Source: an uncultured Clostridia bacterium (GTDB lineage Bacteria; Bacillota; Clostridia; Christensenellales; UBA1242). Taken from it: 64,000 nucleotides of DNA. The number at the start of each line of letters is the position of its first letter. Within the stretch, counting starts at the first letter, position 1. Both the position numbers and the translations under genes were made by a program. The notes under the pieces are model-generated. The model worked only from the letters and a program-made list of their open reading frames with translations. It was not told the DNA's origin and did not search any database. Location of the stretch: positions 6,183-70,182 of the forward strand of contig CALWEM010000022.1 in the NCBI GenBank assembly GCA_944377315.1. The letters are read 5' to 3'. Below, piece by piece: positions 1-64,000 of the stretch.

Positions 1-21
1 TTTTTTCAGCGTTTTCCAATT

Positions 22-1095
22 GTGAAAGTTGTTTTGACCTTGATTTTGGTTGCTGGCATTGTGACGGCGGTGGTGTTCGCCATTAATGCTATTCCAGAAG
101 ATATCAATCTTATTCGCAGTTGGGGAGTCATTTCACAAGCGATAAGAAACTTTCTCTCCTTTTTTGCTGACAAATTCTTTGTTTTCTATGCCATCACCAT
201 TTTCTTGTGTGGAAGATTTGAAGGCATTAATCACATTCTTTTCACAGAATACTCTTGGATTGTTTTGCTCATAATGCTGGGCACAATTTTGGTGCTTGTT
301 GGGCTTAACTATCTCATTTCTCGTCCGCTATATTTGAAAATGTCGGTGAAACAATTTGAGTTCAGCATAATAAAACCAAAAGTGCATCAAAATTTGGTTC
401 GCAAAAAATTTTGGTCAAGTTGCGTGAATGAAACCAAGAAAACTCTTCGCGACACCAACATTCTTTCCACCACACTTGCCACACTCATCATAACTCCGAT
501 TTGCATTCTGCTTCTCAACAGCATATATTCTGCCATCAACACTCGCCTTATGGGTGACTATCTCGCGATATCTTTCAATGTTCTCATCATTTTGCTTTTC
601 ACTCTCGCACACAACATCAATGTTTCAAACATATACAGCAAAGACGGCGGAGCAATGATGCAAAACAAATTGAAGCCGATGTCACCAACAAAAGTTTTGA
701 CACCTTATCTTGTCTATAACCTTGTGACCACAACATTAATTTTGGTGGCTTCTGTCAGCGTCTTTCTTGTGAACACTGATTTGGCAGTTTTGGACAGCAT
801 TCTTCTTTTCTTTACCTTGCTATTTTTGTCATATATACATATAATATGTTCAGCAGAGATTGATTTTCTTCATCCGCGTGACCTAAAAAGTCAAGCGAAT
901 ATCAATCAAAATGAAGTGAAATCCAGCATTCTGACTTTTGCCATAAGCCTTATCTTTTTTGGTGTTTTGTTCTTCTTTTTGTTGGACGGACTTAATGGTG
1001 TTTATCTCAAATTGTTTTGCGTGGTGACACTTGTCTTAATCTTAAGATGTTGGCTTTTCCACTATAAAGCGCGAGTGCTTTTCAAGGAGATATAG
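22..1095 (+). CDS. Polytopic integral membrane protein of unknown function (about 9 hydrophobic helices); possibly 5'-truncated by the window edge
   Basis: ORF track gives 357 aa from GTG 22. The same frame is open back to nt 1, so the true start may lie upstream of the window. It has repeated 18-25 aa hydrophobic stretches and no catalytic motif I recognise. Confidence 0.55.
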   Translation: MKVVLTLILVAGIVTAVVFAINAIPEDINLIRSWGVISQAIRNFLSFFADKFFVFYAITIFLCGRFEGINHILFTEYSWIVLLIMLGTILVLVGLNYLISRPLYLKMSVKQFEFSIIKPKVHQNLVRKKFWSSCVNETKKTLRDTNILSTTLATLIITPICILLLNSIYSAINTRLMGDYLAISFNVLIILLFTLAHNINVSNIYSKDGGAMMQNKLKPMSPTKVLTPYLVYNLVTTTLILVASVSVFLVNTDLAVLDSILLFFTLLFLSYIHIICSAEIDFLHPRDLKSQANINQNEVKSSILTFAISLIFFGVLFFFLLDGLNGVYLKLFCVVTLVLILRCWLFHYKARVLFKEI

Positions 1096-1097
1096 CG

Positions 1098-1535
1098 ATG
1101 AAGAAGTCAGTAATATTTTTGATTGGAATAATATATATAATGTCCATTGTTGTGGTGACTTTCTTCGGGCTTCAACCGGGAGTTGACCAATTCCAAATTT
1201 ATTTGGACAACATCACCATAACCACATATGATTTTCAATCGTCAAGTGGACAGAAATATAAAAATGTGGAATTTGACACGCTTGAAGGAAGCGGATATGT
1301 CAAAATTGAATATGAGTTTGGGCCGGAAAACGCTTCATATCCATATCGTGTGAAATATTCGCTTGTCGGCAACACTTCGACTGATGAAAATGGTGTTACC
1401 ACCACTTTTGCCACCGTTAACAACTTTGGTGAAGTGACTTTCATCAATGAAGGAAGTGTGATTTTGACAATCACCGCGCTTGACGGCTCAAAGGTGAGCG
1501 ACAGTGTGACAATATTTTGTGTGAAGAATATATAA
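1098..1535 (+). CDS. Small N-terminally membrane-anchored protein with an Ig-like (Big_2-type) beta-sandwich signature
   Basis: ATG 1098 lies 8 nt after AAGGAG (1084-1089). The N-terminal TM is VIFLIGIIYIMSIVVVTFFGL. The C-terminal segment GSVILTITALDGSKVSDSVTIFCV resembles bacterial Ig-like group 2 domains. Confidence 0.55.
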   Translation: MKKSVIFLIGIIYIMSIVVVTFFGLQPGVDQFQIYLDNITITTYDFQSSSGQKYKNVEFDTLEGSGYVKIEYEFGPENASYPYRVKYSLVGNTSTDENGVTTTFATVNNFGEVTFINEGSVILTITALDGSKVSDSVTIFCVKNI

Positions 1536-1541
1536 ATTCGT

Positions 1542-1570
1542 TTGACAAATTTCGCATAAATAGTTAAAAT
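1542..1570 (+). promoter_or_regulatory. Sigma-70/SigA-type promoter for the 1070-aa lipoprotein gene
   Basis: TTGACA (1542-1547), a 17-nt spacer, then TAAAAT (1565-1570). GGAGG precedes ATG 1598. Confidence 0.55.
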
Positions 1571-1597
1571 GGAAAAAGAATAAAACAAGGAGGATTT

Positions 1598-4500
1598 ATG
1601 AAAAAAGCCTTAACAACACTTTTTGTTTCTGTTATGTTGGTTTTTGTGGGCGTGATAAGCGTTGCTTGTGGAACACCTGCCACAAAAATCGATGAATTCA
1701 AAGTTAAGGGGCTCACCTTAAATTATGAAAATTTGGACAGTGTGGATTTGTCTGGCATTGAACTTGAAGTGACATATGACAATGACGACAAAAAGACGCT
1801 CAAAAACTATGAAATTGACAAGGAAGGTGAACTTGACGAAGACACCGAGTTTGTCATTTTCACTGATGGACTTTCAAAAGAAATTGACGGAAAAATCACT
1901 GTTGGTGAATATGAAATCACTGCCAAAGTGGTTGGTTTTATGGAGCAGACCTTAAATCTTGGCACCGTTATTGTTTCATATGCTGAACGCACAAATGTGA
2001 GATATGTCAATGTTAACAATCTTCCAAAATTATATTACACAGTTGACACGGTGGATTTGAAAAGTGAAAATATAACTCTTGAAGTGACTTATAATAACTA
2101 TGAAAAAGAAACTTTGACAAAATATGAAATTGGCAAGACTTGGGCAGAAGTTGATGATGATGTTGAATTCATTTTGGATATTGGCAAACTTGCTTCTCAA
2201 ACACCAGGAGAACTTCAAGAAGGAAAATATCCAATACTTGCAGAAATTCGTGGCTACAGCAAAATTGGAATTGGATCAATTGAAGTGAAAGTTGCCACTG
2301 CGGAAGATATCATAAGCCAAGAACTTATTGGTTTGGAAAAGAGAGAATACACAAATCTTGAAGAATGCGACCTTTCTGGCTTGACCTTGAAAATCACATA
2401 TGGCAATCAAGAAAGCGTTACCTTGACAAAATATGAAATCGACAAGGCTTGGGAAGATGTCGGAGAAGATGTTGAATTCATTTTGAACACGGACGGACTT
2501 TTCAATGAAACAAGTGAAAAAGGCGGTTTGGCAGTTGGCACTCACCAACTCACTGCTGTGATAAGAGATTTTGAAGGTGAAATTGACCTTGGTGATATCA
2601 AAGTTGTCTATGCAGACAGAACTTCGATTTCTTCTTCACAAATCAGCAACTTGCCAACAAATTTCTATGAAGAAGACACTTTCGCACTTGCTGAAAACAT
2701 CACTTTTTCTGTGACATATGACAACTATGAAACTGAAACTTTGACAAAGTTTGAAGTTGATGTTGACATTGAAGATGTTAAGGCTGACACTCAATTTGTG
2801 ATATACACTGACGGACTTTCTTCTCAAACCGCTGGTGATTTGACTGTGGGAACTTATGACATCACTGTCAAAGTTGTGAGATTTTCTGAAGAACTTTCTG
2901 TTGGCACAATTGAAGTTAAAACGAATTGGGAATTATATGATCTTCAAATCTTTAATTCGCCAACATTTGTTAAAACATATAATGAAAACAAAGAAATTTC
3001 TGAAAGCGAAGATTCTTTCTATAACGCTGATGAAAAATACACAGTTGGCGATGATAATGCTTTCAAATTCCAACCAACAATCACATTATATCGTAAGGGC
3101 ACACCAATTGGTCCAGACACGATTTTGGAAAACCCAATCAATTTCAATGTTGATGTGACAGTTGAAGTTTACGAAAATGGTGAATATGTGACTGCAGATG
3201 AAAGTTTGTATACATATTTTCAATTTGAATTTGACTTCACTGAAAGTGCCATTGGCAAAGAATTCAGAATCACAATGGAGCCATCTGACTATGAAACACT
3301 TTTGGGTGGTGGCGTTGCGCAACCAGTTTCTTTTGAATTCAAAGTGGAAGACGGCTGGAATGCCTACACTCCTGATGACCTTGGAAGAATCAACTTGATT
3401 GAAGAAGGTTTTGACAACGATGGATATGCAAGAAGACTCTCACAAGAAATATTCTGGGATTCTGTGAATGGCTATAAGAATGGCAAAAAAAGATATGTTG
3501 ACATTTGGACAGAATATTTTGAAGAAAAAGGTTACACAGATTTGACCGCTGTGAACGCCATTTTCATTCAAAAGGACATCGCTGTTCAGGAAAGCGATTT
3601 GCCAAGTGAATATTTGATTTCTGAAGCAGAAGCTGGTGCAAACACAAATGCTGTCGGCACACTTCGTGACTATGCTTTCCTATACACTCACTATCTCAAT
3701 GAAGATTTTGTTGTGAATGGAAATTATTTCACATTGAACTTCTCTGAAATTCGTCCTTGTGAGTCAAACACAGGTGTGGACGGCTTTGTTTATAAGCCAA
3801 ACACTGCCGATTATGAATTGGGTCACGCCACAGTTTTTGGCTTTGCTGGAAGAACTGACAACACTTCAACTGGCGTTGCGACCTTCAAAAATATCAATCT
3901 TATTGGTAACACTGGTAAAGCGGTCAGTGGTGGCAATGAAATTTTGAAGGCGTCCGGCGGACTTATTCTTTTGAAATCAATGCACGCCACAACACAAGTG
4001 GAAAATGCCATTGCAAAACAATTCTTGATTGCTTGGTATGGCGAACAGGCAGTTTCTGATGCTGAAATAAACAAAGACAAAGGCAATATCAATCTTGACT
4101 ACACAAAAACATATGACTGCTTCAACTCTGGTGTTTTTGGTTTTATTTCCAACAACAACACAATCACAAATTCTGAACTCAAACGCTTTGGTGGCCCTGC
4201 AATTCTCATAATAAGCGGTGAGAAAAAAGCAAATGATGAAGAAGGCGGAAGTGGTGCAGCAGGTGGAATCATTGTCGGTGATTTTACTGTTGAAGATTGT
4301 GTGATTGAAAACTTTGTGGCTGGCGATGAAGCGTGGTTTATGTTGAATGGAGCAGCTGGTGTTTCAAATACTTTTGCTACTCTTGATAAGGCAGTTTTCA
4401 ATCTGTTTAATAAGACTATCTTCCAACAAGTTAAAGTTGAAGATAAAAATGGTGAAGGCGAGAAATATCAATCTAAATCAAACTTAATTGCAATTTCTTT

Positions 4501-4810
4501 AAATAGAGGATATTTGACTCCTGGTGATCCAGTGAAGACAGATTTCACAATCAATGACAACAAGTTCACAACATATGATGAGATTCAAACCAAAGCTGGA
4601 GACACCATTAATGTTGGTGAGATTGTTTCAAAGGGAAATATTGCAATCACTTCATCTCAAAATGATTATATTGAAATTGATGCATCATATAAACCAGTTA
4701 AGATTCCAACAACCACAGGCTTTGCAGGCGACTATATGGGACTTGCAATGAAGTATGAAGGTGCTGGCGTTGGGCTTGTTTATCAATTATATGATTTGCA
4801 AACAGCGTAA
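1598..4810 (+). CDS. Large secreted lipoprotein (1070 aa) with four tandem Ig-like repeats and a C-terminal domain of unknown function of about 620 aa
   Basis: Signal peptide with lipobox ...GVISVAC|GTP. Strong SD AAGGAGG. Four roughly 105-aa repeats each contain L.V.Y.N...TLTKYE[IV]. The C-terminal half is rich in G/N/T beta-type segments. Confidence 0.85.
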   Translation: MKKALTTLFVSVMLVFVGVISVACGTPATKIDEFKVKGLTLNYENLDSVDLSGIELEVTYDNDDKKTLKNYEIDKEGELDEDTEFVIFTDGLSKEIDGKITVGEYEITAKVVGFMEQTLNLGTVIVSYAERTNVRYVNVNNLPKLYYTVDTVDLKSENITLEVTYNNYEKETLTKYEIGKTWAEVDDDVEFILDIGKLASQTPGELQEGKYPILAEIRGYSKIGIGSIEVKVATAEDIISQELIGLEKREYTNLEECDLSGLTLKITYGNQESVTLTKYEIDKAWEDVGEDVEFILNTDGLFNETSEKGGLAVGTHQLTAVIRDFEGEIDLGDIKVVYADRTSISSSQISNLPTNFYEEDTFALAENITFSVTYDNYETETLTKFEVDVDIEDVKADTQFVIYTDGLSSQTAGDLTVGTYDITVKVVRFSEELSVGTIEVKTNWELYDLQIFNSPTFVKTYNENKEISESEDSFYNADEKYTVGDDNAFKFQPTITLYRKGTPIGPDTILENPINFNVDVTVEVYENGEYVTADESLYTYFQFEFDFTESAIGKEFRITMEPSDYETLLGGGVAQPVSFEFKVEDGWNAYTPDDLGRINLIEEGFDNDGYARRLSQEIFWDSVNGYKNGKKRYVDIWTEYFEEKGYTDLTAVNAIFIQKDIAVQESDLPSEYLISEAEAGANTNAVGTLRDYAFLYTHYLNEDFVVNGNYFTLNFSEIRPCESNTGVDGFVYKPNTADYELGHATVFGFAGRTDNTSTGVATFKNINLIGNTGKAVSGGNEILKASGGLILLKSMHATTQVENAIAKQFLIAWYGEQAVSDAEINKDKGNINLDYTKTYDCFNSGVFGFISNNNTITNSELKRFGGPAILIISGEKKANDEEGGSGAAGGIIVGDFTVEDCVIENFVAGDEAWFMLNGAAGVSNTFATLDKAVFNLFNKTIFQQVKVEDKNGEGEKYQSKSNLIAISLNRGYLTPGDPVKTDFTINDNKFTTYDEIQTKAGDTINVGEIVSKGNIAITSSQNDYIEIDASYKPVKIPTTTGFAGDYMGLAMKYEGAGVGLVYQLYDLQTA
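1700..2935 (+). repeat. Four tandem protein-level repeats (period about 309-318 nt) inside the lipoprotein gene
   Basis: The conserved T-Y-[DNG]-N codon blocks start at 1772, 2087, 2396 and 2714. Each is followed by TL[KT][NK][YF]E[IV] and later by EF[IV][IL] and G.Y.[IL]TA.[IV]. Confidence 0.75.
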
Positions 4811-4831
4811 AAACATAAAACTTAACAAAAT

Positions 4832-4878
4832 GAATGGCAAATTCTTCTTTTGACACAAGTTTTGCCATTCTTTTTTTT
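4832..4878 (+). terminator. Rho-independent terminator after the lipoprotein gene
   Basis: Perfect 10-bp stem GAATGGCAAA (4832-4841) / TTTGCCATTC (4861-4870), followed by T8 (4871-4878). Confidence 0.8.
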
Positions 4879-4937
4879 GATTATATTAAAATTTCTTTAA
4901 AAACTCTTGATTAAAATTTATCATTTTTTATCATTTA

Positions 4938-4966
4938 TTGACAAATTCGTTTTATATTGTTATACT
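4938..4966 (+). promoter_or_regulatory. SigA-type promoter of the dnaB-gltX operon
   Basis: TTGACA (4938-4943), a 17-nt spacer, then TATACT (4961-4966). Confidence 0.65.
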
Positions 4967-4986
4967 TAATATATTAAAGGGAAAAT

Positions 4987-5244
4987 ATGAAAGTTTCAGA
5001 GAGAATGATTTTGATTAAAAGATTGAAAAGACTTGGGCTTTTTATGCTCATTGTCTTTCTTCCAATCGCTTTCATCTCTTTTGGACTTGCATATGCTGGG
5101 CTTTCGATGGCGTGGAATATCGTCATCTTGGTGGTCGTTTTGTTTTTACTTTTTGGTCTTTTTATGATGACTTGCAGTGCTCTTGACAAGCGTAAGGAGA
5201 AAAAACTCAAGGAAAGTGGCAAAAAAGACCCTTTTGCTGATTAA
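4987..5244 (+). CDS. Small two-TM membrane protein, unknown function
   Basis: 85-aa ORF with SD AAAGGGA. It has two hydrophobic helices (LGLFMLIVFLPIAFISFGLAYAGL and IVILVVVLFLLFGLFMMT) and a basic C-terminal tail. Confidence 0.55.
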   Translation: MKVSERMILIKRLKRLGLFMLIVFLPIAFISFGLAYAGLSMAWNIVILVVVLFLLFGLFMMTCSALDKRKEKKLKESGKKDPFAD

Positions 5245-5256
5245 AGAGAGGTTAAT

Positions 5257-6633
5257 ATGGCAGAATATAAAATTTTACCAAACAATTTGGAATCTGAACA
5301 AGCAGTTTTGGGTTGCGTCTTGATTGACCAAGAAGCACAAACAGACATTTTGTCCACGCTCACCCAAGAGGATTTTTATTCCGAGTCGCACAGAAACATC
5401 TTCAAGGCGATGCAAACCATTTTCTCAAAAAGTATTCCAGTCGATTTCGTCACTTTGACCAGTGAACTTGAAGTGGAAAAGAAGTTGGAAAGTGTGGGCG
5501 GGATTGATTATATCACATATCTGACAAATGTTGTGCCGTCTGCTGCGAACTTCAAACATTATTGCGATATTGTTTTGTCAAATGCCATAAGAAGAAATCT
5601 CATCAAGGGTGGACAAGCAATCATTGAAGATGCTTTTTCAAATGCGGATGAAAAAAATGCAATGCAAAATGCAGAAAAAACAATTTTTGACCTTTCTCAA
5701 AAAGATTCTTCTTCCGGACTTGAATTGGTGGGCAGACCGGGTGGTGTGTTGACTGAAGTTTTGAAAGAAATTTCAGAAATTGCCGAAAATCAAGGGCAGA
5801 TGCGTGGAATACCAACCGGCTTCCGTGACCTTGATGCCATAACAAACGGACTTCACAAAAGCGACCTTATTTTGTTGGCAGCGCGTCCCGGTGTTGGGAA
5901 AACTTCCTTTGCGATGAACATTGCAATGAATGTTGCTTTGAATGAAGGTGGAAAAGTGGCGATATTTGCACTTGAAATGAGCAAAAACCAACTTATTCAA
6001 AGAGCGCTTGCTTCCATTGCGAAAGTGAATTTGACACATATTCTTCGTGGAACAATGGACCAAGAAGAATGGAAGAGAGTGTGGACAGCCGAGAAAAAAT
6101 TGGCGCAAAGTTCGGTTTATATTGATGACAACTCCACAGTCACACCGCTTGATATCATTTCAAAATGTCGTAAACTCAAGATGACGGAAGGACTTGACCT
6201 TATTGTTATTGACTATCTTCAACTTATGACTGCCAACAAATCTGGCACGCGAGAAAACAGGACGCAGGAAGTCAGCGATTTGACAAGAATGCTGAAAGTT
6301 GCCGCAAAAGAACTTAATGTGCCAATCATCTTGCTTTCACAACTTTCGCGTAATGTTGAACAGCGTGATGACCACAGACCTCGACTTTCCGACCTTCGTG
6401 AATCAGGTTCGATTGAACAAGATGCCGACATTGTTATGTTTTTGTATAATCCTGAAAACTATTCTGACACGCCGACAAATGACGAACCGGGAACTGTTTA
6501 TCTCATCATTGCCAAGCACAGAAGTGGTTCGCTGACTGATGGAGATGGCATCAAACTTAAATGGATAAAAGAAATAACAACCTACACAAATATGGACAAA
6601 CCAAACACACCAAAAATGGAGGGAAATGAATGA
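5257..6633 (+). CDS. dnaB: Replicative DNA helicase (DnaB family; called DnaC in Bacillus)
   Basis: The N-terminal motif PNNLESEQAVLGCVL, Walker A ARPGVGKTSF, IDYLQLM, LSQLSR and LRESGSIEQDADIV are all canonical DnaB motifs. Confidence 0.95.
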   Translation: MAEYKILPNNLESEQAVLGCVLIDQEAQTDILSTLTQEDFYSESHRNIFKAMQTIFSKSIPVDFVTLTSELEVEKKLESVGGIDYITYLTNVVPSAANFKHYCDIVLSNAIRRNLIKGGQAIIEDAFSNADEKNAMQNAEKTIFDLSQKDSSSGLELVGRPGGVLTEVLKEISEIAENQGQMRGIPTGFRDLDAITNGLHKSDLILLAARPGVGKTSFAMNIAMNVALNEGGKVAIFALEMSKNQLIQRALASIAKVNLTHILRGTMDQEEWKRVWTAEKKLAQSSVYIDDNSTVTPLDIISKCRKLKMTEGLDLIVIDYLQLMTANKSGTRENRTQEVSDLTRMLKVAAKELNVPIILLSQLSRNVEQRDDHRPRLSDLRESGSIEQDADIVMFLYNPENYSDTPTNDEPGTVYLIIAKHRSGSLTDGDGIKLKWIKEITTYTNMDKPNTPKMEGNE

Positions 6634-7436
6634 AAAAAGGAATAATAATCACCATTATCTTGGTTGTCATCGCGGTCATTTTGGCAATCGTTTTTGTCAA
6701 CCTATTCAAAGAGCGTGACACGGTCGAACTTTCAAACAAGGTGGTTGAAGTGTCGCAAGAAGGCTATCTTGACACCAGTGATGAAGAAGGAAATTATCAA
6801 ATTGTGATGGACTACCTTGACAGCGTTTTAACAAATGAAGATTTAAGTGAAGCATACAGATTTGAAATGGAAAATTTCAAAAATGTGTATGAAACCTACA
6901 CTGTTTTGGGTGAGTTCTATAGTAAACAAATTATATACACGGACTATAACGATGTCTACAAGAACAACAAGAAGGATGTGATGAATGGTTTTGACAATTC
7001 ATCTTCAAACATTCAAAGTATGGTGAATTTCATAAATGAAAACTTCTCAACTGTGGAAGACAGTCACTATTGGGCTTCACGAACTTGGGAAAATGTTCGC
7101 TCTTCTGCCATTAATGTTGTGAAAGAGTCAAATCGTGCTTTTGTTGCTTTGCAAAAGATTTATGAAGGTTGTGTCACATCTCGTCTTGCCAACAATGATT
7201 TTTCCACATTGGTGCTTTCTTCCATTAACACACATCTTGAAGAAGCTGCCACCAATTTTTCCACTTCCACTGACAGCGTTTTTGTTGCAAAGACGATGAC
7301 AAATGCATATTTAAGTGGCGACTATGAAAAGATTATGAACTATAACTATGACGAAGAGTTGCAAAATAAAGTTAAAGATATCATCGAAAATGAAGAGTCA
7401 GAATTTTTGGCTGAACTCGAAAACGGAACGATATAA
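6630..7436 (+). CDS. N-terminally anchored extracytoplasmic helical protein, unknown function
   Basis: The start overlaps the dnaB stop (ATGA) and has SD GGAGGG. It has a single N-terminal TM (IIITIILVVIAVILAIVFV) and an N/E/Y-rich helical remainder. Confidence 0.6.
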   Translation: MKKGIIITIILVVIAVILAIVFVNLFKERDTVELSNKVVEVSQEGYLDTSDEEGNYQIVMDYLDSVLTNEDLSEAYRFEMENFKNVYETYTVLGEFYSKQIIYTDYNDVYKNNKKDVMNGFDNSSSNIQSMVNFINENFSTVEDSHYWASRTWENVRSSAINVVKESNRAFVALQKIYEGCVTSRLANNDFSTLVLSSINTHLEEAATNFSTSTDSVFVAKTMTNAYLSGDYEKIMNYNYDEELQNKVKDIIENEESEFLAELENGTI

Positions 7437-7446
7437 GAGGTGAAGT

Positions 7447-8538
7447 ATGGAAAAAACAAAGAAAAGTTATAAGATTGTTTTGCCGATTTTCATTGTTTTG
7501 GCACTGTTGCTTTCCATTTTTAGTTTTGCAGGTTGCGGAACTGATGTGGGCACATTGAATGAAAATATCAACAAAATGAACCAAAATTTGTTGACTTATT
7601 CCGAATTTATCGAAAAAAATGAAGGAAACTTGAACACTCGTGATTACTACACAATAAGTTATGGCAAAATTGTGGACGGGCTTGTTGAAAACACTGAAAA
7701 CTATGATGAATTATATAAATACTACAACTCCATTTTTTCTCTGGCAATGAGTTATATTGATGAAAACATTGACATTGTGGCAAATTTGCCTGATGAAGAA
7801 ATGAATGATGAAACAAAGAAACAACTTGATGACCTAAATCAAAAAATTGTCAATTTCAACAATGGTATTCAAGGATTTGTTTCCGCAAGAAATCAATTGA
7901 GTTCATATTTTAATAACTACACCGATTCTGCTCCGGACGCTTATGCCAAACTCAGCGAGTTGAGAAGTTTTAAAAGTGAATATGGCAAATTTGTGAATAA
8001 CGCTGTGGAGATTTCTCTTTCTCTTTCTTCAGCAGTTTCGGCAACCGGTGATTTGGATGAAACAGACAATGTGATGCTCATCAAAAATTCGATTTGCAAC
8101 AAAATTTTGGGCGTTTTTCACAAATTTTTTGTGATGAATATCGGCTCATTCAACTGGGCTGAATCAACAGAAAACGAACTGAAAGCCCGCATTGACCTTA
8201 TCATCAGCAACTTGGAAACAAATTTTGAAAAATATATCAGCCTTTGTCACGCAAAAGAAAATTTCCAAACCTTGACGATTGAAGATATTGCTGTCATCAA
8301 AAAAGAAGCAGAAAACTTTTTGACAGAAGTGGATGATTATTACTACGCCATTGACAAGTTGAATTTGAAAGATTTGTCAGTTAATCACTATAACGATTTG
8401 GACGAATATCTCGAGAAAAATCAAAATGCCGAAGTTTATCTTGAAAAAATCGAGCAATTTGTCAAAACAAACAGCGGAACGCTTGCCACATATCTTGAAC
8501 ATCTTGAAAAAAGTGTGATAAGTGACGCTACGGTATAG
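7447..8538 (+). CDS. Lipoprotein of unknown function, helical, N/E-rich
   Basis: SD AGAGGTGA. Signal peptide with lipobox LSIFSFAGC|GTD. Its composition resembles the preceding ORF, so the two may be distant paralogs. Confidence 0.65.
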   Translation: MEKTKKSYKIVLPIFIVLALLLSIFSFAGCGTDVGTLNENINKMNQNLLTYSEFIEKNEGNLNTRDYYTISYGKIVDGLVENTENYDELYKYYNSIFSLAMSYIDENIDIVANLPDEEMNDETKKQLDDLNQKIVNFNNGIQGFVSARNQLSSYFNNYTDSAPDAYAKLSELRSFKSEYGKFVNNAVEISLSLSSAVSATGDLDETDNVMLIKNSICNKILGVFHKFFVMNIGSFNWAESTENELKARIDLIISNLETNFEKYISLCHAKENFQTLTIEDIAVIKKEAENFLTEVDDYYYAIDKLNLKDLSVNHYNDLDEYLEKNQNAEVYLEKIEQFVKTNSGTLATYLEHLEKSVISDATV

Positions 8539-8556
8539 TTAATTTAGGAGGAAAAA

Positions 8557-10188
8557 ATGGATTATAAAAAAATTGCTGAAATTTTGTTCCCAAACAACAA
8601 ACTCACTGTTGAAGAAATTGAGAAAAAATATCCACCAAGAAATTTACCAGCCGGCACAGAAGTAACGCGTTTTGCCCCAAGTCCAACAGGTTTTATGCAC
8701 ATCGGCGGACTTTTCCAAGCAATTATCGACAAAAATATTGCCAAACGCTCAAATGGTGTTTATATGCTTCGAATTGAAGACACTGACAAAAAAAGAGAAG
8801 TGATAGGTGCAAGCACAATCATTTTGAACATTTTGAAAAAGTATGGTGCGATGCCGGATGAATATGAAGAAAAAGGCGTCAAAGTGGTCGGAAACTATGG
8901 ACCATATTTTCAAAGCGAGAGAGAAGAAATATATAAAGCGTATGCCAAAAAACTTGTCAGCGAAGGAAAGGCTTTTCCTTGCTTTTGCCGTAAAACAGAA
9001 GGACTTAATGATGTTAAAGAAAAAAGAGAAAAAATGTTTGCTTTGGGACTTACTGAAGACAAAGACCCTTGCCGTAATTTGACAGAAGAACAGATTGAAG
9101 AGTATGTCAAAGACGGAAAAACTTTTGCTGTGAAATTGAAAGCAAAAGGTAATGGGCAAGGAAAAGTTAAAATCGTTGATGTTTTGAAAGGTGAACTTGA
9201 AATGCAAGAAAATGGCGAAGATGCAGTGCTTTTGAAAAGTGATTTTATGCCAACATATGCTTTTGCTCACGCAGTTGACGATCACCTTATGGGCACAACA
9301 ACCGTGGTTCGCGGAGAAGAATGGTTGCCTTCATATCCACTTCATCTCGAAATTTTTGATGCACTTGAGTTTAAGCGTGTGAAATATGTTCACACTCCAC
9401 TCATATACAAAATTCGCGAAAATGGTGGGAAAACGAAAATTTCCAAACGAATTGATGATGAAGCAGATATGAGATACTTCTCAAAGGAAGGATACGAACC
9501 AGAAGCGGTGGAAGAATATTTAATCAATCTTGCCAACTCCAACTTTGAAATTTGGCGTAAGGAAAACCCAACTGCACCACTTCAAGATTTTCCATTTGAC
9601 GGTTTCAACATCACAGCAATCACACCTGTTTTTGACATTGTCAAACTCAATGACATCTCAAAAGAAATGATTGCCAAATATAATGCTGAAAAATGTTACA
9701 ATCGACTTCTTGCTTGGGCGGAAGAAAATTCACTTGAAAATGTGGAATACCTAAAAAAAGACAAGGAATATGTTTTGAAGGTTTTGAATATCGACCGCGA
9801 AAAAGAAAAACCAAGAAAAGATATCTATAAATGGGGTATGTTTTTTGATTACTATAACTATATGTTTGCTTTTCCAAAATCTTATCAAATTGATGAGAGT
9901 GAAAGAAAGAAATTTGAAGAAGTTTTGCGAGAATACAAAAAATATATCGACTTGAAAGATAAAAATGTTTGGTTTGAAAAAATAAAAGAAATGTCAGAAA
10001 AGTTGGGATATGCTGTTGACAACAAGGAATACAAGAAAAACCCTCAAAACTTTAAAGGCAATGTTGCCAAAGTTTGTGAGTTTATAAGAGTGGCAGTGAC
10101 CGGACAGAAAAATTCACCAGACTTATATGAGATTATGTCAGTGTTGGGTGCTGACAAAGTGCTTGAAAGATTATCACTCATTGTTTAA
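8557..10188 (+). CDS. gltX: Glutamate--tRNA ligase (long form)
   Basis: TRFAPSPTGFMHIGG (HIGH region), LRIEDTD and KISKR (KMSKS equivalent). SD AGGAGG. Confidence 0.9.
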   Translation: MDYKKIAEILFPNNKLTVEEIEKKYPPRNLPAGTEVTRFAPSPTGFMHIGGLFQAIIDKNIAKRSNGVYMLRIEDTDKKREVIGASTIILNILKKYGAMPDEYEEKGVKVVGNYGPYFQSEREEIYKAYAKKLVSEGKAFPCFCRKTEGLNDVKEKREKMFALGLTEDKDPCRNLTEEQIEEYVKDGKTFAVKLKAKGNGQGKVKIVDVLKGELEMQENGEDAVLLKSDFMPTYAFAHAVDDHLMGTTTVVRGEEWLPSYPLHLEIFDALEFKRVKYVHTPLIYKIRENGGKTKISKRIDDEADMRYFSKEGYEPEAVEEYLINLANSNFEIWRKENPTAPLQDFPFDGFNITAITPVFDIVKLNDISKEMIAKYNAEKCYNRLLAWAEENSLENVEYLKKDKEYVLKVLNIDREKEKPRKDIYKWGMFFDYYNYMFAFPKSYQIDESERKKFEEVLREYKKYIDLKDKNVWFEKIKEMSEKLGYAVDNKEYKKNPQNFKGNVAKVCEFIRVAVTGQKNSPDLYEIMSVLGADKVLERLSLIV

Positions 10189-10201
10189 GAAAAAAATAAA
10201 G

Positions 10202-10236
10202 AATATATAGGAAACTATATATTTTTTTATTTTTTA
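10202..10236 (+). terminator. Rho-independent terminator after gltX
   Basis: 9-bp stem AATATATAG (10202-10210) / CTATATATT (10215-10223) with loop GAAA, followed by a T-rich tail. Confidence 0.6.
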
Positions 10237-10255
10237 AAAAAACAATAAAAAATGC

Positions 10256-10317
10256 TTAATTTTTTAATATTTTTCTTGTTTTTATATTAATTTTTTAATA
10301 TTTTTAATATTTTTTTT
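10256..10317. repeat. Phased AT-only direct repeats in the 500-bp leader of the giant gene
   Basis: TTAATTTTTTAATATTTTT occurs at 10256-10274 and 10287-10305 (period 31 nt). A third partial copy, AATATTTTTTT, is at 10306-10317. Confidence 0.6.
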
Positions 10318-10620
10318 GATTAAAATTTATTTTTTATATAATATATCCATAAAAAAATAAGTTTTTTGGGTTTGTGATATAAAATAGGGCTATTTTTCAA
10401 GTGTTTATGATTTTGAGAAAATAATAATAATTCGAAAAATAGCAAAAAATTGCTTCAAAATCAATAAAAAACATAAAAATAATTGAATTTTTTGATATTT
10501 TTGCCAATTTTTTATAATTTTTAATTTTTTTCGAGATTTTATCCGATTGGAATGATAATTTATGAAATAAAAACGAACAATTTATTTAATAATATATATA
10601 ATACTTTTTTATGAATTTGT

Positions 10621-10650
10621 TTGCTTTTTTTGAAGAAATTTTTGTATAAT
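10621..10650 (+). promoter_or_regulatory. Candidate promoter of the giant surface-protein gene
   Basis: TTGCTT (10621-10626), an 18-nt spacer, then TATAAT (10645-10650). GAGG (10684-10687) precedes ATG 10691. Confidence 0.45.
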
Positions 10651-10690
10651 AAAAATAGCAAGTAAGTTTTGGCAAAAAGTATGAGGTTGT

Positions 10691-13600
10691 ATGAAAATAA
10701 AAAGTTGGCTATTTTCATTGTTATTAGTTTTTGTCGGCATCGCTGGTGCTTATTCTTTAACTTTGCCAATAAACAAAATAAGTGCAGTGAGCGAAGATGC
10801 TAGTGTTTGGGATGGTAATGATTATAGCGATGAGTTTGATGAGTATAATCTTTATAAAACTGACGAAAACGGTGTTGTCAATTATTATATATACACTGCC
10901 AAAGATTTTTTATATTTTGCACACACGGTAAATAACGGCAACACATATAATCAACAAGTTGTCAACCTTTGTGTTGATATTGACCTTAATGGAAAGAAAT
11001 GGAAACCGATTGGTGTTTCCGAGAACGGTGATTCAGCCACTCAATTTGCTGGCACTTTCAATGGAAATGGATATACGATTTATAATCTCAACATTCAAAA
11101 TCCAAATAGTCCTTGGGTTGGGCTTTTTTCCACAGTTGCAAATGCCACTCTCAAAAATTTTAATTTGGTTTCTGCCAATATCAATGTTTCAAACGAAAAA
11201 GAGATTTCAGTTGGTGCTGTTGCTGGCTCAATGACTTTGTCAAGCATCATCAATGTTTCTGTGTCGGGTGAAATTTATCATTCAGGTGCCACTGGCAATG
11301 TTGGCGGTCTTGTCGGCGAAGTTGTGGGAAAACACAAAACGAGCATACCTTTTGATAAAATTGATTTTGAAAAAAATTTCAGTGATGAAGTGAAAATTTT
11401 GAATTGTCGCTCTTTGGCATCGGTTTCTGGTGTTGGTTCAGTCGGTGGTATCGCTGGCTACACCTCTCGCAGTGTCGTTATCAAAGAGTGCTATAACGAA
11501 GGTGCGATTTCAGGCATTGGGAATTCGTCAAATTATATCGGCGGAATCTTGGGCAGAACATCAAGTGACTCCACTTCAAATGTGTATAACTACACTTTGA
11601 TAACTCATTGCTATAACGCGGGCGACCTTAACTTTTCGCACGCGAGATATGCCGGCGGAATTTTGGGTTACAGTGCAAAACCGGCGAATGAGAGAATGTC
11701 ATATTTTACCATTTTATATTCATATAACAAAGGCGATTTTGTGTATGACACTTCTTCCAATCTTTCCGAATCAAAAATCGGTGGGCTTGTTGGTTACAGC
11801 AATATTCCACGCGGAGTTTATATAACCGATGAAAACTACACAAGTTTCGACAATGTTTTCAATGTGGGCGAAGTCAAAAATGATAAGGGTGAAAATATCA
11901 TTCTTTCGCAAACGGAATATTCTTTGATTGTGAATGTTCAACCAAATGCTTCAATTTTTGGTTGCAACGATATTTATTATAATGAAAGTTATGCAGAAAA
12001 ATACACTGGCTCGGTGAGCACTGTCGACACCACAGAAGACAGGTTGACAGGCATAACAGAAAGTTCGATAAAACTTCAAAAAGTGCCTTTTCTTGAAGAT
12101 AGTTTCCGCACTGCCAATTTTGGTGGGACAAACTTCTTTGGGAAAACGACAAGTGGGGAAAAGATAAACAATGTGAAAAACAGTGAGATTTGGGGAATTC
12201 AAAGTGGAATTAATGACGGCTATCCATATCTCAAAAGAACGATAAACATCAACAATGCCAACAATGATTTGTCATCCACCACTGCAACATTGTGGAAAGG
12301 CGAAGGCACAAAAGATAACCCATATCTTATATACACCGCAGAAGACTTGGCAAGAGTGGCAAAAGTGTATAATAACGGCAAGATTAATGACAAGGCTGAA
12401 GGGTTGGTATATAACAATGAAGGGAAAACCTTGGGCGGAGAAATTGTTTCTTCCACTTCACAAAACGGCAACGAAAACACAACAAGCCAGACCAAAATAA
12501 CATATTTCTCTCTTCAAAACGACATTGATTTGTCTTCAAAAGCGTGGACACCGATAGGAACAGGACCGGTCGATGACGGTAGCGGGAAAAAATTTATTAA
12601 TGCAGTTTTTGACGGAAACAATTTCACAATTTCTGGCATAAATTGTTCAATGCACGCAAATTATAAATACTTGGGACTTTTTGGCTGTGCTGAAAATGCC
12701 ATTATTCGCAATGTCATTGTGGACGATTTTCGCTTTATCGGAACTGAAGAAGGTGATGAAACAGCGAAAGGCACAATTGTTGGATGCCTAAAAAATTCTT
12801 ATGTCATTAACTGTGCTGATTTTGTCAATAGAATAGGAACCACAGAGAGCGAAAAAGTTGATTTATATACGATTGGCAGTGTCGATGCCGATGGAAAATC
12901 TTATGTTGTTTATGGTGAAAATAATAATGCTGATAACGCATTTTCTGATAATAATATTTATATAGATGCAAATATGTCTAATTTGAACCAACTTTATTTA
13001 ACATATATTAATCCAAACGGCGGAACGGTTTATGACACAATCAAGAGAGATAGTGTCGATGAGAAAGGCGAAGTGTCAGTTCATATCGGTCAAGCAGAAC
13101 TATTAATTGCAAGTAGTTCAAATACAACAAGTAGTTCAAATAGTTATAAAATACACACTGCTATAAACTCTCAATTTGGCAGTCAATATCTTTCTTGTTT
13201 GCCAACAGATATTTCATCAGGAAATAGTTATAACACTTCTTCCATAATTTTGAAAGAAGGTGAAGTGATTAATGGTTATAATTATGGCATTGTTGGTGGC
13301 ACCGAGCTTTCTTCATCAGATATAAACGATCTTATTAGCGATGGTATTGAAGCAAATTGGGGAGAAGAGGGTAAAACAACAACAATCACGATTCATTATA
13401 ATAGTTATGAAAATAGTTATGGATATGGCAATGAAGAAAGCATTATTACTTTTGATGTAAATTATAATCAATATTTTTCCAACGAGAGTTTCAAAGAAAA
13501 AGTTTTGGAAGCATTGGAAATAAAAGGTATTACAAGGACCGGCTATGAAGTTGCTGGCATTTTCACTGGATTCACAAAAAAACAATTTGGTGGAGAATTT

Positions 13601-16600
13601 TCCGGCTTTGATTATTTTGAAGACGGCGTTGGACTTTTCCTTAATCAAAATGAGGATTATTACATCAAGTGGCAAGGAAACACTTCCTATTCCATTCAAG
13701 TGAACTTGGTTGACCTTGACTCTTTCGGTTCTGTTTCCACTTCTCCAAAAAATTACACTTGGACACAAGCGGTGGAAAGTTTGAAAGTTAATTTCAGTGA
13801 CGGCACAGTTTCCGAGATTGATTTGTTGCGTGGGAATTATCGTATTCTTGAAAGCGGTTCAGCTGTTTTTGGATATAACACTTCAAATGTCGATTTGCAA
13901 GATGAAAATATCACCATTGAAATTAAATTGAAAGACGGTTTTTCTTTCAAAAATAATGATGATTTTCTTCAAGAAACAGGATTTTTGAATAACAAAGTTG
14001 ACGAACAGGTAAATGATTACATACAAAAATTTGGCTATTCAAGTCTGATAAACAATTTGAATCAAGACAACACCTTAATTCTTCAAAGAATGGTGGGTGA
14101 TGGTGAAATAAACATCAACATCGGGCGCACAAACTATTCATATAATATGGCGATTGACGAAGATGTTTCTTTTGGGCTCACGCTTCCACAGGTCACAAAT
14201 TCGGGCTATAAAGTCTTGTTTATGACAAAAGAAGGGAACTACACCACTTTGAACGAAGTTGAACCAAATATGTTCAACAAGGTTTCGGGCTATGGCAGTT
14301 ATTATTTTGGTGTCAATATGTTTGACAAATACTTTATTGCGTCCACCGATGATTTTGACAGAGTGGATTTTGGTTCAAAAGTGCCAATTTTGAATATCAA
14401 TCTTTCGGCGGACAACAAAGTGGAAGGAATTGTTCTCAATATTCAAGATGAATACAGTGCAAATCACTATTTTCTTGTGGCACTTTCCACATTGGACGGA
14501 AAAAGAACGCAAACCATATATGAAATCAATCGTCCGGTCGTTGAAAACGGCGAAATCAAAGTGGAATTGTTGGATCGTCTTGTTTATGTCACAGAAGGCA
14601 TTTTGAATGATGTTGGCGAAAACTATCAAATTCCAATCGGGACAATAGGATACAACCTAAACTATTTCACCAACACCAATTTTGGCATTGTTTTCTCCAC
14701 AGAAGATGCAAGTTCTGAAATTGTCGATTATCCAGCAAATCCAGAAGTCCTTGTTTTTGAAGATTTGAATGAAGACGGAATATATGATATGAGCGAAGAT
14801 GAGGCAAAGAAAATTTTCTATAACTTGGTGGCATCGGATGACAAGAACTACACTGAACTCGAAGTCTATTTGAACTATCAAACCACCATCGCCAACATTG
14901 AAATTTTGCAAGACAAGGTGACAGCGGACTTCAATTTCAAATTTGCCACAATAAGTGAAGATGAAAACGGCAAACTTCAACTCGTTGAATTAACTGAAAA
15001 CACACCGCAAATTGACATCTCAATCGGCAATTTACAAGATGAAAATGTGGAAAACAGAAAATCATACAATAACTCTAATGGTATATCATTAAATATAAAT
15101 AACTATAATTTTATCACTTTCACAATCAAGAATAATAACTATTATCAATTCGCTCATCGCGACAGTGGCATTTTCCCAACTGTCAAGTCAATGATGAGTT
15201 CAGGTATGGCGACAGAAATCGACAAAACCACCACAATGTATATGACACCATTGGACGAAAAAGGTGAATATTTAAGTAGTGGCTCGGTAGCAGACCCACA
15301 AAACCCAACAAACAGCATAAATTGTTCAAGTTTCTCTTCGCGTGACCCAAGTGACCCAAGTGGCGGATATAAATATTCCTACACCTACACGATGAGTTTT
15401 CCATCGGCGATATTCCCATCGAGTTGGGAAATTATCTTTGTGGTGGAAAGAGTGGATTTCCATTTGTCAGTTTCTTCGGTTTACAAGCAGACATACAATG
15501 GCGAGGAGTTTGAAGATACCACCAACGCCACCACCCTCAAAAACACCGAAAATGACGATGAGGTCACAGAACTTGATTTACTTTTTGGTGATGAATTTGT
15601 CATTCAAACCAACACACAAAATGCTGGCTACACCTTCCAAGGTTTTGAAGTGAGAAAGGACGGAGAAACCACCTTCTTCCCACCACTTAATCTTGACATT
15701 GAATATGACAAAACTTCTTATGTTATGACAATTGAAGACTTTTTGTCTTTCTATAAAGACGAATACACCACGCTTTCTTCGGATGACAAATATAGTTACG
15801 AAATTTGTGCGGTCTATGAAAGCGAAAGTGTGGCATTTCAGTCGTCAATAAGAAAGTTTATGATATTAGACTATAATGGCAACGAAAATGACTTTTATCT
15901 CAACACTGTGACCGGTTCTGTGTTGAACACAACTGGTTCAAATCTCACAAGTGGCACATTCAATTATTTTAGTGCCAACGCAAGTGGCAACGAACTTAAC
16001 AGCTCAATTGAAAATGGTTTTGCCACCTTTAACTTGTTGCAATCAAACTATTATGAGTTTTCTGGCTTTGCAATAATGACAGAAGAAACTTATAATAAGA
16101 GCGGTATTGTGGATAACTTTGGTGACAGTTATTATTACATAAATGAAGAAAGAACAAATATGGATATTTCTGTCAACAGTGGCGACTTGGAGATAACATC
16201 AAAGACGATGAGAATTTCAGGCAGAGTGATTGCAGACTATATTCGCACTTTACTGGAAGAAGACGAAATGCAAAATATATATACTGATTCGACTGTCTAT
16301 ATTTTGCCAATCTTGAAACAAAAAACTTTGGAAATAACGATAACAGACGGCTCGTCCAATAAGGTATACAGCAACAGCAAAAATGAAACAACTGACACTG
16401 AAATTGTGATGACTGTCTATTATGTCAATGGCGTGATGCTTAACTTTAGCTCGTCATATTATATCGGCGAATCTGTCAATCGTGGCAATGTTTTTGTCAC
16501 AATGAACAAAGGAAATTTGAACAGCATAATTTTGAACTCATATTTCTATTATCAAATCGGCTATGCTTCGACTTCGTGGACAATTCGATATAAACTTGAT

Positions 16601-19600
16601 GATGGCGAAGACGGAACCTCCACTGCGATAAACACGCACAATCTGTCCACATATTTCAACGAAAACAATCTATCCACCACCTTCACAACAGATTATGCCA
16701 TTCAAATTGAACGATTTTGGACGGCAAACACTTTCCAAGTTAATTATTATAGTGGTGATTCAAGATACAACACTTTCCTTGGCAATAACATTTTTGGCAA
16801 CAGCATTGAAAACAATTATTCGAGAACAGCGAGATATAACAGCACAACCACTCTTGAAAATAACAGTTTCTCTTTGACTGGTTATCAATTTGTCGGTTGG
16901 AGAGTGTTCAAAAATTTGGGCTATCAAACAGTGGAAGTTGTCAATCCAAACGCGGGGAATGGGCTTTTCAGCGCCGGTGATGACATCACAAACTTGATAA
17001 CCGGCACAGACCAAATCCTTGATGAAAACAATTTTGGACTTTCATTGGAAGTTTATGCCGTTTGGCAAGCAAAGACCTACAAGGTGCTTTTGAACGCCAA
17101 TGGTGGAAATATTGATGGACAAGAAACCATCACTTTGTCGCTTGAATATAACTCAACCTTTATGGAAGCGGTTTGTGACGGCTATGATATTGAAGAATTG
17201 TTTGACACATACTTAAATCAAATTGTCAAAAGACCAGGTTTCCAATTTGACGGATTTTATAGTTACGATGGTTCTTCTTCAAAATCAATGTTGAATTTGG
17301 TGACAGAAGAAACTTATTTGAGAAACACAATTTCTGGTTTTGTTGACACCAACAATCTTGATGAGCCGGTTCTTACTTTGTTTGCAACTTGGGTTTATGA
17401 TGAGTCGACTTCAATCATTTTTGAAAATGATTTGAGTTATAACTACACTGGCGACAAAATTGAAGTGGCACTTTCTGACTTTGAAGTGACCGGCAACAAT
17501 ATTGTGGTGACAAACACTGACACGCTTTTCAATCTTCAATATGCCAATGAAGAAGCGGGCGTTGACATTTCTTTCACTTTCACACGCGATGAAAACAGCT
17601 CAACCGAAATCGTGCAAGTGGGTGATGAAGAAAATGGCTGCACATACAAATTTTTGATTGGCGAAAATGTTGGCAGTTATCAACTCAATCTTTCATATAA
17701 CCTTACTGATATCGGCTCAAATGTATACTCCATTGGCGATTTCAATTTTGTTACAGTCAGTTTCATCATCAGCATCACAAAAGCTGACATATCTTTCAAG
17801 CAAAGTGATGAAAAAGGCATTTGGCTCAAAAACATTCAATATCTTGTTTCTGTTGTCGAAGAACAAGAAGTTATTGATGAATATAATTCTTTTGAAACCT
17901 TTGAAGAGTTAAGACAAAGCGTTTCACAAAAAGAAGGCTTTGAATTGACAAGTGAAAGTGTCTATGAATATCTCTTTATGAAATACTACAATATGATAAA
18001 CACCAAATCAAGTCAAATCCACACTTTAAAGAATTGGAAAATAAGAGACGGCGAAAATGGCAATGACTATATCTCATATTATGGCACATATTATTATGGC
18101 GCAGATGAATATCTTGACAATTTTGATGGGCTTTCAGACGAAAGACGAGAAAGAGCGGAAATTCTCAAAAACAATATGTTCCTTTTAAGTTATGAATTTG
18201 GCGTGAACATAAGAGAATATGTTTTGGCTGGCGAAGAAACTTCAAGATATAATGTTGGCGATGTTTTGCTCACTTCTGACACAGCAGACGCGGTGATTGG
18301 TGAAGAACTTTCCATTTCTTCCATTGAAATATATTCAACAAGCGTTCTTGTGCCAAATTATAGTTACACAGTGAGAGCATATATAACCGAAGCTTCCACC
18401 GGAAAACTTGATAACTATAATGTTGCCACCGACTCGTCTGGCAGAAGATATATTGTTTTGGATGATGTGTATATGCTCATTCAAGTTTTGCGTCTTAAAA
18501 ACAACGCCATTTCAAAATCCACATACTACACGGGCGATATTCCATTTGTCAACTGGGTGGGCAGTGACCAACTCCCACATTACTATTATGACGGAAGCAC
18601 ATTCTATCAATTTGAAAAAGACAGTGAACTTTATATCGACCTTGAAATTGAAACATCAAATGCTGGACAAAGCGATGTTGACACAATTTTCGATTTCTAT
18701 GACAAAGAAAACTATCTCAATGTTTCTTCAATAAGAATTGTCACATTTGATGATGACACTGGTTTTAATTTCACCAACTACACATCATATTTCAACATTA
18801 TTTTGGACGAAACCTTCACCTTCACCATTTTCAATGTGGTGGATACTGCTCAAATTTCCTTAACTCCAAAATATTTCACAAAGAAAAATCAATTCCAAAC
18901 TTTCACTGATTTGCCAGAAAGCGTGTTGGCAAGTCTTGAAACAGGACTTTTCAGTGTGACAAGTTTCACATACTCCACTGACAATGCTTCAACAAAAACA
19001 TATTCATTGACCGACTCAAACGGCAATGCCACACCTTTAAATAACGGGCAATATTTCTCTGAAGATGGCAAAATTTTGCTTTTCACTTTGGAAAACAACA
19101 ATTCAAACGCTCCAATTTTCTACACTTCAAGTGCAGTCGTTTCAGTGGGCATAAGAATAAATCAATCGCTGTTGACTGAATACATCAAATACTACACCAC
19201 CACAGATGAAATCATAAATGATTTGACACAAGAATATTCAGTCACAACAGAATATACCTTGACTCTTAAAACCAAGAACGAAAATGGTGTTTTTGAAAGT
19301 GACATTGAATACACAGACGGCTCGCTCACATATTTGGAATATTATTCTGTTTTCTCTGACCTTGTCAAAATTTATTATGATATGAATTTATCGGGTGTTT
19401 CCAACACCAACAGCAGTCTTTTACAACTCAACTATGACACAACTGATGCTCTCACCACACTTGTCTATTCCAACCTTGTCATCAGTGATATGAAATACAC
19501 CACAGTCACTGGTGCTGAAAGGTCATATACCAATTTGTTTGATTCGATAACGGGACGCTTTATGGGTGCGGACATATATAGCCCTCACAAATTTATCACA

Positions 19601-22600
19601 TTAAAAGCATATTGGAAGATTGGCGAACTTGACATTTCTACACTTTCTTCACAAATAAAATATGCTGTTGGCACTTTGGACACTTTGTATGCTGTCAATG
19701 TTGGATATATGAACAATGAAGAAAGCACTTTCTTTAACTACACATATGAATTATATAAAGGCGATGAACTTCTCGCTTCCAACAATAATTTCGACCAACT
19801 TGCCATTTCGTTTGATGGCGGTGGCACAGTGAAAGACAGTGGAACATACACTCTCAAGTTCATTGTGACAATCAAAGATAACTACAAAAACATTTTGGAC
19901 ACAACAAGCGAAGAGAGTGTGACCGCAGAAATTGAATTCACGCTTGAATTTGTTAAGAACATAATTGAAGACATAACTTTCATTCCAGAAAGTGAAGAAA
20001 TTATGTATGACGGTCTTAATCATACAGGCTCTTTCATTGTCGAAATTTCATATCAACAATACAAGCAAGAACTCGACGACTATGACAGCGAAAATATTGT
20101 GACAGAAAGATATCAATACGGCACGGAGAAAAAATTTACATTCAAAATTTTGAAAGACGGCACGGAAGAAGTGAATGAAATCATTGATGTCGGCAGATAT
20201 GAGATAAGTGTCAATTTAAGCGAAGACTATTTTGAATGGTCGGAAAACTCCAAGGTTTTGACCTATGTCATTAACCGCTACGACATTGATTTGAGCACCT
20301 ATGAACTTGACAGAACCAAAAACTTTAACTCGCAAGACACCGCTTTCACCAACAATATTCGAGTTGCCGGCGAAGTTGTTTCTCTCACATTAACAAGAGC
20401 AGACTTGGGCGAAGATTTGGGTGACTATGACCTATTCCTTGACAATTTCACTTCACTCAATAACAACAACTTCACAGTTTCTTATGACGGCACCGTTTTG
20501 TTTGATGGCACAGACTACACTGCTCAAAAATCAACAACAGCCATTGCAAAACTTTCCATTGTTCAAGCGGGCGATTTGCGAATTTATTGGGAAATTTCTG
20601 ACAGTGTTCCAAACATTGCATCATTTGAGTATAATGAAAATGGTTACAGCGTTGCTTTCACCGAGCAAGCAGAAATCGTCATTACAACGGGAGGTGAAAA
20701 TGCCAAAACCTTGAATTTGAAGATGTATGATTTGGGACAGGGCAGTGAGATTTCAAATGAAACAATATTAAATATACTCCATCCACTTCTTGCCGACATA
20801 AACATCATTTTGACAAGTGCAGGCAATGAATATACAACCGCGGTCGATGCTGGAAACTACTCCTTCTCTTTGCGAGTTGATGAAGGTATGGCAATAGGGC
20901 AATACTTTAAGAATATATACTTCTCATCTGACTATACTTTGCAAATAATCTCGGAAGGTATTGATGTCAATTCTTTCTCGTTTGTGAAAGAATATGACGG
21001 ATTGAACACAATTTATCTCACTTTGTCAAATCAAGTGATTGATGATATTTCCACCTATCAAGGTATATATGTTGAAGGTGTGTTTGCCGAAACTCACGCT
21101 GGAGAAGATATTGCTGTCAATGTCACTTTGAAGACCACCAGTGAAAATATCAATGACCTTATTAACTTCCAACTTTCATCATCTTTGACAAGTGGGCAAA
21201 TTCTGAAAAGAGAAGCGGAAATTATTTTCAGTTTCAAAGAAGACACCTTCACTTATGGCGAACTTTCGAGTGACAACTTTGCCGACCAAATCACATACAT
21301 TGTCAAGGACGGCGAAGAAGATATAACCGAACTTTTCCGTGGCTCTTTCTATACCATAAACTACACCTTGTCAGCCGGCGGAAGCGAGATGCAAACAAAC
21401 ACACAAGGATATATCTATGCAAACACCTACACTTTGCAAACGCTTGCAACCTATGACGATTTTGACCTTGATGAAGTTTTGCCAAGTCTACAAGTAACAC
21501 CATTTGAATATTCCTTGGAAGTTGGAGAAGGCTTCATCACTGTCACGGCACTTGATGAGGTTTCCAAAGCGTATGTCGAAAACATATATGTTGAAGAAAC
21601 AGGCGACAGCATTCAAGTCAGTTTCTATGTTCCAAGTGATATTGTTGGCACAACAAATCAAGTTGGTGACTATAATTTAACTTTGGAAAATGGGCAATAT
21701 TCATATCTATATTCAAATGGCAATATTCGTGTTTCCATTGATGAAAATAACACAGGCTTCAAAGTTGGTTCATATGACGGCACTTTGTATCTTGAAATTG
21801 AAGATGAAGAAATTTTGACGCGTCCATATAATGCCAAGACCTACACAATCACCGCATCGGAAACCACTTTCATAATAACCATTGAAAATGAAGATGAAAC
21901 ATTCTCTGTTCAAAGCAATTTCAAATTTTATAACTATAATAACGGCGAATTGACACCAATTGAAAATTCCACTCTTGTGTTTGAAAGCATCGGTATCACT
22001 TCTTCAAACCAAAACACCTTCTCGCAAGTTGGAAACTACAAACTCACACTTGACGCAGTGGCAACTGGCTACACAAATGTTTCCTTCATCAAAAACTATA
22101 CTTTCAGCATAACACCAGTCGAGTTGAATTTTGACGGAACAGGACTCTTTAACAAGGTGTATGACGGCACAACAATTGTGGAAATTGAGGTGACAGAAGG
22201 AATTTTTGAAGGTGATGAAGTTATTGTCCGTGGTATCTATCAAAATGCCACTGCAGGAGTCGACAAAGATGTTCGATTGACCTTGTCTGGGAGTTCGGCG
22301 AAGAATTACACACTTTCTTCTTCCACCACAAAAGGCACAATTGAAAAGAAAAATGTCACCATTTCTTTGGCACAAACTTCTTATCAATATGGCGACATAA
22401 GAACAACCACAAATCTCAATTTTGTTGTCAAGGACGGCGACAATGAGATTTCCAAAGGCTTCTACACTGTTGTCAAACAAGAAATTCAATATGAAGGAAC
22501 GGGAATTCTTCCAGTGAATGTTGATGGCTATGATGTTGAGATTGAGGTGGAGAGCGAAAACTACAACATAACTCCAACCACACTTCACTTTGAAATCACC

Positions 22601-25600
22601 AAACGCCAAATCAACATAACCTTTGCTTCAGCCGGAATTTATATGGCTTCATTTGGAAGTGAAGAAACACTTTCAGACACTTTCATAAGAGATTACACAA
22701 CCGAATTTAATGAACAAATTGAAATTGAATTCACAAGAGAAAGTGGCAGTGAAGTCAAATACTACAAAATCACTGATGCTCAAATTGTCAGCCAAGATGC
22801 AACATCATTAAACTATGAAATTGGCGAAATTGTCGACAATGTTGGAGCATATCGCATTGTGTCATCTTCAAGTCGTGTTTATCTTCTTGCCAGCAACAAA
22901 GACACAATAACTTCACTTGAAGACGGCGTTCTTCTTGAGTTTACTTATGACGGCAACTCATATGACAGAGTGGCTCTTGAAGTGGGTGATGCTTCCTACA
23001 CTTTGAAGATATATAACTCGCAAAACACTCTTATTGAACAAACTTTTGCTCTCAATTTGTATACCTACAACGAAGACACGGATGTATACACTCGTTTGAC
23101 CACAATTTTTGACCCAACCATTAAAGCGGAAAGTTTCTCAATCAGTGAGCTTATTCAAAATGCTGGTAACTACTATCTCACAAACAGCGATGTGACAAGT
23201 CAGAATTTTGCTGTTAAACTTGGAAAGAATAACACACTTTTTGCTTTCCAAGTCACGGTCAACAAGCGTCAAGCATTCTTTATGAAAGAAACCATTGAAC
23301 AAACATTCAACAATGAAAATGTTGTGATTTTCTATGAAAATGCCAAAGAAATTTTGACCAATATTCTTGCCAATGACAATTTTGGCGTGACACTGGAATT
23401 CAAAACGGAAGACGGCTCACCTGCAAAATACGCTGGCAATTCATACAAAATTGAAGGAACAATCATTGGCAACACCAACTATGAACTTGTCTACACTCTC
23501 GCTGATGGCACACAAGTGACTGGCACAATCTTGAAAGCGCCAATTCAAGTCAATGTCAATGACCAAAATGTTGTCTATGGTGACGAAACAACTTTTCTTG
23601 ATGTCCAAATTGCATACACCTTTCAAAGCGAAACAATTGACCTTAAAAACTATGAAAAACTCGATGAACTTTCATTGGTTATCACACTTGAAGATGCACT
23701 GGGGAATTTGGCAGAATATTCTTCATCAGGCTATCTCAATGCCGGTGAATATAAGATGAAATATAAAGAACTCATCTCTGACGATTTCTATATTGACACA
23801 AACGGATTTATTTCCAACGGCGTTGCTGGCACAAATCTTGTCACAACTTTCACAGTCAGTCAAAAGACCCTTTCTCTTCTCAAAACTTCAGAAGAATTGC
23901 AAACAATTTTCACAAAATATTATGACGGCACACATATTGTTGAAATATATCGTGATGGCACTCTTCGATTTGGGTTTGAAGGTGAAATTTCTGGCGATGA
24001 TGTTCAAGTTTCAAGTGCTGAATATGCTTCCATTAATGTCGGCACTGGCATTGAAGTCAAATTCCTTTTGGATGGAAATGACAGTGGAAACTACTTCTTG
24101 CCTTCATACACAAATGGTCTCATTAACGCCATCACAATCAAACTCTCTTTTGACAAAGGTGGGGAAACGGAAGAAGAAGAGAACAACATCTTGTCAAATG
24201 TCGACCTTGCTGGACTTTCGACAATTGAAAAATTGAATTACCCATTTGTCAACAATGAAACTTTGACTTCCAACTCTCAAACTTCAGAAACTGCTGGGCA
24301 AGATAATTTCCCTTCAACCTTGACAGGAAAAACAGGATATTATTTCAGTAACTGGGTGATGGAATTTGAAGTGATAGCAAATTCTGTGGAAAGAGAATAC
24401 ATTGAAAATCTAGCAAAACAACTTAATTTGTCAAATGCATACACAGGGAATATTTTGACGGTCACTGTCGGCAATAATCGTGCCACCGTTTCCTTCATTA
24501 ACACTCTTTTAAGTGATGAGTCTGATTATTTTGGCTATTATTATCTAGGCAAGGAAGAAGTTGAGTTCACTTTCAAGGCAGTTTGGACAACTGAAACATT
24601 CGAAGTTTCTGTGACAACCGAAAAAGACGGCGTCAACACCACAGAATATGCCACAACTTTTGTCAATGATTATCAGATGCCACAATACACATATCGAAAC
24701 AGTTTCGCTTATGGCACACCACTCACCATCAAAGTTGTTTTGGATGACCATATCGTTGCCAGATTCTTTGATGAGAAAGATGTGGAATATGAAAACGGCA
24801 ACGGCATCTCCATAACGACCACACTTAACCCTGAAACACAAAAAGAAGAAGCAGTCTTCTTTGTGGAAAAACTTTCAAGAGCGATGAACATTGTTGTCAA
24901 ACTTGATTTCAAAGATGTCACTGTCACGCTCAATCTTCAAGACTATGATGGCGTTGTGGCGGTGGATGATGAGAGATTCCAAGAATATTCTGACGGCGTC
25001 TTCCGCTGGGAAACCAACTATGAAGATATTGCTGATGTGACGCTCGATGAACTTCCAGTTTTAACCTATGTTGGCTCGATCACAGATGCATATGTGTTCA
25101 GCGATGGAAACGCCGGTTCATCTCAAGTGCCATCAAGTTTGTTTGATTCCACTTTGCTTGTTTCATATGTTTATAAAAATGGTGACGGATACTCAATCAC
25201 ATACACACCAATTTTTGATGAACTTTCTGTGAGCGTCATTTTGAACTTTAACTATGACGGCAATTTTGAAAATAACGACACCGATGACAAAAAGGAAATT
25301 TCAGTTGGCTACAAAAACACCTTCAATTCCAGTGATGATTGGGTGGAAACACCATTGCGTGAAGGTTATGACTTCCTTGGCTGGTATTTTGACAGCGAAA
25401 GCGAAACCGCAGTGACCGGTGAAAGCACAATGGAAAGTATGGCACAGGTTGTTTTGTTTGCTCGTTGGCAAATTCAACAAAACAATGTCTATCTCACTTT
25501 TGATGACAAGATGACTCTTGAGTCCGCTTTGGTGAACGATGAAGAGTTTGAATATAAAATTGAAAACGGAAATTACATCTTTGAAAACTTGACCTTCAGT

Positions 25601-28600
25601 GACAAAATTGTTTTGACTTTCACTCTCACACAAGGTTATAACATTGGAAGCGTAACTTATCATTATTTTGGTGGAGAAGATATCATAGTTTCAACCTTTG
25701 AAAATGATGGAACTGTCGGGAAAGTGACTTTCAGCGTTCCAGCAAAACCAACAGCATATTTGGAAGTTAAAAGCGGTTTCAACAGCAACGAAATCACAGT
25801 CAGTGGTGAACATATTGAAAATGTGACAGCAAAAACAACCGCCGGCGAAGAAATCGATGTTGAAAACAACGCCTTTACTGTCGACACAAATGTTGATATT
25901 GTCATTGAAGTTAAAATTGTGAAAGGATATTTGTATAACAATGAAATATCCTTGACAGAAAACTTTACTGCAACATTTAGCGAAGAAACAAACATTTTGA
26001 CAATCACACTTTTCAATATTAACTCTCAACTAAAAATCGAAGTTGGAACAAGAGTGCGTGGAAACAAAGTGACTGTTGTTTTTGAAGAACCATCACATAA
26101 CATCGAATTTGTGGTAGACAACATTATCACCACAGAAAATATTTTTGAAGTGTTCACGGAAGAAACATTTGCCTTCTACACTGACATTCTTCACGGCTAC
26201 AAAATAAGTGAAGTTGTTTCAACAGATGAGGACACAGAAATTTCCTTCAATGTGTATAATGATGAAACAAGCCTTCTCAATGGTTATTTCTATGTGGAAG
26301 TAAAAAATGTCACCACCGACATAACTTTGACAATCAAGACGACAAAGGAAAAATTCACAGTTATTGTTGAAGTTATCGCATATGATGAATATGGCAGACT
26401 TGTGGAAAACACCGATAATGTTGCCTATGTCGACGGCAAGGAGAGTGTGACATATGAATATTTGACCGAAGTGACCTTGTCGGCAACGACAGAGTCGGAA
26501 TATGGCTTTGCTGGCTTCAGTTTGAACAAAAACACCATTTTTGATTCCAAAAACCCAACAACTTATGTGGTCGAAGACAATGTGACTATATACGCCATCT
26601 TCTCAAAACTCAAATATAACATTATCTTTATGACCTACAACCACATTGACCTTGACAACTCTGAAGAAGAGATATATGAAAGCTTATATTATCAAATTTT
26701 CTATGAAGATGAAACTTTTTCACAACAAATCACCGGCACGACACTTTTCTATGGCTCTTCAATCACTCTTTATCTCCAAATTCCAAATGGTTACACCTAT
26801 TACGGTTTTGGTTGGTATCAAAGAAACCATCCAGACGACAAAAAATATATTGCATATGCTGGCGATGAATTTGAAAACAGCATCTTCCTTGAAGCATCAA
26901 TTTTCAGTGAACTTGAAAATGAGTTTGATGTCAATGTTTTCGTTGCTTTACAACCAAAAGAAGTCCAAATCAATGTTTCATCATATCTTGATTTTGATGG
27001 AATCTATGAAGAAGATTTGGTTGCAGGCAACATTTCACTCGTGAACGAAAATGCCGAAGGTGTGAATTCTTATGGCTATATTGAAGGAACAAACAATCAT
27101 TATTCTTCAAATTCCTTCAATGGGCAATTGTTAGATAGTAGGTCCTTCCAAGTTATCTCTCACACAAACAGTTCAATATATCTCAAAATATATTCCGAAA
27201 AAGAAGATTATTACTTCTCGAAAGTGTCAGCTTCAAATGGTATCACGGTGAAATCGCTGGGCAGATTCCACGATGGCATAAGGTCATACTATCTATATCA
27301 ATTTGCTGGATATGTTGGTGGCAGTGACAGAGCAGTGGAAATTGAAGTTTATTTCAAACCAGAAAAGAGAATTATTGACTTCGATTTTGTCAATGAAGAT
27401 GGAAGCACAGTGGAAGGTGGCAGTTTCTTCACAAAAACCGACCCTTCAAACAGCTACAAGGTTTGGTCTGATGGTAACAACTTTGACAAAATGTCTGTGA
27501 CAAGTTTTGTCGATTCAAGTTATATGGTGGTGGCATATGTCCGATTGGGTTTTGTCATTAACACAAAAAATTCATATGTCATTTTCGATGAAAGCGTTGT
27601 TAATGTCTATGACATTTCATATGAGCTTCTTTTGACAGAAGAAACGAACTACACATATATTGTCACATTTATGGTGAAAGACTATAAGGCAAACAGCAAA
27701 ATCAGTGTTGTGCTTTCGCCACAGACCTACACAGTTTTGTTGAAGGATACCACTCTTGAAGAAAATGAAGTTTTGCTGGAAATTAGGAATGCCAAATTCC
27801 ACGAAGTGCTGGATTTAAGTGAAGAGAACAGCGAAAATCTTGTTTTTGATGAAGAAGTATTCTCATACAGCGATGGCTATTTGAATATTGTCCAAACAAA
27901 AGAAGACCACAATTTTGGTGGATATTTCACATACGAAAATGGTGTTGGAACACAATATATCAACACATTGGGCGTGGCAGACAAAATCTTCTTGGAAAAT
28001 GGCTATGTTTTGGACGAACAGAACAATATTTATATTCTTTCTGAAAATGCAGAAATCATCGATGGACAAGTGGTCATCACTTTGTATCTATATTGGCTCT
28101 ACCTTAAAACTCAAATTACCTTTGAAGTTGTGCCAGAGGTCGAAGTTGATTTTGACGCACTTGACATTGTTCAAGGTGTGGATGAGTATTCTTCTTGGTT
28201 TAATGAAGATAGCCCATTATATATCGAAGTTGCCTACAACACCGATATAAACATTATTGCACCTCAATTGAATGGCTACAGTTTCCACCGATTCTTGATT
28301 AAACAATATGATGGTGCTGGAAATCAACTTCAAGATGTTGTAAGTTATCAAGAGTCAGTGCCTTGGTCAACAAACGAATATGATAACATCGTTCGCGTGG
28401 AAATAACAATGTTCTATTTCGCCAAGGTTGATGTCATTTTGTATGGCGGAGAAATGGAATATGAAATTTCTCAAACAACGGAAGATAATCGTGCGCGTGT
28501 TCTTTTGAGTCAGGGTTATGTGGATACCACAAAAGAGTTCACTCTTTCCGCGCTTGATTCAGATGGCTACACCTTCCAATATTGGATTAATATGTCCAAC

Positions 28601-29812
28601 AATATGAGATATTCGACACAAAATTTGACTCTGCAAATCACCGAAAAAACTTCCTTCTTCTTGTTCTGTCAAGGCAAGACGATAACCTTGAAGTTTGATG
28701 AATATGATGCAACAAACGGACAAATATACATTTTGGAAATCAATTCTCCACTTAATGGAATCTCTGCAAAACCGCTGGGAGTTTTCAGCAATGGCTCGTT
28801 CTCAAAAACAACAACAAGTGTTGATGTTCGTGTGGGCGACACGGTTACCTTTGTCACAAAAGTGCATTTTGGATATGGTGTCGAGTGGAATATTGATGAT
28901 GTCGAACTCAAGAAAATGGACAGCGAATATTATTATTTCACTGTCAAATTGACAGAAGAATTGGTGGGCGAAGCAATTGAGATTATTCCGATCTTTTCTG
29001 GCGAAAGCGTGGCGTTCTATTTCAGCCAAGACTTTGCTGAAAGTGAGAAGATTGAAAATGCACAAGACAACAACGATGCCACAAACTGCGGATATTTCGT
29101 CTTCAATGGCGAACCAAGCGATGTGGTTGTTGAAAGTATTTTTGTGAACATTGAAATCGGCGTTGTTCTCTCCTTAAGATATGAAATAAGAGAAATCTTC
29201 GTGAAAAACAACAGCGGTGTGAGCATTGATGTCACAGAATGTTACAACAGTGACCTTGGCACAATCACCTTCACTTCTCAATACCTTCAAGAAAACAATA
29301 TTGCCGGCACGCTTATACTGGAAGTTATCTATGGACGCCTATACTTTGAAATCGGCGAGATGGAAGAAGATGGCTCGGGCAGTGAAGATGGCCCATATAT
29401 CATTTCAACAATTGATGAACTCACACACTATATGCAGAAAATTAACAGTGGGGCAGTGAACGACAGTGGCATCAAATACAGTGAAGCACATTATGTTCTT
29501 GTTTCAAGTTTCAATTTGAGTGCAAAATTCTGGACGCCGATTGGCACAGAAGAAAATCCATTCAATGGCACTTTCAATTTTAATGGCAACACAATAACAT
29601 CCATATATCTTGCACAGATTTACAGTATGACAAGTTATGGTGGACTTTTTGGAGTTGTCGGCGAAAAGGCAAACATATATCTTTCGGAAGACAATTTCTG
29701 GTATGTCTATGTGATTGTCAGCGTTGTTGGTGTTCTTGTCATTCTTCTCGTCATTCTTCTTGTTTGGAACAAAAAGAAGAAGAAAATCCGTGAAGAACTT
29801 GAAAGACGATAG
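10691..29812 (+). CDS. Giant cell-surface protein (6373 aa, one uninterrupted 19.1-kb ORF): signal peptide, GLUG-type modules at both ends, Listeria-Bacteroides-type repeats, MBG/YDG-type repeats, and a C-terminal TM anchor
   Basis: Signal peptide MKIKSWLFSLLLVFVGIAGAYS. FAGTFNGNGYTIYNL plus repeated GG[IL].G motifs lie at about nt 11045-11800, with a second module around DNPYLIYTAEDL...FDGNNFTISGI. GYQFVGW (16880-16900), YAVWQ..KV.LNANGG, GFQFDGFY and GYDFLGWYF (about 25363-25390) look like Listeria/Bacteroides repeats. Many [KE]YDG[TL] and (Y)G[DE] repeat units lie at about nt 20000-24200. A C-terminal PFNGTFNFNGNTI...GGLFG module is at about 29558-29660. The TM FWYVYVIVSVVGVLVILLVILLVW (29696-29767) is followed by NKKKKKIREELERR. 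There is no LPXTG. Confidence 0.9.
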   Translation: MKIKSWLFSLLLVFVGIAGAYSLTLPINKISAVSEDASVWDGNDYSDEFDEYNLYKTDENGVVNYYIYTAKDFLYFAHTVNNGNTYNQQVVNLCVDIDLNGKKWKPIGVSENGDSATQFAGTFNGNGYTIYNLNIQNPNSPWVGLFSTVANATLKNFNLVSANINVSNEKEISVGAVAGSMTLSSIINVSVSGEIYHSGATGNVGGLVGEVVGKHKTSIPFDKIDFEKNFSDEVKILNCRSLASVSGVGSVGGIAGYTSRSVVIKECYNEGAISGIGNSSNYIGGILGRTSSDSTSNVYNYTLITHCYNAGDLNFSHARYAGGILGYSAKPANERMSYFTILYSYNKGDFVYDTSSNLSESKIGGLVGYSNIPRGVYITDENYTSFDNVFNVGEVKNDKGENIILSQTEYSLIVNVQPNASIFGCNDIYYNESYAEKYTGSVSTVDTTEDRLTGITESSIKLQKVPFLEDSFRTANFGGTNFFGKTTSGEKINNVKNSEIWGIQSGINDGYPYLKRTININNANNDLSSTTATLWKGEGTKDNPYLIYTAEDLARVAKVYNNGKINDKAEGLVYNNEGKTLGGEIVSSTSQNGNENTTSQTKITYFSLQNDIDLSSKAWTPIGTGPVDDGSGKKFINAVFDGNNFTISGINCSMHANYKYLGLFGCAENAIIRNVIVDDFRFIGTEEGDETAKGTIVGCLKNSYVINCADFVNRIGTTESEKVDLYTIGSVDADGKSYVVYGENNNADNAFSDNNIYIDANMSNLNQLYLTYINPNGGTVYDTIKRDSVDEKGEVSVHIGQAELLIASSSNTTSSSNSYKIHTAINSQFGSQYLSCLPTDISSGNSYNTSSIILKEGEVINGYNYGIVGGTELSSSDINDLISDGIEANWGEEGKTTTITIHYNSYENSYGYGNEESIITFDVNYNQYFSNESFKEKVLEALEIKGITRTGYEVAGIFTGFTKKQFGGEFSGFDYFEDGVGLFLNQNEDYYIKWQGNTSYSIQVNLVDLDSFGSVSTSPKNYTWTQAVESLKVNFSDGTVSEIDLLRGNYRILESGSAVFGYNTSNVDLQDENITIEIKLKDGFSFKNNDDFLQETGFLNNKVDEQVNDYIQKFGYSSLINNLNQDNTLILQRMVGDGEININIGRTNYSYNMAIDEDVSFGLTLPQVTNSGYKVLFMTKEGNYTTLNEVEPNMFNKVSGYGSYYFGVNMFDKYFIASTDDFDRVDFGSKVPILNINLSADNKVEGIVLNIQDEYSANHYFLVALSTLDGKRTQTIYEINRPVVENGEIKVELLDRLVYVTEGILNDVGENYQIPIGTIGYNLNYFTNTNFGIVFSTEDASSEIVDYPANPEVLVFEDLNEDGIYDMSEDEAKKIFYNLVASDDKNYTELEVYLNYQTTIANIEILQDKVTADFNFKFATISEDENGKLQLVELTENTPQIDISIGNLQDENVENRKSYNNSNGISLNINNYNFITFTIKNNNYYQFAHRDSGIFPTVKSMMSSGMATEIDKTTTMYMTPLDEKGEYLSSGSVADPQNPTNSINCSSFSSRDPSDPSGGYKYSYTYTMSFPSAIFPSSWEIIFVVERVDFHLSVSSVYKQTYNGEEFEDTTNATTLKNTENDDEVTELDLLFGDEFVIQTNTQNAGYTFQGFEVRKDGETTFFPPLNLDIEYDKTSYVMTIEDFLSFYKDEYTTLSSDDKYSYEICAVYESESVAFQSSIRKFMILDYNGNENDFYLNTVTGSVLNTTGSNLTSGTFNYFSANASGNELNSSIENGFATFNLLQSNYYEFSGFAIMTEETYNKSGIVDNFGDSYYYINEERTNMDISVNSGDLEITSKTMRISGRVIADYIRTLLEEDEMQNIYTDSTVYILPILKQKTLEITITDGSSNKVYSNSKNETTDTEIVMTVYYVNGVMLNFSSSYYIGESVNRGNVFVTMNKGNLNSIILNSYFYYQIGYASTSWTIRYKLDDGEDGTSTAINTHNLSTYFNENNLSTTFTTDYAIQIERFWTANTFQVNYYSGDSRYNTFLGNNIFGNSIENNYSRTARYNSTTTLENNSFSLTGYQFVGWRVFKNLGYQTVEVVNPNAGNGLFSAGDDITNLITGTDQILDENNFGLSLEVYAVWQAKTYKVLLNANGGNIDGQETITLSLEYNSTFMEAVCDGYDIEELFDTYLNQIVKRPGFQFDGFYSYDGSSSKSMLNLVTEETYLRNTISGFVDTNNLDEPVLTLFATWVYDESTSIIFENDLSYNYTGDKIEVALSDFEVTGNNIVVTNTDTLFNLQYANEEAGVDISFTFTRDENSSTEIVQVGDEENGCTYKFLIGENVGSYQLNLSYNLTDIGSNVYSIGDFNFVTVSFIISITKADISFKQSDEKGIWLKNIQYLVSVVEEQEVIDEYNSFETFEELRQSVSQKEGFELTSESVYEYLFMKYYNMINTKSSQIHTLKNWKIRDGENGNDYISYYGTYYYGADEYLDNFDGLSDERRERAEILKNNMFLLSYEFGVNIREYVLAGEETSRYNVGDVLLTSDTADAVIGEELSISSIEIYSTSVLVPNYSYTVRAYITEASTGKLDNYNVATDSSGRRYIVLDDVYMLIQVLRLKNNAISKSTYYTGDIPFVNWVGSDQLPHYYYDGSTFYQFEKDSELYIDLEIETSNAGQSDVDTIFDFYDKENYLNVSSIRIVTFDDDTGFNFTNYTSYFNIILDETFTFTIFNVVDTAQISLTPKYFTKKNQFQTFTDLPESVLASLETGLFSVTSFTYSTDNASTKTYSLTDSNGNATPLNNGQYFSEDGKILLFTLENNNSNAPIFYTSSAVVSVGIRINQSLLTEYIKYYTTTDEIINDLTQEYSVTTEYTLTLKTKNENGVFESDIEYTDGSLTYLEYYSVFSDLVKIYYDMNLSGVSNTNSSLLQLNYDTTDALTTLVYSNLVISDMKYTTVTGAERSYTNLFDSITGRFMGADIYSPHKFITLKAYWKIGELDISTLSSQIKYAVGTLDTLYAVNVGYMNNEESTFFNYTYELYKGDELLASNNNFDQLAISFDGGGTVKDSGTYTLKFIVTIKDNYKNILDTTSEESVTAEIEFTLEFVKNIIEDITFIPESEEIMYDGLNHTGSFIVEISYQQYKQELDDYDSENIVTERYQYGTEKKFTFKILKDGTEEVNEIIDVGRYEISVNLSEDYFEWSENSKVLTYVINRYDIDLSTYELDRTKNFNSQDTAFTNNIRVAGEVVSLTLTRADLGEDLGDYDLFLDNFTSLNNNNFTVSYDGTVLFDGTDYTAQKSTTAIAKLSIVQAGDLRIYWEISDSVPNIASFEYNENGYSVAFTEQAEIVITTGGENAKTLNLKMYDLGQGSEISNETILNILHPLLADINIILTSAGNEYTTAVDAGNYSFSLRVDEGMAIGQYFKNIYFSSDYTLQIISEGIDVNSFSFVKEYDGLNTIYLTLSNQVIDDISTYQGIYVEGVFAETHAGEDIAVNVTLKTTSENINDLINFQLSSSLTSGQILKREAEIIFSFKEDTFTYGELSSDNFADQITYIVKDGEEDITELFRGSFYTINYTLSAGGSEMQTNTQGYIYANTYTLQTLATYDDFDLDEVLPSLQVTPFEYSLEVGEGFITVTALDEVSKAYVENIYVEETGDSIQVSFYVPSDIVGTTNQVGDYNLTLENGQYSYLYSNGNIRVSIDENNTGFKVGSYDGTLYLEIEDEEILTRPYNAKTYTITASETTFIITIENEDETFSVQSNFKFYNYNNGELTPIENSTLVFESIGITSSNQNTFSQVGNYKLTLDAVATGYTNVSFIKNYTFSITPVELNFDGTGLFNKVYDGTTIVEIEVTEGIFEGDEVIVRGIYQNATAGVDKDVRLTLSGSSAKNYTLSSSTTKGTIEKKNVTISLAQTSYQYGDIRTTTNLNFVVKDGDNEISKGFYTVVKQEIQYEGTGILPVNVDGYDVEIEVESENYNITPTTLHFEITKRQINITFASAGIYMASFGSEETLSDTFIRDYTTEFNEQIEIEFTRESGSEVKYYKITDAQIVSQDATSLNYEIGEIVDNVGAYRIVSSSSRVYLLASNKDTITSLEDGVLLEFTYDGNSYDRVALEVGDASYTLKIYNSQNTLIEQTFALNLYTYNEDTDVYTRLTTIFDPTIKAESFSISELIQNAGNYYLTNSDVTSQNFAVKLGKNNTLFAFQVTVNKRQAFFMKETIEQTFNNENVVIFYENAKEILTNILANDNFGVTLEFKTEDGSPAKYAGNSYKIEGTIIGNTNYELVYTLADGTQVTGTILKAPIQVNVNDQNVVYGDETTFLDVQIAYTFQSETIDLKNYEKLDELSLVITLEDALGNLAEYSSSGYLNAGEYKMKYKELISDDFYIDTNGFISNGVAGTNLVTTFTVSQKTLSLLKTSEELQTIFTKYYDGTHIVEIYRDGTLRFGFEGEISGDDVQVSSAEYASINVGTGIEVKFLLDGNDSGNYFLPSYTNGLINAITIKLSFDKGGETEEEENNILSNVDLAGLSTIEKLNYPFVNNETLTSNSQTSETAGQDNFPSTLTGKTGYYFSNWVMEFEVIANSVEREYIENLAKQLNLSNAYTGNILTVTVGNNRATVSFINTLLSDESDYFGYYYLGKEEVEFTFKAVWTTETFEVSVTTEKDGVNTTEYATTFVNDYQMPQYTYRNSFAYGTPLTIKVVLDDHIVARFFDEKDVEYENGNGISITTTLNPETQKEEAVFFVEKLSRAMNIVVKLDFKDVTVTLNLQDYDGVVAVDDERFQEYSDGVFRWETNYEDIADVTLDELPVLTYVGSITDAYVFSDGNAGSSQVPSSLFDSTLLVSYVYKNGDGYSITYTPIFDELSVSVILNFNYDGNFENNDTDDKKEISVGYKNTFNSSDDWVETPLREGYDFLGWYFDSESETAVTGESTMESMAQVVLFARWQIQQNNVYLTFDDKMTLESALVNDEEFEYKIENGNYIFENLTFSDKIVLTFTLTQGYNIGSVTYHYFGGEDIIVSTFENDGTVGKVTFSVPAKPTAYLEVKSGFNSNEITVSGEHIENVTAKTTAGEEIDVENNAFTVDTNVDIVIEVKIVKGYLYNNEISLTENFTATFSEETNILTITLFNINSQLKIEVGTRVRGNKVTVVFEEPSHNIEFVVDNIITTENIFEVFTEETFAFYTDILHGYKISEVVSTDEDTEISFNVYNDETSLLNGYFYVEVKNVTTDITLTIKTTKEKFTVIVEVIAYDEYGRLVENTDNVAYVDGKESVTYEYLTEVTLSATTESEYGFAGFSLNKNTIFDSKNPTTYVVEDNVTIYAIFSKLKYNIIFMTYNHIDLDNSEEEIYESLYYQIFYEDETFSQQITGTTLFYGSSITLYLQIPNGYTYYGFGWYQRNHPDDKKYIAYAGDEFENSIFLEASIFSELENEFDVNVFVALQPKEVQINVSSYLDFDGIYEEDLVAGNISLVNENAEGVNSYGYIEGTNNHYSSNSFNGQLLDSRSFQVISHTNSSIYLKIYSEKEDYYFSKVSASNGITVKSLGRFHDGIRSYYLYQFAGYVGGSDRAVEIEVYFKPEKRIIDFDFVNEDGSTVEGGSFFTKTDPSNSYKVWSDGNNFDKMSVTSFVDSSYMVVAYVRLGFVINTKNSYVIFDESVVNVYDISYELLLTEETNYTYIVTFMVKDYKANSKISVVLSPQTYTVLLKDTTLEENEVLLEIRNAKFHEVLDLSEENSENLVFDEEVFSYSDGYLNIVQTKEDHNFGGYFTYENGVGTQYINTLGVADKIFLENGYVLDEQNNIYILSENAEIIDGQVVITLYLYWLYLKTQITFEVVPEVEVDFDALDIVQGVDEYSSWFNEDSPLYIEVAYNTDINIIAPQLNGYSFHRFLIKQYDGAGNQLQDVVSYQESVPWSTNEYDNIVRVEITMFYFAKVDVILYGGEMEYEISQTTEDNRARVLLSQGYVDTTKEFTLSALDSDGYTFQYWINMSNNMRYSTQNLTLQITEKTSFFLFCQGKTITLKFDEYDATNGQIYILEINSPLNGISAKPLGVFSNGSFSKTTTSVDVRVGDTVTFVTKVHFGYGVEWNIDDVELKKMDSEYYYFTVKLTEELVGEAIEIIPIFSGESVAFYFSQDFAESEKIENAQDNNDATNCGYFVFNGEPSDVVVESIFVNIEIGVVLSLRYEIREIFVKNNSGVSIDVTECYNSDLGTITFTSQYLQENNIAGTLILEVIYGRLYFEIGEMEEDGSGSEDGPYIISTIDELTHYMQKINSGAVNDSGIKYSEAHYVLVSSFNLSAKFWTPIGTEENPFNGTFNFNGNTITSIYLAQIYSMTSYGGLFGVVGEKANIYLSEDNFWYVYVIVSVVGVLVILLVILLVWNKKKKKIREELERR

Positions 29813-29870
29813 TGTCATCTTTGAATGAAAAAAACTTAATATAAATATAATAAAACAAGGGAGTATTATA

Positions 29871-30626
29871 ATGATTTACCTTGTTTTATTTTTTATGGGA
29901 CTACTTCAAGGCTTGACCGAGTTTTTGCCAGTAAGTTCAAGCGGGCATCTTGTGTTGTTGTCGCAAATTTTCAATGTGGAAGAAAGTTTGTTTTTGAGCG
30001 TTCTTCTCCACATTGCCACGCTTTTGTCCATTGTTGTTGTCTTTTATAAAGATATTTGGCAACTTATAAGACATCCTTTCTCTCAAAAAACAATCTCGCT
30101 TGTTTTGGCAACCATTCCGACCTGTGTCATTGTGCTTATCATTTTGCCACTTGTGAAATCTTCTTTTGGCGGTGCTCTTCTTCCATATTGCTTTCTTCTT
30201 TCCGCACTTCTTCTTTTCGTCACTGAAATATTATCAAAAAGAAAGGTTGGAAGCGGAATATCAAACAAGACCGCTGTCATAATGGGTATTGCACAAGGCT
30301 TTGCAGTTTTTCCGGGAATTTCTCGCTCTGGAACGACGATAAGTGCTGGTTTTCTTGCAGGTGGCGATAAAAAAGAAGTGACAAAATTTTCTTTCCTTAT
30401 GAGTATACCCATCATTTTGCTTTCAATGATAATGGAAATTTATGAGATTTTCACCGGCAGTGTCAGTTTGGACTTTCCACCTTTTGCCATTGTCATAAGT
30501 TTTTTGGTGGCGTTTATAAGTGGCATTTTTGCCATCAAATTTATGATGAAATTGACAGAAAAGGGCTTCAAATGGTTTTCGATATACCTTCTACTTTTGG
30601 GAATAACAACTTTTTTTGTTATTTAA
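29871..30626 (+). CDS. uppP: Undecaprenyl-diphosphate phosphatase (BacA/UppP)
   Basis: EFLPVSSSGH and PGISRSGTTI signature motifs; 8-TM profile. Confidence 0.9.
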   Translation: MIYLVLFFMGLLQGLTEFLPVSSSGHLVLLSQIFNVEESLFLSVLLHIATLLSIVVVFYKDIWQLIRHPFSQKTISLVLATIPTCVIVLIILPLVKSSFGGALLPYCFLLSALLLFVTEILSKRKVGSGISNKTAVIMGIAQGFAVFPGISRSGTTISAGFLAGGDKKEVTKFSFLMSIPIILLSMIMEIYEIFTGSVSLDFPPFAIVISFLVAFISGIFAIKFMMKLTEKGFKWFSIYLLLLGITTFFVI

Positions 30627-30696
30627 TATAAAGATATTAGCCACGATGCATTCATAATTTAACTTTTTGTTTTGTATATTATTTGCAAGGAGAATT

Positions 30697-33315
30697 ATGG
30701 ATTTCTATAAACAAACCATTGACCAGTGTTTGAGTCAGTTCTCAACGAGCAGAAATGGATTAAGTTACAGCGAAGTTGGAAAAAGATTTTCAAAAGCCAA
30801 ATCGCTGACAATTGAAAAAGAGAAAAAAGAAAGTGTTTTTCTCAAATTTTTGGCACAACTGAAAGAATTGATGGTGCTTATTCTTCTGATTTCTGCCATA
30901 ATTTCCATTATTATTGGTGCAGTCGAAAATTCCACAAGTGAAGTCGTGGATGGAATCATCATTCTTGCCATTGTCATTATGAATGCGATGTTTGGCGTTT
31001 TCCAAGAAAACAAAACCGAAAAAGCCATTGAAAGTTTGAAAAAAATGACCGAAAAAGAATGTTTTGTGCAAAGAGATGGCAAAGTGGAAAAAATACCAAG
31101 TAAAGCGCTCGTTTTTGGTGATATTGTGGTGCTTGAGCCGGGAGCAATTGTGCCAGCCGATTTGCGACTTGTTGAAACTGTGAATTTCAAAGTCAATGAA
31201 TCATCTTTGACTGGCGAGAGCGAAGCGGTTGAAAAAGACGCCTTGGCAGTTTTTTCCAAAAATCTTTCTCTTGCCGAACGAAAGAATATGGCGTATTGCG
31301 GTAGCGTGGTTGAAAATGGTCACGCCAAAGGTATTGTTGTTGGAATTGGAAAGGAAACCGAGTTCGGAAAAATTGCTGAAAGTTTGAAATCCACCAAAAA
31401 AGAACTGACACCACTTCAAAAGGATATTCAATCGGTCGGCAAAGTTTTGACATATCTCATTCTTTTGATGGCGACAATCACATTCATTTTGGAAGTCGTG
31501 GCAAAACCAGATGAAATTTTGAACGCATTTTTGACCGCTGTGGCGATTTCTGTGGCGGCGATTCCAGAGAGTATGCCTGCTGTTATCACAATCATAATGA
31601 GTTTGGGAATTGCCGAGTTAAGCAAACAAAAAGCGATTGTCAAAAAAATGCACGCTGTGGAAACTTTGGGCTGTTGCGATGTTATTTGTTCTGACAAAAC
31701 CGGCACGATTACCCAAAACAAGATGACGGTGGAAGATATTTATTGCAAATTTGATGAAAACAGCAAATTCTTTCAACTTTTTCTTGCGGATATGGTGCTT
31801 TGCAACGATGCTCAACTTGGAAAAGATGGCTATATTGGCGACCCGACCGAAGTGGCACTATTAAATTTTGCCAAGAATCACAAAATGAAAAAAGAAGAGA
31901 TGAATCTTGAAAGACTTCGAGAAAATTCTTTCACTTCGGCACGCAAAATGATGTCTTGTCAGTATGATTATGACGGAAAGAAATTGTTTGTCAAAGGCGC
32001 ACTTGACAGAATTTTGGAGAGATGTGACAGCATTATTGTGGGTGAAGAAAAAATACCGCTCAATGAGAACAGGAAAAAGGAAATATTGAAAGTCAATTCA
32101 AATATGTGCAGTGAAGCATTGCGAGTTTTGGCTTTTGCATACAAAGACGGCGAGGACACAAAGGAAGAGAATTTGACTTTTCTTGGACTTTGTGGGATGC
32201 AAGACCCGCCAAGACCGGAGATATATGAAGCGGTGGAAAAGTGTCGCAAGGCAGGAATGCGCCCGGTGATGATAACAGGTGACTACAAAGACACCGCTTT
32301 TGCCATTGCCAAAAAAATTGGTATTGCCAAAAACGAAAGAGAGATTATGTCGGGCGAAGAAATTGATGTGTATAGTGATGAAGAGTTCTCACAAATTGTG
32401 GAAAAAGTGAGCGTGTTTGCCAGAGTCAGCCCGGCACACAAATCACGAATTGTGGAAGCGTTGAAGAAGAATGGACATAATGTGGCGATGACAGGTGACG
32501 GCGTAAACGATGCTCCAAGTATGAAAAAAGCGAGCATTGGAATTGGAATGGGCAAGAATGGCACAGATGTGACAAAGGAAGTTGCGGACCTTATCATCAC
32601 GGATGACAATTTTGCCACGATTGTGGTGGCGGTTGAACAAGGACGAAAGATATACAGTAACATTCAAAAAACCATCAAATTTCTTTTTTCTGCAAATATG
32701 GCAGAAATTTTGGCTTTGTTTTTTCTCACAATCATTTTTCCAAATCTTACCTTCTTGTTGCCGGTTCAAATTTTGTTTGTCAATCTCATAACTGACACTC
32801 TTCCTGCCATTGCACTGGGTGTGGAGAAAGTGGAAAGTGGCATTATGGAAGAAAAGCCACGCAATCAAAAAAGCGGGCTGTTTTCAAATGGTGTGGGAGT
32901 GAGTATTTTCGTGCTGGGTTTTGTGCAGACCTTGCTAACGCTGGGTGCGTATCTTTTCGGTTTCTTTATGTATAACGAAAATGTGGCAATGACAATGGCG
33001 TTCTACACACTAAATTTCATTCAACTTTTTTATATGTTTACGGCTCGGTGCAAAGAGAGTGCGTTCAAATCCAATCCATTCAAAAACAAATTTTTCACAT
33101 TATCAATGGTGGTCGGATTTGGTTTCCTTATCATTGTTGCTCTGACAAATTTAAAGGAATTATTAAAACTCACTTCGCTTGATTTTTCTTGCTGGCTTAT
33201 TGTGGTAGCCTTTTCAATTTCAATAATATTCATCGGCGAATTATATAAATTAATTGAGAAAAAAATAATTAATAAAAAATCAAAAAATCCAAAATATATA
33301 GCTAAAAAATCATAA
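30697..33315 (+). CDS. P-type (type II, Ca2+-transporting-like) cation ATPase
   Basis: TGES actuator motif (SSLTGESEAV), CSDKTGTITQNKM phosphorylation site and TGDGVNDAPSMKKA hinge. The start is refined to ATG 30697 (MDFYKQ), 6 nt after AAGGAG; the ORF-track start at 30667 is a TTG without an SD. Confidence 0.9.
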   Translation: MDFYKQTIDQCLSQFSTSRNGLSYSEVGKRFSKAKSLTIEKEKKESVFLKFLAQLKELMVLILLISAIISIIIGAVENSTSEVVDGIIILAIVIMNAMFGVFQENKTEKAIESLKKMTEKECFVQRDGKVEKIPSKALVFGDIVVLEPGAIVPADLRLVETVNFKVNESSLTGESEAVEKDALAVFSKNLSLAERKNMAYCGSVVENGHAKGIVVGIGKETEFGKIAESLKSTKKELTPLQKDIQSVGKVLTYLILLMATITFILEVVAKPDEILNAFLTAVAISVAAIPESMPAVITIIMSLGIAELSKQKAIVKKMHAVETLGCCDVICSDKTGTITQNKMTVEDIYCKFDENSKFFQLFLADMVLCNDAQLGKDGYIGDPTEVALLNFAKNHKMKKEEMNLERLRENSFTSARKMMSCQYDYDGKKLFVKGALDRILERCDSIIVGEEKIPLNENRKKEILKVNSNMCSEALRVLAFAYKDGEDTKEENLTFLGLCGMQDPPRPEIYEAVEKCRKAGMRPVMITGDYKDTAFAIAKKIGIAKNEREIMSGEEIDVYSDEEFSQIVEKVSVFARVSPAHKSRIVEALKKNGHNVAMTGDGVNDAPSMKKASIGIGMGKNGTDVTKEVADLIITDDNFATIVVAVEQGRKIYSNIQKTIKFLFSANMAEILALFFLTIIFPNLTFLLPVQILFVNLITDTLPAIALGVEKVESGIMEEKPRNQKSGLFSNGVGVSIFVLGFVQTLLTLGAYLFGFFMYNENVAMTMAFYTLNFIQLFYMFTARCKESAFKSNPFKNKFFTLSMVVGFGFLIIVALTNLKELLKLTSLDFSCWLIVVAFSISIIFIGELYKLIEKKIINKKSKNPKYIAKKS

Positions 33316-33437
33316 AAAATTAAAAAAAATATTAATTTTTTAGGTATTTTTAAAAATTTTTAATTTATTTTTATAAAACTTCAATATTTTTATTGGGGTT
33401 TTATTTTTTGTTTGGAAATTTAATTTTCAACTTTTTG

Positions 33438-33465
33438 TGGACAAAGGGATGAGTTTTGTGATAAT
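33438..33465 (+). promoter_or_regulatory. Promoter abutting the holB start codon (leader of 0-2 nt)
   Basis: TGGACA (33438-33443), a 16-nt spacer, then TGtGATAAT with the hexamer at 33460-33465. ATG is at 33474 with no SD in between. Confidence 0.45.
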
Positions 33466-33473
33466 ATATTTAT

Positions 33474-34430
33474 ATGAGTTTAGCAGAAATTATTAAAAAT
33501 CAAAAGTTTTATATGAAACTGGAAGAAAAAAAGAAAAATGGCACTTTTTCAAATTCGGTTATGTTTTTTTGCGATGATGAAAAAACAAATGAACTTGTTT
33601 TGGTGTTGACAAGTTTGATGCTGAACTATCAGACCTATCAACTTTTTGATGAAAACAGCAGTGAATATCAAAAAATAATCAAAGATGCTGATCTCGACAT
33701 CAAATTCTATCCCAAAAATCGTGAGAAACTTTTGGTGTCAGATTCAAACGAAATTGTAGAAGAAACATATATTAAACCTGTCAATTTGGAGAATAAAATA
33801 TTCATCATAAAAGATATTGACAACTCCACAGAACAGGCACAAAACAAACTTTTGAAAGTTTTGGAAGAGCCACCAAAAAATGTCTACTTTCTCATCAGTT
33901 GCCGCTCATCTGACAAAGTTTTGCCGACAATTAAATCTCGCTGTGACAAAATTTTTGTGGAAAAACTTTCGCCGGAAGAGTTGGGAAAGATATTTTTGAA
34001 TCCACTTGCTGTCATTTTGAGCGAAGGATATATCGGTCGAGCAGAAGAGTTGTCCAACAAAAAAAATCTTGTGGAGATTGTGGATTTCGCTGTCGACCTT
34101 GCCAGCAAACTCAAAAATAGTTCTCAAGTTTTGAAATTTTCAAAAGAATTTGTGAGTTTTGAAAAAGACATTGAACTCATTTTGAAAATATATTCATACT
34201 GCCTTGAAGACTTTGTCAAGATAAAATCAGAAAAGGAAGAGATGTGCGTTTTGAAGCCGTATCTTCAAATTTTGAAATCGGTTGAGAATGAGTTTTCTGT
34301 GCAAGCAATTTGTGAAATTGAAAACCTTGTTTCAAGATTTATGGAAAAGATGAAATTTAATGCCAATCTAAATCTTTCAATTGACAATTTATTACTAAAA
34401 ATTTTGGAGGTAAAATATTTATGCAAGTAA
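33474..34430 (+). CDS. holB: DNA polymerase III delta-prime subunit
   Basis: AAA+-like clamp-loader fold without an intact P-loop. Motifs LLKVLEEPP and TIKSRC (SRC). It sits upstream of ricT as in Bacillus. Confidence 0.75.
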   Translation: MSLAEIIKNQKFYMKLEEKKKNGTFSNSVMFFCDDEKTNELVLVLTSLMLNYQTYQLFDENSSEYQKIIKDADLDIKFYPKNREKLLVSDSNEIVEETYIKPVNLENKIFIIKDIDNSTEQAQNKLLKVLEEPPKNVYFLISCRSSDKVLPTIKSRCDKIFVEKLSPEELGKIFLNPLAVILSEGYIGRAEELSNKKNLVEIVDFAVDLASKLKNSSQVLKFSKEFVSFEKDIELILKIYSYCLEDFVKIKSEKEEMCVLKPYLQILKSVENEFSVQAICEIENLVSRFMEKMKFNANLNLSIDNLLLKILEVKYLCK

Positions 34431-35239
34431 CAGTTGTTGGAGTCAAGTTCAAAAACAGTAATCATATATACAGTTTTTCGCCAAATGGTTTTGATGTGAA
34501 AAAAGGTGACTATGTCATTGTGGAAACTGAAAAAGGACAGGATTTGGGCGTTGTTGTCAAAGAAAAGGAAGAAATAAAGGCGGAAGAACTTGTTTCGGCG
34601 CTCAAAAATATCGTCAAAATTGCCACGCCAGAAATTGTGAAAAAGGCGGAGATGTATGATAAAGAAGCGGAAAAACTGACCACACAAATCAAAAATATCA
34701 TCAAATCATTCAACCTTGAGATGAAAGTTGTGAAAGTGGAAGCAAGTTTTGACAACTCCAAACTTATTGTCAATTTCACCGCTGAAAATCGTGTGGATTT
34801 CCGTGAGCTTGTGAAAAAACTTGCTGAAACTTTCAAAACAAGGGTGGAATTAAGGCAGATTGGCAGTCGTGATGAAGTGCGTCTTATGGGTGGATTTGGC
34901 TTATGTGGAAAGATATGTTGTTGTGTGCAAAACTTTGGTGAATTTGACCACGTTTCGATGAAAATGGCAAAGAATCAAAATCTTTCGCTCAACCCAACAA
35001 GCATAAGCGGACTTTGTGGCAAATTGATGTGTTGCTTGGCATATGAAAATCCAATCTATGCCGAATCCATCAAACTTATGCCAAAAGTGGGCAGTGAAGT
35101 GCAAACTTTGGACGGCAAAGGTGTGGTGGTGTTTAACGACTTGCTTGACAGAAAAGTCGATGTCAAATTTTCAAAAGGTGAAGAAGTTGAAATCAAGACT
35201 TTTGACCTTAATGATATCAAGTTCAAAAAGGAAAATTAA
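34421..35239 (+). CDS. ricT: PSP1-domain regulatory iron-sulfur protein RicT (YaaT)
   Basis: N-terminal VGVKFK...YSF, PSP1 core RQIGSRDEVR and a Cys cluster CGKICCC...GLCGKLMCCLAYE. It overlaps the holB end and has SD GGAGG. Confidence 0.85.
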   Translation: MQVTVVGVKFKNSNHIYSFSPNGFDVKKGDYVIVETEKGQDLGVVVKEKEEIKAEELVSALKNIVKIATPEIVKKAEMYDKEAEKLTTQIKNIIKSFNLEMKVVKVEASFDNSKLIVNFTAENRVDFRELVKKLAETFKTRVELRQIGSRDEVRLMGGFGLCGKICCCVQNFGEFDHVSMKMAKNQNLSLNPTSISGLCGKLMCCLAYENPIYAESIKLMPKVGSEVQTLDGKGVVVFNDLLDRKVDVKFSKGEEVEIKTFDLNDIKFKKEN

Positions 35240-35905
35240 GTGGAAATTGAAAAAGACGAAAGAGTGGAAGATTTGGGTGGTGGCTTGAAAGTTATTCAAA
35301 ACAAAGCGCACTACACTTTCACATCTGACAGCATAATTCTTGGAAATTTTTTGAAGCTTAAACCAAAGGAAAAAGCGGTTGAAATTGGTGGTGGCTGTGG
35401 TGTTATTTCCATTCTTGCAAGCGGAAAAAATAAATTTTCAAAAATAAAAATCTTTGAAATTCAAGAAAAAATGCAAAAATTATGCGAAAAAAACATCAAA
35501 ATTAACAATTTGGATGAAAAAATTGAATTAATTTGCGATGATGCTAAAAATTTTAAGAAATATCTGGAAGTTTCTAGCCAAGATGTTGTTTTTTCAAATC
35601 CGCCATATTTTTTGGTGGACTCTTCTCCAAGCAGTGTGAGAAAAAATGCTCGTCAAGAAGTTTTTTTGAATTTGAAAGAGCTTGTCAAGATTTCCGCGCA
35701 AATGCTCAAATATGGTGGCAGATTTTATCTTATATATCCAGCCTCTCGACTTTGTGAGCTTATTTATGAATGTGAAAAAAATGATATTAAAATTAAGAGG
35801 ATGTTTTTCACTCAAAATTGTCACAAAGTGGTCAATTTGGTGGTTATTGAAGGGAAAAAATGTGGCAGTGACGGTGTTAAAATTCTGCCGACAGTGGAAG
35901 TTTAG
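35240..35905 (+). CDS. SAM-dependent N6-adenine methyltransferase (YabB / TrmN6-like)
   Basis: GTG start directly after the ricT stop. Motif I is VEIGGGCGVIS and motif IV is FSNPPYF. The position after ricT matches Bacillus yabB. Confidence 0.75.
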   Translation: MEIEKDERVEDLGGGLKVIQNKAHYTFTSDSIILGNFLKLKPKEKAVEIGGGCGVISILASGKNKFSKIKIFEIQEKMQKLCEKNIKINNLDEKIELICDDAKNFKKYLEVSSQDVVFSNPPYFLVDSSPSSVRKNARQEVFLNLKELVKISAQMLKYGGRFYLIYPASRLCELIYECEKNDIKIKRMFFTQNCHKVVNLVVIEGKKCGSDGVKILPTVEV

Positions 35906-35912
35906 GTGAAAT

Positions 35913-36738
35913 ATGGAAAAAGGAATCAGTTATTTTTTTTGGTTATGAAATCAAAAAGAAAGAAAAAATAAGATTAATAAAAGAAGCTGGCTTTACGAGT
36001 GTTATCACAAGTGCCGACAAAAAATTTGAAAAACAAAATGGCAGAATTTCACTGCAAGTAAGGTTAATGAAAAAGTTTGGACTTAAACTTTCCAGCCTTC
36101 ATTTTAGATATGATGTTGACAAGTTGCATTATTTTTGGGAAGAAGGAAAAATCGGTGAAAAATTAAAGAAAAATTTGATTAAAGATGTCAAAATTGCCAA
36201 AAAATATGGTTTTAAGTGTGTTGTCGTGCATCTTTTTGGAAAATATTCGGAAATTGGAGAGCAAAGACTTTTGGAAGTTTTGGATGTTTGCGACAAATTG
36301 AATATTCCGCTTGCTGTTGAAAACATTAATGACAAGGAGACTTTTGTTAAGACTTTTGAAAAAATTAAACACGATATGTTAAAGTTTTGCTATGATTCTG
36401 GGCACGGAAATATTTTTGACAAGGACTTTGATTATTTGAAAGAATATCAAGACAAATTGATTTGCCTTCATTTGCACGATAACAATGGCTTGAAAGACCA
36501 TCACACCATAACAAAATATAGTGGGAGCATTGACTGGAAGAAAATTGCCAAAATTTTGGCGGAGAAACCAGATATTTCGCTTGACTATGAAATTTTGCAA
36601 AGAAGTGAGAATATTCAAGAAAATCCCAAAATCTTTTTGGAAGAAGTCTATGAACAAGCAACAAATTTGGAAAAACTTATTGAGTTATATCAGAAAAATG
36701 GTTGGAGTGATGAAATATCTTCTAAAAAAGAAAAATAA
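35913..36738 (+). pseudogene. Xylose-isomerase-like TIM-barrel (sugar phosphate isomerase/epimerase family) gene interrupted by one extra base in a T8 run
   Basis: ATG 35913 has SD AGGTG and reads MEKGISYFF, then hits TGA at 35946. After T8 (35933-35940) the next coordinate frame reads GYEIKKKEKIRLIKEAGFTSVITSADKKF...LM and continues into ORF 36067-36738 (VVHLFG, LAVENIN, DSGHGNIF, LHLHDNNGLKDHH). T7 would give one intact ORF of about 274 aa. Confidence 0.65.
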
Positions 36739-36774
36739 AAATTTTGAAATAAGTTGAGAAAATTGTTGATTTCT

Positions 36775-36803
36775 TTGACTTATTTTCTTTTTTTTATTAT
36801 AAT
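36775..36803 (+). promoter_or_regulatory. Strong SigA-type promoter of the oxidoreductase gene
   Basis: TTGACT (36775-36780), a 17-nt spacer, then TATAAT (36798-36803). SD AAAGGAGA precedes ATG 36834. Confidence 0.65.
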
Positions 36804-36833
36804 TTTTCTATACATATTGAAAAGGAGATTTTT

Positions 36834-38891
36834 ATGGATAAAAAATTTGAACCACTTTTCACACCTTGGAAGATAGGAAATGTGGAGATTAAAAACAGAA
36901 TTGTGCTTTGCCCAATGGGCGGAACTTCCATTTTTGGCTGGATGGAACCACATCATTTCGACAAAGACGCTGCAGATTTTTTTATGGAACTTGCAAAAAA
37001 TAATGTCGGCTTGATTATTCCAGGCATCGCCCCACTCAAAAATCTTATCGGTGGACAATGGCTGTATAAAGCAAAGGGTGCTTTCAAAAAATTGAAACCA
37101 TATATGGAAGAATTCCACAAAACTGGTGCAAAGATGTTTGTTCAGTTGACAGCAGGATTTGGTCGTTCCTTTTCTGTGCCAAATGGTATGGTGCCAATGC
37201 TCAAATCCAAATTTTTGAATGCTCTTTTGAAACCAATCATTGACATTCAATATCTTTGTGCTTCACCAAGTGAACTCCCAGCTCGTTGGGTGGAAGGTGG
37301 ACTCACAAGAGCGCTTACCAAAAAAGAAATACAAAAAATGATTGAGGCGTTTGCAAAAACTGCCAAAATGTGTAAAGATGCGGGCGTTGATGGTGTGGAA
37401 ATCCACGCTGTTCACGAAGGATATCTTCTTGACCAATTCACAACAGCATACACCAATTTAAGGGATGATGAATATGGCGGAAGTTTTGAAAATCGCTATC
37501 GTTTCCCTGTGGAAGTTGTCAAAGCGATTAAAGCGCTTTGCGGTCAGGATTATCCTGTTTCTCTTCGTTATTCTGTCGTTTCCAAAACCAAAGATTTTTG
37601 TGTTGGTGCAATACCGGGAGAAAAATTCAAAGAAGTTGGAAGAGATATGGAAGAGAGTGAAAAAGCGGCAAAATATCTCCAAGACGCGGGTTATGATATG
37701 CTTGATGCTGACAATGGCACATATGATGCTTGGTATTGGGCTCATCCACCAATGTATATGCCACTGAACTGCAATCTTGATGATGTGGCACACATTCGAA
37801 AATTTGTCGATATTCCAGTGGTTTGTGCTGGGCGTATGGAACCTGTCACAGCAGCAAAAGCGATTAAAGATGGCAAGATTGACGCAATGGGCGTGGCAAG
37901 ACAATTTTTGGTGGATCACACTTGGGTAACCAAACTCATAAATGACCAACTTGATGAAATTCAGCCTTGCATTTGTTGTCATAATGCCTGCCTTCCAATG
38001 TCGCACTACAAAGGTATTGCCAATGGAGCGGCGATGTCTGACACTCAACATATGTCAAGATGTGCTTTGAATCCACTCACAATGCAAAATCATAAGTTTG
38101 ACATTGTCAAAGCAAAAAAACAAAAGAAAGTGGCTGTCATCGGTGGTGGTGTTGGCGGTATCGAAGTTGCCAGAATTGCCACATTGAGAGGACACAAAGT
38201 GACAATCTATGAAAAAACTGACAAATTGGGTGGTGTGTTCATTGCAGCAGCCACACCTTCTTTCAAAGAAAAAGACAGAATGTTGATTGAATGGTATCGC
38301 AAGCAAATCGCCAAACTTCCAATCGAAGTGAAATTTAACACGCTTGTTAAAGACCTTAAAGATATTGATGCCGATGAAATTGTGATTGCAACTGGTGCAA
38401 CGCCAAAGAAAGCACCAATCAAAGGATTTGAAAAAACAATCGAAGCGTGCGAATATCTTCTCGGCGACAAGAAAAATATTGGTGACAAAGTTGTGGTGAT
38501 TGGTGGCGGTTTGACCGGTTGTGAAATTGCTTATGAACTTTCACTCAATGGGAAAAATCCAATTATTGTGGAAACCTTGAATGACCTTATGGTTTCGAAA
38601 AAACTTTGTCTTGCAAATTCTTCTTATCTTCGCGATTATTTCAAATATAAAAATGTGCCAGTTTATTTGGAAAGCAAAGTGGTAGAAATCAAAGATGATG
38701 GCGTTATCATCGAAGACAAGAAAGGTAAACGAACAGCAATCAAGGCGGACAATGTTATCTCTGCAATTGGTTACACACCAAACCCACTCGCAAAGAAAGG
38801 TCGTCACATTCATATTGTCGGCGATGCTCAAAAAGTTGGCAATTTGAGAACGGTTGTTTGGCGTGCTTGGGAAGTTGCTGAAAAAATCTAG
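36834..38891 (+). CDS. Old-yellow-enzyme-type FMN oxidoreductase fused to an FAD/NAD(P)-binding domain (2,4-dienoyl-CoA reductase / NADH oxidase family)
   Basis: OYE TIM-barrel motifs (NRIVLCPMGG, EIHAVHEGYLLDQF). A Cys cluster CICCHNAC...SRC is typical of the 4Fe-4S linker. Two Rossmann GxGxxG motifs are present (VIGGGVGG and VIGGGLTG). Confidence 0.85.
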   Translation: MDKKFEPLFTPWKIGNVEIKNRIVLCPMGGTSIFGWMEPHHFDKDAADFFMELAKNNVGLIIPGIAPLKNLIGGQWLYKAKGAFKKLKPYMEEFHKTGAKMFVQLTAGFGRSFSVPNGMVPMLKSKFLNALLKPIIDIQYLCASPSELPARWVEGGLTRALTKKEIQKMIEAFAKTAKMCKDAGVDGVEIHAVHEGYLLDQFTTAYTNLRDDEYGGSFENRYRFPVEVVKAIKALCGQDYPVSLRYSVVSKTKDFCVGAIPGEKFKEVGRDMEESEKAAKYLQDAGYDMLDADNGTYDAWYWAHPPMYMPLNCNLDDVAHIRKFVDIPVVCAGRMEPVTAAKAIKDGKIDAMGVARQFLVDHTWVTKLINDQLDEIQPCICCHNACLPMSHYKGIANGAAMSDTQHMSRCALNPLTMQNHKFDIVKAKKQKKVAVIGGGVGGIEVARIATLRGHKVTIYEKTDKLGGVFIAAATPSFKEKDRMLIEWYRKQIAKLPIEVKFNTLVKDLKDIDADEIVIATGATPKKAPIKGFEKTIEACEYLLGDKKNIGDKVVVIGGGLTGCEIAYELSLNGKNPIIVETLNDLMVSKKLCLANSSYLRDYFKYKNVPVYLESKVVEIKDDGVIIEDKKGKRTAIKADNVISAIGYTPNPLAKKGRHIHIVGDAQKVGNLRTVVWRAWEVAEKI

Positions 38892-38940
38892 TTTGAAAAT
38901 ATTTTTGGCAATAACAAAAAATTGTTAATTTATAAACTTA

Positions 38941-38975
38941 AAGCACTTTAACTATGATGGTTAGAGTGCTTTTTA
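38941..38975 (+). terminator. Rho-independent terminator after the oxidoreductase gene
   Basis: 11-bp stem AAGCACTTTAA / TTAGAGTGCTT (one G-U pair) with a 9-nt loop, followed by a T run. Confidence 0.7.
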
Positions 38976-39078
38976 AGTTTACCACCAAAATTTCATAGTC
39001 GCTTTTTGATGATATAATAAAAATTTGACAACCTTGAAATTATTTCATAATTTTTTTTGAATTGCAGATAATAACAAA

Positions 39079-39909
39079 ATGAGAAAGTTTTTTATATTTT
39101 GTTTAATATTTTTAATTCTTCCATTTTCTTTGAGTGCTGGTGTGTGTTATGCGGAAAGCGAAAGTCGCGACATTCCAATTTTGATGTATCATCAAATTTT
39201 AAAGAGTTGGACAGGCGATTATATTGTCACGCCAAAAACTCTTCAAGATGATATAAAATATCTAAAAAATCACGGATATGAACCGATTTTTGTGGAAGAT
39301 ATCATCAACTTTTGTGAAGGAAAAAGTTCATTGCCAGAAAAACCGGTGGTTTTATCTTTTGATGATGGACATTACAACAATTTTTTCTATGCATATCCAA
39401 TAATCAAGGAAGAAAATTTCAAAGCCAATTTGAATGTCATTGGTGGATTCTGCGATTTTTCAACCACAAGCGGTGATATTGACAATCCGAATTATTCCTA
39501 TCTCACTTGGGAAGAAATTAAATTTCTTCACGATTCAAAGTATTTTGAAATCGGTAACCACACCTTCAAAATGCATAATTTCAAACCGCGTTTTGGTATC
39601 AAAAGAAAAGATAATGAAGACATTGAATCCTACAAAAAAGCACTTGAAGATGACATTATGAAATTGGAGAACAAGTTGAAAAATGATTGCGGATTTTCCA
39701 CAGATGTCTTCGCCTATCCTTTCGGTGTTTACAGCAAAGAAAGTGAAGAAATTTTGAAAAATTTGGGTTTCAAGGCGTTTCTAACTTGCAATGAAGGAAT
39801 AAACAAGGTGACATTCAACGATAATTCCGCTTTAAGTCATCTAAAGCGAATAAACCGCACCGGAAAACTTGACACTGAAACTTTCTTTCAAAAGCATCAT
39901 ATCACATAA
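39079..39909 (+). CDS. Secreted polysaccharide deacetylase (NodB family)
   Basis: Signal peptide FIFCLIFLILPFSLSAGVCYA, NodB motif VLSFDDGHYNNF and downstream HT..H. There is no SD; a GATAAT hexamer (39067-39072) ends 7 nt before the ATG. Confidence 0.8.
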   Translation: MRKFFIFCLIFLILPFSLSAGVCYAESESRDIPILMYHQILKSWTGDYIVTPKTLQDDIKYLKNHGYEPIFVEDIINFCEGKSSLPEKPVVLSFDDGHYNNFFYAYPIIKEENFKANLNVIGGFCDFSTTSGDIDNPNYSYLTWEEIKFLHDSKYFEIGNHTFKMHNFKPRFGIKRKDNEDIESYKKALEDDIMKLENKLKNDCGFSTDVFAYPFGVYSKESEEILKNLGFKAFLTCNEGINKVTFNDNSALSHLKRINRTGKLDTETFFQKHHIT

Positions 39910-40408
39910 CTCGGCAGAGTAGACACGCGAGAATTGTGCCGACAATGGAACAAAGAAGAGCGACAGGAATGGCGTATAGAAGCTTTTTCACTTTTGTTTG
40001 AGAGAAATAGACGGTGGCAACATAGAAAATGGTTTCACTGCAACCCATAATGACGCAAGCACAACGCGAGATATAACTGTCAGCACCATATGTGGTCAAA
40101 ACATCTTCTAAAAGAGCATAACTTCCACTGCCGGTGAAAGGGCGAAGAAGGACAAGCTCGGTAAGTTCTGGTGGAATGCCAAGAAAATTGAAAATTGGTG
40201 ACAAAATTTGCGTTAAAAAGGTGGTGATGCCACTCACGCGAAGAAGGGTGACGGCGATGAGAATGGACGCAATAAAAGGAAAGATGTCCACAACAAGTTT
40301 GATAGCGCCTTTTGCTCCTTTGACAAAACTGTCATATGTGTTAATTCTTTTGAAAATGCAATAAATAATCAAAAGAAGGAAAAGGACAGGAAGGATATAT
40401 GCACTCAT
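39902..40408 (-). CDS. spmB: Spore maturation protein B-like nucleoside-recognition (Gate) membrane protein
   Basis: 168-aa polytopic protein with LRPFTGSGSYALLED and YFSQTKV segments typical of SpmB. It is translationally coupled to spmA through a 4-nt overlap. Confidence 0.75.
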   Translation of the reverse strand: MSAYILPVLFLLLIIYCIFKRINTYDSFVKGAKGAIKLVVDIFPFIASILIAVTLLRVSGITTFLTQILSPIFNFLGIPPELTELVLLRPFTGSGSYALLEDVLTTYGADSYISRCACVIMGCSETIFYVATVYFSQTKVKKLLYAIPVALLCSIVGTILACLLCRVM

Positions 40409-41022
40409 TTTCTCTTCCCGCCTTTTATTTTTCTTCGAAAATGCTCAATTGTGTGGCAGAGAATAATTCCCAAAATTGTGGTTGTGAAAGTGACAATGAG
40501 TGTCGGAAGAATGATATCGGCGGGGTTCGCACTTCCTGCGTTCGACCTTAAACCAATCACGGTGGTGGGTAAAAGTTGAATGGAAGTGGCGTTGATGACA
40601 AGAAGCATAATCATTGCAAAATTTGCTCTGCCACTCTTGTCATCAAGAGCCTGCATCGCACGAATACCCATCGGCGTGGCGGCATTGCCAACCCCTAACA
40701 TATTGGCGGAAATATTGAGAGCGATGATTTTTTCAGTTTCTTCATTGTTAATCTTAAAAATTTTTCGAATAAGCGGGCGAAGCAGTTTGGCAAGTTTTTT
40801 GGAAAGTCCGCTGGCGTCGACAAGTTCAATAAAACCGAGCCACACCACATACACAGCACAGAGTTCGATGCAAAGTTCGAGAGCATCTGCACCAGCACCA
40901 ATCATTTCGTTGAGCATTTCAGATGGGTTGGTGACAAGCAGAACAAGTGTTGAAGATAACATCATCATAAGCCAAAAAATATTCATACTTATTTTTATGC
41001 TGAAAGTGGGTAAAAAAGTCAT
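40405..41022 (-). CDS. spmA: Spore maturation protein A-like nucleoside-recognition membrane protein
   Basis: Polytopic protein with ISANMLGVGNAATPMG, typical of SpmA. The true start may be the internal ATG at 40986 (MNIFWLMMM). Neither candidate start has a clear SD. Confidence 0.75.
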   Translation of the reverse strand: MTFLPTFSIKISMNIFWLMMMLSSTLVLLVTNPSEMLNEMIGAGADALELCIELCAVYVVWLGFIELVDASGLSKKLAKLLRPLIRKIFKINNEETEKIIALNISANMLGVGNAATPMGIRAMQALDDKSGRANFAMIMLLVINATSIQLLPTTVIGLRSNAGSANPADIILPTLIVTFTTTILGIILCHTIEHFRRKIKGGKRK

Positions 41023-41031
41023 TTTCTTTGA

Positions 41032-41060
41032 GTTGACAGATTATGTAAATTTTGTTAAAC
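41032..41060 (+). promoter_or_regulatory. Promoter of tatD
   Basis: TTGACA (41032-41037), a 17-nt spacer ending in TGt, then TAAACT (41055-41060). Confidence 0.55.
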
Positions 41061-41086
41061 TATTTCTGAAATAAAAGGGAAAAGAT

Positions 41087-41845
41087 ATGTTTGTTGATGT
41101 GCACGCTCACTTATGTGATGAAAAATTTATTGATGTGGACGAAATTGTGAAAAATGCCAGAGAAAAAAGAGTGGAGAAAATCATCTCTGCAAGTTATAAT
41201 TTTTCTTCGTGCAAGAAAAATCTTGAAATTGCAAACAAATTTGACAATGTTTTTTTGACAGTTGGTATTCACCCTGAAAATGTGGATGAAATCGATGAGA
41301 ATTATCTTTCAAATCTGAAAAATTTGTCACAAAGTAAAAAAATCGTGGCAATTGGCGAAATTGGACTTGATTATCATTGGCGAGATGATAACAAAGAAAA
41401 ACAGCAAAAAGTTTTTGTTGAACAAATTGAACTTGCAAATGAATTAGATTTGCCGATTGTGGTGCATTGTCGAGATGCAATTGGTGACACTCTTGAAATC
41501 TTGAAGAAACACACGCCCAAAAGAGAAAGTTTGATGCATTGCTATGGCGGAAGTGAAGAAAGTGCCAAAGAGTTTTTGAAACTTGGTTTTTCTTTTTCCT
41601 TTGGTGGTGTGGTCACTTTCAAAAATGCCAAAAATGTTCTGAAAGTGGTGGAAGCGTTACCGCTTGAAAAAATAATGTTGGAAACCGATTGTCCGTATAT
41701 GAGCCCAGAGCCCTTTCGTGGAAAACTTAATGAGCCAAAAAATATTCCAATCATTGCTCAAAAGATTTCCGAGATAAAAAACTTGGAAATTTCAAAAATT
41801 GAAGAAAAAACCACAAAAAATACCGAAAAAATGTTTAAAATTTGA
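41087..41845 (+). CDS. tatD: TatD-family metal-dependent DNase/hydrolase (YabD)
   Basis: Motifs FVDVHAHL, GEIGLDYHW, VVHCRDA and ETDCPYM. Confidence 0.9.
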   Translation: MFVDVHAHLCDEKFIDVDEIVKNAREKRVEKIISASYNFSSCKKNLEIANKFDNVFLTVGIHPENVDEIDENYLSNLKNLSQSKKIVAIGEIGLDYHWRDDNKEKQQKVFVEQIELANELDLPIVVHCRDAIGDTLEILKKHTPKRESLMHCYGGSEESAKEFLKLGFSFSFGGVVTFKNAKNVLKVVEALPLEKIMLETDCPYMSPEPFRGKLNEPKNIPIIAQKISEIKNLEISKIEEKTTKNTEKMFKI

Positions 41846-41899
41846 TTTTTTTTGCATTTTTTAATAAATTTTATTTAATTTTTTATAAAGGGAAAAAAT

Positions 41900-42673
41900 A
41901 TGTTTAATTTTAAAAAGAAATTTGGTCAAAATTTTTTGAGTGATAAAAACCTTCTCAAAGCGATTGTTGCCGACTCTCAAATTTGTGAAAAGGACACTGT
42001 TTTGGAAATTGGAGCGGGAGCTGGAGCACTCACACAAGAACTTTCCAAGGTGGCAAAAAAAGTGGTAAGTTTTGAGATTGACACCGACCTTAAAGATGAG
42101 CTAGAATCATTGGAATTAAAAAATGTGGAGTTTGTTTTTCAAGACTTTATGAAGATTGACTTAAAAGAATTTGAAAAAGAGTTATCTTCATACAAAGTTG
42201 TGGCAAATTTACCATACTATATCACCACACCCATCATTTTCAAACTTTTGGAAGAAAGTGAAAAAGTGACATCTCTCACAATAATGGTGCAAAAGGAAGT
42301 GGCGGAGCGAGTGGTGAGTGGCACAAACAGCAAAGATTATGGTGTTTTGTCGGTGATGATAAATTTTTATGGTGAGCCAAAAATAATAAGGGTGGTTGGA
42401 AGACAAATGTTCAATCCGATGCCGAATGTGGACTCTGCTGTTTTGAACATTAAGTTGGACAGAAAGAAATACTCAAAAGTTGACAAAGTCAAATTTTCCA
42501 AGTTCATAAAGACGGCTTTTTCGATGCGAAGGAAAACATTATTTAATAATTTAAGTGGGATGTATGGTAAAGAAATATTGAAAAATCGACTTGATGAAAA
42601 ACTTTTGTCAAGACGCGCAGAAACATTTTCTATTCAAGAGTTTATTGAAATTTTTGAAATTCTTGAAAAATAA
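41900..42673 (+). CDS. rsmA: 16S rRNA (adenine1518/1519-N6)-dimethyltransferase
   Basis: Motifs KKFGQNFL, LEIGAGAGALT and VANLPYYITTPI. Confidence 0.92.
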   Translation: MFNFKKKFGQNFLSDKNLLKAIVADSQICEKDTVLEIGAGAGALTQELSKVAKKVVSFEIDTDLKDELESLELKNVEFVFQDFMKIDLKEFEKELSSYKVVANLPYYITTPIIFKLLEESEKVTSLTIMVQKEVAERVVSGTNSKDYGVLSVMINFYGEPKIIRVVGRQMFNPMPNVDSAVLNIKLDRKKYSKVDKVKFSKFIKTAFSMRRKTLFNNLSGMYGKEILKNRLDEKLLSRRAETFSIQEFIEIFEILEK

Positions 42674-42695
42674 ATAAAAAATAATTTTTAATAAA

Positions 42696-42733
42696 AAAAT
42701 CGCATTTTATCTATTTTTTTGCGATTTTTTTTG
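42696..42733 (+). terminator. Rho-independent terminator after rsmA
   Basis: 10-bp stem AAAAATCGCA (42696-42705) / TGCGATTTTT (42721-42730) with a 15-nt loop; the T run continues to 42733. Confidence 0.55.
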
Positions 42734-42825
42734 AATTTTAGCCTATTTTTTTGAATTTTTGATTTTTAATAATTTTTATTTTGAAAATTAATGGCAAAAA
42801 TAATAAAAAATTAATATAAAAATAT

Positions 42826-42978
42826 ATGAAAAAAGAAGATATGATTGTTCTTGCAACATATATCGCAATGGAATTAAGTAAAGACAAATCTTTTGATGAG
42901 GTAAGAGAATTGAGAGATTTGGTCAATCAAGTTGGCTGTTCGCTGACCACTCTTCTTTCTTGCAAAATAAAAAAATAA
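42826..42978 (+). CDS. Hypothetical 50-aa ORF (below the ORF-track cutoff)
   Basis: Sequence MKKEDMIVLATYIAMELSKDKSFDEVRELRDLVNQVGCSLTTLLSCKIKK. No SD and no recognisable family. It competes with a low-complexity antisense ORF (42738-42926). Confidence 0.2.
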   Translation: MKKEDMIVLATYIAMELSKDKSFDEVRELRDLVNQVGCSLTTLLSCKIKK

Positions 42979-42988
42979 TTTTTCTTTG

Positions 42989-43017
42989 TTGAAAAATCTT
43001 TTTTTATGTGCTATAAT
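42989..43017 (+). promoter_or_regulatory. Near-consensus extended -10 promoter placed for a leaderless transcript of the HExxH gene
   Basis: TTGAAA (42989-42994), a 17-nt spacer, then TGcTATAAT with the hexamer at 43012-43017. ATG 43025 lies 8 nt after the hexamer with no SD. Confidence 0.6.
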
Positions 43018-43024
43018 CATTCCT

Positions 43025-43825
43025 ATGGAAAAAAGATTGCAAGAGATAAAAGAAAATTATCTTCAAAAAGCAAAGGAGTTTTTTGGCGAAGTGCCAAAAC
43101 ATTGTCATTCCACTCGCATCGTTATTGCTTCTTCGCCGACAGACAAATTTTCTTCGGGTGCAGATTGCAAAAACAATATAATTTATCTTCATCCTGATGT
43201 TATTTCAAAAAACAAAGATATTGAGTGGGTGATTTTTCACGAAATGGAGCATATTCGTCTTGCTCGCGATTTTGGTAATGACCAATGCACGGGGTTTTAT
43301 CTTGATTATGAATATGGCACTGGCGAAGCGTTAAACGAAGGAGTGACAGATATTGCAACGACCTTCTTGCTTTCAAGAAAGCAATTTGGTTCTTGTACAT
43401 ATGATGAAACCATTGCACTCACCAGACAAATTTTTGCTCTTCTTGGAAAAGATGACAGAGAAATAACAAAATATTGCACTCTTTCAGGGCGTAGAAAATT
43501 TATTGATGACTTTGAAGAAATTGCCGGAGTCGATGTTTTTCCACTTTTGGAAACATCTCTTCAAAATGTTCACGATTCACATATCCAAGATATCTTGAAA
43601 GAGTATGAAAAATATGGCAAAATTTTTTCCAAACCGCTTGGGAATTTTCACAGTGAAAAAACACAACGAGCAAGAGAAACTTTCAAGAATTTGGTTTTGC
43701 CAACAGTTGTTAAATTTATCAAGAAAAAAGGTGTGGTGTCTTGCGAAGAACTTAATGACAGAATGAAGAAAATGGAAGAACTTTCGCCATACAAAACAAA
43801 AGAAGTTTCTTTGCCACAAAAATAA
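43025..43825 (+). CDS. Putative zinc metallopeptidase (HExxH), uncharacterised family
   Basis: WVIFHEMEHIRLARDF carries HEMEH, and a downstream EALNEGVTD could supply the third ligand. The start is refined from the TTG at 42986, which lies inside the promoter, to ATG 43025 (MEKRLQEIK). Confidence 0.6.
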   Translation: MEKRLQEIKENYLQKAKEFFGEVPKHCHSTRIVIASSPTDKFSSGADCKNNIIYLHPDVISKNKDIEWVIFHEMEHIRLARDFGNDQCTGFYLDYEYGTGEALNEGVTDIATTFLLSRKQFGSCTYDETIALTRQIFALLGKDDREITKYCTLSGRRKFIDDFEEIAGVDVFPLLETSLQNVHDSHIQDILKEYEKYGKIFSKPLGNFHSEKTQRARETFKNLVLPTVVKFIKKKGVVSCEELNDRMKKMEELSPYKTKEVSLPQK

Positions 43826-43910
43826 ATAATATCATCGGCAGTTGCGTTGAATTTTGAAAATTGTATTGAAAAATCGATAAATCTTTCGACTTTGAAAAAG
43901 TTAATTTTTC

Positions 43911-43939
43911 TTTACAATTTTTTTTAACTATGCTAATAT
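43911..43939 (+). promoter_or_regulatory. Promoter abutting the dus start codon (leaderless-type)
   Basis: TTTACA (43911-43916), a 17-nt spacer, then TAATAT (43934-43939). ATG 43947 is 8 nt after the hexamer with no SD. Confidence 0.5.
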
Positions 43940-43946
43940 ATCTTAT

Positions 43947-44876
43947 ATGAAAATTAAAGGCGTTGATTTTGGGAAAATTTTTCTTGCACCAATGGCTGGT
44001 GTGAGCGATGTTGGGTTCAGAGAGCAAGCGGTCAAATTTGGAGCAGACGCGACAGTGACTGAAATGCTTTCTGCACGAGCAATGTTTCATAATCCAAAGA
44101 AAACCGCACTTTTGACCATTACTTCTCCGCTTGAAAAAGTGGTGGTGGCGCAAATTTTTGGACACGAGAAAGAATATATGAAAAAGGCGGTGGAAAGTGA
44201 GTTACTTTCAAAATTTTCATCGTTTGACATAAATATGGGGTGTCCTGCACCAAAAATTGTCAAGAACGGCGAAGGGGGTGCACTTATGGACAACCTTCCA
44301 CTTGCAAGTGAGATAATAAAATCCTGTCGAGAAGTCACAGAGAAACCGCTGTCAGTTAAGTTTCGAAAAGGCTTTCACAAACTAAATTATTTAGATTTTG
44401 CGCGAATGTGCGAAGATAGTGGTGCGGACTTTATCACTTTCCACGCACGAACGGTGGAAGAAGGATATTCCGGACACGCTGACTATGATGCAATTGCAGA
44501 AGTAAAGTCAAAAATTAATATTCCAGTTGTTGGAAATGGTGATGTTGTCGACCAAAAATCATATAATGAAATGCTGGCAACGGGAGTTGATGCTGTTATG
44601 ATTGGACGCGGAGCATTGGGCGAGCCTTGGATTTTTGGCAAACTCAAAGGAGATAATTTGGACGGCCTTAATAAACTTAATGTGGTGAAAGAGCATATTA
44701 AAACATTGAGAAAGTTCTATAATGAAGATTGGCTCAAACTCTATATTCGCAAGCACCTTCTTTGGTATGCCAAAAATCTTCCACTTGCCTCCACCGTTCG
44801 TTTGAGTCTTGCCACCTGTCAAGATATTGATGAGTGCGTGGAGATACTTAATAAATGTTTTTCAGAAAATAATTAA
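43947..44876 (+). CDS. dus: tRNA-dihydrouridine synthase
   Basis: FLAPMAGVSDVGFR, QIFG, DINMGCPAPKI, KFR.G, and HART followed by GNGD. Confidence 0.9.
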   Translation: MKIKGVDFGKIFLAPMAGVSDVGFREQAVKFGADATVTEMLSARAMFHNPKKTALLTITSPLEKVVVAQIFGHEKEYMKKAVESELLSKFSSFDINMGCPAPKIVKNGEGGALMDNLPLASEIIKSCREVTEKPLSVKFRKGFHKLNYLDFARMCEDSGADFITFHARTVEEGYSGHADYDAIAEVKSKINIPVVGNGDVVDQKSYNEMLATGVDAVMIGRGALGEPWIFGKLKGDNLDGLNKLNVVKEHIKTLRKFYNEDWLKLYIRKHLLWYAKNLPLASTVRLSLATCQDIDECVEILNKCFSENN

Positions 44877-44882
44877 TTTAAT

Positions 44883-44911
44883 TTGCCTTTTCTTTGAAAA
44901 AGTTGTATTAT
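44883..44911 (+). promoter_or_regulatory. Promoter of pgk-tpiA
   Basis: TTGCCT (44883-44888), a 17-nt spacer, then TATTAT (44906-44911). Confidence 0.45.
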
Positions 44912-44932
44912 AAACTTATGGGGGAGTGTCCT

Positions 44933-46096
44933 ATGAAAAGAACCATTCGTGATTTGAAAAATATTAAGGATAAAAGAGTCCTTTTGAGATGTGACTTTAA
45001 TATTCCACTTGATAAATATGGCGATATTTTGGACGACACAAGAATTTTTGAGTCCTTGCCAACCATCAAGTATCTTAATGACCAAGATTGCAAGCTTATT
45101 CTTTGCTCGCATCTGGGCAGACCAAAAGGGTATGACAAATATCTTTCTCTTTTCCCAGTTGCTGTCTATCTTATGAAACGCTTCCCAAACAAAGTGAAAT
45201 TTTGTCCAAAAGTGAGTGGTAAAGATGTGACAACTGCTGTGAAGAATCTTAAAAGTGGCGAAATCTTGCTTTTGGAAAATCTCCGATTCGACCCAAGAGA
45301 AGAGCAAAACGATGACAGTTTTGTCAAAGAACTTTGCTCAATTGCAGATGTCTATGTTGATGACGCCTTCGGTGTTTCTCACAGAAAACACGCTTCAAAC
45401 TATGGAGTCGCTTTGAAACTTCCAAATGCCATCGGATTTTTGGTGGAAAAAGAACTTGATGTTTTTGAAAAGGCTCTCAAAAATCCAAAGCGTCCGTTCG
45501 TGGCTATTTTTGGCGGTGCAAAGGTGAAAGATAAGTTAACACTTATTAATAATGTGCTGGGCAAAGCGGACACAATTTTGATTGGTGGCGGAATGGCATA
45601 CACTTTCCTTCTTGCCAAGGGTGTGAATATCGGAAAATCCATTGTCGACCTTGACCTTGTGGATGATGCCAGAGATATTCTTCAAAAGGCAAAAGAAAAA
45701 GGAACAAAAATTCTTCTTCCAATCGACCACGTAACGCTGGTGGGTGACAAGGTGAAAAAGGCGTTTTTGATGGATCAAGATATGGTTGGTTTGGACATTG
45801 GAAAAGACACCATCAAAGAATTTAAAAAAGAAATCAAAACTGCTGGACAAATTTTGTGGAATGGCCCACTTGGCAAATATGAAGACCCGCGTTTTAGGAA
45901 GGGAACCTACAAAATTGCTCAAGCTGTGGCAAAGTCAAAAGCATATTCCATCGTTGGTGGTGGTGACAGTGTCGGTGCAATCAACACTTTGGGATTTGCC
46001 AAAAAAATCGACCACTTGTCAACCGGTGGCGGTGCAAGTATGAAACTTATGGAAGGAAAAGTTTTGCCGGCAATTGAAGTGATTGACACATTGTGA
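44933..46096 (+). CDS. pgk: Phosphoglycerate kinase
   Basis: RVLLRCDFNIPL, SHLGRPKG, FGGAKVKDK and STGGGASM. The start is refined to ATG 44933 (MKRTIRDL), 6 nt after GGGGAG. The ORF-track start at 44894 lies inside the promoter. Confidence 0.95.
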   Translation: MKRTIRDLKNIKDKRVLLRCDFNIPLDKYGDILDDTRIFESLPTIKYLNDQDCKLILCSHLGRPKGYDKYLSLFPVAVYLMKRFPNKVKFCPKVSGKDVTTAVKNLKSGEILLLENLRFDPREEQNDDSFVKELCSIADVYVDDAFGVSHRKHASNYGVALKLPNAIGFLVEKELDVFEKALKNPKRPFVAIFGGAKVKDKLTLINNVLGKADTILIGGGMAYTFLLAKGVNIGKSIVDLDLVDDARDILQKAKEKGTKILLPIDHVTLVGDKVKKAFLMDQDMVGLDIGKDTIKEFKKEIKTAGQILWNGPLGKYEDPRFRKGTYKIAQAVAKSKAYSIVGGGDSVGAINTLGFAKKIDHLSTGGGASMKLMEGKVLPAIEVIDTL

Positions 46097-46100
46097 GTGC

Positions 46101-46180
46101 GAGAAAGCCCACGCGAACCGCGTGCGGAAAACTTCCAGTTTTCCAAAAATTTTTAACGAGTTAAAAATTTTGGCTTTCTC
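46101..46180 (+). other. 80-nt perfectly nested four-way-junction element (closing stem plus three hairpins) in the pgk-tpiA spacer
   Basis: The closing stem is GAGAAAGCC (46101-46109) / GGCTTTCTC (46172-46180). Hairpin A is CACGCG-AAC-CGCGTG (46110-46124). Hairpin B is GGAAAAC-TTCCA-GTTTTCC (46126-46144). Hairpin C is an 11-bp AT stem at 46146-46171 with loop CGAG. Junction linkers are 0, 1, 1 and 0 nt. No T tail follows. Confidence 0.6.
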
Positions 46181-46212
46181 ACCAAATCATATGGAAATAA
46201 AAAAGGGGAGAT

Positions 46213-46962
46213 ATGAAAAAAATAATAATTGCAAACTTCAAAATGAACACAACACCAAGCGAGATGAAAGGTTATTCAATGACGCTTGCCACAAAAACGG
46301 CAAACACAAAAAATCAAATCATTGTTTGTCCACCCTTCACACACCTGTCCACAGCAAAGCAGTTTCTTGATGGCAGTAAAGTCACGCTGGGTGCACAAAA
46401 TGTCAGTGATGCCGAAAAAGGTGCCTACACTGGTGAGATTTCTGCAAGTATGCTTAAAGACTTGGGAGTGGAATATGTCATCATTGGACATTCGGAAAGA
46501 AGGGGAAAATTCAAAGAAACCGACCGACTTATTAATCGCAAGATAAAAACCGCTCTTTCTTTTGGGCTTAAAGTTATTTTGTGCGTGGGCGAAGATATGG
46601 TGACACGCGGTGCAAAGCAGGCAGTGCCATTTGTCAAGAAGCAACTTGATGACGCTTTGAAAGGCATATATGAAAACGAACTTGAAGGCATTGTTGTTGC
46701 TTATGAACCTATTTGGGCTATTGGCACAGGCAAAAGTGCGACACTCAAAGATATTGAAAAAATGACAGTGGCGATTCGAAAAGAAATTTCGAACTTATAC
46801 AGCGAAAAAGCAGGAGAAAGCATCAATGTTGTCTATGGTGGAAGCATTGATTTGAACAACTATAAAAAGATAATTTCCCTTCCTTGCATTAATGGTGTTT
46901 TGATTGGTGGGGCAAGTTTGAATGTTGATAACTTTTCTTTGATTGCAAGAGAAAATTACTAA
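46213..46962 (+). CDS. tpiA: Triosephosphate isomerase
   Basis: IIANFKMN, VIIGHSERR, AYEPIWAIGTG and VVYGGS. SD GGGGAG. Confidence 0.95.
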   Translation: MKKIIIANFKMNTTPSEMKGYSMTLATKTANTKNQIIVCPPFTHLSTAKQFLDGSKVTLGAQNVSDAEKGAYTGEISASMLKDLGVEYVIIGHSERRGKFKETDRLINRKIKTALSFGLKVILCVGEDMVTRGAKQAVPFVKKQLDDALKGIYENELEGIVVAYEPIWAIGTGKSATLKDIEKMTVAIRKEISNLYSEKAGESINVVYGGSIDLNNYKKIISLPCINGVLIGGASLNVDNFSLIARENY

Positions 46963-46974
46963 AACGGAGTTAAG

Positions 46975-48078
46975 ATGGAACATATTTCACTATACAGAAA
47001 GTATCGTCCAAAGACATTTGATGAGGTTATTGGGCAGGACCATATAACCAAGACACTGGAAAACCAAATTATGAACAATCATATTGGCCACGCTTACCTA
47101 TTCACTGGCACGCGTGGCACAGGGAAAACGAGTATTGCTAAAATTCTCGCTCGTGCTGTGAATTGTCTAAATCCAGTGAAAGGTTCGCCGTGCGGTAAAT
47201 GTGAAAATTGTTTGAATTTGCAAAAGGAAAATGACATCAATATCATTGAAATTGACGCTGCATCAAACAACAAAGTTGATGATGTCCGAGAAATCAGAGA
47301 AAAAGTGAAGTTTTTGCCGGTTGGTGCAAAATATAAGGTATATATCATTGACGAAGTGCATATGCTCACAGACTCTGCTTTCAATGCACTTTTGAAAACT
47401 TTGGAAGAGCCACCTGCACACATAATCTTCATTTTGGCGACCACAGAAGTGCATAAACTTCCACAAACAATTCTGTCACGCTGTGTTCGATTTGATTTTC
47501 ACTTGGTTTCAGTGGAAGATTTGATGAAGCATCTACGAAAAATATTTGACAAAGAGAACATCAAGTGTGATGAAGAAAGTTTGAAGCTTATTGCCACAGC
47601 CGGAGAAGGAAGCGTGCGTGACACACTTTCAATTGCCGACTCGATTGCGTCATATTGTCAAAACGATATAACAAAAGACGAGACTTTGAAAATTTTGGGC
47701 ACGACAGACTATGAACTCATTTTGAACTTTTTTGACGCTTTGAGAGAAAAAGAAGTTGGAAAAATTTTGGAACTTATTGACCAAATTGAAAAAGAAGGCA
47801 AGAATTTGGCAGTCTTTTCCAAAGATGTCAGCAAGCACGCGAGAAATTTGTTGATAGCAAAAACTTGCACTGACGCGAACAAAATCTTGAATTTGCCAGA
47901 TGATGTGTTTGAAAAATTCGCTTCACAAGCAGAGCAATTCAATGAGAAAGATTTGATAAGATATATGCAAGTCTTTTCATCGGCAGAAAATGAACTTCGC
48001 TACACTTTGTCAGTGCGCTTACTTTTGGAAACCACGGCACTCACTGCTTCGCTTGGTTTTGAAGTAAAAAAAAACTGA
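46975..48078 (+). CDS. dnaX: DNA polymerase III gamma/tau subunit; the zero-frame product covers domains I-III only (367 aa)
   Basis: Walker A GTRGTGKTS, zinc module CGKCENC, Walker B IIDEVHMLT, and LLKTLEEPP with SRC (TILSRCVRFDF). It terminates at AAA AAA AAC TGA immediately after an A9 run. Confidence 0.9.
   Translation: MEHISLYRKYRPKTFDEVIGQDHITKTLENQIMNNHIGHAYLFTGTRGTGKTSIAKILARAVNCLNPVKGSPCGKCENCLNLQKENDINIIEIDAASNNKVDDVREIREKVKFLPVGAKYKVYIIDEVHMLTDSAFNALLKTLEEPPAHIIFILATTEVHKLPQTILSRCVRFDFHLVSVEDLMKHLRKIFDKENIKCDEESLKLIATAGEGSVRDTLSIADSIASYCQNDITKDETLKILGTTDYELILNFFDALREKEVGKILELIDQIEKEGKNLAVFSKDVSKHARNLLIAKTCTDANKILNLPDDVFEKFASQAEQFNEKDLIRYMQVFSSAENELRYTLSVRLLLETTALTASLGFEVKKN
48066..48074 (+). 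other. dnaX: A9 homopolymer: candidate slippage/recoding site (or assembly indel) joining the two dnaX reading frames
   Basis: Nine consecutive A at 48066-48074. The zero-frame stop is at 48076-48078. The -1 frame is open from 48063 to 48413. Confidence 0.5.
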
Positions 48079-48413
48079 AAATTGAAGAAGATGTTTCCAA
48101 ACTTTCGCCAAAGAATGTTTGGGGGAAAATTGTTTTGTTTTTGAAAGAGAACAAAAAAGTTGCACTTCACGTGGCGTGTGGCGATATCACAAATGTTTCG
48201 ATTGAAGGAGAAAAACTTGTTGTTCGTTCATCAGATGATTTTCTCATAAGCATATTGGAAGACGGAAGAAGGGACCTTGAAAATGCCATTCGTTGGCAAG
48301 GGCTGAACTTAACTTTACTTATTGTCAAGTTTGAGAGTAAAGAACAAATGCAAGAAAAGGATATATTAAAATTAAGTCGACTTTTTGGTGACAAACTGAA
48401 AATTGAAGATTGA
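48066..48413 (+). CDS. dnaX: dnaX C-terminal (tau-type) domain encoded in the -1 frame relative to dnaX
   Basis: The -1 frame reads (K)KKLKIEEDVSKLSPKNVWGKIVLFLKENKKVALHVACGDITNV...ILKLSRLFGDKLKIED. This resembles the C-terminal domain of Firmicutes DnaX. The ORF track shows only a TTG-initiated 92-aa fragment (48135-48413) with no SD. Confidence 0.65.
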   Translation, partial: KKKLKIEEDVSKLSPKNVWGKIVLFLKENKKVALHVACGDITNVSIEGEKLVVRSSDDFLISILEDGRRDLENAIRWQGLNLTLLIVKFESKEQMQEKDILKLSRLFGDKLKIED

Positions 48414-48426
48414 AAGGAGAAGAAAA

Positions 48427-48753
48427 ATGGGATATAATTTTGGCGGTGGATTTGGTGGTTTTGGCGGTGGCAATATGCAACAGTTGATGCGCCAAGCGCA
48501 AAAAATGCAAGAAGATATGAAAAGAACAAGAGAAGAAATTGATGCAACAGAATATTCTTCCTCTGTTGGGGGTGGAATGGTGGAAATCACAATGCTGGGC
48601 AACAAAACAGTGAAAAGTGTGAAAATAAAGAAAGAAGTGGTTGACCCAGATGATGTTGAAATGTTGGAAGATTTGATTATTTCAGCCACAAACGACTGCT
48701 TGAAAAAAATTCAAGATGATGAAAGAATGAAATTGCCAAATATGGGATTGTAA
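48427..48753 (+). CDS. ybaB: Nucleoid-associated protein YbaB/EbfC
   Basis: The start is refined to ATG 48427 (MGYNFGGGFGG...NMQQLMRQAQKMQEDM) after AAAGGAGA. The order dnaX-ybaB-recR is conserved. Confidence 0.9.
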   Translation: MGYNFGGGFGGFGGGNMQQLMRQAQKMQEDMKRTREEIDATEYSSSVGGGMVEITMLGNKTVKSVKIKKEVVDPDDVEMLEDLIISATNDCLKKIQDDERMKLPNMGL

Positions 48754-48754
48754 T

Positions 48755-49342
48755 ATGTTTGATGAACCGATTGAAAAACTTGTGGAATATTTTAGACAAC
48801 TTCCGGGTGTTGGTGCGAAAACAGCGCAACGCTATGCTTTTTATATTATCGAAAACAGTGCCGAAAAAGCAAATAATTTTGCAAACGCCATAAAAGAAGT
48901 CAAAGAAAAGGTGAAATTGTGTTCGGTGTGTGGCAACTACTCCACGCAAGACATCTGTCCGATTTGTCAAAAGCGAAACCGAAAACTGATTTGTGTGGTG
49001 CAAGAGCCAAAGGATATCGTTTCAATGGAAAAAGTGAAATCTTTTGATGGGGTTTATCACGTTTTGTTTGGCACGATAAGTCCACTTGAAAATCGCGGGC
49101 CAAATGATATTAAAATCAAAGAACTTTTGTCACGCATTGAAAATGACAAAGTGGAAGAAGTCATAATGGCAACAAATCCAGATGTTGAAGGTGACGCCAC
49201 GGCGATGTATATCTCCAAGCTTTTGAAACCATTGGGTGTTAAAGTGACTCGGTTGGCACAAGGAATTTCAATGGGAAGTGACATTGAGTTTGCTGATGTG
49301 GTGACTTTGGAGAAAGCACTTGAACAGCGTCAAGAAATTTAG
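48755..49342 (+). CDS. recR: Recombination protein RecR
   Basis: HhH motif LPGVGAKTAQRYAF, C4 zinc finger CSVCGNYSTQDICPIC and a Toprim segment with DVEGDATAMY. Confidence 0.95.
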   Translation: MFDEPIEKLVEYFRQLPGVGAKTAQRYAFYIIENSAEKANNFANAIKEVKEKVKLCSVCGNYSTQDICPICQKRNRKLICVVQEPKDIVSMEKVKSFDGVYHVLFGTISPLENRGPNDIKIKELLSRIENDKVEEVIMATNPDVEGDATAMYISKLLKPLGVKVTRLAQGISMGSDIEFADVVTLEKALEQRQEI

Positions 49343-49439
49343 AAATTTTTTTTGAAATAAAAATCTTGAAAAAATGCATAAAAAATCAAAAAAAATCGAA
49401 AAAAAGTGATTTTTTTATTGTTTTTTAAAAAATAAAAGA

Positions 49440-49467
49440 AACAAGCGTGCCTTGTTGACTTTTTTTT
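49440..49467 (+). terminator. Weak terminator after recR, overlapping the argS promoter
   Basis: Hairpin AACAAG-CGTGC-CTTGTT (49440-49456), then GAC and T8. Confidence 0.4.
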
Positions 49468-49483
49468 ATTAATTTGATAATAT
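49455..49483 (+). promoter_or_regulatory. Promoter of argS
   Basis: TTGACT (49455-49460), a 17-nt spacer ending in TGa, then TAATAT (49478-49483). The leader is only about 25 nt, so there is no room for a T-box. Confidence 0.55.
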
Positions 49484-49510
49484 ATTTTTGTTTAAAAATG
49501 AAGGTGTTTT

Positions 49511-51286
49511 ATGGATATAAGAGAAGAAATTAAGAAAGAAATGGAAAAAGAAATGAAGAAAGCAAATTTCGACTGTGGAAAACTTGTCATATCTTTTTCC
49601 AATCGTCCTGAACTTTGCGATGCGCAAACCAATTTTGCTTTGATTGAAGCCAAAAATGTGGGTGAAAAACCGATTGATTTCGCCAACAAAATTGTGGAAA
49701 TGTTGAAAAGTGACAATTTTGAATATTCGGTTGCAATGCCTGGGTTTATTAATATCAAGATTAAAGACGCCTACCTTTCCAAGTTTGCCAATCTTCTTTT
49801 GAAAGATGAAAGATTGGGTGTTGAAAAACTTGCAAAGCCACGCCGTGTTCTCATCGATTATGGTGGTGCAAATGTGGCAAAGGAATTGCACGTTGGGCAT
49901 CTTCGTTCGCCAATCATTGGTGAAGCTTTGAAAAGATTGCATAAGTTTTTGGGCGACTATGTGGTGTCTGACACTCATCTTGGTGACTGGGGACTTCAAA
50001 TGGGCTTAACCATCCTTCAACTCAAAAATGATGGTTTTTTGGATGAATTTTTTGAAAAAAATGCGAATTTAAGTGAAATTTCCTTAAAAAATGTCACTTT
50101 GGACACTTTGAATGAAGAATATCCAAAAGCGAGCAAGCGTAAAGATGTGGATGAAGATTTCAAAAAACTTGCTGACACCTACACTCTCTATATTCAACAA
50201 AAGAGAGAGCCGTATTTTGCAATATACAAAAAAATAAAAGCTCTTTCCGTTGAAGAAATAAAGAAAAATTATTCGATGCTCAACGCCTATTTTGATTATT
50301 GGTATGGCGAAAGCGATGCCGACCAATACATTGACGAGGTGATGAAGATTTTTGAAGAAAAGCATCTTCTTCGTGAAAGTGATGGTGCACTTGTTGTGGA
50401 TATTGCAGAAGAAGGCGAGCATATTCCAATTCCAAAGAAAACGGAAGACGAAGTGCAAAGATACAAAAATCCAATGCCACCTGCCATTTTGAAAAAATAT
50501 AACGGCGGAGTGCTCTATGTCACCACTGAAATTGCCACCATTTTGATGAGAAACAAAATGGATAAGTTTGATGAGATGATATATCTCACTGACAATCGTC
50601 AAGGAAATCACTTTATCCAAGCGTTCCGATGTGCGAAAAAAGCGGGAATTTCTCCTGAAAATCAAATATTGAAACACATTGCTTTTGGCACGATGAATGG
50701 CAAAGACGGCAAGCCTTTCAAGACACGAAGTGGTGAAACGGTCAAGCTTAAAGATGTTGTGAATATGCTTGTGGAAAAGGCAAGTGAGAAACTGAAAGAA
50801 AATGGCATTGAAAATGACCCTGAACTTGCAAGAAAGATTGGTGTGGGTGCGATGAAGTTTGGTGATTTGTCCAACATTATATCAAAAGATTACATTTTTG
50901 ATATTGACAAATTTCTCTCTTTTGACGGTAAGACAGGACCATATATTCAATACACTATTGCTCGCATAAATTCCATTCTTGACAAAACTGATGGCAAAGT
51001 TGGAGAAATCAAGATTGAAACAAAGGAAGAACGCGAAATTATTTTGGCACTTATGAAACTTAATTCTGCCTATTTTGTCGGTTATGAAGAATATTCCTTG
51101 AATCTTGTTTGCTCTTCCACATTCGACCTTGCAAAAGCCTTTTCAACACTATATAACAACATAAAAATATTGAGTGAAAAAGATGAAAAGAGAAAGAAAA
51201 ACCTTCTTGCAATTTGTTTACTTGTCAAAAAAGCACTCTCAAATGCTCTTAACATTCTGGGAATTGATGTCGTCACCCAAATGTAA
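49511..51286 (+). CDS. argS: Arginine--tRNA ligase
   Basis: ANVAKELHVGHLRS (HIGH region) and a C-terminal DALR-type anticodon-binding helix bundle ending in M. SD GAAGGTG. Confidence 0.9.
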   Translation: MDIREEIKKEMEKEMKKANFDCGKLVISFSNRPELCDAQTNFALIEAKNVGEKPIDFANKIVEMLKSDNFEYSVAMPGFINIKIKDAYLSKFANLLLKDERLGVEKLAKPRRVLIDYGGANVAKELHVGHLRSPIIGEALKRLHKFLGDYVVSDTHLGDWGLQMGLTILQLKNDGFLDEFFEKNANLSEISLKNVTLDTLNEEYPKASKRKDVDEDFKKLADTYTLYIQQKREPYFAIYKKIKALSVEEIKKNYSMLNAYFDYWYGESDADQYIDEVMKIFEEKHLLRESDGALVVDIAEEGEHIPIPKKTEDEVQRYKNPMPPAILKKYNGGVLYVTTEIATILMRNKMDKFDEMIYLTDNRQGNHFIQAFRCAKKAGISPENQILKHIAFGTMNGKDGKPFKTRSGETVKLKDVVNMLVEKASEKLKENGIENDPELARKIGVGAMKFGDLSNIISKDYIFDIDKFLSFDGKTGPYIQYTIARINSILDKTDGKVGEIKIETKEEREIILALMKLNSAYFVGYEEYSLNLVCSSTFDLAKAFSTLYNNIKILSEKDEKRKKNLLAICLLVKKALSNALNILGIDVVTQM

Positions 51287-51391
51287 CAGTCTGTGACTGA
51301 TTTTAATGAGTTAAAAAACAAACGATATTTTGCTCTAACAACTTTCTAACAGTCTGTGACTGACTTTAGGGTATTAAAAAAAACAAACTGA
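51284..51391 (+). repeat. Two tandem copies (period 63 nt) of a ~43-nt unit carrying a 13-bp palindrome; the first copy overlaps the argS stop codon
   Basis: TAACAGTCTGTGACTGA occurs at 51284-51300 and 51347-51363 (17/17 identical). Each contains CAGTC-TGT-GACTG and continues as yTTTAnnnnnTTAAAAAA..CAAAC. Confidence 0.8.
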
Positions 51392-51551
51392 CAAATTCAT
51401 TTAAGTCCAAAATTTCATTCTTTTGTCAATATTTAAGTTTTCAAATTTCCAAATTAATATAATATTATTTAATAATTTATTAATAAATTAAAATCCATAT
51501 ATGCTAGATATTACGCGGTGAAAAATTTTTTAAAAATTTCTTAAAAAGGTA

Positions 51552-51580
51552 TTTACAAAACCAAAAAAATGTGTTATATT
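51552..51580 (+). promoter_or_regulatory. Promoter of the 59-aa ORF
   Basis: TTTACA (51552-51557), a 17-nt spacer ending in TGt, then TATATT (51575-51580). Confidence 0.5.
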
Positions 51581-51610
51581 ATAATCGTATAAAAGCTATG
51601 GAGGTAGTTT

Positions 51611-51790
51611 ATGAAAATATATGCTGCTAAAAAAGATGAAAAAGTTGTGAGCGCTGAACCAGTTTCTTTTGTGGGCAAAGAAATTGATATGAATGATATG
51701 TTTAAAAAGTTGGGAATAACTGACAAAACCAATGAAGGTGTTGTGATTGAAGAAGACGGCACAGTGAACAGAGAAGGAAGAAGTTTGTAA
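51611..51790 (+). CDS. Hypothetical 59-aa protein (below the ORF-track cutoff)
   Basis: ATG 51611 lies 6 nt after a perfect GGAGG (51600-51604), and the gene has its own promoter and terminator. Sequence MKIYAAKKDEKVVSAEPVSFVGKEIDMNDMFKKLGITDKTNEGVVIEEDGTVNREGRSL. No family recognised. Confidence 0.5.
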   Translation: MKIYAAKKDEKVVSAEPVSFVGKEIDMNDMFKKLGITDKTNEGVVIEEDGTVNREGRSL

Positions 51791-51801
51791 GAATTTTTCA
51801 A

Positions 51802-51831
51802 AAATATTGCGATTTAAGCAATATTTTTTTT
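51802..51831 (+). terminator. Rho-independent terminator after the 59-aa ORF
   Basis: 9-bp stem AAATATTGC (51802-51810) / GCAATATTT (51818-51826), followed by a T run to 51831. Confidence 0.65.
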
Positions 51832-51840
51832 AATTTCGTT

Positions 51841-51868
51841 TTGAGTTTATCAAAATATGTGGTATAAT
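51841..51868 (+). promoter_or_regulatory. Promoter of the HicB-like gene
   Basis: TTGAGT (51841-51846), a 16-nt spacer, then an extended -10 TGgTATAAT with the hexamer at 51863-51868. Confidence 0.6.
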
Positions 51869-51900
51869 CTTTTTAGATAGTATGATTTTAGAGGAATAGT

Positions 51901-52179
51901 ATGAAAAAATATCGTTTTCTTTATCCAGCAATTTTTATAAAAGACGAAGATGGAGAATATCAAGTGATTTTCCCAGACCTTGATATATACACTGATGGCA
52001 AAAATCTTTCAGAAGCGTATTTGTATGCCAAAGATTTGCTCCGTGTGTATTTTTCATATGCTCTAAAATATGAAACTGAATATCCAAAACCAACGCAACT
52101 TGAAAAAATTGCTTCAAAGTGCAAAAACAATGAAATTGTGATGTATGTTGATGCATACATTGATGAAAAAGAAATCTAA
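51901..52179 (+). CDS. HicB-family (UPF0150) antitoxin-like protein, N-terminal domain only, with no adjacent hicA
   Basis: YPAIFIKDEDGEYQVIFPDLDIYTDGKNLSEAYLYAKDLL...YPKPT matches the HicB N-domain pattern (YPA.F....G.Y.V.FPDL......G..L.EA...A.D.L). It is 92 aa and lacks an RHH/HTH tail. Confidence 0.65.
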   Translation: MKKYRFLYPAIFIKDEDGEYQVIFPDLDIYTDGKNLSEAYLYAKDLLRVYFSYALKYETEYPKPTQLEKIASKCKNNEIVMYVDAYIDEKEI

Positions 52180-52204
52180 CAGGCTTTGCCTGTTTTTATT
52201 TTTT
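52178..52204 (+). terminator. Rho-independent terminator overlapping the HicB-like stop codon
   Basis: Hairpin AACAGGC-TTT-GCCTGTT (52178-52194), followed by a T-rich tail. Confidence 0.7.
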
Positions 52205-52251
52205 ATATTGACAAATGCGTGTTTTTGGGTAATAATAATATGGAGAAAAAA

Positions 52252-52944
52252 ATGAGATTTTTAGAAGATAAATTCCTGCTCAAAAAATGTCCAAAAGCAA
52301 AAGATATGTTCAAAATGTTTTTTCCAACGGGTTGCTATGGCGAAAGCAATGTGGAAATTGGAGAACAAAGACAAGTAAGTCTTCCAAATGGAAAGAAATC
52401 ACCAATCGTTAAATTTCCTATGGTGAAAACAACAAGAGAAAAAATTGTTCAAAAAAGTCATCTCAAAAATAACGAAACTTTCAAAATTATTGAAGAGCCG
52501 GCACATTTCACGGCGTTTATTCCTGTGAATTTGAAAAATTCCATTCTGTCGGTAAACAGGGACAGTAAGGTTGTTTTTGGCGCTGTCAAATTTGCTTTGA
52601 AAGAGTTTTATCAAGAAGAAATGCGTGACGAAGAAGGCTTGGTGAAAAAATATAGGTCGGCAAGTTCATCACTTTCTATCTCATCCAAAAGTGATTTTGG
52701 GGTGGAGAAAAGAATAAGCGAATTATTGTCACGCACGGACGCGGTGGAAATTACTTTCAATGATTATCCAATCATTGTTTCAAGGTCTGACTATCAAGGT
52801 TTCAAGGGAAAGAAAATGTTTGAAGTTGTTGGGGTTGATTTTTATCAATTCGACAAAACAAAGATGAGTTCATCGATGATTGAAGAAGTCACAAAAAGTG
52901 CGGTGGCAGAGAAAAGAGCAAACTTTCCTTCAAAAGAAAAATAA
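52252..52944 (+). CDS. Hypothetical protein (about 230 aa), no recognisable domain
   Basis: The ORF-track start at 52186 lies inside the upstream terminator. TTGACA (52208-52213), a 17-nt spacer and AATAAT (52231-52236) form a promoter. In-frame ATGs are at 52240 and 52252, and the latter is 6 nt after GGAG. Confidence 0.55.
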   Translation: MRFLEDKFLLKKCPKAKDMFKMFFPTGCYGESNVEIGEQRQVSLPNGKKSPIVKFPMVKTTREKIVQKSHLKNNETFKIIEEPAHFTAFIPVNLKNSILSVNRDSKVVFGAVKFALKEFYQEEMRDEEGLVKKYRSASSSLSISSKSDFGVEKRISELLSRTDAVEITFNDYPIIVSRSDYQGFKGKKMFEVVGVDFYQFDKTKMSSSMIEEVTKSAVAEKRANFPSKEK

Positions 52945-52991
52945 AGAAACAATATTCGCACCAAAATTTTCATAAAACTTTTCCAAAACAC

Positions 52992-53020
52992 TTGACTATT
53001 TCATTTTGGTATGATATTAT
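52992..53020 (+). promoter_or_regulatory. Promoter of rpmG-secE-nusG
   Basis: TTGACT (52992-52997), a 17-nt spacer ending in TGa, then TATTAT (53015-53020). Confidence 0.5.
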
Positions 53021-53023
53021 GTT

Positions 53024-53053
53024 ACTAACACTTTTCGAGGTGTTAGTTTTTTT
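53024..53053 (+). terminator. Hairpin plus T6 between the promoter and the rpmG RBS (terminator of the upstream unit, or a leader attenuator)
   Basis: 8-bp stem ACTAACAC (53024-53031) / GTGTTAGT (53040-53047), then TTTTTT (53048-53053). GGAGG follows at 53058-53062. Confidence 0.55.
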
Positions 53054-53067
53054 GTTAGGAGGCAGAT

Positions 53068-53229
53068 ATGGCAGCGCCAAAGCGTAAACTTATCACATTA
53101 GAATGCACAGAATGCAAGAATAGAAATTATTCTTCTGAAAAGAACACATCTAATGATGCAGAGAGAATCGAAATTATGAAGTTTTGTCCAAAATGCAATA
53201 AGAGAACAAAACATAAAGAAACAAAATAA
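53068..53229 (+). CDS. rpmG: 50S ribosomal protein L33 (not in the ORF track; 53 aa)
   Basis: Sequence [53 protein letters not shown]. It has a C4 zinc-ribbon form and SD AGGAGG, and it sits upstream of secE-nusG. Confidence 0.9.
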
Positions 53230-53249
53230 TTTGTTTTATTGGAGGAATT

Positions 53250-53714
53250 ATGTCTAAAAAACATAAAAGCGCAAAAAAAGAACAACGACAATCTTTATAC
53301 ACTCCACAAGATGACCAAGTGAAGGAAGTGGAAGAAAAGAAAGAAGAAGTTGAAGTTGTGTCTGAAGAAGGTCAAGAAGTGGCCGAACAAGAAGTTGTTG
53401 TTGAAGAGCAAAAAGAAGAAAAGAAAGAAGAATCCAAAGAAACAACAAAAGAAGAAAAGAAGAAAGATGACAAATCTTCTTCCAAAAAAGACACTTCAAA
53501 AGACAAGAAAAAAGACAAAAAGAAAAAAGAAAACAAGCGTGGTCTTGTCAAAAGGACAAAGGAAACTGCAAGCGAACTTAAAAAGGTCACTTGGCCAAGT
53601 TTTGCAGAAGTTGTCAAAAAGACCGGCATTGTTATTGCTTTCGTTGTCATTTTTGGGCTTTTAATCTATGGCATTGATATTCTCTTGGGTTGGCTCGTTG
53701 GGCTACTTGTTTAA
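53250..53714 (+). CDS. secE: Preprotein translocase subunit SecE with a ~95-aa K/E-rich N-terminal extension
   Basis: The C-terminal roughly 55 aa (ELKKVTWPSFAEVVKKTGIVIAFVVIFGLLIYGIDILLGW) form the canonical single-TM SecE. Residues 1 to about 97 are low-complexity K/E/S. Confidence 0.8.
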   Translation: MSKKHKSAKKEQRQSLYTPQDDQVKEVEEKKEEVEVVSEEGQEVAEQEVVVEEQKEEKKEESKETTKEEKKKDDKSSSKKDTSKDKKKDKKKKENKRGLVKRTKETASELKKVTWPSFAEVVKKTGIVIAFVVIFGLLIYGIDILLGWLVGLLV

Positions 53715-53738
53715 TTTGTGAAATAAAGGGAGAAAGAT

Positions 53739-54269
53739 ATGGAACACTCAAAGGAACCGAAGTGGTATGTTCTTCACACATTCTCTGGCTATGAAAATGT
53801 GGCAAAAGAAAATTTGGAAAATGTGGTAAAGAAATTCAATCTTGAAGACCGTATTTTTGAAATCGTCATTCCAGAAGAAGATGTGATTGAAGAAAAAAAT
53901 GGGAAAAGAAAACTTGTGACAAGAAAAAGTATGCCTTGTTATATCTTCATCAAAATGATATATGGTGATGACCTTTGGCACAATATAACAAGAACGCGTG
54001 GAGTGACAGGCTTTACTGGACCAAACGGCAGACCACTTGCACTCACTGACGATGAAGTTTTGAGAATGCGTCTTGAAAAAATCAAAGTGGAAACTGACAT
54101 TGAAGTTGGCGACAGTGTGGAAATCATCGAAGGAGCACTTGACAAAATGGTTGGAAAGGTTGTTGCGGTGAATCCTGAAAACAATCAACTCACAGTGATG
54201 GTGGAAATGTTTGGACGCGAAAACAAAGTGGATTTAACTTTTGAGCAAGTTCACAAAATCAATGCATAA
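53739..54269 (+). CDS. nusG: Transcription termination/antitermination factor NusG
   Basis: NGN domain KWYVLHTFSGYENVAK and KOW motif GDSVEIIEGALDKMVGKVVAVN. Confidence 0.95.
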   Translation: MEHSKEPKWYVLHTFSGYENVAKENLENVVKKFNLEDRIFEIVIPEEDVIEEKNGKRKLVTRKSMPCYIFIKMIYGDDLWHNITRTRGVTGFTGPNGRPLALTDDEVLRMRLEKIKVETDIEVGDSVEIIEGALDKMVGKVVAVNPENNQLTVMVEMFGRENKVDLTFEQVHKINA

Positions 54270-54302
54270 TGCAAAGATTATTCATTTTGAGAGGTAGTCT
54301 AT

Positions 54303-54488
54303 ATGAATGAAAATGGAACTAAAAATGATAGATTCATTAAAACATTGGCTTTTAATGATGAAAAACACAGTAGGAAGTTAGGTGGTATAAAAAAATCTCT
54401 TATTCGTGGAAGTGAAATTCATTTGCATCAAAACAGCGACAAAAAACCTCGCATTAAATTAAAAAATGATAATGAAAGAACTTTATAA
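54303..54488 (+). CDS. Hypothetical basic 61-aa ORF inserted between nusG and rplK
   Basis: ATG 54303 lies 9 nt after GAGAGG. The protein is K/R/N-rich with no family recognised. Coding status is uncertain. Confidence 0.3.
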   Translation: MNENGTKNDRFIKTLAFNDEKHSRKLGGIKKSLIRGSEIHLHQNSDKKPRIKLKNDNERTL

Positions 54489-54539
54489 ATGATATTTTAG
54501 GCTTTTGCCTTTAAAATATTGTCCCTAGTATGACATTAA

Positions 54540-54730
54540 ACTGCTATTGTTTGCTATATTCTTCCGTGGCAAATTGATAGTAAAGGAAGAGAATTGGGAA
54601 GAGAAACCGAAACAATTGCGATAAGAAAACAAAGTTTTCGTGTCTGCGTAAATGTAATCGGTGTCTGTTCCAGAAAAATTTTGTGGGAGAACGATTTAGC
54701 CCGTTCAATTCACCACACAAGGAGGGAAAA
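54540..54730 (+). promoter_or_regulatory. Long untranslated leader of rplK-rplA; a possible L1-binding autoregulatory leader that I cannot confirm by eye
   Basis: About 190 nt have no credible ORF; the 54683 ORF-track start is just an N-terminal over-extension of rplK. Local hairpins include CTTCC...GGAAG (54561-54589) and GAAAAC-AAA-GTTTTC (54625-54639). GTGTCTG is duplicated at 54640 and 54661. A GUGGGAGA...CCAC segment precedes the SD. Confidence 0.3.
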
Positions 54731-55159
54731 ATGGCTGAAAAGAAAATTAAGGCAGTTGTAAAATTACAACTCGAAGCGGGTAAAGCCACCCCAGGACCAC
54801 CAGTCGGTTCTTCGCTTGGACCACACGGAATTAACATTGCTGGCTTTACAAAAGAATTTAATGAAAAAACCGCAAATCAAATGGGGTATATCATTCCAGT
54901 TGTGATCACTATCTATGAAGATAGAAGTTTCACATTCGTTTTGAAAACTCCACCTGCTGCTGTTCTTATTAAGAAAGCAATCAACATTGAAACTGGTTCT
55001 GGAAAACCAAACAAACAAAAAGTCGGAAAAATAACAAAAGAACAAATCAGAAAAATTGCTGAAACCAAAATGTCTGACCTTAATGCTGCATCAATTGAAG
55101 CAGCAATGAGTATGGTTGCTGGCACAGCAAGAAGTATGGGCGTTGAAGTCGTTGATTAA
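54731..55159 (+). CDS. rplK: 50S ribosomal protein L11
   Basis: [36 protein letters not shown]. The start is refined to ATG 54731 after AAGGAGGG. Confidence 0.95.
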
Positions 55160-55170
55160 GGAGGAGCATA

Positions 55171-55854
55171 ATGAATAAAGGTAAAAGATATTTGAAAATG
55201 CTTGAAAGTTATGATAGAACCAAATCATACGACATAGGCGAAGCAATTGAAAATGTTTTAAACACAGCAACAGCCAAATTTGATGAATCAATTGAAGTTC
55301 ACGTTCGTTTGGGTGTTGACGGAAGACAAGCTGACCAACAAGTTCGTGGTGTGGTTGTTCTTCCAAACGGAACAGGAAAATCTGTTAGAGTTTTAGTTAT
55401 TGCTCGTGGCGATAAGGCAAATGAAGCAACTTCTGCTGGTGCTGACTTTGTTGGCGCAGAAGAAATGGTAACCAAAATTTCTGGTGGTTGGCTTGATTTT
55501 GATGTCTGCATCACAACTCCAGATATGATGGGTGTTGTTGGCCGTATTGCAAGAATTCTTGGGCCAAAAGGCTTGATGCCAAACCCAAAGAGTGGAACAG
55601 TGACAAACGATGTTGCAAAAGCAGTTAAAGATGTTAAGGCTGGTAAAGTTGAATATCGTCTTGACAAAACAAACAATGTTCACGTGATTATTGGAAAGAA
55701 GAGTTTTGGCAAAGAAAAATTGCTTGAAAACTTCAAAACAATAATGGAAGCAATTGTGAAAGCAAAACCTGCTGCTGCAAAAGGACAATACATCAAAAAT
55801 GTGACCATTGCTTCATCAATGGGACCTGGTGTTAAAGTTACTTACAACATCTAA
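55171..55854 (+). CDS. rplA: 50S ribosomal protein L1
   Basis: [24 protein letters not shown] and [25 protein letters not shown]. Confidence 0.95.
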
Positions 55855-55899
55855 TTTGTTAACAGATGAGCGTGCTTAAAACTTCTTTTCTTAAAATAA

Positions 55900-55929
55900 A
55901 GTCAGAAGTTTTCTTCTGGCTTTAATTTT
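55900..55929 (+). terminator. Rho-independent terminator after rplA
   Basis: 9-bp stem AGTCAGAAG / CTTCTGGCT (one G-U pair) with loop TTTT, followed by a T-rich tail. Confidence 0.6.
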
Positions 55930-56133
55930 CAAAAAGGGTTTACATATTTTATTCGACATTAAAAGTGTTTTTATGCACGCATAGTAAAGATACTTAAACA
56001 CAAAATAACTTTTGAAATTTCTCTGTAACTTTTCTATTTTGTTTGACTTATGTTCGCAAATTATATTAAAATAGATTTGTTATATGGAAAGACAATTGTT
56101 TTTCTTAAATTGGCGAAATTAGGAGTAACTATT

Positions 56134-59100
56134 ATGAACGCAAAAAAATCAAAATTATCATTTAAAATCTTTGCTCTTGTGCTTGCTTTTGCATTCACTG
56201 TCCTTTTCATTCCAGTTGGCGAACTTGTTGCTTGGGCGAAGATTGCGGATGAATACACTGATTATTCTTTCATCACAATCGGGGATGACGGCGAAGAAAT
56301 CAAGAACACGGTATACACTGGGGATATATACCCTGTTCCTAATGCTTATATTGGTGGAAACAAAGCCTATACAATCGGTGATAAATCTCTTGCCACTGAC
56401 ACAACTTTGAGTGGTGATGTGAAGTATGTTTCATCAAAAATCACTGTCACATATGGCACAAATCAATATTCTTCAGCTGAAGATGCAAGCGAAAATGGTG
56501 TGACAATTGATTTGGAAGCTGGCGGTCACTTTACTGCTGACAAAATTGGAACATATGTTGTGACATATTCATACACATATAAATTGGGTGACGGCACAAA
56601 ACTCACAAACCAATACGAAATGAAGGTGGAAAGTTCAATTTCTGACGCCAGCATCAATCTTGAAAATAATGACGGAAACCTTTTCCCATCAATTATTGAC
56701 GCATCTTTGATGAAGAAAGTGGAAAATACCTATGAAGACATCAAACTTCCAATCCCAACAGTTTATGACGAAGATGGTGAAGAAATTGAAAATCTCATTT
56801 TGACAACAAATATCGAAGAAGCAAAAGAATATGATAACCAAAGTGCAGATGAAGACAAAGATTGCCTTCTTGTCACAATTTCTGGTGGTGCTGACAATGA
56901 AGACCTCACTGAATTTTTGCACGCTGAAGCGTCTACTGAAGAAGGCGAAGTCGACACTTTGAGATTGGAAGGTTCTGTTTTCGACAAAATCGGCACAAAT
57001 TATTCTTCATATACTATTAAATATTCATATTATCACAATGGTCAATTCGTGGTTTCAACCACAAAAACTGCAGTTGTTTATAAAAAACATTATGAAAACT
57101 ATAACAACAACTGGAATATGGAACTTGAATCTTCACTCACAACTTCTGCTCAACCGGGAATTGAACAAACTTTGCCAGGAGTTAAGGTGACTTTGAATGA
57201 CAAAGCAAAACCAGCAAATGAAGAAATTGAAGTTTCATACAAAATCAAAGTTAGATATCGTGCACCTGGTTCTTCTTCATATAATGATTTGGACAAAGCA
57301 TTATATAATGTTGAAGGCGAAGAAGCAGTTGTTGACGAAGAAGGATATCTTGTTGACCCAACAAAATTTACTCCACTTGAAGAAGGCTCATATTCTTTCA
57401 ACTATGTTGCATATGACTTCTATGGCAACAAAGTTGGTGAAACCTTTGACGGAAGACACGAATGGGAAAACATTAAAGACACAACAACTCCAGAAGCAAT
57501 CGTGTATGACGCATCTGCAAAAGACGAAAACGGCGAGTTGACATATGAAGAAGCATCTGACAAACTTGCAAGATACACATATCCAAACGGTGTGGTTATC
57601 TATGCAGTTGGTCTTGAAGACAACTTTACAAAAGTTGAAGATGCAACTCTTCAAAGAGTGGTTAATGCCAACAGCGAAACTCTCTTCACAATTGAAGACT
57701 ATGATAACTATAACCTTGTTTTCAACTATCGTCCATCTTCAAATGGTGGTACAGATGCTTGGCAACAACTCAAAAACAATAACTATCTCATAAGAAAAGC
57801 CATTGACAAATATAATAAAGTTGAAGAAAACACCGATGTAACTGACAATATAACAATGCTCAACTGGTTGAAAAAAAATGGATATTTGATTGTTATTGAC
57901 AATGGCGGAACAAGCGGTGATGAAACAAACACATATGCAAGAAGCATATACAACTCATTTGCCACTTTCTTTAATGAAAAGGGAATTGAGAATGCAGACG
58001 ATTTTGTTGCATATGTTAAAGATAGTGCCAACAAAGACACTTTGACAAGTTGGGGTTTTGCATACCTTGACAACGAAAAAACCTTTGGTGCTCTTTCATC
58101 AAATGGTGGATATAACTACTCATCATATCAAATTAGATATGAAGCAACCGACAAAGCGGGAAATTCAAACTATATTTCAAGAGATATGACCTTGACAACA
58201 ACCTATGATTCAACCGCTCCAACACTTTCAATTTCAACAAACTTTGAAGACACCTACACAAGTGACGCTGTTGTGGAATTTGCTGTTCCAACTGCAAGTG
58301 ATGACAACGACACTTCTGCAAGAATGAAAGTGCAAACCTATTATCGTTTCTTGGGTGCAAATGGTGACCCAATTATCTCTGAAATTCGTGATGAAGACGA
58401 CAATATTATCAACACATTTGACAACACTGCAATCTTTGATGAAAAAGCAGAACAACCAGACCGCACTGATGAAAACGGCAATGTTTATGTTGAAAAATAT
58501 GATTCATACAAAGGTGCTGGCTATATCAATTTGACAGATGCTGATGCTGAAAACTACAAGATTGATTTGGCAATTGGCAAAGCATACAATGCTCAAAGCG
58601 TTCAAATTTTTGCATTTGTTTATGATGACTACGGCAATGTTGGAATCATCGGCGATGAATTTGATATCTCATCAGCAATTGATGAATATGTTCCAACTCT
58701 TGTGAAAGATAGCATTGAAATTGATGAAACACAAGCTGAAGTTAACCAAGGCGATGACATTGAACTTCCAACTGTAACTGTGAGAGATGACTATGTTGAA
58801 TTTATGGACTTCAATGTGACAATCTACAATGAAAAAGAAGATGGCTCAAAAATTTTCTTGACATCTCCAAGCAATTCAAAACAAACAAGAAACACATTTG
58901 ACTACACCTATTCAGTTTATGGTGGAACATTCACCGCTGCTTTTGCAGGTGACTATGTTGCAGCCATTGAACTTAATGACTACAATAACGGCAAGGTTGT
59001 TGTCTTCACTCGCTACACAGCAAAATCTCGCTTGATTATTCAAGACCCAGTTGCTGATGTTGATTTTGAAGACCAAACTGTTGAACTTGATGACAAGCCA

Positions 59101-60483
59101 GAAATCAAACTCCCAACACCAACAATTTCATATTCAATTGACAACTCTCTTGACTATGAAACATATGTAAAAACCAAGGATTTGGAATCATTCACAGAAC
59201 CAGGCGTGGTTTTGATTGGTGTTGATGAAAATGGCTATGCAACTGACTATGAAACAACTTATGGTCAAGCATCATCTTTCAAACCAACTGAAAAGAAAAC
59301 TTACACGATTGACTATACAACCAGATTGAGAGTGTATCCAACAAGTGCGTTTGAATATGTTGAAGGCACAAAAGAAGATGCACTTGCCGGCAAACTTGTC
59401 AACTATTTCACTGAAAAAGGTGAAGATGCTCAAGATAATTACTATATCAAACCTATCGATGAAAAATCATATGAAGTTTACACTGCAACCGACCTTTCTG
59501 ACCCAAAAACATATGCAAAATATCTTGTGACAGAGGGCGAAGATGGTTCTGTGACAACAACTCACAAAACTGGAACAGACGGCAATGTCACCATCGACCA
59601 AGATAGATATGAATTTTGGCGTAACAATTTGAAAATGTATGTTTGGAACAGTGAAAACTTCACAGTCACTGTGAACGACACAAAAGGTCCAAAAATCAAG
59701 AATTATGACTATGTTGAATCCATTTCATATGGTGCGCTTGAAGAAGAAAACGGATACCCATTGCTTGTTGAAGGAATTCAAGCAACAGATGCAAGTGGAA
59801 TCAATATGAAAGATTCTTCTGTGTCAGTGACCACAACCTACAAATCAAATGGTTCAACAAGAACAAGTGTTAGAAACTTGAATGATGAAGAAAAAGTTTC
59901 TGGTGTGAAAATTGATGTAACTTTGAACGGAACAATCACAATTGCATACAGCGTCAAAGATAACAATGGTAACACCTCAACAAAAGAATACACCATCAAA
60001 GCAGGTGACAACACTGACCCAATCATCAAAGTTAACACTGCTGATGAAGAAGATTTCATTGCAACATCATATTCACTTTCACATTTCCAAGAAAATGATG
60101 ATTTGTTCACTGTAAATTTGAAAGATTTGACTTTCAGCGATGACAGAACTGACGACCAAACAAAATTGACTGTTGAATATAAGTTCGTGAACGAAGAAAC
60201 TGCAGAAGAAGAAATCGAAGCAGAAATTGAAGATGAAGACACAATTGCATACAAGATAACAGAAGTTGGAACCTACACTTTCTCTGTGACTGTCACAGAT
60301 GAAGCTGGAAACTACACAACAAGAGAATTCACTTTTGAAGTTACTGAAGAAACTCACGACCCAACTTTCACATATCAAGTGGTTGGAACAATCTTGATTG
60401 TTGTTTCTGTTCTCCTTCTTGCTGGCGTGATAATCTACTTCATTGTTTCAAAGGTTAAACTTGATAAAGAACTCAAAAAATAA
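56134..60483 (+). CDS. Large surface protein (about 1449 aa) built from tandem Ig-like/HYR-type domains, with a C-terminal TM anchor
   Basis: The start is refined to ATG 56134 (MNAKKSKLSFKIFALVLAFAFTVLFIPV), 8 nt after AGGAG. Domain boundaries recur as D.[ST].P.[IL] (DTTTPEAIV, DSTAPTLSI, DEYVPTLVK, DTKGPKIKN, DNTDPIIKV), each followed by a D..GN signature (ATDKAGNS, VKDNNGNT, VTDEAGNY). The C-terminal TM VVGTILIVVSVLLLAGVIIYFIV is followed by SKVKLDKELKK. No LPXTG. Confidence 0.85.
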   Translation: MNAKKSKLSFKIFALVLAFAFTVLFIPVGELVAWAKIADEYTDYSFITIGDDGEEIKNTVYTGDIYPVPNAYIGGNKAYTIGDKSLATDTTLSGDVKYVSSKITVTYGTNQYSSAEDASENGVTIDLEAGGHFTADKIGTYVVTYSYTYKLGDGTKLTNQYEMKVESSISDASINLENNDGNLFPSIIDASLMKKVENTYEDIKLPIPTVYDEDGEEIENLILTTNIEEAKEYDNQSADEDKDCLLVTISGGADNEDLTEFLHAEASTEEGEVDTLRLEGSVFDKIGTNYSSYTIKYSYYHNGQFVVSTTKTAVVYKKHYENYNNNWNMELESSLTTSAQPGIEQTLPGVKVTLNDKAKPANEEIEVSYKIKVRYRAPGSSSYNDLDKALYNVEGEEAVVDEEGYLVDPTKFTPLEEGSYSFNYVAYDFYGNKVGETFDGRHEWENIKDTTTPEAIVYDASAKDENGELTYEEASDKLARYTYPNGVVIYAVGLEDNFTKVEDATLQRVVNANSETLFTIEDYDNYNLVFNYRPSSNGGTDAWQQLKNNNYLIRKAIDKYNKVEENTDVTDNITMLNWLKKNGYLIVIDNGGTSGDETNTYARSIYNSFATFFNEKGIENADDFVAYVKDSANKDTLTSWGFAYLDNEKTFGALSSNGGYNYSSYQIRYEATDKAGNSNYISRDMTLTTTYDSTAPTLSISTNFEDTYTSDAVVEFAVPTASDDNDTSARMKVQTYYRFLGANGDPIISEIRDEDDNIINTFDNTAIFDEKAEQPDRTDENGNVYVEKYDSYKGAGYINLTDADAENYKIDLAIGKAYNAQSVQIFAFVYDDYGNVGIIGDEFDISSAIDEYVPTLVKDSIEIDETQAEVNQGDDIELPTVTVRDDYVEFMDFNVTIYNEKEDGSKIFLTSPSNSKQTRNTFDYTYSVYGGTFTAAFAGDYVAAIELNDYNNGKVVVFTRYTAKSRLIIQDPVADVDFEDQTVELDDKPEIKLPTPTISYSIDNSLDYETYVKTKDLESFTEPGVVLIGVDENGYATDYETTYGQASSFKPTEKKTYTIDYTTRLRVYPTSAFEYVEGTKEDALAGKLVNYFTEKGEDAQDNYYIKPIDEKSYEVYTATDLSDPKTYAKYLVTEGEDGSVTTTHKTGTDGNVTIDQDRYEFWRNNLKMYVWNSENFTVTVNDTKGPKIKNYDYVESISYGALEEENGYPLLVEGIQATDASGINMKDSSVSVTTTYKSNGSTRTSVRNLNDEEKVSGVKIDVTLNGTITIAYSVKDNNGNTSTKEYTIKAGDNTDPIIKVNTADEEDFIATSYSLSHFQENDDLFTVNLKDLTFSDDRTDDQTKLTVEYKFVNEETAEEEIEAEIEDEDTIAYKITEVGTYTFSVTVTDEAGNYTTREFTFEVTEETHDPTFTYQVVGTILIVVSVLLLAGVIIYFIVSKVKLDKELKK

Positions 60484-60488
60484 TAAAA

Positions 60489-60515
60489 AATAGCGAGATA
60501 ATCGCTATTTTTTTA
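60489..60515 (+). terminator. Rho-independent terminator after the 1449-aa gene
   Basis: 8-bp stem AATAGCGA (60489-60496) / TCGCTATT (60502-60509) with loop GATAA, followed by a T run. Confidence 0.75.
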
Positions 60516-60615
60516 TTTATAAACAATTGTTATGGTTGCGATTTTCATAACATATCTAAATGTAAACTTTTCAATATAAACGCGTTATTTGATTATTATT
60601 CGAAAAATCAAGAGG

Positions 60616-60653
60616 AAAAACACCACTAGAGTTTAACCTAGTGGCGTTTTTTT
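60616..60653 (-). terminator. Bidirectional terminator serving the convergent minus-strand adhesin gene
   Basis: Stem CACCACTAG (60621-60629) / CTAGTGGCG (60638-60646) has 7 perfect bp plus extension. It is flanked by A5 on the left (a T5 tail on the minus strand) and T7 on the right. Confidence 0.7.
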
Positions 60654-60710
60654 AGTTTATTTCCTGAAAGCATCTTATGATTTTTCTATAATAGGAAAGT
60701 TAGTTGAAGT

Positions 60711-63700
60711 TTACTTCACTGAAATTCTCTTTCTCAACACGATAATCAAGATGATAACCACAAGAAGGACGATGGCGGAAACCACAATGGCGATGATTGT
60801 TGCGGCGTTAAATGGCTCATTTTTGGTCACTTTGATACTGTATCGAAGGTCGCCATTTGATGTCACAATTTGCACGAAATATGAGTTCGTTCGCTCAATT
60901 GTGTGAGATTGCAAGCCAGTTGAATTGGCATTGATGGCGTAACTGTATTCCACATATGCTTCATCGTCTTGATAGTAGATAACTCGCAAGGTGGATTCGC
61001 CATATTCTTCATAGACATTTCCAGCATTGAATTGAACGACAATTGGGCTTGTGGTGGATTCGCCGGCATTGATGGAAGTGTATATGAGATTTTCTTTTCC
61101 AACTTTGATTTTGACTTGGAATGTCCAACTTGTTTTCGTGCTTTCGCTGTTATATAATTTTTCATTACTATTAACCGTTATGATATATGTTCCAGAACTT
61201 GTTTTTTCATCGAGATAGTAAAGAGCAAGTTCGGACAAATATTCTTTTTGATTAACCATTATTGTGTCAAGATTGAGCGATTTGAGATAGATATTTGTCA
61301 TATCAACGCCATCTTTATATATCGACTCAATATAGTAGTTGGAATATTTGTTGATTATGAAGGAGTATCGATATTCGTTCGGGTTGATTATTGTGAAGAA
61401 GTATGTTTGTGAGCGAATATAATTTTCTGATGTGTCCTTGCTCGATTGTGCGGTGAAGGTGACACCATAGTAGCCGGTTTGGTTAAATGTGTATGTGCCG
61501 TTTGAGTGAGAATAACCGGTATACGCCGAGCCATTTCTTGTTACGCTGATGTTCACAATATTTCCGCGATAGTAGGAATTGAGTTCTTTGTCGAGCATCA
61601 AGATGACTGAACCATTATAGATTGCTTGACTGATTGGTTCGGTTGTTTCTTCTTCATTCGTCATTGGATTTGTGTAGGTCACAGTGTATGGAATATCTTT
61701 CAAGAACACCAAGGTGAAGTCGTCTGTTTGAGATGTGTTACCTTTGTTGAATATTTGAACATTTCCAGAAGCATCAATAAAGGAAATTTTATATCTTCCA
61801 GAGCGGGTGATATATGTGTAATAATATTCCTTACCGCCAACGATTTCAGTGTATAAAACTGGATTAAGTTCATAGCCATTTTTTGTTATTTTGATATTGA
61901 TAACATTTTGTTGAATGGCATAATATTTCGACCATTGAAGCTTGATTTGACTTATTGACGATGTGTCGGGAACAATATAGTCCAAAGTTGATGTTGTGAC
62001 AAGATTGTTGTTTCTGTCGATTATTCCAGCGGAATTAAAGGTGTAGAATTCGCTTGTGAATTGGTCGGTTGGTTCAATGAAGGTGATGGCGATGTCAGTG
62101 TCAAACCTTGGAATGTTGTCGATGTTGGCAATGTTAATCAAGTTTGAGATGTTATATATATATGTTCGAACATTGTCAGCATCTTGATAGTAAGTAATTT
62201 CTGTGGATTCAATCAATTGCTCTGCATTTGTCACAATTTCCAGCAAGCTGTCACGGTCTTGATAGTTAATATTGACAATATAGTGATTTGCGAAAGATTG
62301 AATGTTTGTGAGCCCAGGTGTGTAATATGTTTGACCAGATTTTTCCACAATATCCACACTGTCGCCACGAGCAACAGTTATATAATATGCTGTGGAGAGA
62401 GTGGAAGAAAGTTTGAAGTGATAAACATTGCTTGCTGGCACATATTCAAAGATATATGTGTAATTTCCAGTTTGGTCGAGATATCCAAGGTCTTCTATGG
62501 TGTCCATATCATACCAAACTCTCAAATAGTAGTCTTGTTGTTCGATATCATCTGGGCAACTGATTTCTGTTCCGCTTTCCACTTCGGTCCAAATAACGCC
62601 ATCAGTGCTTAATTCGAATTTGATTGGAAGGAAGGTGGCATTGGAGCGATAGTTTAAGGTAACTTTTGAGAAATAGTCAACTTGGTCTTCATTAATTCCC
62701 AAAAGACTCGCTGTGATCATTCTGCCGTTTGATGTGAAATAGAATTCATTAACAATATTATCCATACTGTTGGTTTCTGGGAGAGAAACTTCGTTGTTGA
62801 GTATGAAATATATGGTTTTGACAGGTCCATCATCTTCTTCGCGAGCAGTGTCGTTAACTTCAATCATAAGTCGATGAGAATAATATGTTTCGTCATCAAA
62901 AGAATTGAAGGACAATGTGCGAATGGTGTTTGATAGGCGACTTTCCACATTGACAAGTGCGTTTTGTGTTGTGAGTTCCACCCAGCCATTTTCATATTGA
63001 TAGATTTTCACTGAATATTTTGCTTCGTTATAGGTGTATCTGAAATCATTTTCAGTTATATAGTATAGATTGTTGTCATTATAGTAGAAAGAGTATAATG
63101 TGTTGCCTGACGAGATTTCGCGATAGTTGGTTGTTTCGTGATATAGGTGGATTTCGGTGTATTTTTCGCCATAGTTATCCACAAATTCATAAACAATTCG
63201 CGTGTTATCCACAAGATTCAAATTTGAATTCAGTTCAAATGTCAAATTTCTTCCACTGGATGAAACTGTCACATTTTGGTTGCTTGTCCACAAATCGCTG
63301 TATCCAAACTTGTTTTCTTGTTCGAAATAAACGATTTCAACTGTCCCGTCAGCATCCGAACCCGGGGTGTATATCTTGAGTTTTTGAAGATATGGGAAGG
63401 CTTGTTTGGTGTTTTCAATTTCCGCGTTTGTTGGTTGCTCAAAAGTGATGTATTCGCGCTCTTGGTCGGATGTGAGTGACGATGAAAGTGTTGTGTTTCG
63501 TGTGTTGACATAGATGTTTGTCGTGGTGCCCAACACTTGGTCGAAGAAAGAAATTTGATTTTTGTATCTTGAATTAAGGTTGCTGTTGATTATTGTTTCA
63601 AGGTCGACTTCAACAAATTGGTTGCCTTCTATTCGATATACTTTGTTGTATAACCAAGGTGAAGTGTAATAGTTAACATAAGTTTCGAGCCCGGTGTCAC

Positions 63701-64000
63701 TTCTTCTTGTGACCACAAAGTTAATCCAAGCATTTCCGAAGTAGTTAACACCAGTGATTTTCAGTCCCGGCTTGCCAAAGATATTCAAGGTTGCAGTGTG
63801 ATTTGTGAGTGCAAGTGCATCGTTATAATCCTTGCTTGTCAGTTGTTTTTCAAGAGTTTCGCCGTCTTCTTCCACTTCATAGGTTACAAGAGAAGTGTCG
63901 TCAGTGGCATAGTTAGTTATATATATTGTGTATATTGTCAAATTGCCAGCCAAATCACTTTCCACGATTTCATAGTAATTGCCAGGAACAAAAGCACTTA
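60711..64000 (-). CDS. Large surface protein, 5'-truncated by the window end (more than 1090 aa visible), with a C-terminal TM anchor
   Basis: The minus-strand frame stays open to nt 64000, so the GTG at 63965 is internal (...YYEIVESDLAGN). It is rich in Y/N/T beta-type repeats and carries the D.AGN signature seen in the neighbouring gene. The C-terminal TM IIAIVVSAIVLLVVIILIIVL is followed by RKRISVK. Confidence 0.85.
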   Translation of the reverse strand, partial: SAFVPGNYYEIVESDLAGNLTIYTIYITNYATDDTSLVTYEVEEDGETLEKQLTSKDYNDALALTNHTATLNIFGKPGLKITGVNYFGNAWINFVVTRRSDTGLETYVNYYTSPWLYNKVYRIEGNQFVEVDLETIINSNLNSRYKNQISFFDQVLGTTTNIYVNTRNTTLSSSLTSDQEREYITFEQPTNAEIENTKQAFPYLQKLKIYTPGSDADGTVEIVYFEQENKFGYSDLWTSNQNVTVSSSGRNLTFELNSNLNLVDNTRIVYEFVDNYGEKYTEIHLYHETTNYREISSGNTLYSFYYNDNNLYYITENDFRYTYNEAKYSVKIYQYENGWVELTTQNALVNVESRLSNTIRTLSFNSFDDETYYSHRLMIEVNDTAREEDDGPVKTIYFILNNEVSLPETNSMDNIVNEFYFTSNGRMITASLLGINEDQVDYFSKVTLNYRSNATFLPIKFELSTDGVIWTEVESGTEISCPDDIEQQDYYLRVWYDMDTIEDLGYLDQTGNYTYIFEYVPASNVYHFKLSSTLSTAYYITVARGDSVDIVEKSGQTYYTPGLTNIQSFANHYIVNINYQDRDSLLEIVTNAEQLIESTEITYYQDADNVRTYIYNISNLINIANIDNIPRFDTDIAITFIEPTDQFTSEFYTFNSAGIIDRNNNLVTTSTLDYIVPDTSSISQIKLQWSKYYAIQQNVINIKITKNGYELNPVLYTEIVGGKEYYYTYITRSGRYKISFIDASGNVQIFNKGNTSQTDDFTLVFLKDIPYTVTYTNPMTNEEETTEPISQAIYNGSVILMLDKELNSYYRGNIVNISVTRNGSAYTGYSHSNGTYTFNQTGYYGVTFTAQSSKDTSENYIRSQTYFFTIINPNEYRYSFIINKYSNYYIESIYKDGVDMTNIYLKSLNLDTIMVNQKEYLSELALYYLDEKTSSGTYIITVNSNEKLYNSESTKTSWTFQVKIKVGKENLIYTSINAGESTTSPIVVQFNAGNVYEEYGESTLRVIYYQDDEAYVEYSYAINANSTGLQSHTIERTNSYFVQIVTSNGDLRYSIKVTKNEPFNAATIIAIVVSAIVLLVVIILIIVLRKRISVK

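Follow-up and report, generated by a model that had tools for sequence, protein, structure and literature searches.

A giant, predicted membrane-tethered fibre protein with a beta-helix head at a conserved locus of gut Clostridia

The closest described systems in functional architecture are the giant surface proteins Ebh of S. aureus and Embp of S. epidermidis. Ebh is a giant Gram-positive surface protein in which a C-terminal transmembrane (TM) domain provides membrane anchoring (PMC4856396), and both are Firmicute proteins on the MDa scale that carry a secretion signal at the N-terminus and, instead of an LPXTG motif, a TM segment at the C-terminus, features that they share with the protein described here (PMC4856396, PMC3868527). 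Adhesion is among the roles proposed for them, as is envelope or osmotic protection. Two other groups of proteins are related to it through parts of its sequence. Proteins with GLUG or Peptidase_M26_N domains, among them the N-domains of IgA1 proteases and BACOVA_03286 of B. ovatus (PDB 3n6z), are about 600-1400 aa long and either rely on SLH, T9SS or LPXTG-type devices for their anchoring or possess an M26 catalytic domain. A survey of giant genes (10.1101/2023.11.21.568195) includes large Clostridia surface proteins, likewise from mammalian or bird gut Clostridia, with which Flg_new, Flg_new_2 and YDG units are shared. The giant proteins of Omnitrophota are of another kind and combine numerous TM regions with SecA DEAD helicase domains that are divergent (10.1101/2023.11.21.568195), whereas the protein described here has two hydrophobic segments and no SecA or DEAD match in Pfam.

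This protein is encoded by a giant ORF located at 10691..29812 (+) of a 64-kb stretch of DNA, which was analysed as a whole and is referred to as the window. The ORF starts with ATG, extends for 6373 codons and contains one stop only, the terminal TAG. At its own base composition, the probability of a stop per codon is 0.070, so that 6373 stop-free codons would be expected by chance with a probability of ~1e-201, and 195-614 stops are present in each of the remaining five frames. A Shine-Dalgarno sequence (GAGG, 10683-10686) ends 4 nt before the start. The encoded protein has a computed mass of 717 kDa, a pI of 4.2 and a net charge of -534. Independent assemblies from ENA/Logan matched the gene base-for-base over its 5' 6.8 kb (L001) and its 3' 9.9 kb (L005-L007), and separate gene calls span the full length, with 6373 and 6375 aa. 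Zero differences inside the ORF were detected across the retrieved assemblies, strain variation being read at the protein level instead, and at the DNA level the gene is free of tandem repeats and of long direct repeats. Because internal DNA repeats are absent and the independent assemblies are identical, a collapse or expansion of the assembly is ruled out. The ORF, which a preliminary description of this DNA had regarded as genuine and under selection, is therefore confirmed as a real, selected gene that encodes a secreted protein.

The gene is preceded by an intergenic region of 502 bp (10189..10690, +) with 15% GC and TTAATATTTTT-type direct repeats, which presumably contains the promoter; a promoter consensus scan of this upstream region gave as many matches as expected from shuffled sequence. 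Downstream, the next gene is invariably uppP (29871..30626, +), at a distance of 58 nt. As this gap holds no terminator-like site, co-transcription of both genes is possible. The neighbouring genes agree with the preliminary description, gltX being located upstream and uppP downstream, with no secretion, glycosylation or sortase gene flanking the ORF. No Rfam match was obtained when the window was scanned at gathering thresholds.

Hydropathy analysis revealed only two strong hydrophobic segments in the protein, at aa 5-25 and aa 6337-6360, with KD values of 2.13 and 3.37, respectively. The first is part of a signal-peptide-like N-terminal segment (aa 1-25; 10691..10765, +), in which MKIK is followed by a hydrophobic core and GAYSL is conserved in the collinear protein P0262. 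The layout is that of a short basic n-region and an h-region of ~17-19 residues, followed by small residues at GAYS/ISA that are also conserved in P0262, in keeping with the signal peptide noticed earlier. The second segment is a C-terminal TM helix (29699..29770, +) that begins at an invariant Trp and was identified by hydropathy and by the family alignment and also modelled as such by AF2. It is followed by a predicted cytoplasmic tail of 13 aa, NKKKKKIREELERR (29771..29809, +), for which the family consensus is RKRKK-REEL-xKR. More than 30 homologues, with ORFs that are open for at least 3650 aa, share this ending of cap module, TM helix and basic tail. LPXTG was absent from the C-terminus of the giant protein, from all these homologues and from every ORF within the window, so the C-terminal TM tether without LPXTG that had been proposed at first stands. 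Two further large secreted proteins encoded in the window are also TM-anchored; within the window, this and the lack of LPXTG are what speaks for the putative envelope without sortase anchoring that the preliminary description had suggested. The other large proteins of the window are not paralogous to the giant protein.

An ending in which motif, TM helix and basic cluster are conserved in more than 30 species could also be read as a cleavable sorting signal, recognised by an as yet unrecognised sortase- or exosortase-like enzyme that would leave the mature protein linked to the wall or released. A match of the TIGR01167 LPXTG_anchor model to the TM and basic part points in this direction, but it is weak (12.9 bits, cut-off 15.9) and covers model positions 13-34 only. 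In E<=10 scans of the last 60 and the last 150 aa, none of the other NCBIfam C-terminal sorting models (PEP-CTERM, GlyGly-CTERM, Firmicu-CTERM etc.) reached its cut-off, and the sub-threshold matches were TM-driven only (GG_III-CTERM, 10.7 vs. 22; Heimdall-CTERM, 11.6 vs. 24). Moreover, no motif similar to LPXTG is present, the conserved motif sits within a folded cap/first-rung domain that is homologous to modules 1 and 2 described below, the tail runs past the basic cluster with the conserved REEL-xKR, unlike typical sorting signals, and no candidate enzyme gene lies near the ORF. A sorting signal is thus quite improbable. With regard to a polymorphic toxin, this identity was rejected, as the C-terminus is a TM anchor and no toxin domain was found there.

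The N-terminal part of the exported region contains module 1 (aa 64-400; 10880..11890, +), a helical cap followed by a right-handed beta-helix of the GLUG/M26_N type, as identified by Pfam, AF2 and Foldseek. Pfam GLUG (PF07581) matched it with 23.9 bits, above the gathering cut-off of 20.5, in four stretches, the best of them at aa 173-195. The AF2 model showed a pLDDT of ~85-95 over aa 60-340, and Foldseek returned a probability of 1.0 for its match to 3n6z, 7uvl, 7uvk, 7jgj and 6xja. The beta-helix of the GLUG/Peptidase_M26_N proteins mentioned above superposes on this model, so the predicted fold of module 1 can be taken as that of a GLUG/M26_N-type beta-helix. Homologues of the N-terminal part are surface proteins with SLH, T9SS or Flg_new partner domains, and GLUG proteins of ~1200 aa commonly have the same succession of cap plus helix and second cap.

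A secreted enzyme, either an IgA protease of the M26 type or a beta-helix enzyme that degrades glycans, was also considered, since Foldseek matched module 1 to the N-domains of IgA1 proteases and, with less strength, to lyases and tailspikes with a beta-helix, and since the Peptidase_M26_N profile scored slightly under its Pfam threshold (26.6 bits, cut-off 27.7; profile positions 183-250 only). The matches to lyases and tailspikes, however, were found at E >=0.1. Neither Peptidase_M26_C nor any other catalytic Pfam domain was detected and HExxH is absent from all 6373 residues, on which grounds the identity as an M26 protease was rejected; an enzymatic function of either type appears very improbable.

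Module 2 (aa 533-709; 12287..12817, +) consists of a second cap and the start of a short beta-helix (DNPYLIY...WTPIG...FDGNNFTISG...GLFG), and module 3 (aa 6228-6324; 29372..29662, +) of a cap and the first rung only (PYIIS...FWTPIGTEENPFNGTFNFNGN...GGLFG), both being delimited by self-BLAST, profile and AF2. Self-BLAST ties the two to module 1 with E values of 1e-5 to 1e-8 (1.5e-8 for module 2 vs. module 1), and a profile of module 3 built from 28 species recovers the other two modules at 1e-10 and 3e-11. Modules 2 and 3 have no Pfam match, GLUG being absent from the segments holding them even at E<=10, and they are related solely to the cap/first-rung part of module 1 and of GLUG proteins. 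Therefore, of the three GLUG-type modules in the preliminary description, three related modules do exist, but a GLUG beta-helix is supported by Pfam and by fold in module 1 only; module 3, with its cap and about one rung, has no GLUG repeats and was misnamed in this respect. Conservation over 40 aa peaks in the core of module 3 (aa 6281-6320; 0.68). Compared to GLUG proteins, the giant protein differs in that its head is placed on a stalk of ~5600 aa, in the absence of a catalytic domain and HExxH, and in the third, cap-only copy that abuts the TM helix.

The location of these modules bears on the topology. Module 1 begins ~40 residues past the N-terminal hydrophobic segment, and 12 residues separate the end of module 3 from the TM helix. 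If the N-terminal segment were an uncleaved signal anchor, both ends of the protein would be held in the membrane, where modules 1 and 3 would meet, and the rest would form a giant loop. Such double anchoring would account for a cap-only module at the membrane, which is otherwise unexplained, and the cleavage site of the signal peptide is only putative. The classic signal-peptide layout of the N-terminal segment, its lower hydropathy compared to the TM helix and the conserved small residues argue instead for cleavage, as do the ordinary signal peptides borne by homologous GLUG proteins. Double anchoring is accordingly regarded as improbable, and the N-terminus is taken below as the free, distal end.

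Between modules 2 and 3 extends a long and mostly unique stalk. Its first part (aa 720-3000; 12848..19690, +) is the least conserved of the protein, contains no internal repeats and has no sequence match in Pfam or the PDB, apart from one weak Flg_new-like unit at aa 2043-2160 (Flg_new match at aa 2043-2071). A central array follows (aa ~3000-4500; 19688..24190, +), in which Pfam, self-BLAST and in-family profiles detect 3-4 copies of a super-repeat of ~385 aa with YDG/MBG-like units, spaced in the DNA by 1152/1125 nt. Pfam YDG matched aa 3808-3879 (nt 22112-22327) with 45.6 bits, whereas MBG_3 remained at 16.4 bits, below its cut-off of 25. The third part (aa 4600-6200; 24488..29290, +) is composed of beta-rich domains, according to Pfam, profiles and AF2, including Flg_new-type units at aa 4858-4924, 5252-5306 and 5911-6062 and related units at aa 4940-5225. 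Two of them pass Pfam thresholds, Flg_new (PF09479) at aa 4858-4924 with 29.2 bits (cut-off 27) and Flg_new_2 (PF18998) at aa 5252-5306 with 31.9 bits (cut-off 23.6), and the additional ones were seen by in-family profiles only. AF2 modelled the last 323 aa as beta-sandwich domains and the TM helix, and Foldseek returned for this model non-significant Ig-like matches only.

Pfam scans of the whole length gave matches limited to GLUG, M26_N, YDG, MBG and Flg_new-type families, and PDB sequence searches with both protein halves and with the 28-species profile gave none, leaving ~85% of the protein without a Pfam or PDB relative. Profile-HMM annotation therefore finds GLUG, YDG, Flg_new and Flg_new_2 and leaves most of the sequence without match, which confirms the Listeria/Bacteroides repeats of the preliminary description in two units but places most of the protein outside the named families. 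In this it differs from known proteins with Listeria-Bacteroides repeats, YDG or MBG, since only three of its units pass Pfam and most of its sequence is unique.

The clade-wide conservation of position and size, and the context of reduced genomes in which it occurs, are additions to the preliminary description. The gene has a positional orthologue in at least 28 species-level MAGs, in the order giant gene-uppP-Ca-ATPase-holB-PSP1, and synteny of uppP-Ca-ATPase-holB-PSP1-MTS is strict at 28 loci. Seven orthologues, belonging to six clusters of uppP orthologues, have lengths of 5853-6370 aa, as obtained indirectly from the gene calls adjoining uppP orthologues. Single collinear alignments to orthologues cover 3300-4560 residues with 28-56% identity, the N-terminal halves of distant orthologues lying outside the comparison; P0262 is collinear with the window protein over its full length, and locus L058 extends collinearity to aa 1866. 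Conservation climbs towards the membrane-proximal end, with the most conserved extended stretch of the stalk at aa 5720-5960 (27848..28570, +; mean identity 0.46-0.57 over 28 species), and all orthologues end in cap module, TM helix and RKRKK-REEL tail. Among strains, the P0265 variant is 98.1% identical to the window protein, and 47 of the 121 differences and all indels fall in a variable zone at aa 501-1000 (12191..13690, +). As judged from these alignments and gene orders, the giant gene belongs to the core genes of a gut Clostridia clade and keeps its position there.

These properties could also be read as those of a structural protein instead of an adhesin, namely a membrane-tethered scaffold, ruler or coat that would span or cover the cell wall and support envelope integrity or cell size, as has been proposed for Ebh, the precedent for a TM-anchored giant protein (PMC4856396, PMC3868527). 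Core-gene status, a fixed location in a housekeeping locus adjoining uppP in 28 species, a length kept tightly at 5853-6373 aa, a collinear and non-repetitive sequence with few indels, and conservation that is strongest near the membrane would all suit such a role; among adhesins, a constant size, a steady number of repeats and membership of the core genome are less usual than among structural proteins of the envelope. On the other hand, the distal end carries a beta-helix head of a type common on surface and binding proteins, and the hotspot of strain variation at aa 501-1000 is also distal, as would suit an exposed interaction surface. The likeness to Ebh is furthermore one of functional architecture and not of homology, as no sequence kinship to the Ebh repeat families was found in the whole-length Pfam scans. 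Ebh has a highly repetitive sequence, which strain comparisons often show truncated (PMC4856396), whereas the giant protein is largely non-repetitive, collinear and conserved in size across the clade, has beta-helix cap modules at both ends and belongs to hosts with genomes of ~1 Mb or smaller. We consider a structural role without adhesion rather unlikely, although it is the alternative to which we give most weight.

The reading that we favour, with moderate confidence, is that of a giant type I membrane-tethered fibre with a distal beta-helix binding head, for which we infer a role as an adhesin. The Sec signal peptide would export the N-terminus and would then presumably be cleaved, and the single C-terminal TM helix would halt transfer, leaving the basic tail of 13 residues in the cytoplasm and ~6300 residues outside, probably as an extended fibre; the beta-sandwich structure of this fibre has been modelled for ~1100 residues only. 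At its distal end the fibre would present the GLUG/M26_N-type head of module 1, followed by the cap and short helix of module 2 and then by the long beta-rich stalk with its YDG/MBG-like super-repeats and Flg_new-type domains, and the strongly conserved membrane-proximal part would close in the cap-only module 3 against the membrane. No ligand-binding domain of known specificity was identified in the protein; the most likely role would be long-range attachment through the distal head region, with host mucus, a particle or another cell acting as partner as the putative target.

The host clade provides a context for this proposal. One of the syntenic orthologue loci (L053) belongs to a genome labelled Ca. 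Caccovivens sp., with a uppP 65% identical to that of the window, and Ca. Caccovivens has been assigned to UBA1242 (PMC8035907). On the basis of this one named relative and of the shared synteny, the clade that carries the giant gene is probably the Christensenellales family UBA1242, with genomes of ~1 Mb or less, of which the gene would take ~2%. UBA1242 has reduced genomes and uncharacterised membrane proteins, and the predicted lifestyle is that of an obligate symbiont or parasite taking metabolites from other cells (PMC12306168). Across animal guts, this family and the gut Clostridia with reduced genomes related to it are widespread; they are uncultured and predicted to depend on other cells, with no interaction factor named (PMC12306168, PMC13155120).

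We tentatively propose, as a possibility well short of an even chance, that the giant protein is a clade-defining attachment tether of genome-reduced UBA1242-type Clostridia, a size-conserved and membrane-rooted fibre of perhaps ~0.2 micrometres. Its beta-helix head, distal and evolving fast, would choose which partner cell or host surface these metabolically dependent bacteria live on, and on the membrane side a conserved coupling device would be made up of the cap module, the TM helix and the REEL tail, all of them invariant. The protein marks ~5000 residues of conserved sequence without known domain and joins a cap-only beta-helix module to a TM anchor. As a gene at a fixed locus, occupying ~2% of the genome and encoding ~6000 aa that are predicted to be surface-exposed and vary mainly distally, it is a concrete candidate interaction factor, and the hypothesis of partner dependence thereby becomes testable. 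Large surface proteins of microbes with reduced genomes and partner dependence, the Patescibacteria/DPANN-type lifestyles that have been invoked for UBA1242, offer an analogy of lifestyle only, with no homology to the giant protein; if the tether proposal is true, this protein would correspond, in a Firmicute, to the machinery for attachment that is being sought in Patescibacteria and DPANN.

The preliminary description of this region had reported a single uninterrupted ORF of 6373 codons, and this observation was confirmed. The ORF (10691..29812, + strand) ends in TAG and carries a GAGG Shine-Dalgarno sequence 4 nt 5' of its ATG. With a per-codon stop probability of 0.070, calculated from the base composition of the ORF itself, the chance of 6373 codons without a stop is ~1e-201, and the remaining five frames contain 195-614 stops each. 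When compared with independent assemblies from other samples, all of them based on short reads, zero differences were detected within the ORF, either over its 5' 6.8 kb (contig L001) or over its 3' 9.9 kb (contigs L005, L006 and L007), and separate full-length gene calls gave 6373 aa (ENA) and 6375 aa (98.1% identical). The concern about a repeat-driven mis-assembly does not apply, as Tandem Repeats Finder and a direct-repeat search revealed only short repeat matches of low identity inside the gene, thus ruling out repeat collapse or expansion.

With an alignment of the C-terminal region (A1) as query, a scan of GTDB, one genome being taken for each species, detected 38 loci, nearly all in gut MAGs whose labels were uncultured Clostridia, Christensenella, Catabacter or 'Lachnospiraceae'. 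In about 33 loci the frame was open across the whole 10 kb upstream (at least 3650 aa), and these share one type of C-terminal end, consisting of a cap module, GLFGVLG, a TM helix with an invariant Trp at its start and RKRKK-REEL-xKR. Downstream, the order uppP-Ca-ATPase-holB-PSP1-methyltransferase was kept in 28 loci, even where the identity of the housekeeping proteins dropped to 50-65%. Each syntenic orthologue aligned with the giant protein in one collinear BLASTP segment of ~3300-3700 residues (28-56% identity), and one metagenome contig lengthened this collinearity to 4560 columns, back to aa 1866. Orthologue lengths were taken from gene calls adjoining the uppP orthologues, the homologue search having returned only proteins of up to ~1400 aa; the seven calls, which came from six clusters of uppP orthologues, gave 6369, 6363, 6301, 5853, 5960, 6370 and 5929 aa.

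An exhaustive search with aa 701-1900 against 1.84 billion representatives retrieved only the protein itself, a full-length relative (P0262, 6411 aa) and two fragments. P0262 is collinear over its full length at 45% identity, with the signal peptide and all three cap-type modules described below in common. Conservation climbs towards the membrane, from 0.25-0.45 in most of the stalk to 0.46-0.57 at aa 5720-5960 and 0.68 in the core of module 3, and identity to P0262 goes from 33-40% within aa 1000-2000 up to 53-59% within aa 5400-6373. Between the giant protein and its 98.1%-identical strain variant, 121 differences were counted; 47 of them, and every indel, fall in aa 501-1000. The giant protein is a clade-wide, positionally fixed and size-conserved surface protein of largely unique sequence, and this is the new finding of the present analysis.

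In one rabbit-gut MAG (locus L029), a single in-frame TAA at 9233-9235 cuts the orthologue into 3077 and 594 aa, which may stem from a sequencing error or mark a pseudogene or a genuinely split gene. More distant giant ORFs, each open for at least 3480 aa, were found in other genomic contexts and other MAG lineages (loci L037-L040, L042 and L045), with an analogous C-terminus of cap module, TM helix and RRKRKK tail; those of L038-L040 are distantly collinear with the giant protein (22-25% over 760-1640 residues).

Gene annotation agreed with the neighbourhood described previously. On the 5' side lie dnaB, two uncharacterised membrane/lipoprotein genes and gltX (8557-10188), on the 3' side uppP, a P-type Ca-ATPase gene, holB, PSP1 and a methyltransferase gene, and no secretion, glycosylation or sortase genes flank the ORF. 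The intergenic region upstream (10189-10690) is unusually long (502 bp), has 15% GC and contains several short TTAATATTTTT-type direct repeats; no Rfam match was found in it, and matches to promoter consensus sequences were no commoner than in shuffled sequence. As the gap to uppP is of only 58 nt (29813-29870), a terminator-like hairpin was not found in it and the adjacency is kept in 28 species, co-transcription of both genes is possible. The product of gltX, glutamate-tRNA ligase, scored 284.5 against an NCBIfam equivalog cut-off of 289.95, and several further housekeeping genes also scored well below their cut-offs, which fits a divergent, fast-evolving lineage. In the Ca-ATPase gene (31545-33300), contig L005 carries 28 substitutions, 25 of them synonymous, yet is identical across the giant ORF; a similar cluster in L006 was also observed, and this pattern suggests a tract acquired by recombination with a related strain.

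The encoded protein (717 kDa, pI 4.2, net charge -534) has a high content of T, N, S and Y, and hydropathy analysis revealed two strongly hydrophobic segments only. The first (aa 5-25, MKIK followed by a hydrophobic core) bears out the signal peptide previously claimed as far as a signal-peptide-like segment is concerned, whereas its cleavage is something that we infer; in a minor alternative it would stay uncleaved and the protein would be doubly anchored. The second (aa 6337-6360, KD 3.37) is a TM helix followed by the basic tail NKKKKKIREELERR, in agreement with the proposed C-terminal TM anchor in place of LPXTG. LPXTG is absent from the protein and TIGR01167 aligned only with the TM/tail half, below its cut-off, so that its identity as a sortase substrate was rejected. 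A novel cleavable sorting signal at the C-terminus is likewise a minor alternative, and no NCBIfam C-terminal sorting domain matched.

Two other large secreted proteins of the window, of 1477 aa (56050-60483, +) and at least 1095 aa (60711-64000, -, running off the window end), also have a C-terminal TM helix and a short basic tail; they showed weak Ig-like Pfam matches only and are unlike the giant protein and each other. Lipoprotein-type N-termini were found in proteins of 1070 aa (1598-4810, +, ..VACGT) and 363 aa (7447-8538, +, ..FAGCGT), neither with Pfam or NCBIfam matches, and an unmatched 268-aa protein (6630-7436) has an N-terminal TM segment. No ORF of the window contains an LPXTG-like motif. 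These TM-anchored and lipoprotein-like proteins and the missing LPXTG are only suggestive of a sortase-free envelope.

Self-BLAST joined aa 65-190, 537-709 and 6228-6324 at 30-35% identity, a 28-species profile of module 3 detected modules 1 (1e-10) and 2 (3e-11), and the C-terminal query pulled out GLUG-annotated proteins via module 3 alone; by these sequence comparisons the three modules are real. In an AlphaFold model of aa 1-800 obtained from a 50-sequence alignment, aa 60-340 (pLDDT ~85-95) folded as a helical cap leading into a right-handed beta-helix, module 2 being a second cap plus a short helix start. The model covering the final 323 residues (pLDDT 77) shows, in this order, two beta-sandwich domains, module 3 with only a cap and about one rung, a poorly modelled linker and the long TM helix. 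Thus, of the GLUG-type modules proposed at both ends, three related modules were found, but the GLUG beta-helix is restricted to module 1 (Pfam GLUG, 23.9 bits, four stretches). A cap-only beta-helix module fused to the anchor is an unexplained feature.

Among the structures matched by the aa 1-800 model in Foldseek were the Bacteroides ovatus 'putative IgA1 protease' 3n6z (E 1e-6) and, at probability 1.0, N-terminal domains of IgA1 proteases from streptococci and Gemella; Peptidase_M26_N matched within aa 119-195 below threshold. Despite this GLUG/M26_N beta-helix class of module 1, an M26 protease identity was rejected, and an enzyme of any kind is a minor alternative, as both a Pfam catalytic domain and HExxH are absent.

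Pfam coverage was otherwise sparse. Of the Listeria/Bacteroides and MBG/YDG repeats expected, Flg_new (aa 4858-4924, 29.2 bits), Flg_new_2 (aa 5252-5306, 31.9 bits) and YDG (aa 3808-3879, 45.6 bits) were found, with weak Flg_new-type matches at aa 2043-2071 and aa 5936-5983, whereas MBG_3 was sub-threshold (16.4 bits). NCBIfam added nothing further, and no PDB sequence matched either half of the protein or a profile that covers its last ~3700 residues in 28 species. Sliding-window profiles of the orthologue alignment revealed a YDG/MBG-like super-repeat of ~385 aa in 3-4 copies from aa ~3000 to ~4500, in line with the 1152- and 1125-nt spacing of repeats in the DNA, scattered Flg_new-like units (aa 1600-1662, 2048-2160, 4623-4685, 4860-4939, 5218-5409 and 5911-6062) and related beta units at aa 4940-5225. 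In aa 720-3000 no internal repeats were found except for weak Flg_new-like units.

The plan kept family-wide comprises a secretion-type N-terminus with a beta-helix head close to it; towards the C-terminus come beta-sandwich domains and then one TM helix, whose tail follows the positive-inside rule. The earlier interpretation is partly supported, and we favour, with reasonable though not high confidence, a secreted, TM-tethered extended fibre that binds via its distal head. The protein would be exported by Sec with cleavage of the signal peptide, and stop-transfer at the C-terminal helix would yield a type I membrane protein. If the chain is mostly beta-sandwich-like (~4 nm per ~100 residues), the fibre would extend ~0.2 micrometres, with the strain-variable distal head region possibly responsible for binding and the conserved membrane- or wall-proximal part traversing the envelope. 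The uppP and polysaccharide deacetylase genes of the window, together with reported sporulation genes, point to the presence of a wall.

The nearest functional precedent is Staphylococcus aureus Ebh, which is also giant, carries a secretion signal and is anchored by a C-terminal TM segment (PMC4856396), so C-terminal TM tethering is not novel in itself and the protein belongs to an already known kind, the giant membrane-tethered Gram-positive surface proteins. Ebh is not homologous to it and differs in its repetitive make-up and in the truncations frequently seen between strains; giant proteins of the Omnitrophota type differ in having many TM regions and SecA-like domains. The main rival to the binding fibre, an Ebh-like structural role in the envelope, would agree with the core status of the gene and the constant size of its product, although we consider it unlikely.

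A genome labelled Candidatus Caccovivens sp. contains one of the syntenic loci (L053), and the UppP of this locus is 65% identical to that of the window. This genus belongs to the Christensenellales family UBA1242 and its type genome is of 1.1 Mb (Gilroy et al., PMC8035907), most UBA1242 genomes being <1 Mbp (Begmatov et al., PMC12306168); no giant gene is mentioned in the latter study or in a chicken-caecum study (PMC13155120). The shared synteny and the UppP identity suggest that the genome of the window also belongs to UBA1242. If it is of UBA1242 size, this single gene accounts for 1.7-2.5% of it. The carriers are gut Clostridia of very small genome size, probably dependent on partners, and the giant protein may, as a tentative and rather doubtful proposal, be a lifestyle-defining attachment tether of the clade.

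Follow-up and report, generated by a model that had tools for sequence, protein, structure and literature searches.

Can a bacterium keep an essential replication gene split between two reading frames, and if so, how is the full-length protein made? The question is raised by dnaX in the window analysed here (the whole 64,000-nt stretch from an uncultured Clostridia bacterium), where the gene ends GAA GTA AAA AAA AAC TGA, with nine A at 48066–48074 and a C at 48075. The −1 frame is open at this point, from 48063 to a TGA at 48411–48413, and past the A9 run it encodes LKIEEDVSKLSPKNVWGK...LSRLFGDKLKIED (112 codons). We re-derived all coordinates of the split (Table 1), and they agree with the initial annotation, which had placed the break of dnaX at A9 and described the open −1 frame with its 112 further codons. 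Because a −1-frame TGA at 48060–48062 closes that frame, a productive switch from the zero to the −1 frame is confined to 48063–48075, a zone of 13 nt that is essentially the A9 run. The run is also the longest homopolymer of the window and its sole A/T run of at least nine (51 runs of length 7, 16 of length 8, and one of length 9).

Table 1. Features of the split dnaX locus in window coordinates.
Feature	Position	Strand	Basis
dnaX zero-frame ORF, gamma-like product of 367 aa (clamp-loader domains I–III), ending ...GFEVKKN-stop	46975–48078	+	ORF list, Pfam, NCBIfam
−1-frame TGA immediately 5' of the run	48060–48062	+	Translation
Proposed slip site, A9 then C (zero frame GT-A AAA AAA AAC)	48066–48075	+	Invariant in 38 non-redundant relatives
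Zero-frame stop TGA adjoining the slip site, ending the gamma-like product	48076–48078	+	Translation
Tau-specific −1-frame part, 112 codons, TGA at 48411–48413	48075–48413	+	Selection, profile matches, fold model
Conceptual full-length tau, 479 aa, via one added A or a −1 shift	46975–48413	+	Conceptual translation
Local RNA hairpin, judged incidental	48094–48125	+	Folding; not conserved

The zero-frame product is a recognizable clamp-loader protein. Pfam families PF13177, PF22608, and PF12169 cover residues 21–354 (PF12169 reaching residue 354), NCBIfam TIGR02397 (dnaX_nterm) matches residues 4–356 at 9e-135, and the A9 run sits about 10 codons past the end of the domain I–III match. When the two frames are joined in conceptual translation, the junction of the 479-aa tau reads ...GFEVKKKLKIEEDVSK..., and NCBIfam NF011523 spans this protein end to end (residues 5–478 on model positions 3–473 of 474). 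Full-length relatives with A10 (478–485 aa) align over 98–100% of it.

We then asked what the −1 frame encodes. Its tau-specific part comprises a short linker and a domain of ~95 aa in which the motif set WGK...ACGDIT...WQG...FG is conserved. The domain is under purifying selection, with a dN/dS of 0.10 among split genomes compared to 0.064 for the N part, and synonymous sites around the run are saturated (dS ~1.6). Searches of Pfam and NCBIfam with the 112-aa domain alone yielded no family (a weak Homez match is noise), and a PDB sequence-profile search with the C-domain gave chance matches only. Distant in-frame DnaX loci from a GTDB genome scan served as comparison sequences for profile matches and for a tree. 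An hmmsearch with the −1-frame domain matched the ends of uninterrupted Clostridia DnaX at 4.6e-8 and 7.5e-6, and hhalign against 46 in-frame DnaX C-termini returned 95.9% probability (E 5.5e-9), bearing out the proposed resemblance of the −1 frame to DnaX C-termini. Judged by these profiles, the domain is homologous to the DnaX/tau C-terminus and a genuine one. For an AF2 model of the C-domain (mean pLDDT 84), the best fold match is DnaA domain I; DciA and tau domain V follow lower in the list. The domain models as a DnaA-domain-I/tau-domain-V-like fold.

The split is shared widely among relatives. It occurs at the same ...KKN (KKN-stop or KKNW...) in 111 of the 120 best protein clusters, which derive from many independent assemblies at 77–99% identity, while the other 9 continue in frame with KKKL; KKN-stop is also how the nearest relatives end (99% and 93% identity). 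For 40 metagenome loci chosen by C-domain homology irrespective of frame (N-part identity to the window 49–92%), the C-domain lies in the −1 frame behind NNA AAA AAA AAC in every case. The initial annotation had raised the question whether relatives keep the A run together with the frame split, and they do. For full-length N parts, the A9 split is shared down to 56% protein identity, across dozens of independent assemblies from different pipelines.

In 38 non-redundant relatives, all 10 positions of A9C are invariant (2.0 bits each; flanks 0.1–1.6 bits), the run is never shorter than nine A, and a G after it was never seen. No synonymous substitution to AAG or TTR was found at the slip site, though these genes otherwise use AAG for 28% of Lys codons and TTR for 40% of Leu codons. 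Even the 5'-most A, which occupies a wobble position, never changes, although its codon varies (Val, Ala, Ser, Leu, Glu). The overlap of the zero and −1 frames ranges from 10 to 91 nt in relatives, with the run always inside it. The zero frame is closed by TGA, TAA, or TAG right after AAC or 1–2 codons on; in a minority of relatives TGA has become TGG and the zero frame extends for 6–22 further codons. The +1 frame closes within 1–10 codons after the run in the relatives examined.

In the tree, all run-bearing genes fall into one clade. Isolated tips dispersed within it carry the in-frame A10 or A11 versions, which occur sporadically in at least seven places. Among the matches listed in the GTDB genome scan with the N-part, only three (L001–L003) belong to this clade. 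An uninterrupted dnaX without the run, which the initial annotation had regarded as evidence against recoding if present in close relatives, was not found among clade members; the few in-frame versions are all A10 or A11. On these comparisons, the dnaX split has been retained through long evolution in this clade of uncultured gut Clostridia around Candidatus Caccovivens.

These patterns suggest that dnaX is subject to programmed recoding, probably by transcriptional slippage that adds one A. With the A9 allele, standard transcription and translation would stop at the TGA after the run and yield the 367-aa gamma-like subunit, and the 479-aa tau with its C-domain would arise only from expression events that gain one base at the run. 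In the proposed route, which is modelled on the programmed transcriptional realignment of Thermus thermophilus dnaX, RNA polymerase would slip on the T9 template and place a tenth A in the mRNA, which would then be translated normally to tau. Transcripts with 8 or 11 A would be read in the +1 frame and stop within 1–10 codons, so that they too would give a gamma-like product. The junction peptide would be ...EVKKKLKIEEDVSK, as it would be under a ribosomal shift on A_AAA_AAA. The decoding scheme of the initial annotation, with a 367-aa gamma-like protein by default and a tau of ~480 aa after an extra A or a −1 slip, is thus supported by conservation, selection, and homology; slippage itself, its level, and the tau:gamma ratio are what we infer.

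Several features favor slippage by RNA polymerase over a ribosomal shift. Conservation covers all of the nine or more A, beyond what makes up a heptamer, and two lineages (L003 and L123) have A10 in the same phase. No downstream structure is conserved and the upstream excess of Shine-Dalgarno (SD)-like pairing is weak, as detailed below. Both non-tau frames close fast, as in Thermus, and A/T runs of at least nine are otherwise avoided in the window, a count that rests on this one 64-kb window (1 observed vs ~5 expected). Avoidance of such runs has been taken as a sign of slippage-proneness at nine (Baranov et al. 2005, PMC1088944).

One mechanistic model is Thermus thermophilus dnaX, in so far as its transcriptional slippage (Larsen et al. 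2000) is related in PMC1088944 and PMC5009743. In that account, as here, nine sense-strand A lie past the clamp-loader domains with nearby stops in both non-tau frames, and one gene gives tau and gamma, as we propose for the present clade. The dnaX of this clade displays two hallmarks of the Thermus type, a homopolymer of ~9 or more A, which is sufficient to fill the RNA-DNA hybrid, and close stops in both alternative frames. The polarity differs, however: templated A9 gives tau and slipped transcripts give gamma in the Thermus gene as described there, whereas here templated A9 would give gamma and one additional A would give tau. The Thermus run is followed by G (GAG AAA AAA AAA GCC TGA), the present one by C. 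Slippage is experimentally proven in Thermus according to the same sources, whereas it is proposed here.

The inverted polarity noted by the initial annotation, with the short form as default, has a published precedent. A two-ORF dnaX that needs recoding for tau was reported in Chlorobi, Bacteroidetes, and Verrucomicrobia (Antonov, Coakley, Atkins, Baranov, and Borodovsky 2013, NAR 41:6514, PMC3711429), a layout restated in Atkins et al. 2016 (PMC5009743). The cases named in PMC3711429 are Chlorobium, Flavobacterium, Cytophaga, Capnocytophaga, Coraliomargarita, and others, with no Firmicute among them. The present genes resemble this type in having two adjacent ORFs, a −1 break in the DNA, a poly-A junction with the gamma stop right after it, tau as the recoded product, a layout kept across genera, and a mechanism inferred as transcriptional realignment. 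They differ in their host, Clostridia, and in carrying A9 with an invariant C, while the published runs are mostly A10 followed by G. Set against this type, the tau extension of the window consists of a short linker and a single domain, 112 aa in total.

The main rival to transcriptional slippage is programmed −1 ribosomal frameshifting, which we consider possible, at a clearly lower probability. It posits a faithful A9 mRNA on which some ribosomes slip at A_AAA_AAA or A_AAA_AAC into the tau frame, perhaps helped by the adjacent zero-frame stop. Both heptamers lie within the run, overlap, conform to X_XXY_YYZ, and have the required phase in all sequences, and the zero-frame stop adjoins the site in most. 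The run never changes phase, and −1 is the sole direction seen; this pattern speaks against slippage, and Antonov et al. (PMC3711429) read it as a hint of ribosomal frameshifting. Nor does simple slippage explain the invariant C, as a T at this position would be synonymous in both frames; for the ribosome it completes A_AAA_AAC, the motif on which IS1 shifts without an established stimulator (PMC4066793). Given these in-phase heptamers and the example of IS1, a ribosomal contribution is possible. A shift of tRNA-Asn on A_AAA_AAC would leave a distinct junction peptide, ...EVKKNLKIEEDVSK (...EVKKNLKIEE..., Asn kept).

The comparison with IS1 can be extended, as the longer insA-insB' fusion also needs a −1 event on an A run that ends in C. 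Many IS elements exploit A9 runs by transcriptional slippage (PMC1088944). The products of these elements are low-level transposases, whereas dnaX is an essential chromosomal replication gene. Escherichia coli dnaX, in turn, has −1 frameshifting at the equivalent place: one gene gives two products that differ by the tau C-terminal part, and a slippery site of Lys codons is followed by the stop of the short form. There the signal combines A_AAA_AAG with an SD-like element ~10 nt on its 5' side and a stem-loop a few nucleotides on its 3' side, and tau is in the zero frame; the present site lacks AAG, a conserved stem-loop, and a clear SD, and it is tau that would need the shift. Compared to A_AAA_AAG, both A_AAA_AAC and A_AAA_AAA are far less shift-prone in E. 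coli (Atkins 2016, PMC5009743), so the essential tau would hang on a low-efficiency event. A heptamer alone would moreover need neither all nine A nor the C, and it does not account for the invariant wobble A of the variable preceding codon.

We also looked for stimulators of a ribosomal shift on both sides of the run. The initial annotation had pointed to a possible hairpin at 48097–48122, and in the window it does fold (−12.9 kcal/mol, z −1.74), beginning 19 nt past the run. It is not conserved, however: across 14 close relatives, paired cells amount to 67.6%, a share that shuffles reach as well, with no covariation, and we dropped it as a frameshift stimulator. More broadly, neither a conserved downstream stem-loop nor a pseudoknot was found in 36 relatives, in which the +1 to +45 stretch has a mean MFE of −5.3 kcal/mol and a mean z of −0.29, the same as control windows; Rfam gave no match on 47900–48450. 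Upstream, pairing with the anti-SD is slightly enriched, a point for the ribosome (mean duplex energy −4.1 kcal/mol, controls −2.6; −6 or lower in 25% of upstream windows and in 12% of controls). This signal is weak, varies in position, and can be accounted for by the Gly, Glu, and Asp codons there, so we did not accept an upstream SD-like element as part of the signal.

Alternatively, the frame could be restored in the genome. Under heritable tract-length variation, slipped-strand mispairing would leave populations as mixtures in which A9 cells make gamma only and A10 cells make tau, an explanation we regard as improbable. It draws on the sporadic in-frame A10 and A11 alleles of the clade, one of which (L001) shares 98.99% identity with L087, an A9 strain. 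Yet A9 is the assembled consensus in all metagenome loci and in the large majority of protein clusters counted above, the A10 tips never make a lineage of their own, and several of them come from short or low-coverage contigs (e.g., L128, coverage 2.4) and may be errors. A cell whose essential replisome subunit lacked this strongly selected domain would probably be unfit, and A9 would therefore not be a stable majority allele without recoding.

Separate translation of the C-domain, as an independent small protein (re-)initiated past the TGA and acting in trans, is less probable still. Gene callers do list the C-ORF as a stand-alone hypothetical protein of 100–125 aa, and some relatives have an ATG 6–18 nt past the run. 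The first ATG, GTG, or TTG of the −1 frame, however, lies anywhere from −39 to +120 nt from the run, with ATG often missing; the window's own first start, a TTG at 48135, has no SD and would remove the invariant WGK motif. The linker from run to domain is open and in phase in all sequences, and in E. coli tau tethers the polymerase to the clamp loader covalently. As no start codon is conserved, we dropped separate initiation of the C-ORF.

An artefact or a pseudogene, with one A missed in an ordinary A10 gene or with dnaX in decay, has a close to negligible probability, despite the few A10 relatives and one homopolymer frame break elsewhere in the window, since the dnaX break is common to relatives over the identity range and the independent assemblies given above and a dN/dS of 0.10 downstream excludes decay. 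That other break, a T8 at 35933–35940 from which the initial annotation had derived its caution about the A9 run, is real but confined to the window, the gene being intact in a 97%-identical relative, unlike the dnaX split.

Beyond being a generic slippery run, the invariant A9-C could act as a tuned rheostat, a rather unlikely extension of our reading. How often the tenth A is added would be set by the wait for the next nucleotide, CTP, where the tract ends, or by AAC decoding beside the stop, and the tau:gamma ratio would follow nucleotide supply or growth state, in a Firmicute lineage with a gamma-like default DnaX and sub-stoichiometric tau. Cultured Firmicutes are generally held to make tau only.

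In the literature on dnaX frameshifting in Clostridia, we found no description of this lineage. Candidatus Caccovivens and its relatives are a new, large Clostridia lineage of the already known two-ORF dnaX arrangement, and novelty is limited to the lineage. Across hundreds of gut-metagenome assemblies, the dnaX of this clade is filed as a 364–389-aa "gamma/tau" protein and an unrelated "hypothetical protein" of 100–125 aa; the two annotated ORFs should be merged into one recoded gene. The assembly also offers a worked example for quality control, in which the conserved, probably programmed break of dnaX contrasts with the T8 at 35933, a homopolymer break private to the window. Previously known from Chlorobi, Bacteroidetes, and Verrucomicrobia, the reversed dnaX layout now extends to Clostridia, in a deep and abundant clade, and a gamma-like subunit would be the default product in a Firmicute lineage. 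Since A9 is kept while synonymous sites are saturated, we argue that the ratio of products, beyond the mere capacity to make tau, may be under selection. The clade is a natural experiment in which one base, from A9 to A10, swaps the templated product.

The window's ORF list and translation confirm that dnaX is divided at a run of nine A, with its tail in the -1 frame, as the initial annotation had read it (see table). The gene lies downstream of pgk and tpiA, and the gene order around it is the same in relatives. Clamp-loader domains I-III fill the N part to about residue 356 (Pfam PF13177, PF22608 and PF12169; TIGR02397, 9e-135). Searched alone against Pfam and NCBIfam, the 112-aa tail matched no model; the conceptual fusion with one added A (479 aa; junction ...GFEVKKKLKIEEDVSK...) is covered end to end by the full-length DnaX model NF011523 (NCBIfam). 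Because a TGA closes the -1 frame just before the run, a productive switch from the zero to the -1 frame is confined in the window to a 13-nt zone, approximately the run itself.

Features of the dnaX region and of the second frame break (window coordinates)
Feature	Position	Strand	Remarks
PF01261 sugar-phosphate isomerase/epimerase gene	35913-36738		broken by one extra T in T8 at 35933-35940
dnaX zero-frame ORF	46975-48078	+	367 aa; 3' end GAA GTA AAA AAA AAC TGA
-1-frame TGA upstream of run	48060-48062	+	from translation
A9 run	48066-48074	+	C next at 48075
Zero-frame stop TGA	48076-48078	+	directly after AAC
-1-frame ORF after run	to TGA at 48411-48413	+	112 codons, from translation
ybaB	48427-48753		downstream of dnaX
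recR	48755-49342		downstream of dnaX

The proposed tau-type nature of the -1-frame domain was borne out by profile comparisons, on which its homology to DnaX C-termini rests. Its profile matched the C-terminal ends of uninterrupted DnaX from other Clostridia (loci L007, 4.6e-8, and L041, 7.5e-6; hmmsearch) and a profile built from the C-terminal 115 residues of 46 in-frame DnaX proteins (95.9% probability, E 5.5e-9; hhalign). An AlphaFold2 model from a 38-sequence alignment (mean pLDDT 84; >90 at residues 11-85) has the predicted topology alpha-alpha-beta-beta-alpha-alpha-beta-alpha. Its top Foldseek PDB matches were DnaA domain I (4tps, TM 0.51/0.64, rmsd 2.8 Å; also 2jmp and 2e0g), with DciA (8a3v) and E. 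coli tau domain V (2aya, 5fku_E) lower in the list; every E-value was weak (at least 0.01), and the predicted DnaA-domain-I-like fold is supportive, not decisive. Databases list the downstream ORF as a separate "hypothetical protein" (100-125 aa).

The initial annotation had weighed recoding against a homopolymer undercall, and comparison with relatives supports recoding. Using the conceptual fusion as query against ENA, Logan, NCBI and JGI assemblies, we found the split in 111 of the 120 best clusters (61-99% identity): 101 end in ...KKN* and 10 read ...KKNW... (TGA to TGG), while nine are in frame (...KKKL...). Within these clusters KKN is constant while the preceding two residues differ (DV, QV, DA, EV, ES, EA, NA). 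A second sample, meant to be free of gene-calling bias, came from metagenome contigs searched with an alignment restricted to the C-domain, which selects loci irrespective of frame; all 40 loci with both parts carry the domain in the -1 frame behind NNA AAA AAA AAC, at N-part identities to the window of 49-92%. Across 38 non-redundant sequences, each of the ten positions of A9C holds 2.0 bits and the flanks 0.1-1.6 bits; the run opens with an A in the wobble position of a codon that encodes different amino acids among the sequences. Outside the run, AAG accounts for 28% of Lys codons and TTR for 40% of Leu codons in the same relatives' genes, in which we found neither AAG in the run nor TTR at the next codon. 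For nine split genomes (dS ~1.6), dN/dS was 0.10 for the -1-frame domain versus 0.064 for the N part, and the other two frames of the domain stretch contain 6-14 stops. With the split common to independent assemblies, we reject a sequencing or assembly artefact for the dnaX run on comparative grounds. In a minority of relatives (proteins P0006, P0008, P0009, P0011, P0023, P0025, P0040, P0051 and P0084) the TGA after AAC is TGG, which lengthens the gamma-like product by 6 or 22 residues (KKNWKLK...); because these variants read on past AAC, an adjacent zero-frame stop is not strictly required.

The second frame break raised initially, in a T8 run, is real in the window but, unlike the dnaX split, private to this assembly, because P0241, a relative at 97% identity, and about 120 others carry the gene intact. 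Restoring T7 gives the reading MEKGISYFFGYEI... and an open frame as far as the stop at 36738; a recent mutation and a homopolymer error are the two explanations for the break. Separately, one relative's gene call (P0012, 626 aa) joins the upstream tpiA (PF00121) to dnaX, probably because its assembly has a missed stop or some other frame problem.

All run-bearing dnaX genes form one clade in a neighbour-joining tree of N parts; the clade's sister L006 and the outgroups (Christensenellaceae-like MAGs, Lachnospiraceae, Bacillus) have ordinary in-frame dnaX without the run. The clade's named members comprise Candidatus Caccovivens together with MAGs labelled "Clostridia bacterium" from the gut of humans, chickens and ruminants. 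Seven in-frame genes had DNA retrieved, and all seven carry the run (A10, or A11 in L130); none was an uninterrupted gene lacking it, a configuration that had been held to speak against recoding. Because the in-frame sequences, several from short or low-coverage contigs, are single tips, each with split A9 sequences as neighbours, A9 is the ancestral, maintained state, and A10 is an error or else an allele that arises sporadically and does not last. The GTDB representative of Ca. Caccovivens faecavium (L001, DVLK01000080.1; A10, in frame) and the split A9 locus L087 share 98.99% identity across 2.8 kb, and their alignment has a single gap; the difference in tract length is a genuine polymorphism or else an error in assembling the representative genome. 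L130 (Logan SRR34056290) reads A11 then T at about 1406 (CAA AAA AAA AAA TTG), in frame, and is the sole sequence seen with a run not followed by C; its contig is short (3.1 kb), and the variant is possibly an error.

Synthesis of tau very probably requires some form of programmed recoding; we infer both the slip mechanism and the existence of two DnaX proteins. The route we favour, with some confidence, is transcriptional slippage, in which one A would be added at the run and the tau frame then read. Several sequence features argue for it: the entire run of at least 9 nt is kept, more than a heptamer; A10 occurs in the same phase in two lineages; and both non-tau frames shut within 0-10 codons after the run, a likeness to Thermus dnaX. 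Relatives share no conserved RNA structure downstream of the run (mean MFE -5.3 kcal/mol, z -0.29, same as controls), the hairpin suggested initially folds in the window without being conserved in them, and an Rfam search around the run gave no match, all of which also points to slippage. So does the apparent avoidance of other A/T runs of at least 9 nt in the window, a criterion of slippage-proneness (Baranov et al. 2005, PMC1088944): every other homopolymer in the 64 kb is shorter than the dnaX run, the sole A/T run to reach that length (51 of length 7, 16 of length 8, one of length 9), and the step ratio between run lengths drops from about 0.3-0.4 to 0.06 at 9. A -1 ribosomal shift on A_AAA_AAA or A_AAA_AAC would yield the same protein and seems the less probable route; consistent with it are the invariant phase of the run, -1 as the sole direction seen, a stop adjoining the slip site, a slight upstream enrichment in SD-like pairing and the invariant C, which makes A_AAA_AAC, the motif of IS1 (PMC4066793). 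Slippage and ribosomal shifting could also act together. A separate start for the C-terminal ORF is unsupported, as the first -1-frame ATG/GTG/TTG drifts from -39 to +120 nt from the run in relatives, ATG is often absent, and initiation at the window's first, a TTG at 48135, would drop the invariant WGK motif; translation must therefore enter the domain from the dnaX frame, at the run.

In 38 of 38 non-redundant relatives, a C follows the run (same position in L002-L124). Replacing it by T would leave the amino acid unchanged in either frame (AAT = Asn; TTG/TTA = Leu), and G would be conservative. Speculatively, incoming CTP might kinetically tune slippage, or AAC might have a role in the ribosomal A site.

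The reversed dnaX layout, with tau as the recoded product, has already been published (Antonov et al. 2013, PMC3711429): 17 genes from 12 genera are broken into the -1 frame in the DNA itself, 12 of them with poly-A, namely A10 then G in nine (Chlorobium, Flavobacterium, Cytophaga, Capnocytophaga, Coraliomargarita, Prosthecochloris, Pelodictyon), A9 in Chloroherpeton, and A8 and A7 in two Chlorobium species. Those authors inferred transcriptional realignment from the Thermus analogy, and Atkins et al. 2016 (PMC5009743) restate the layout. Whereas A10 then G is commonest there, the Clostridia clade is marked by A9 before an invariant C and by a minimal tau extension of one domain. Since the genera named by Antonov et al. 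include no Firmicute, and our literature search for recoded dnaX in Clostridia found no description, the Clostridia clade is a new, large lineage of an already known kind of recoded dnaX.
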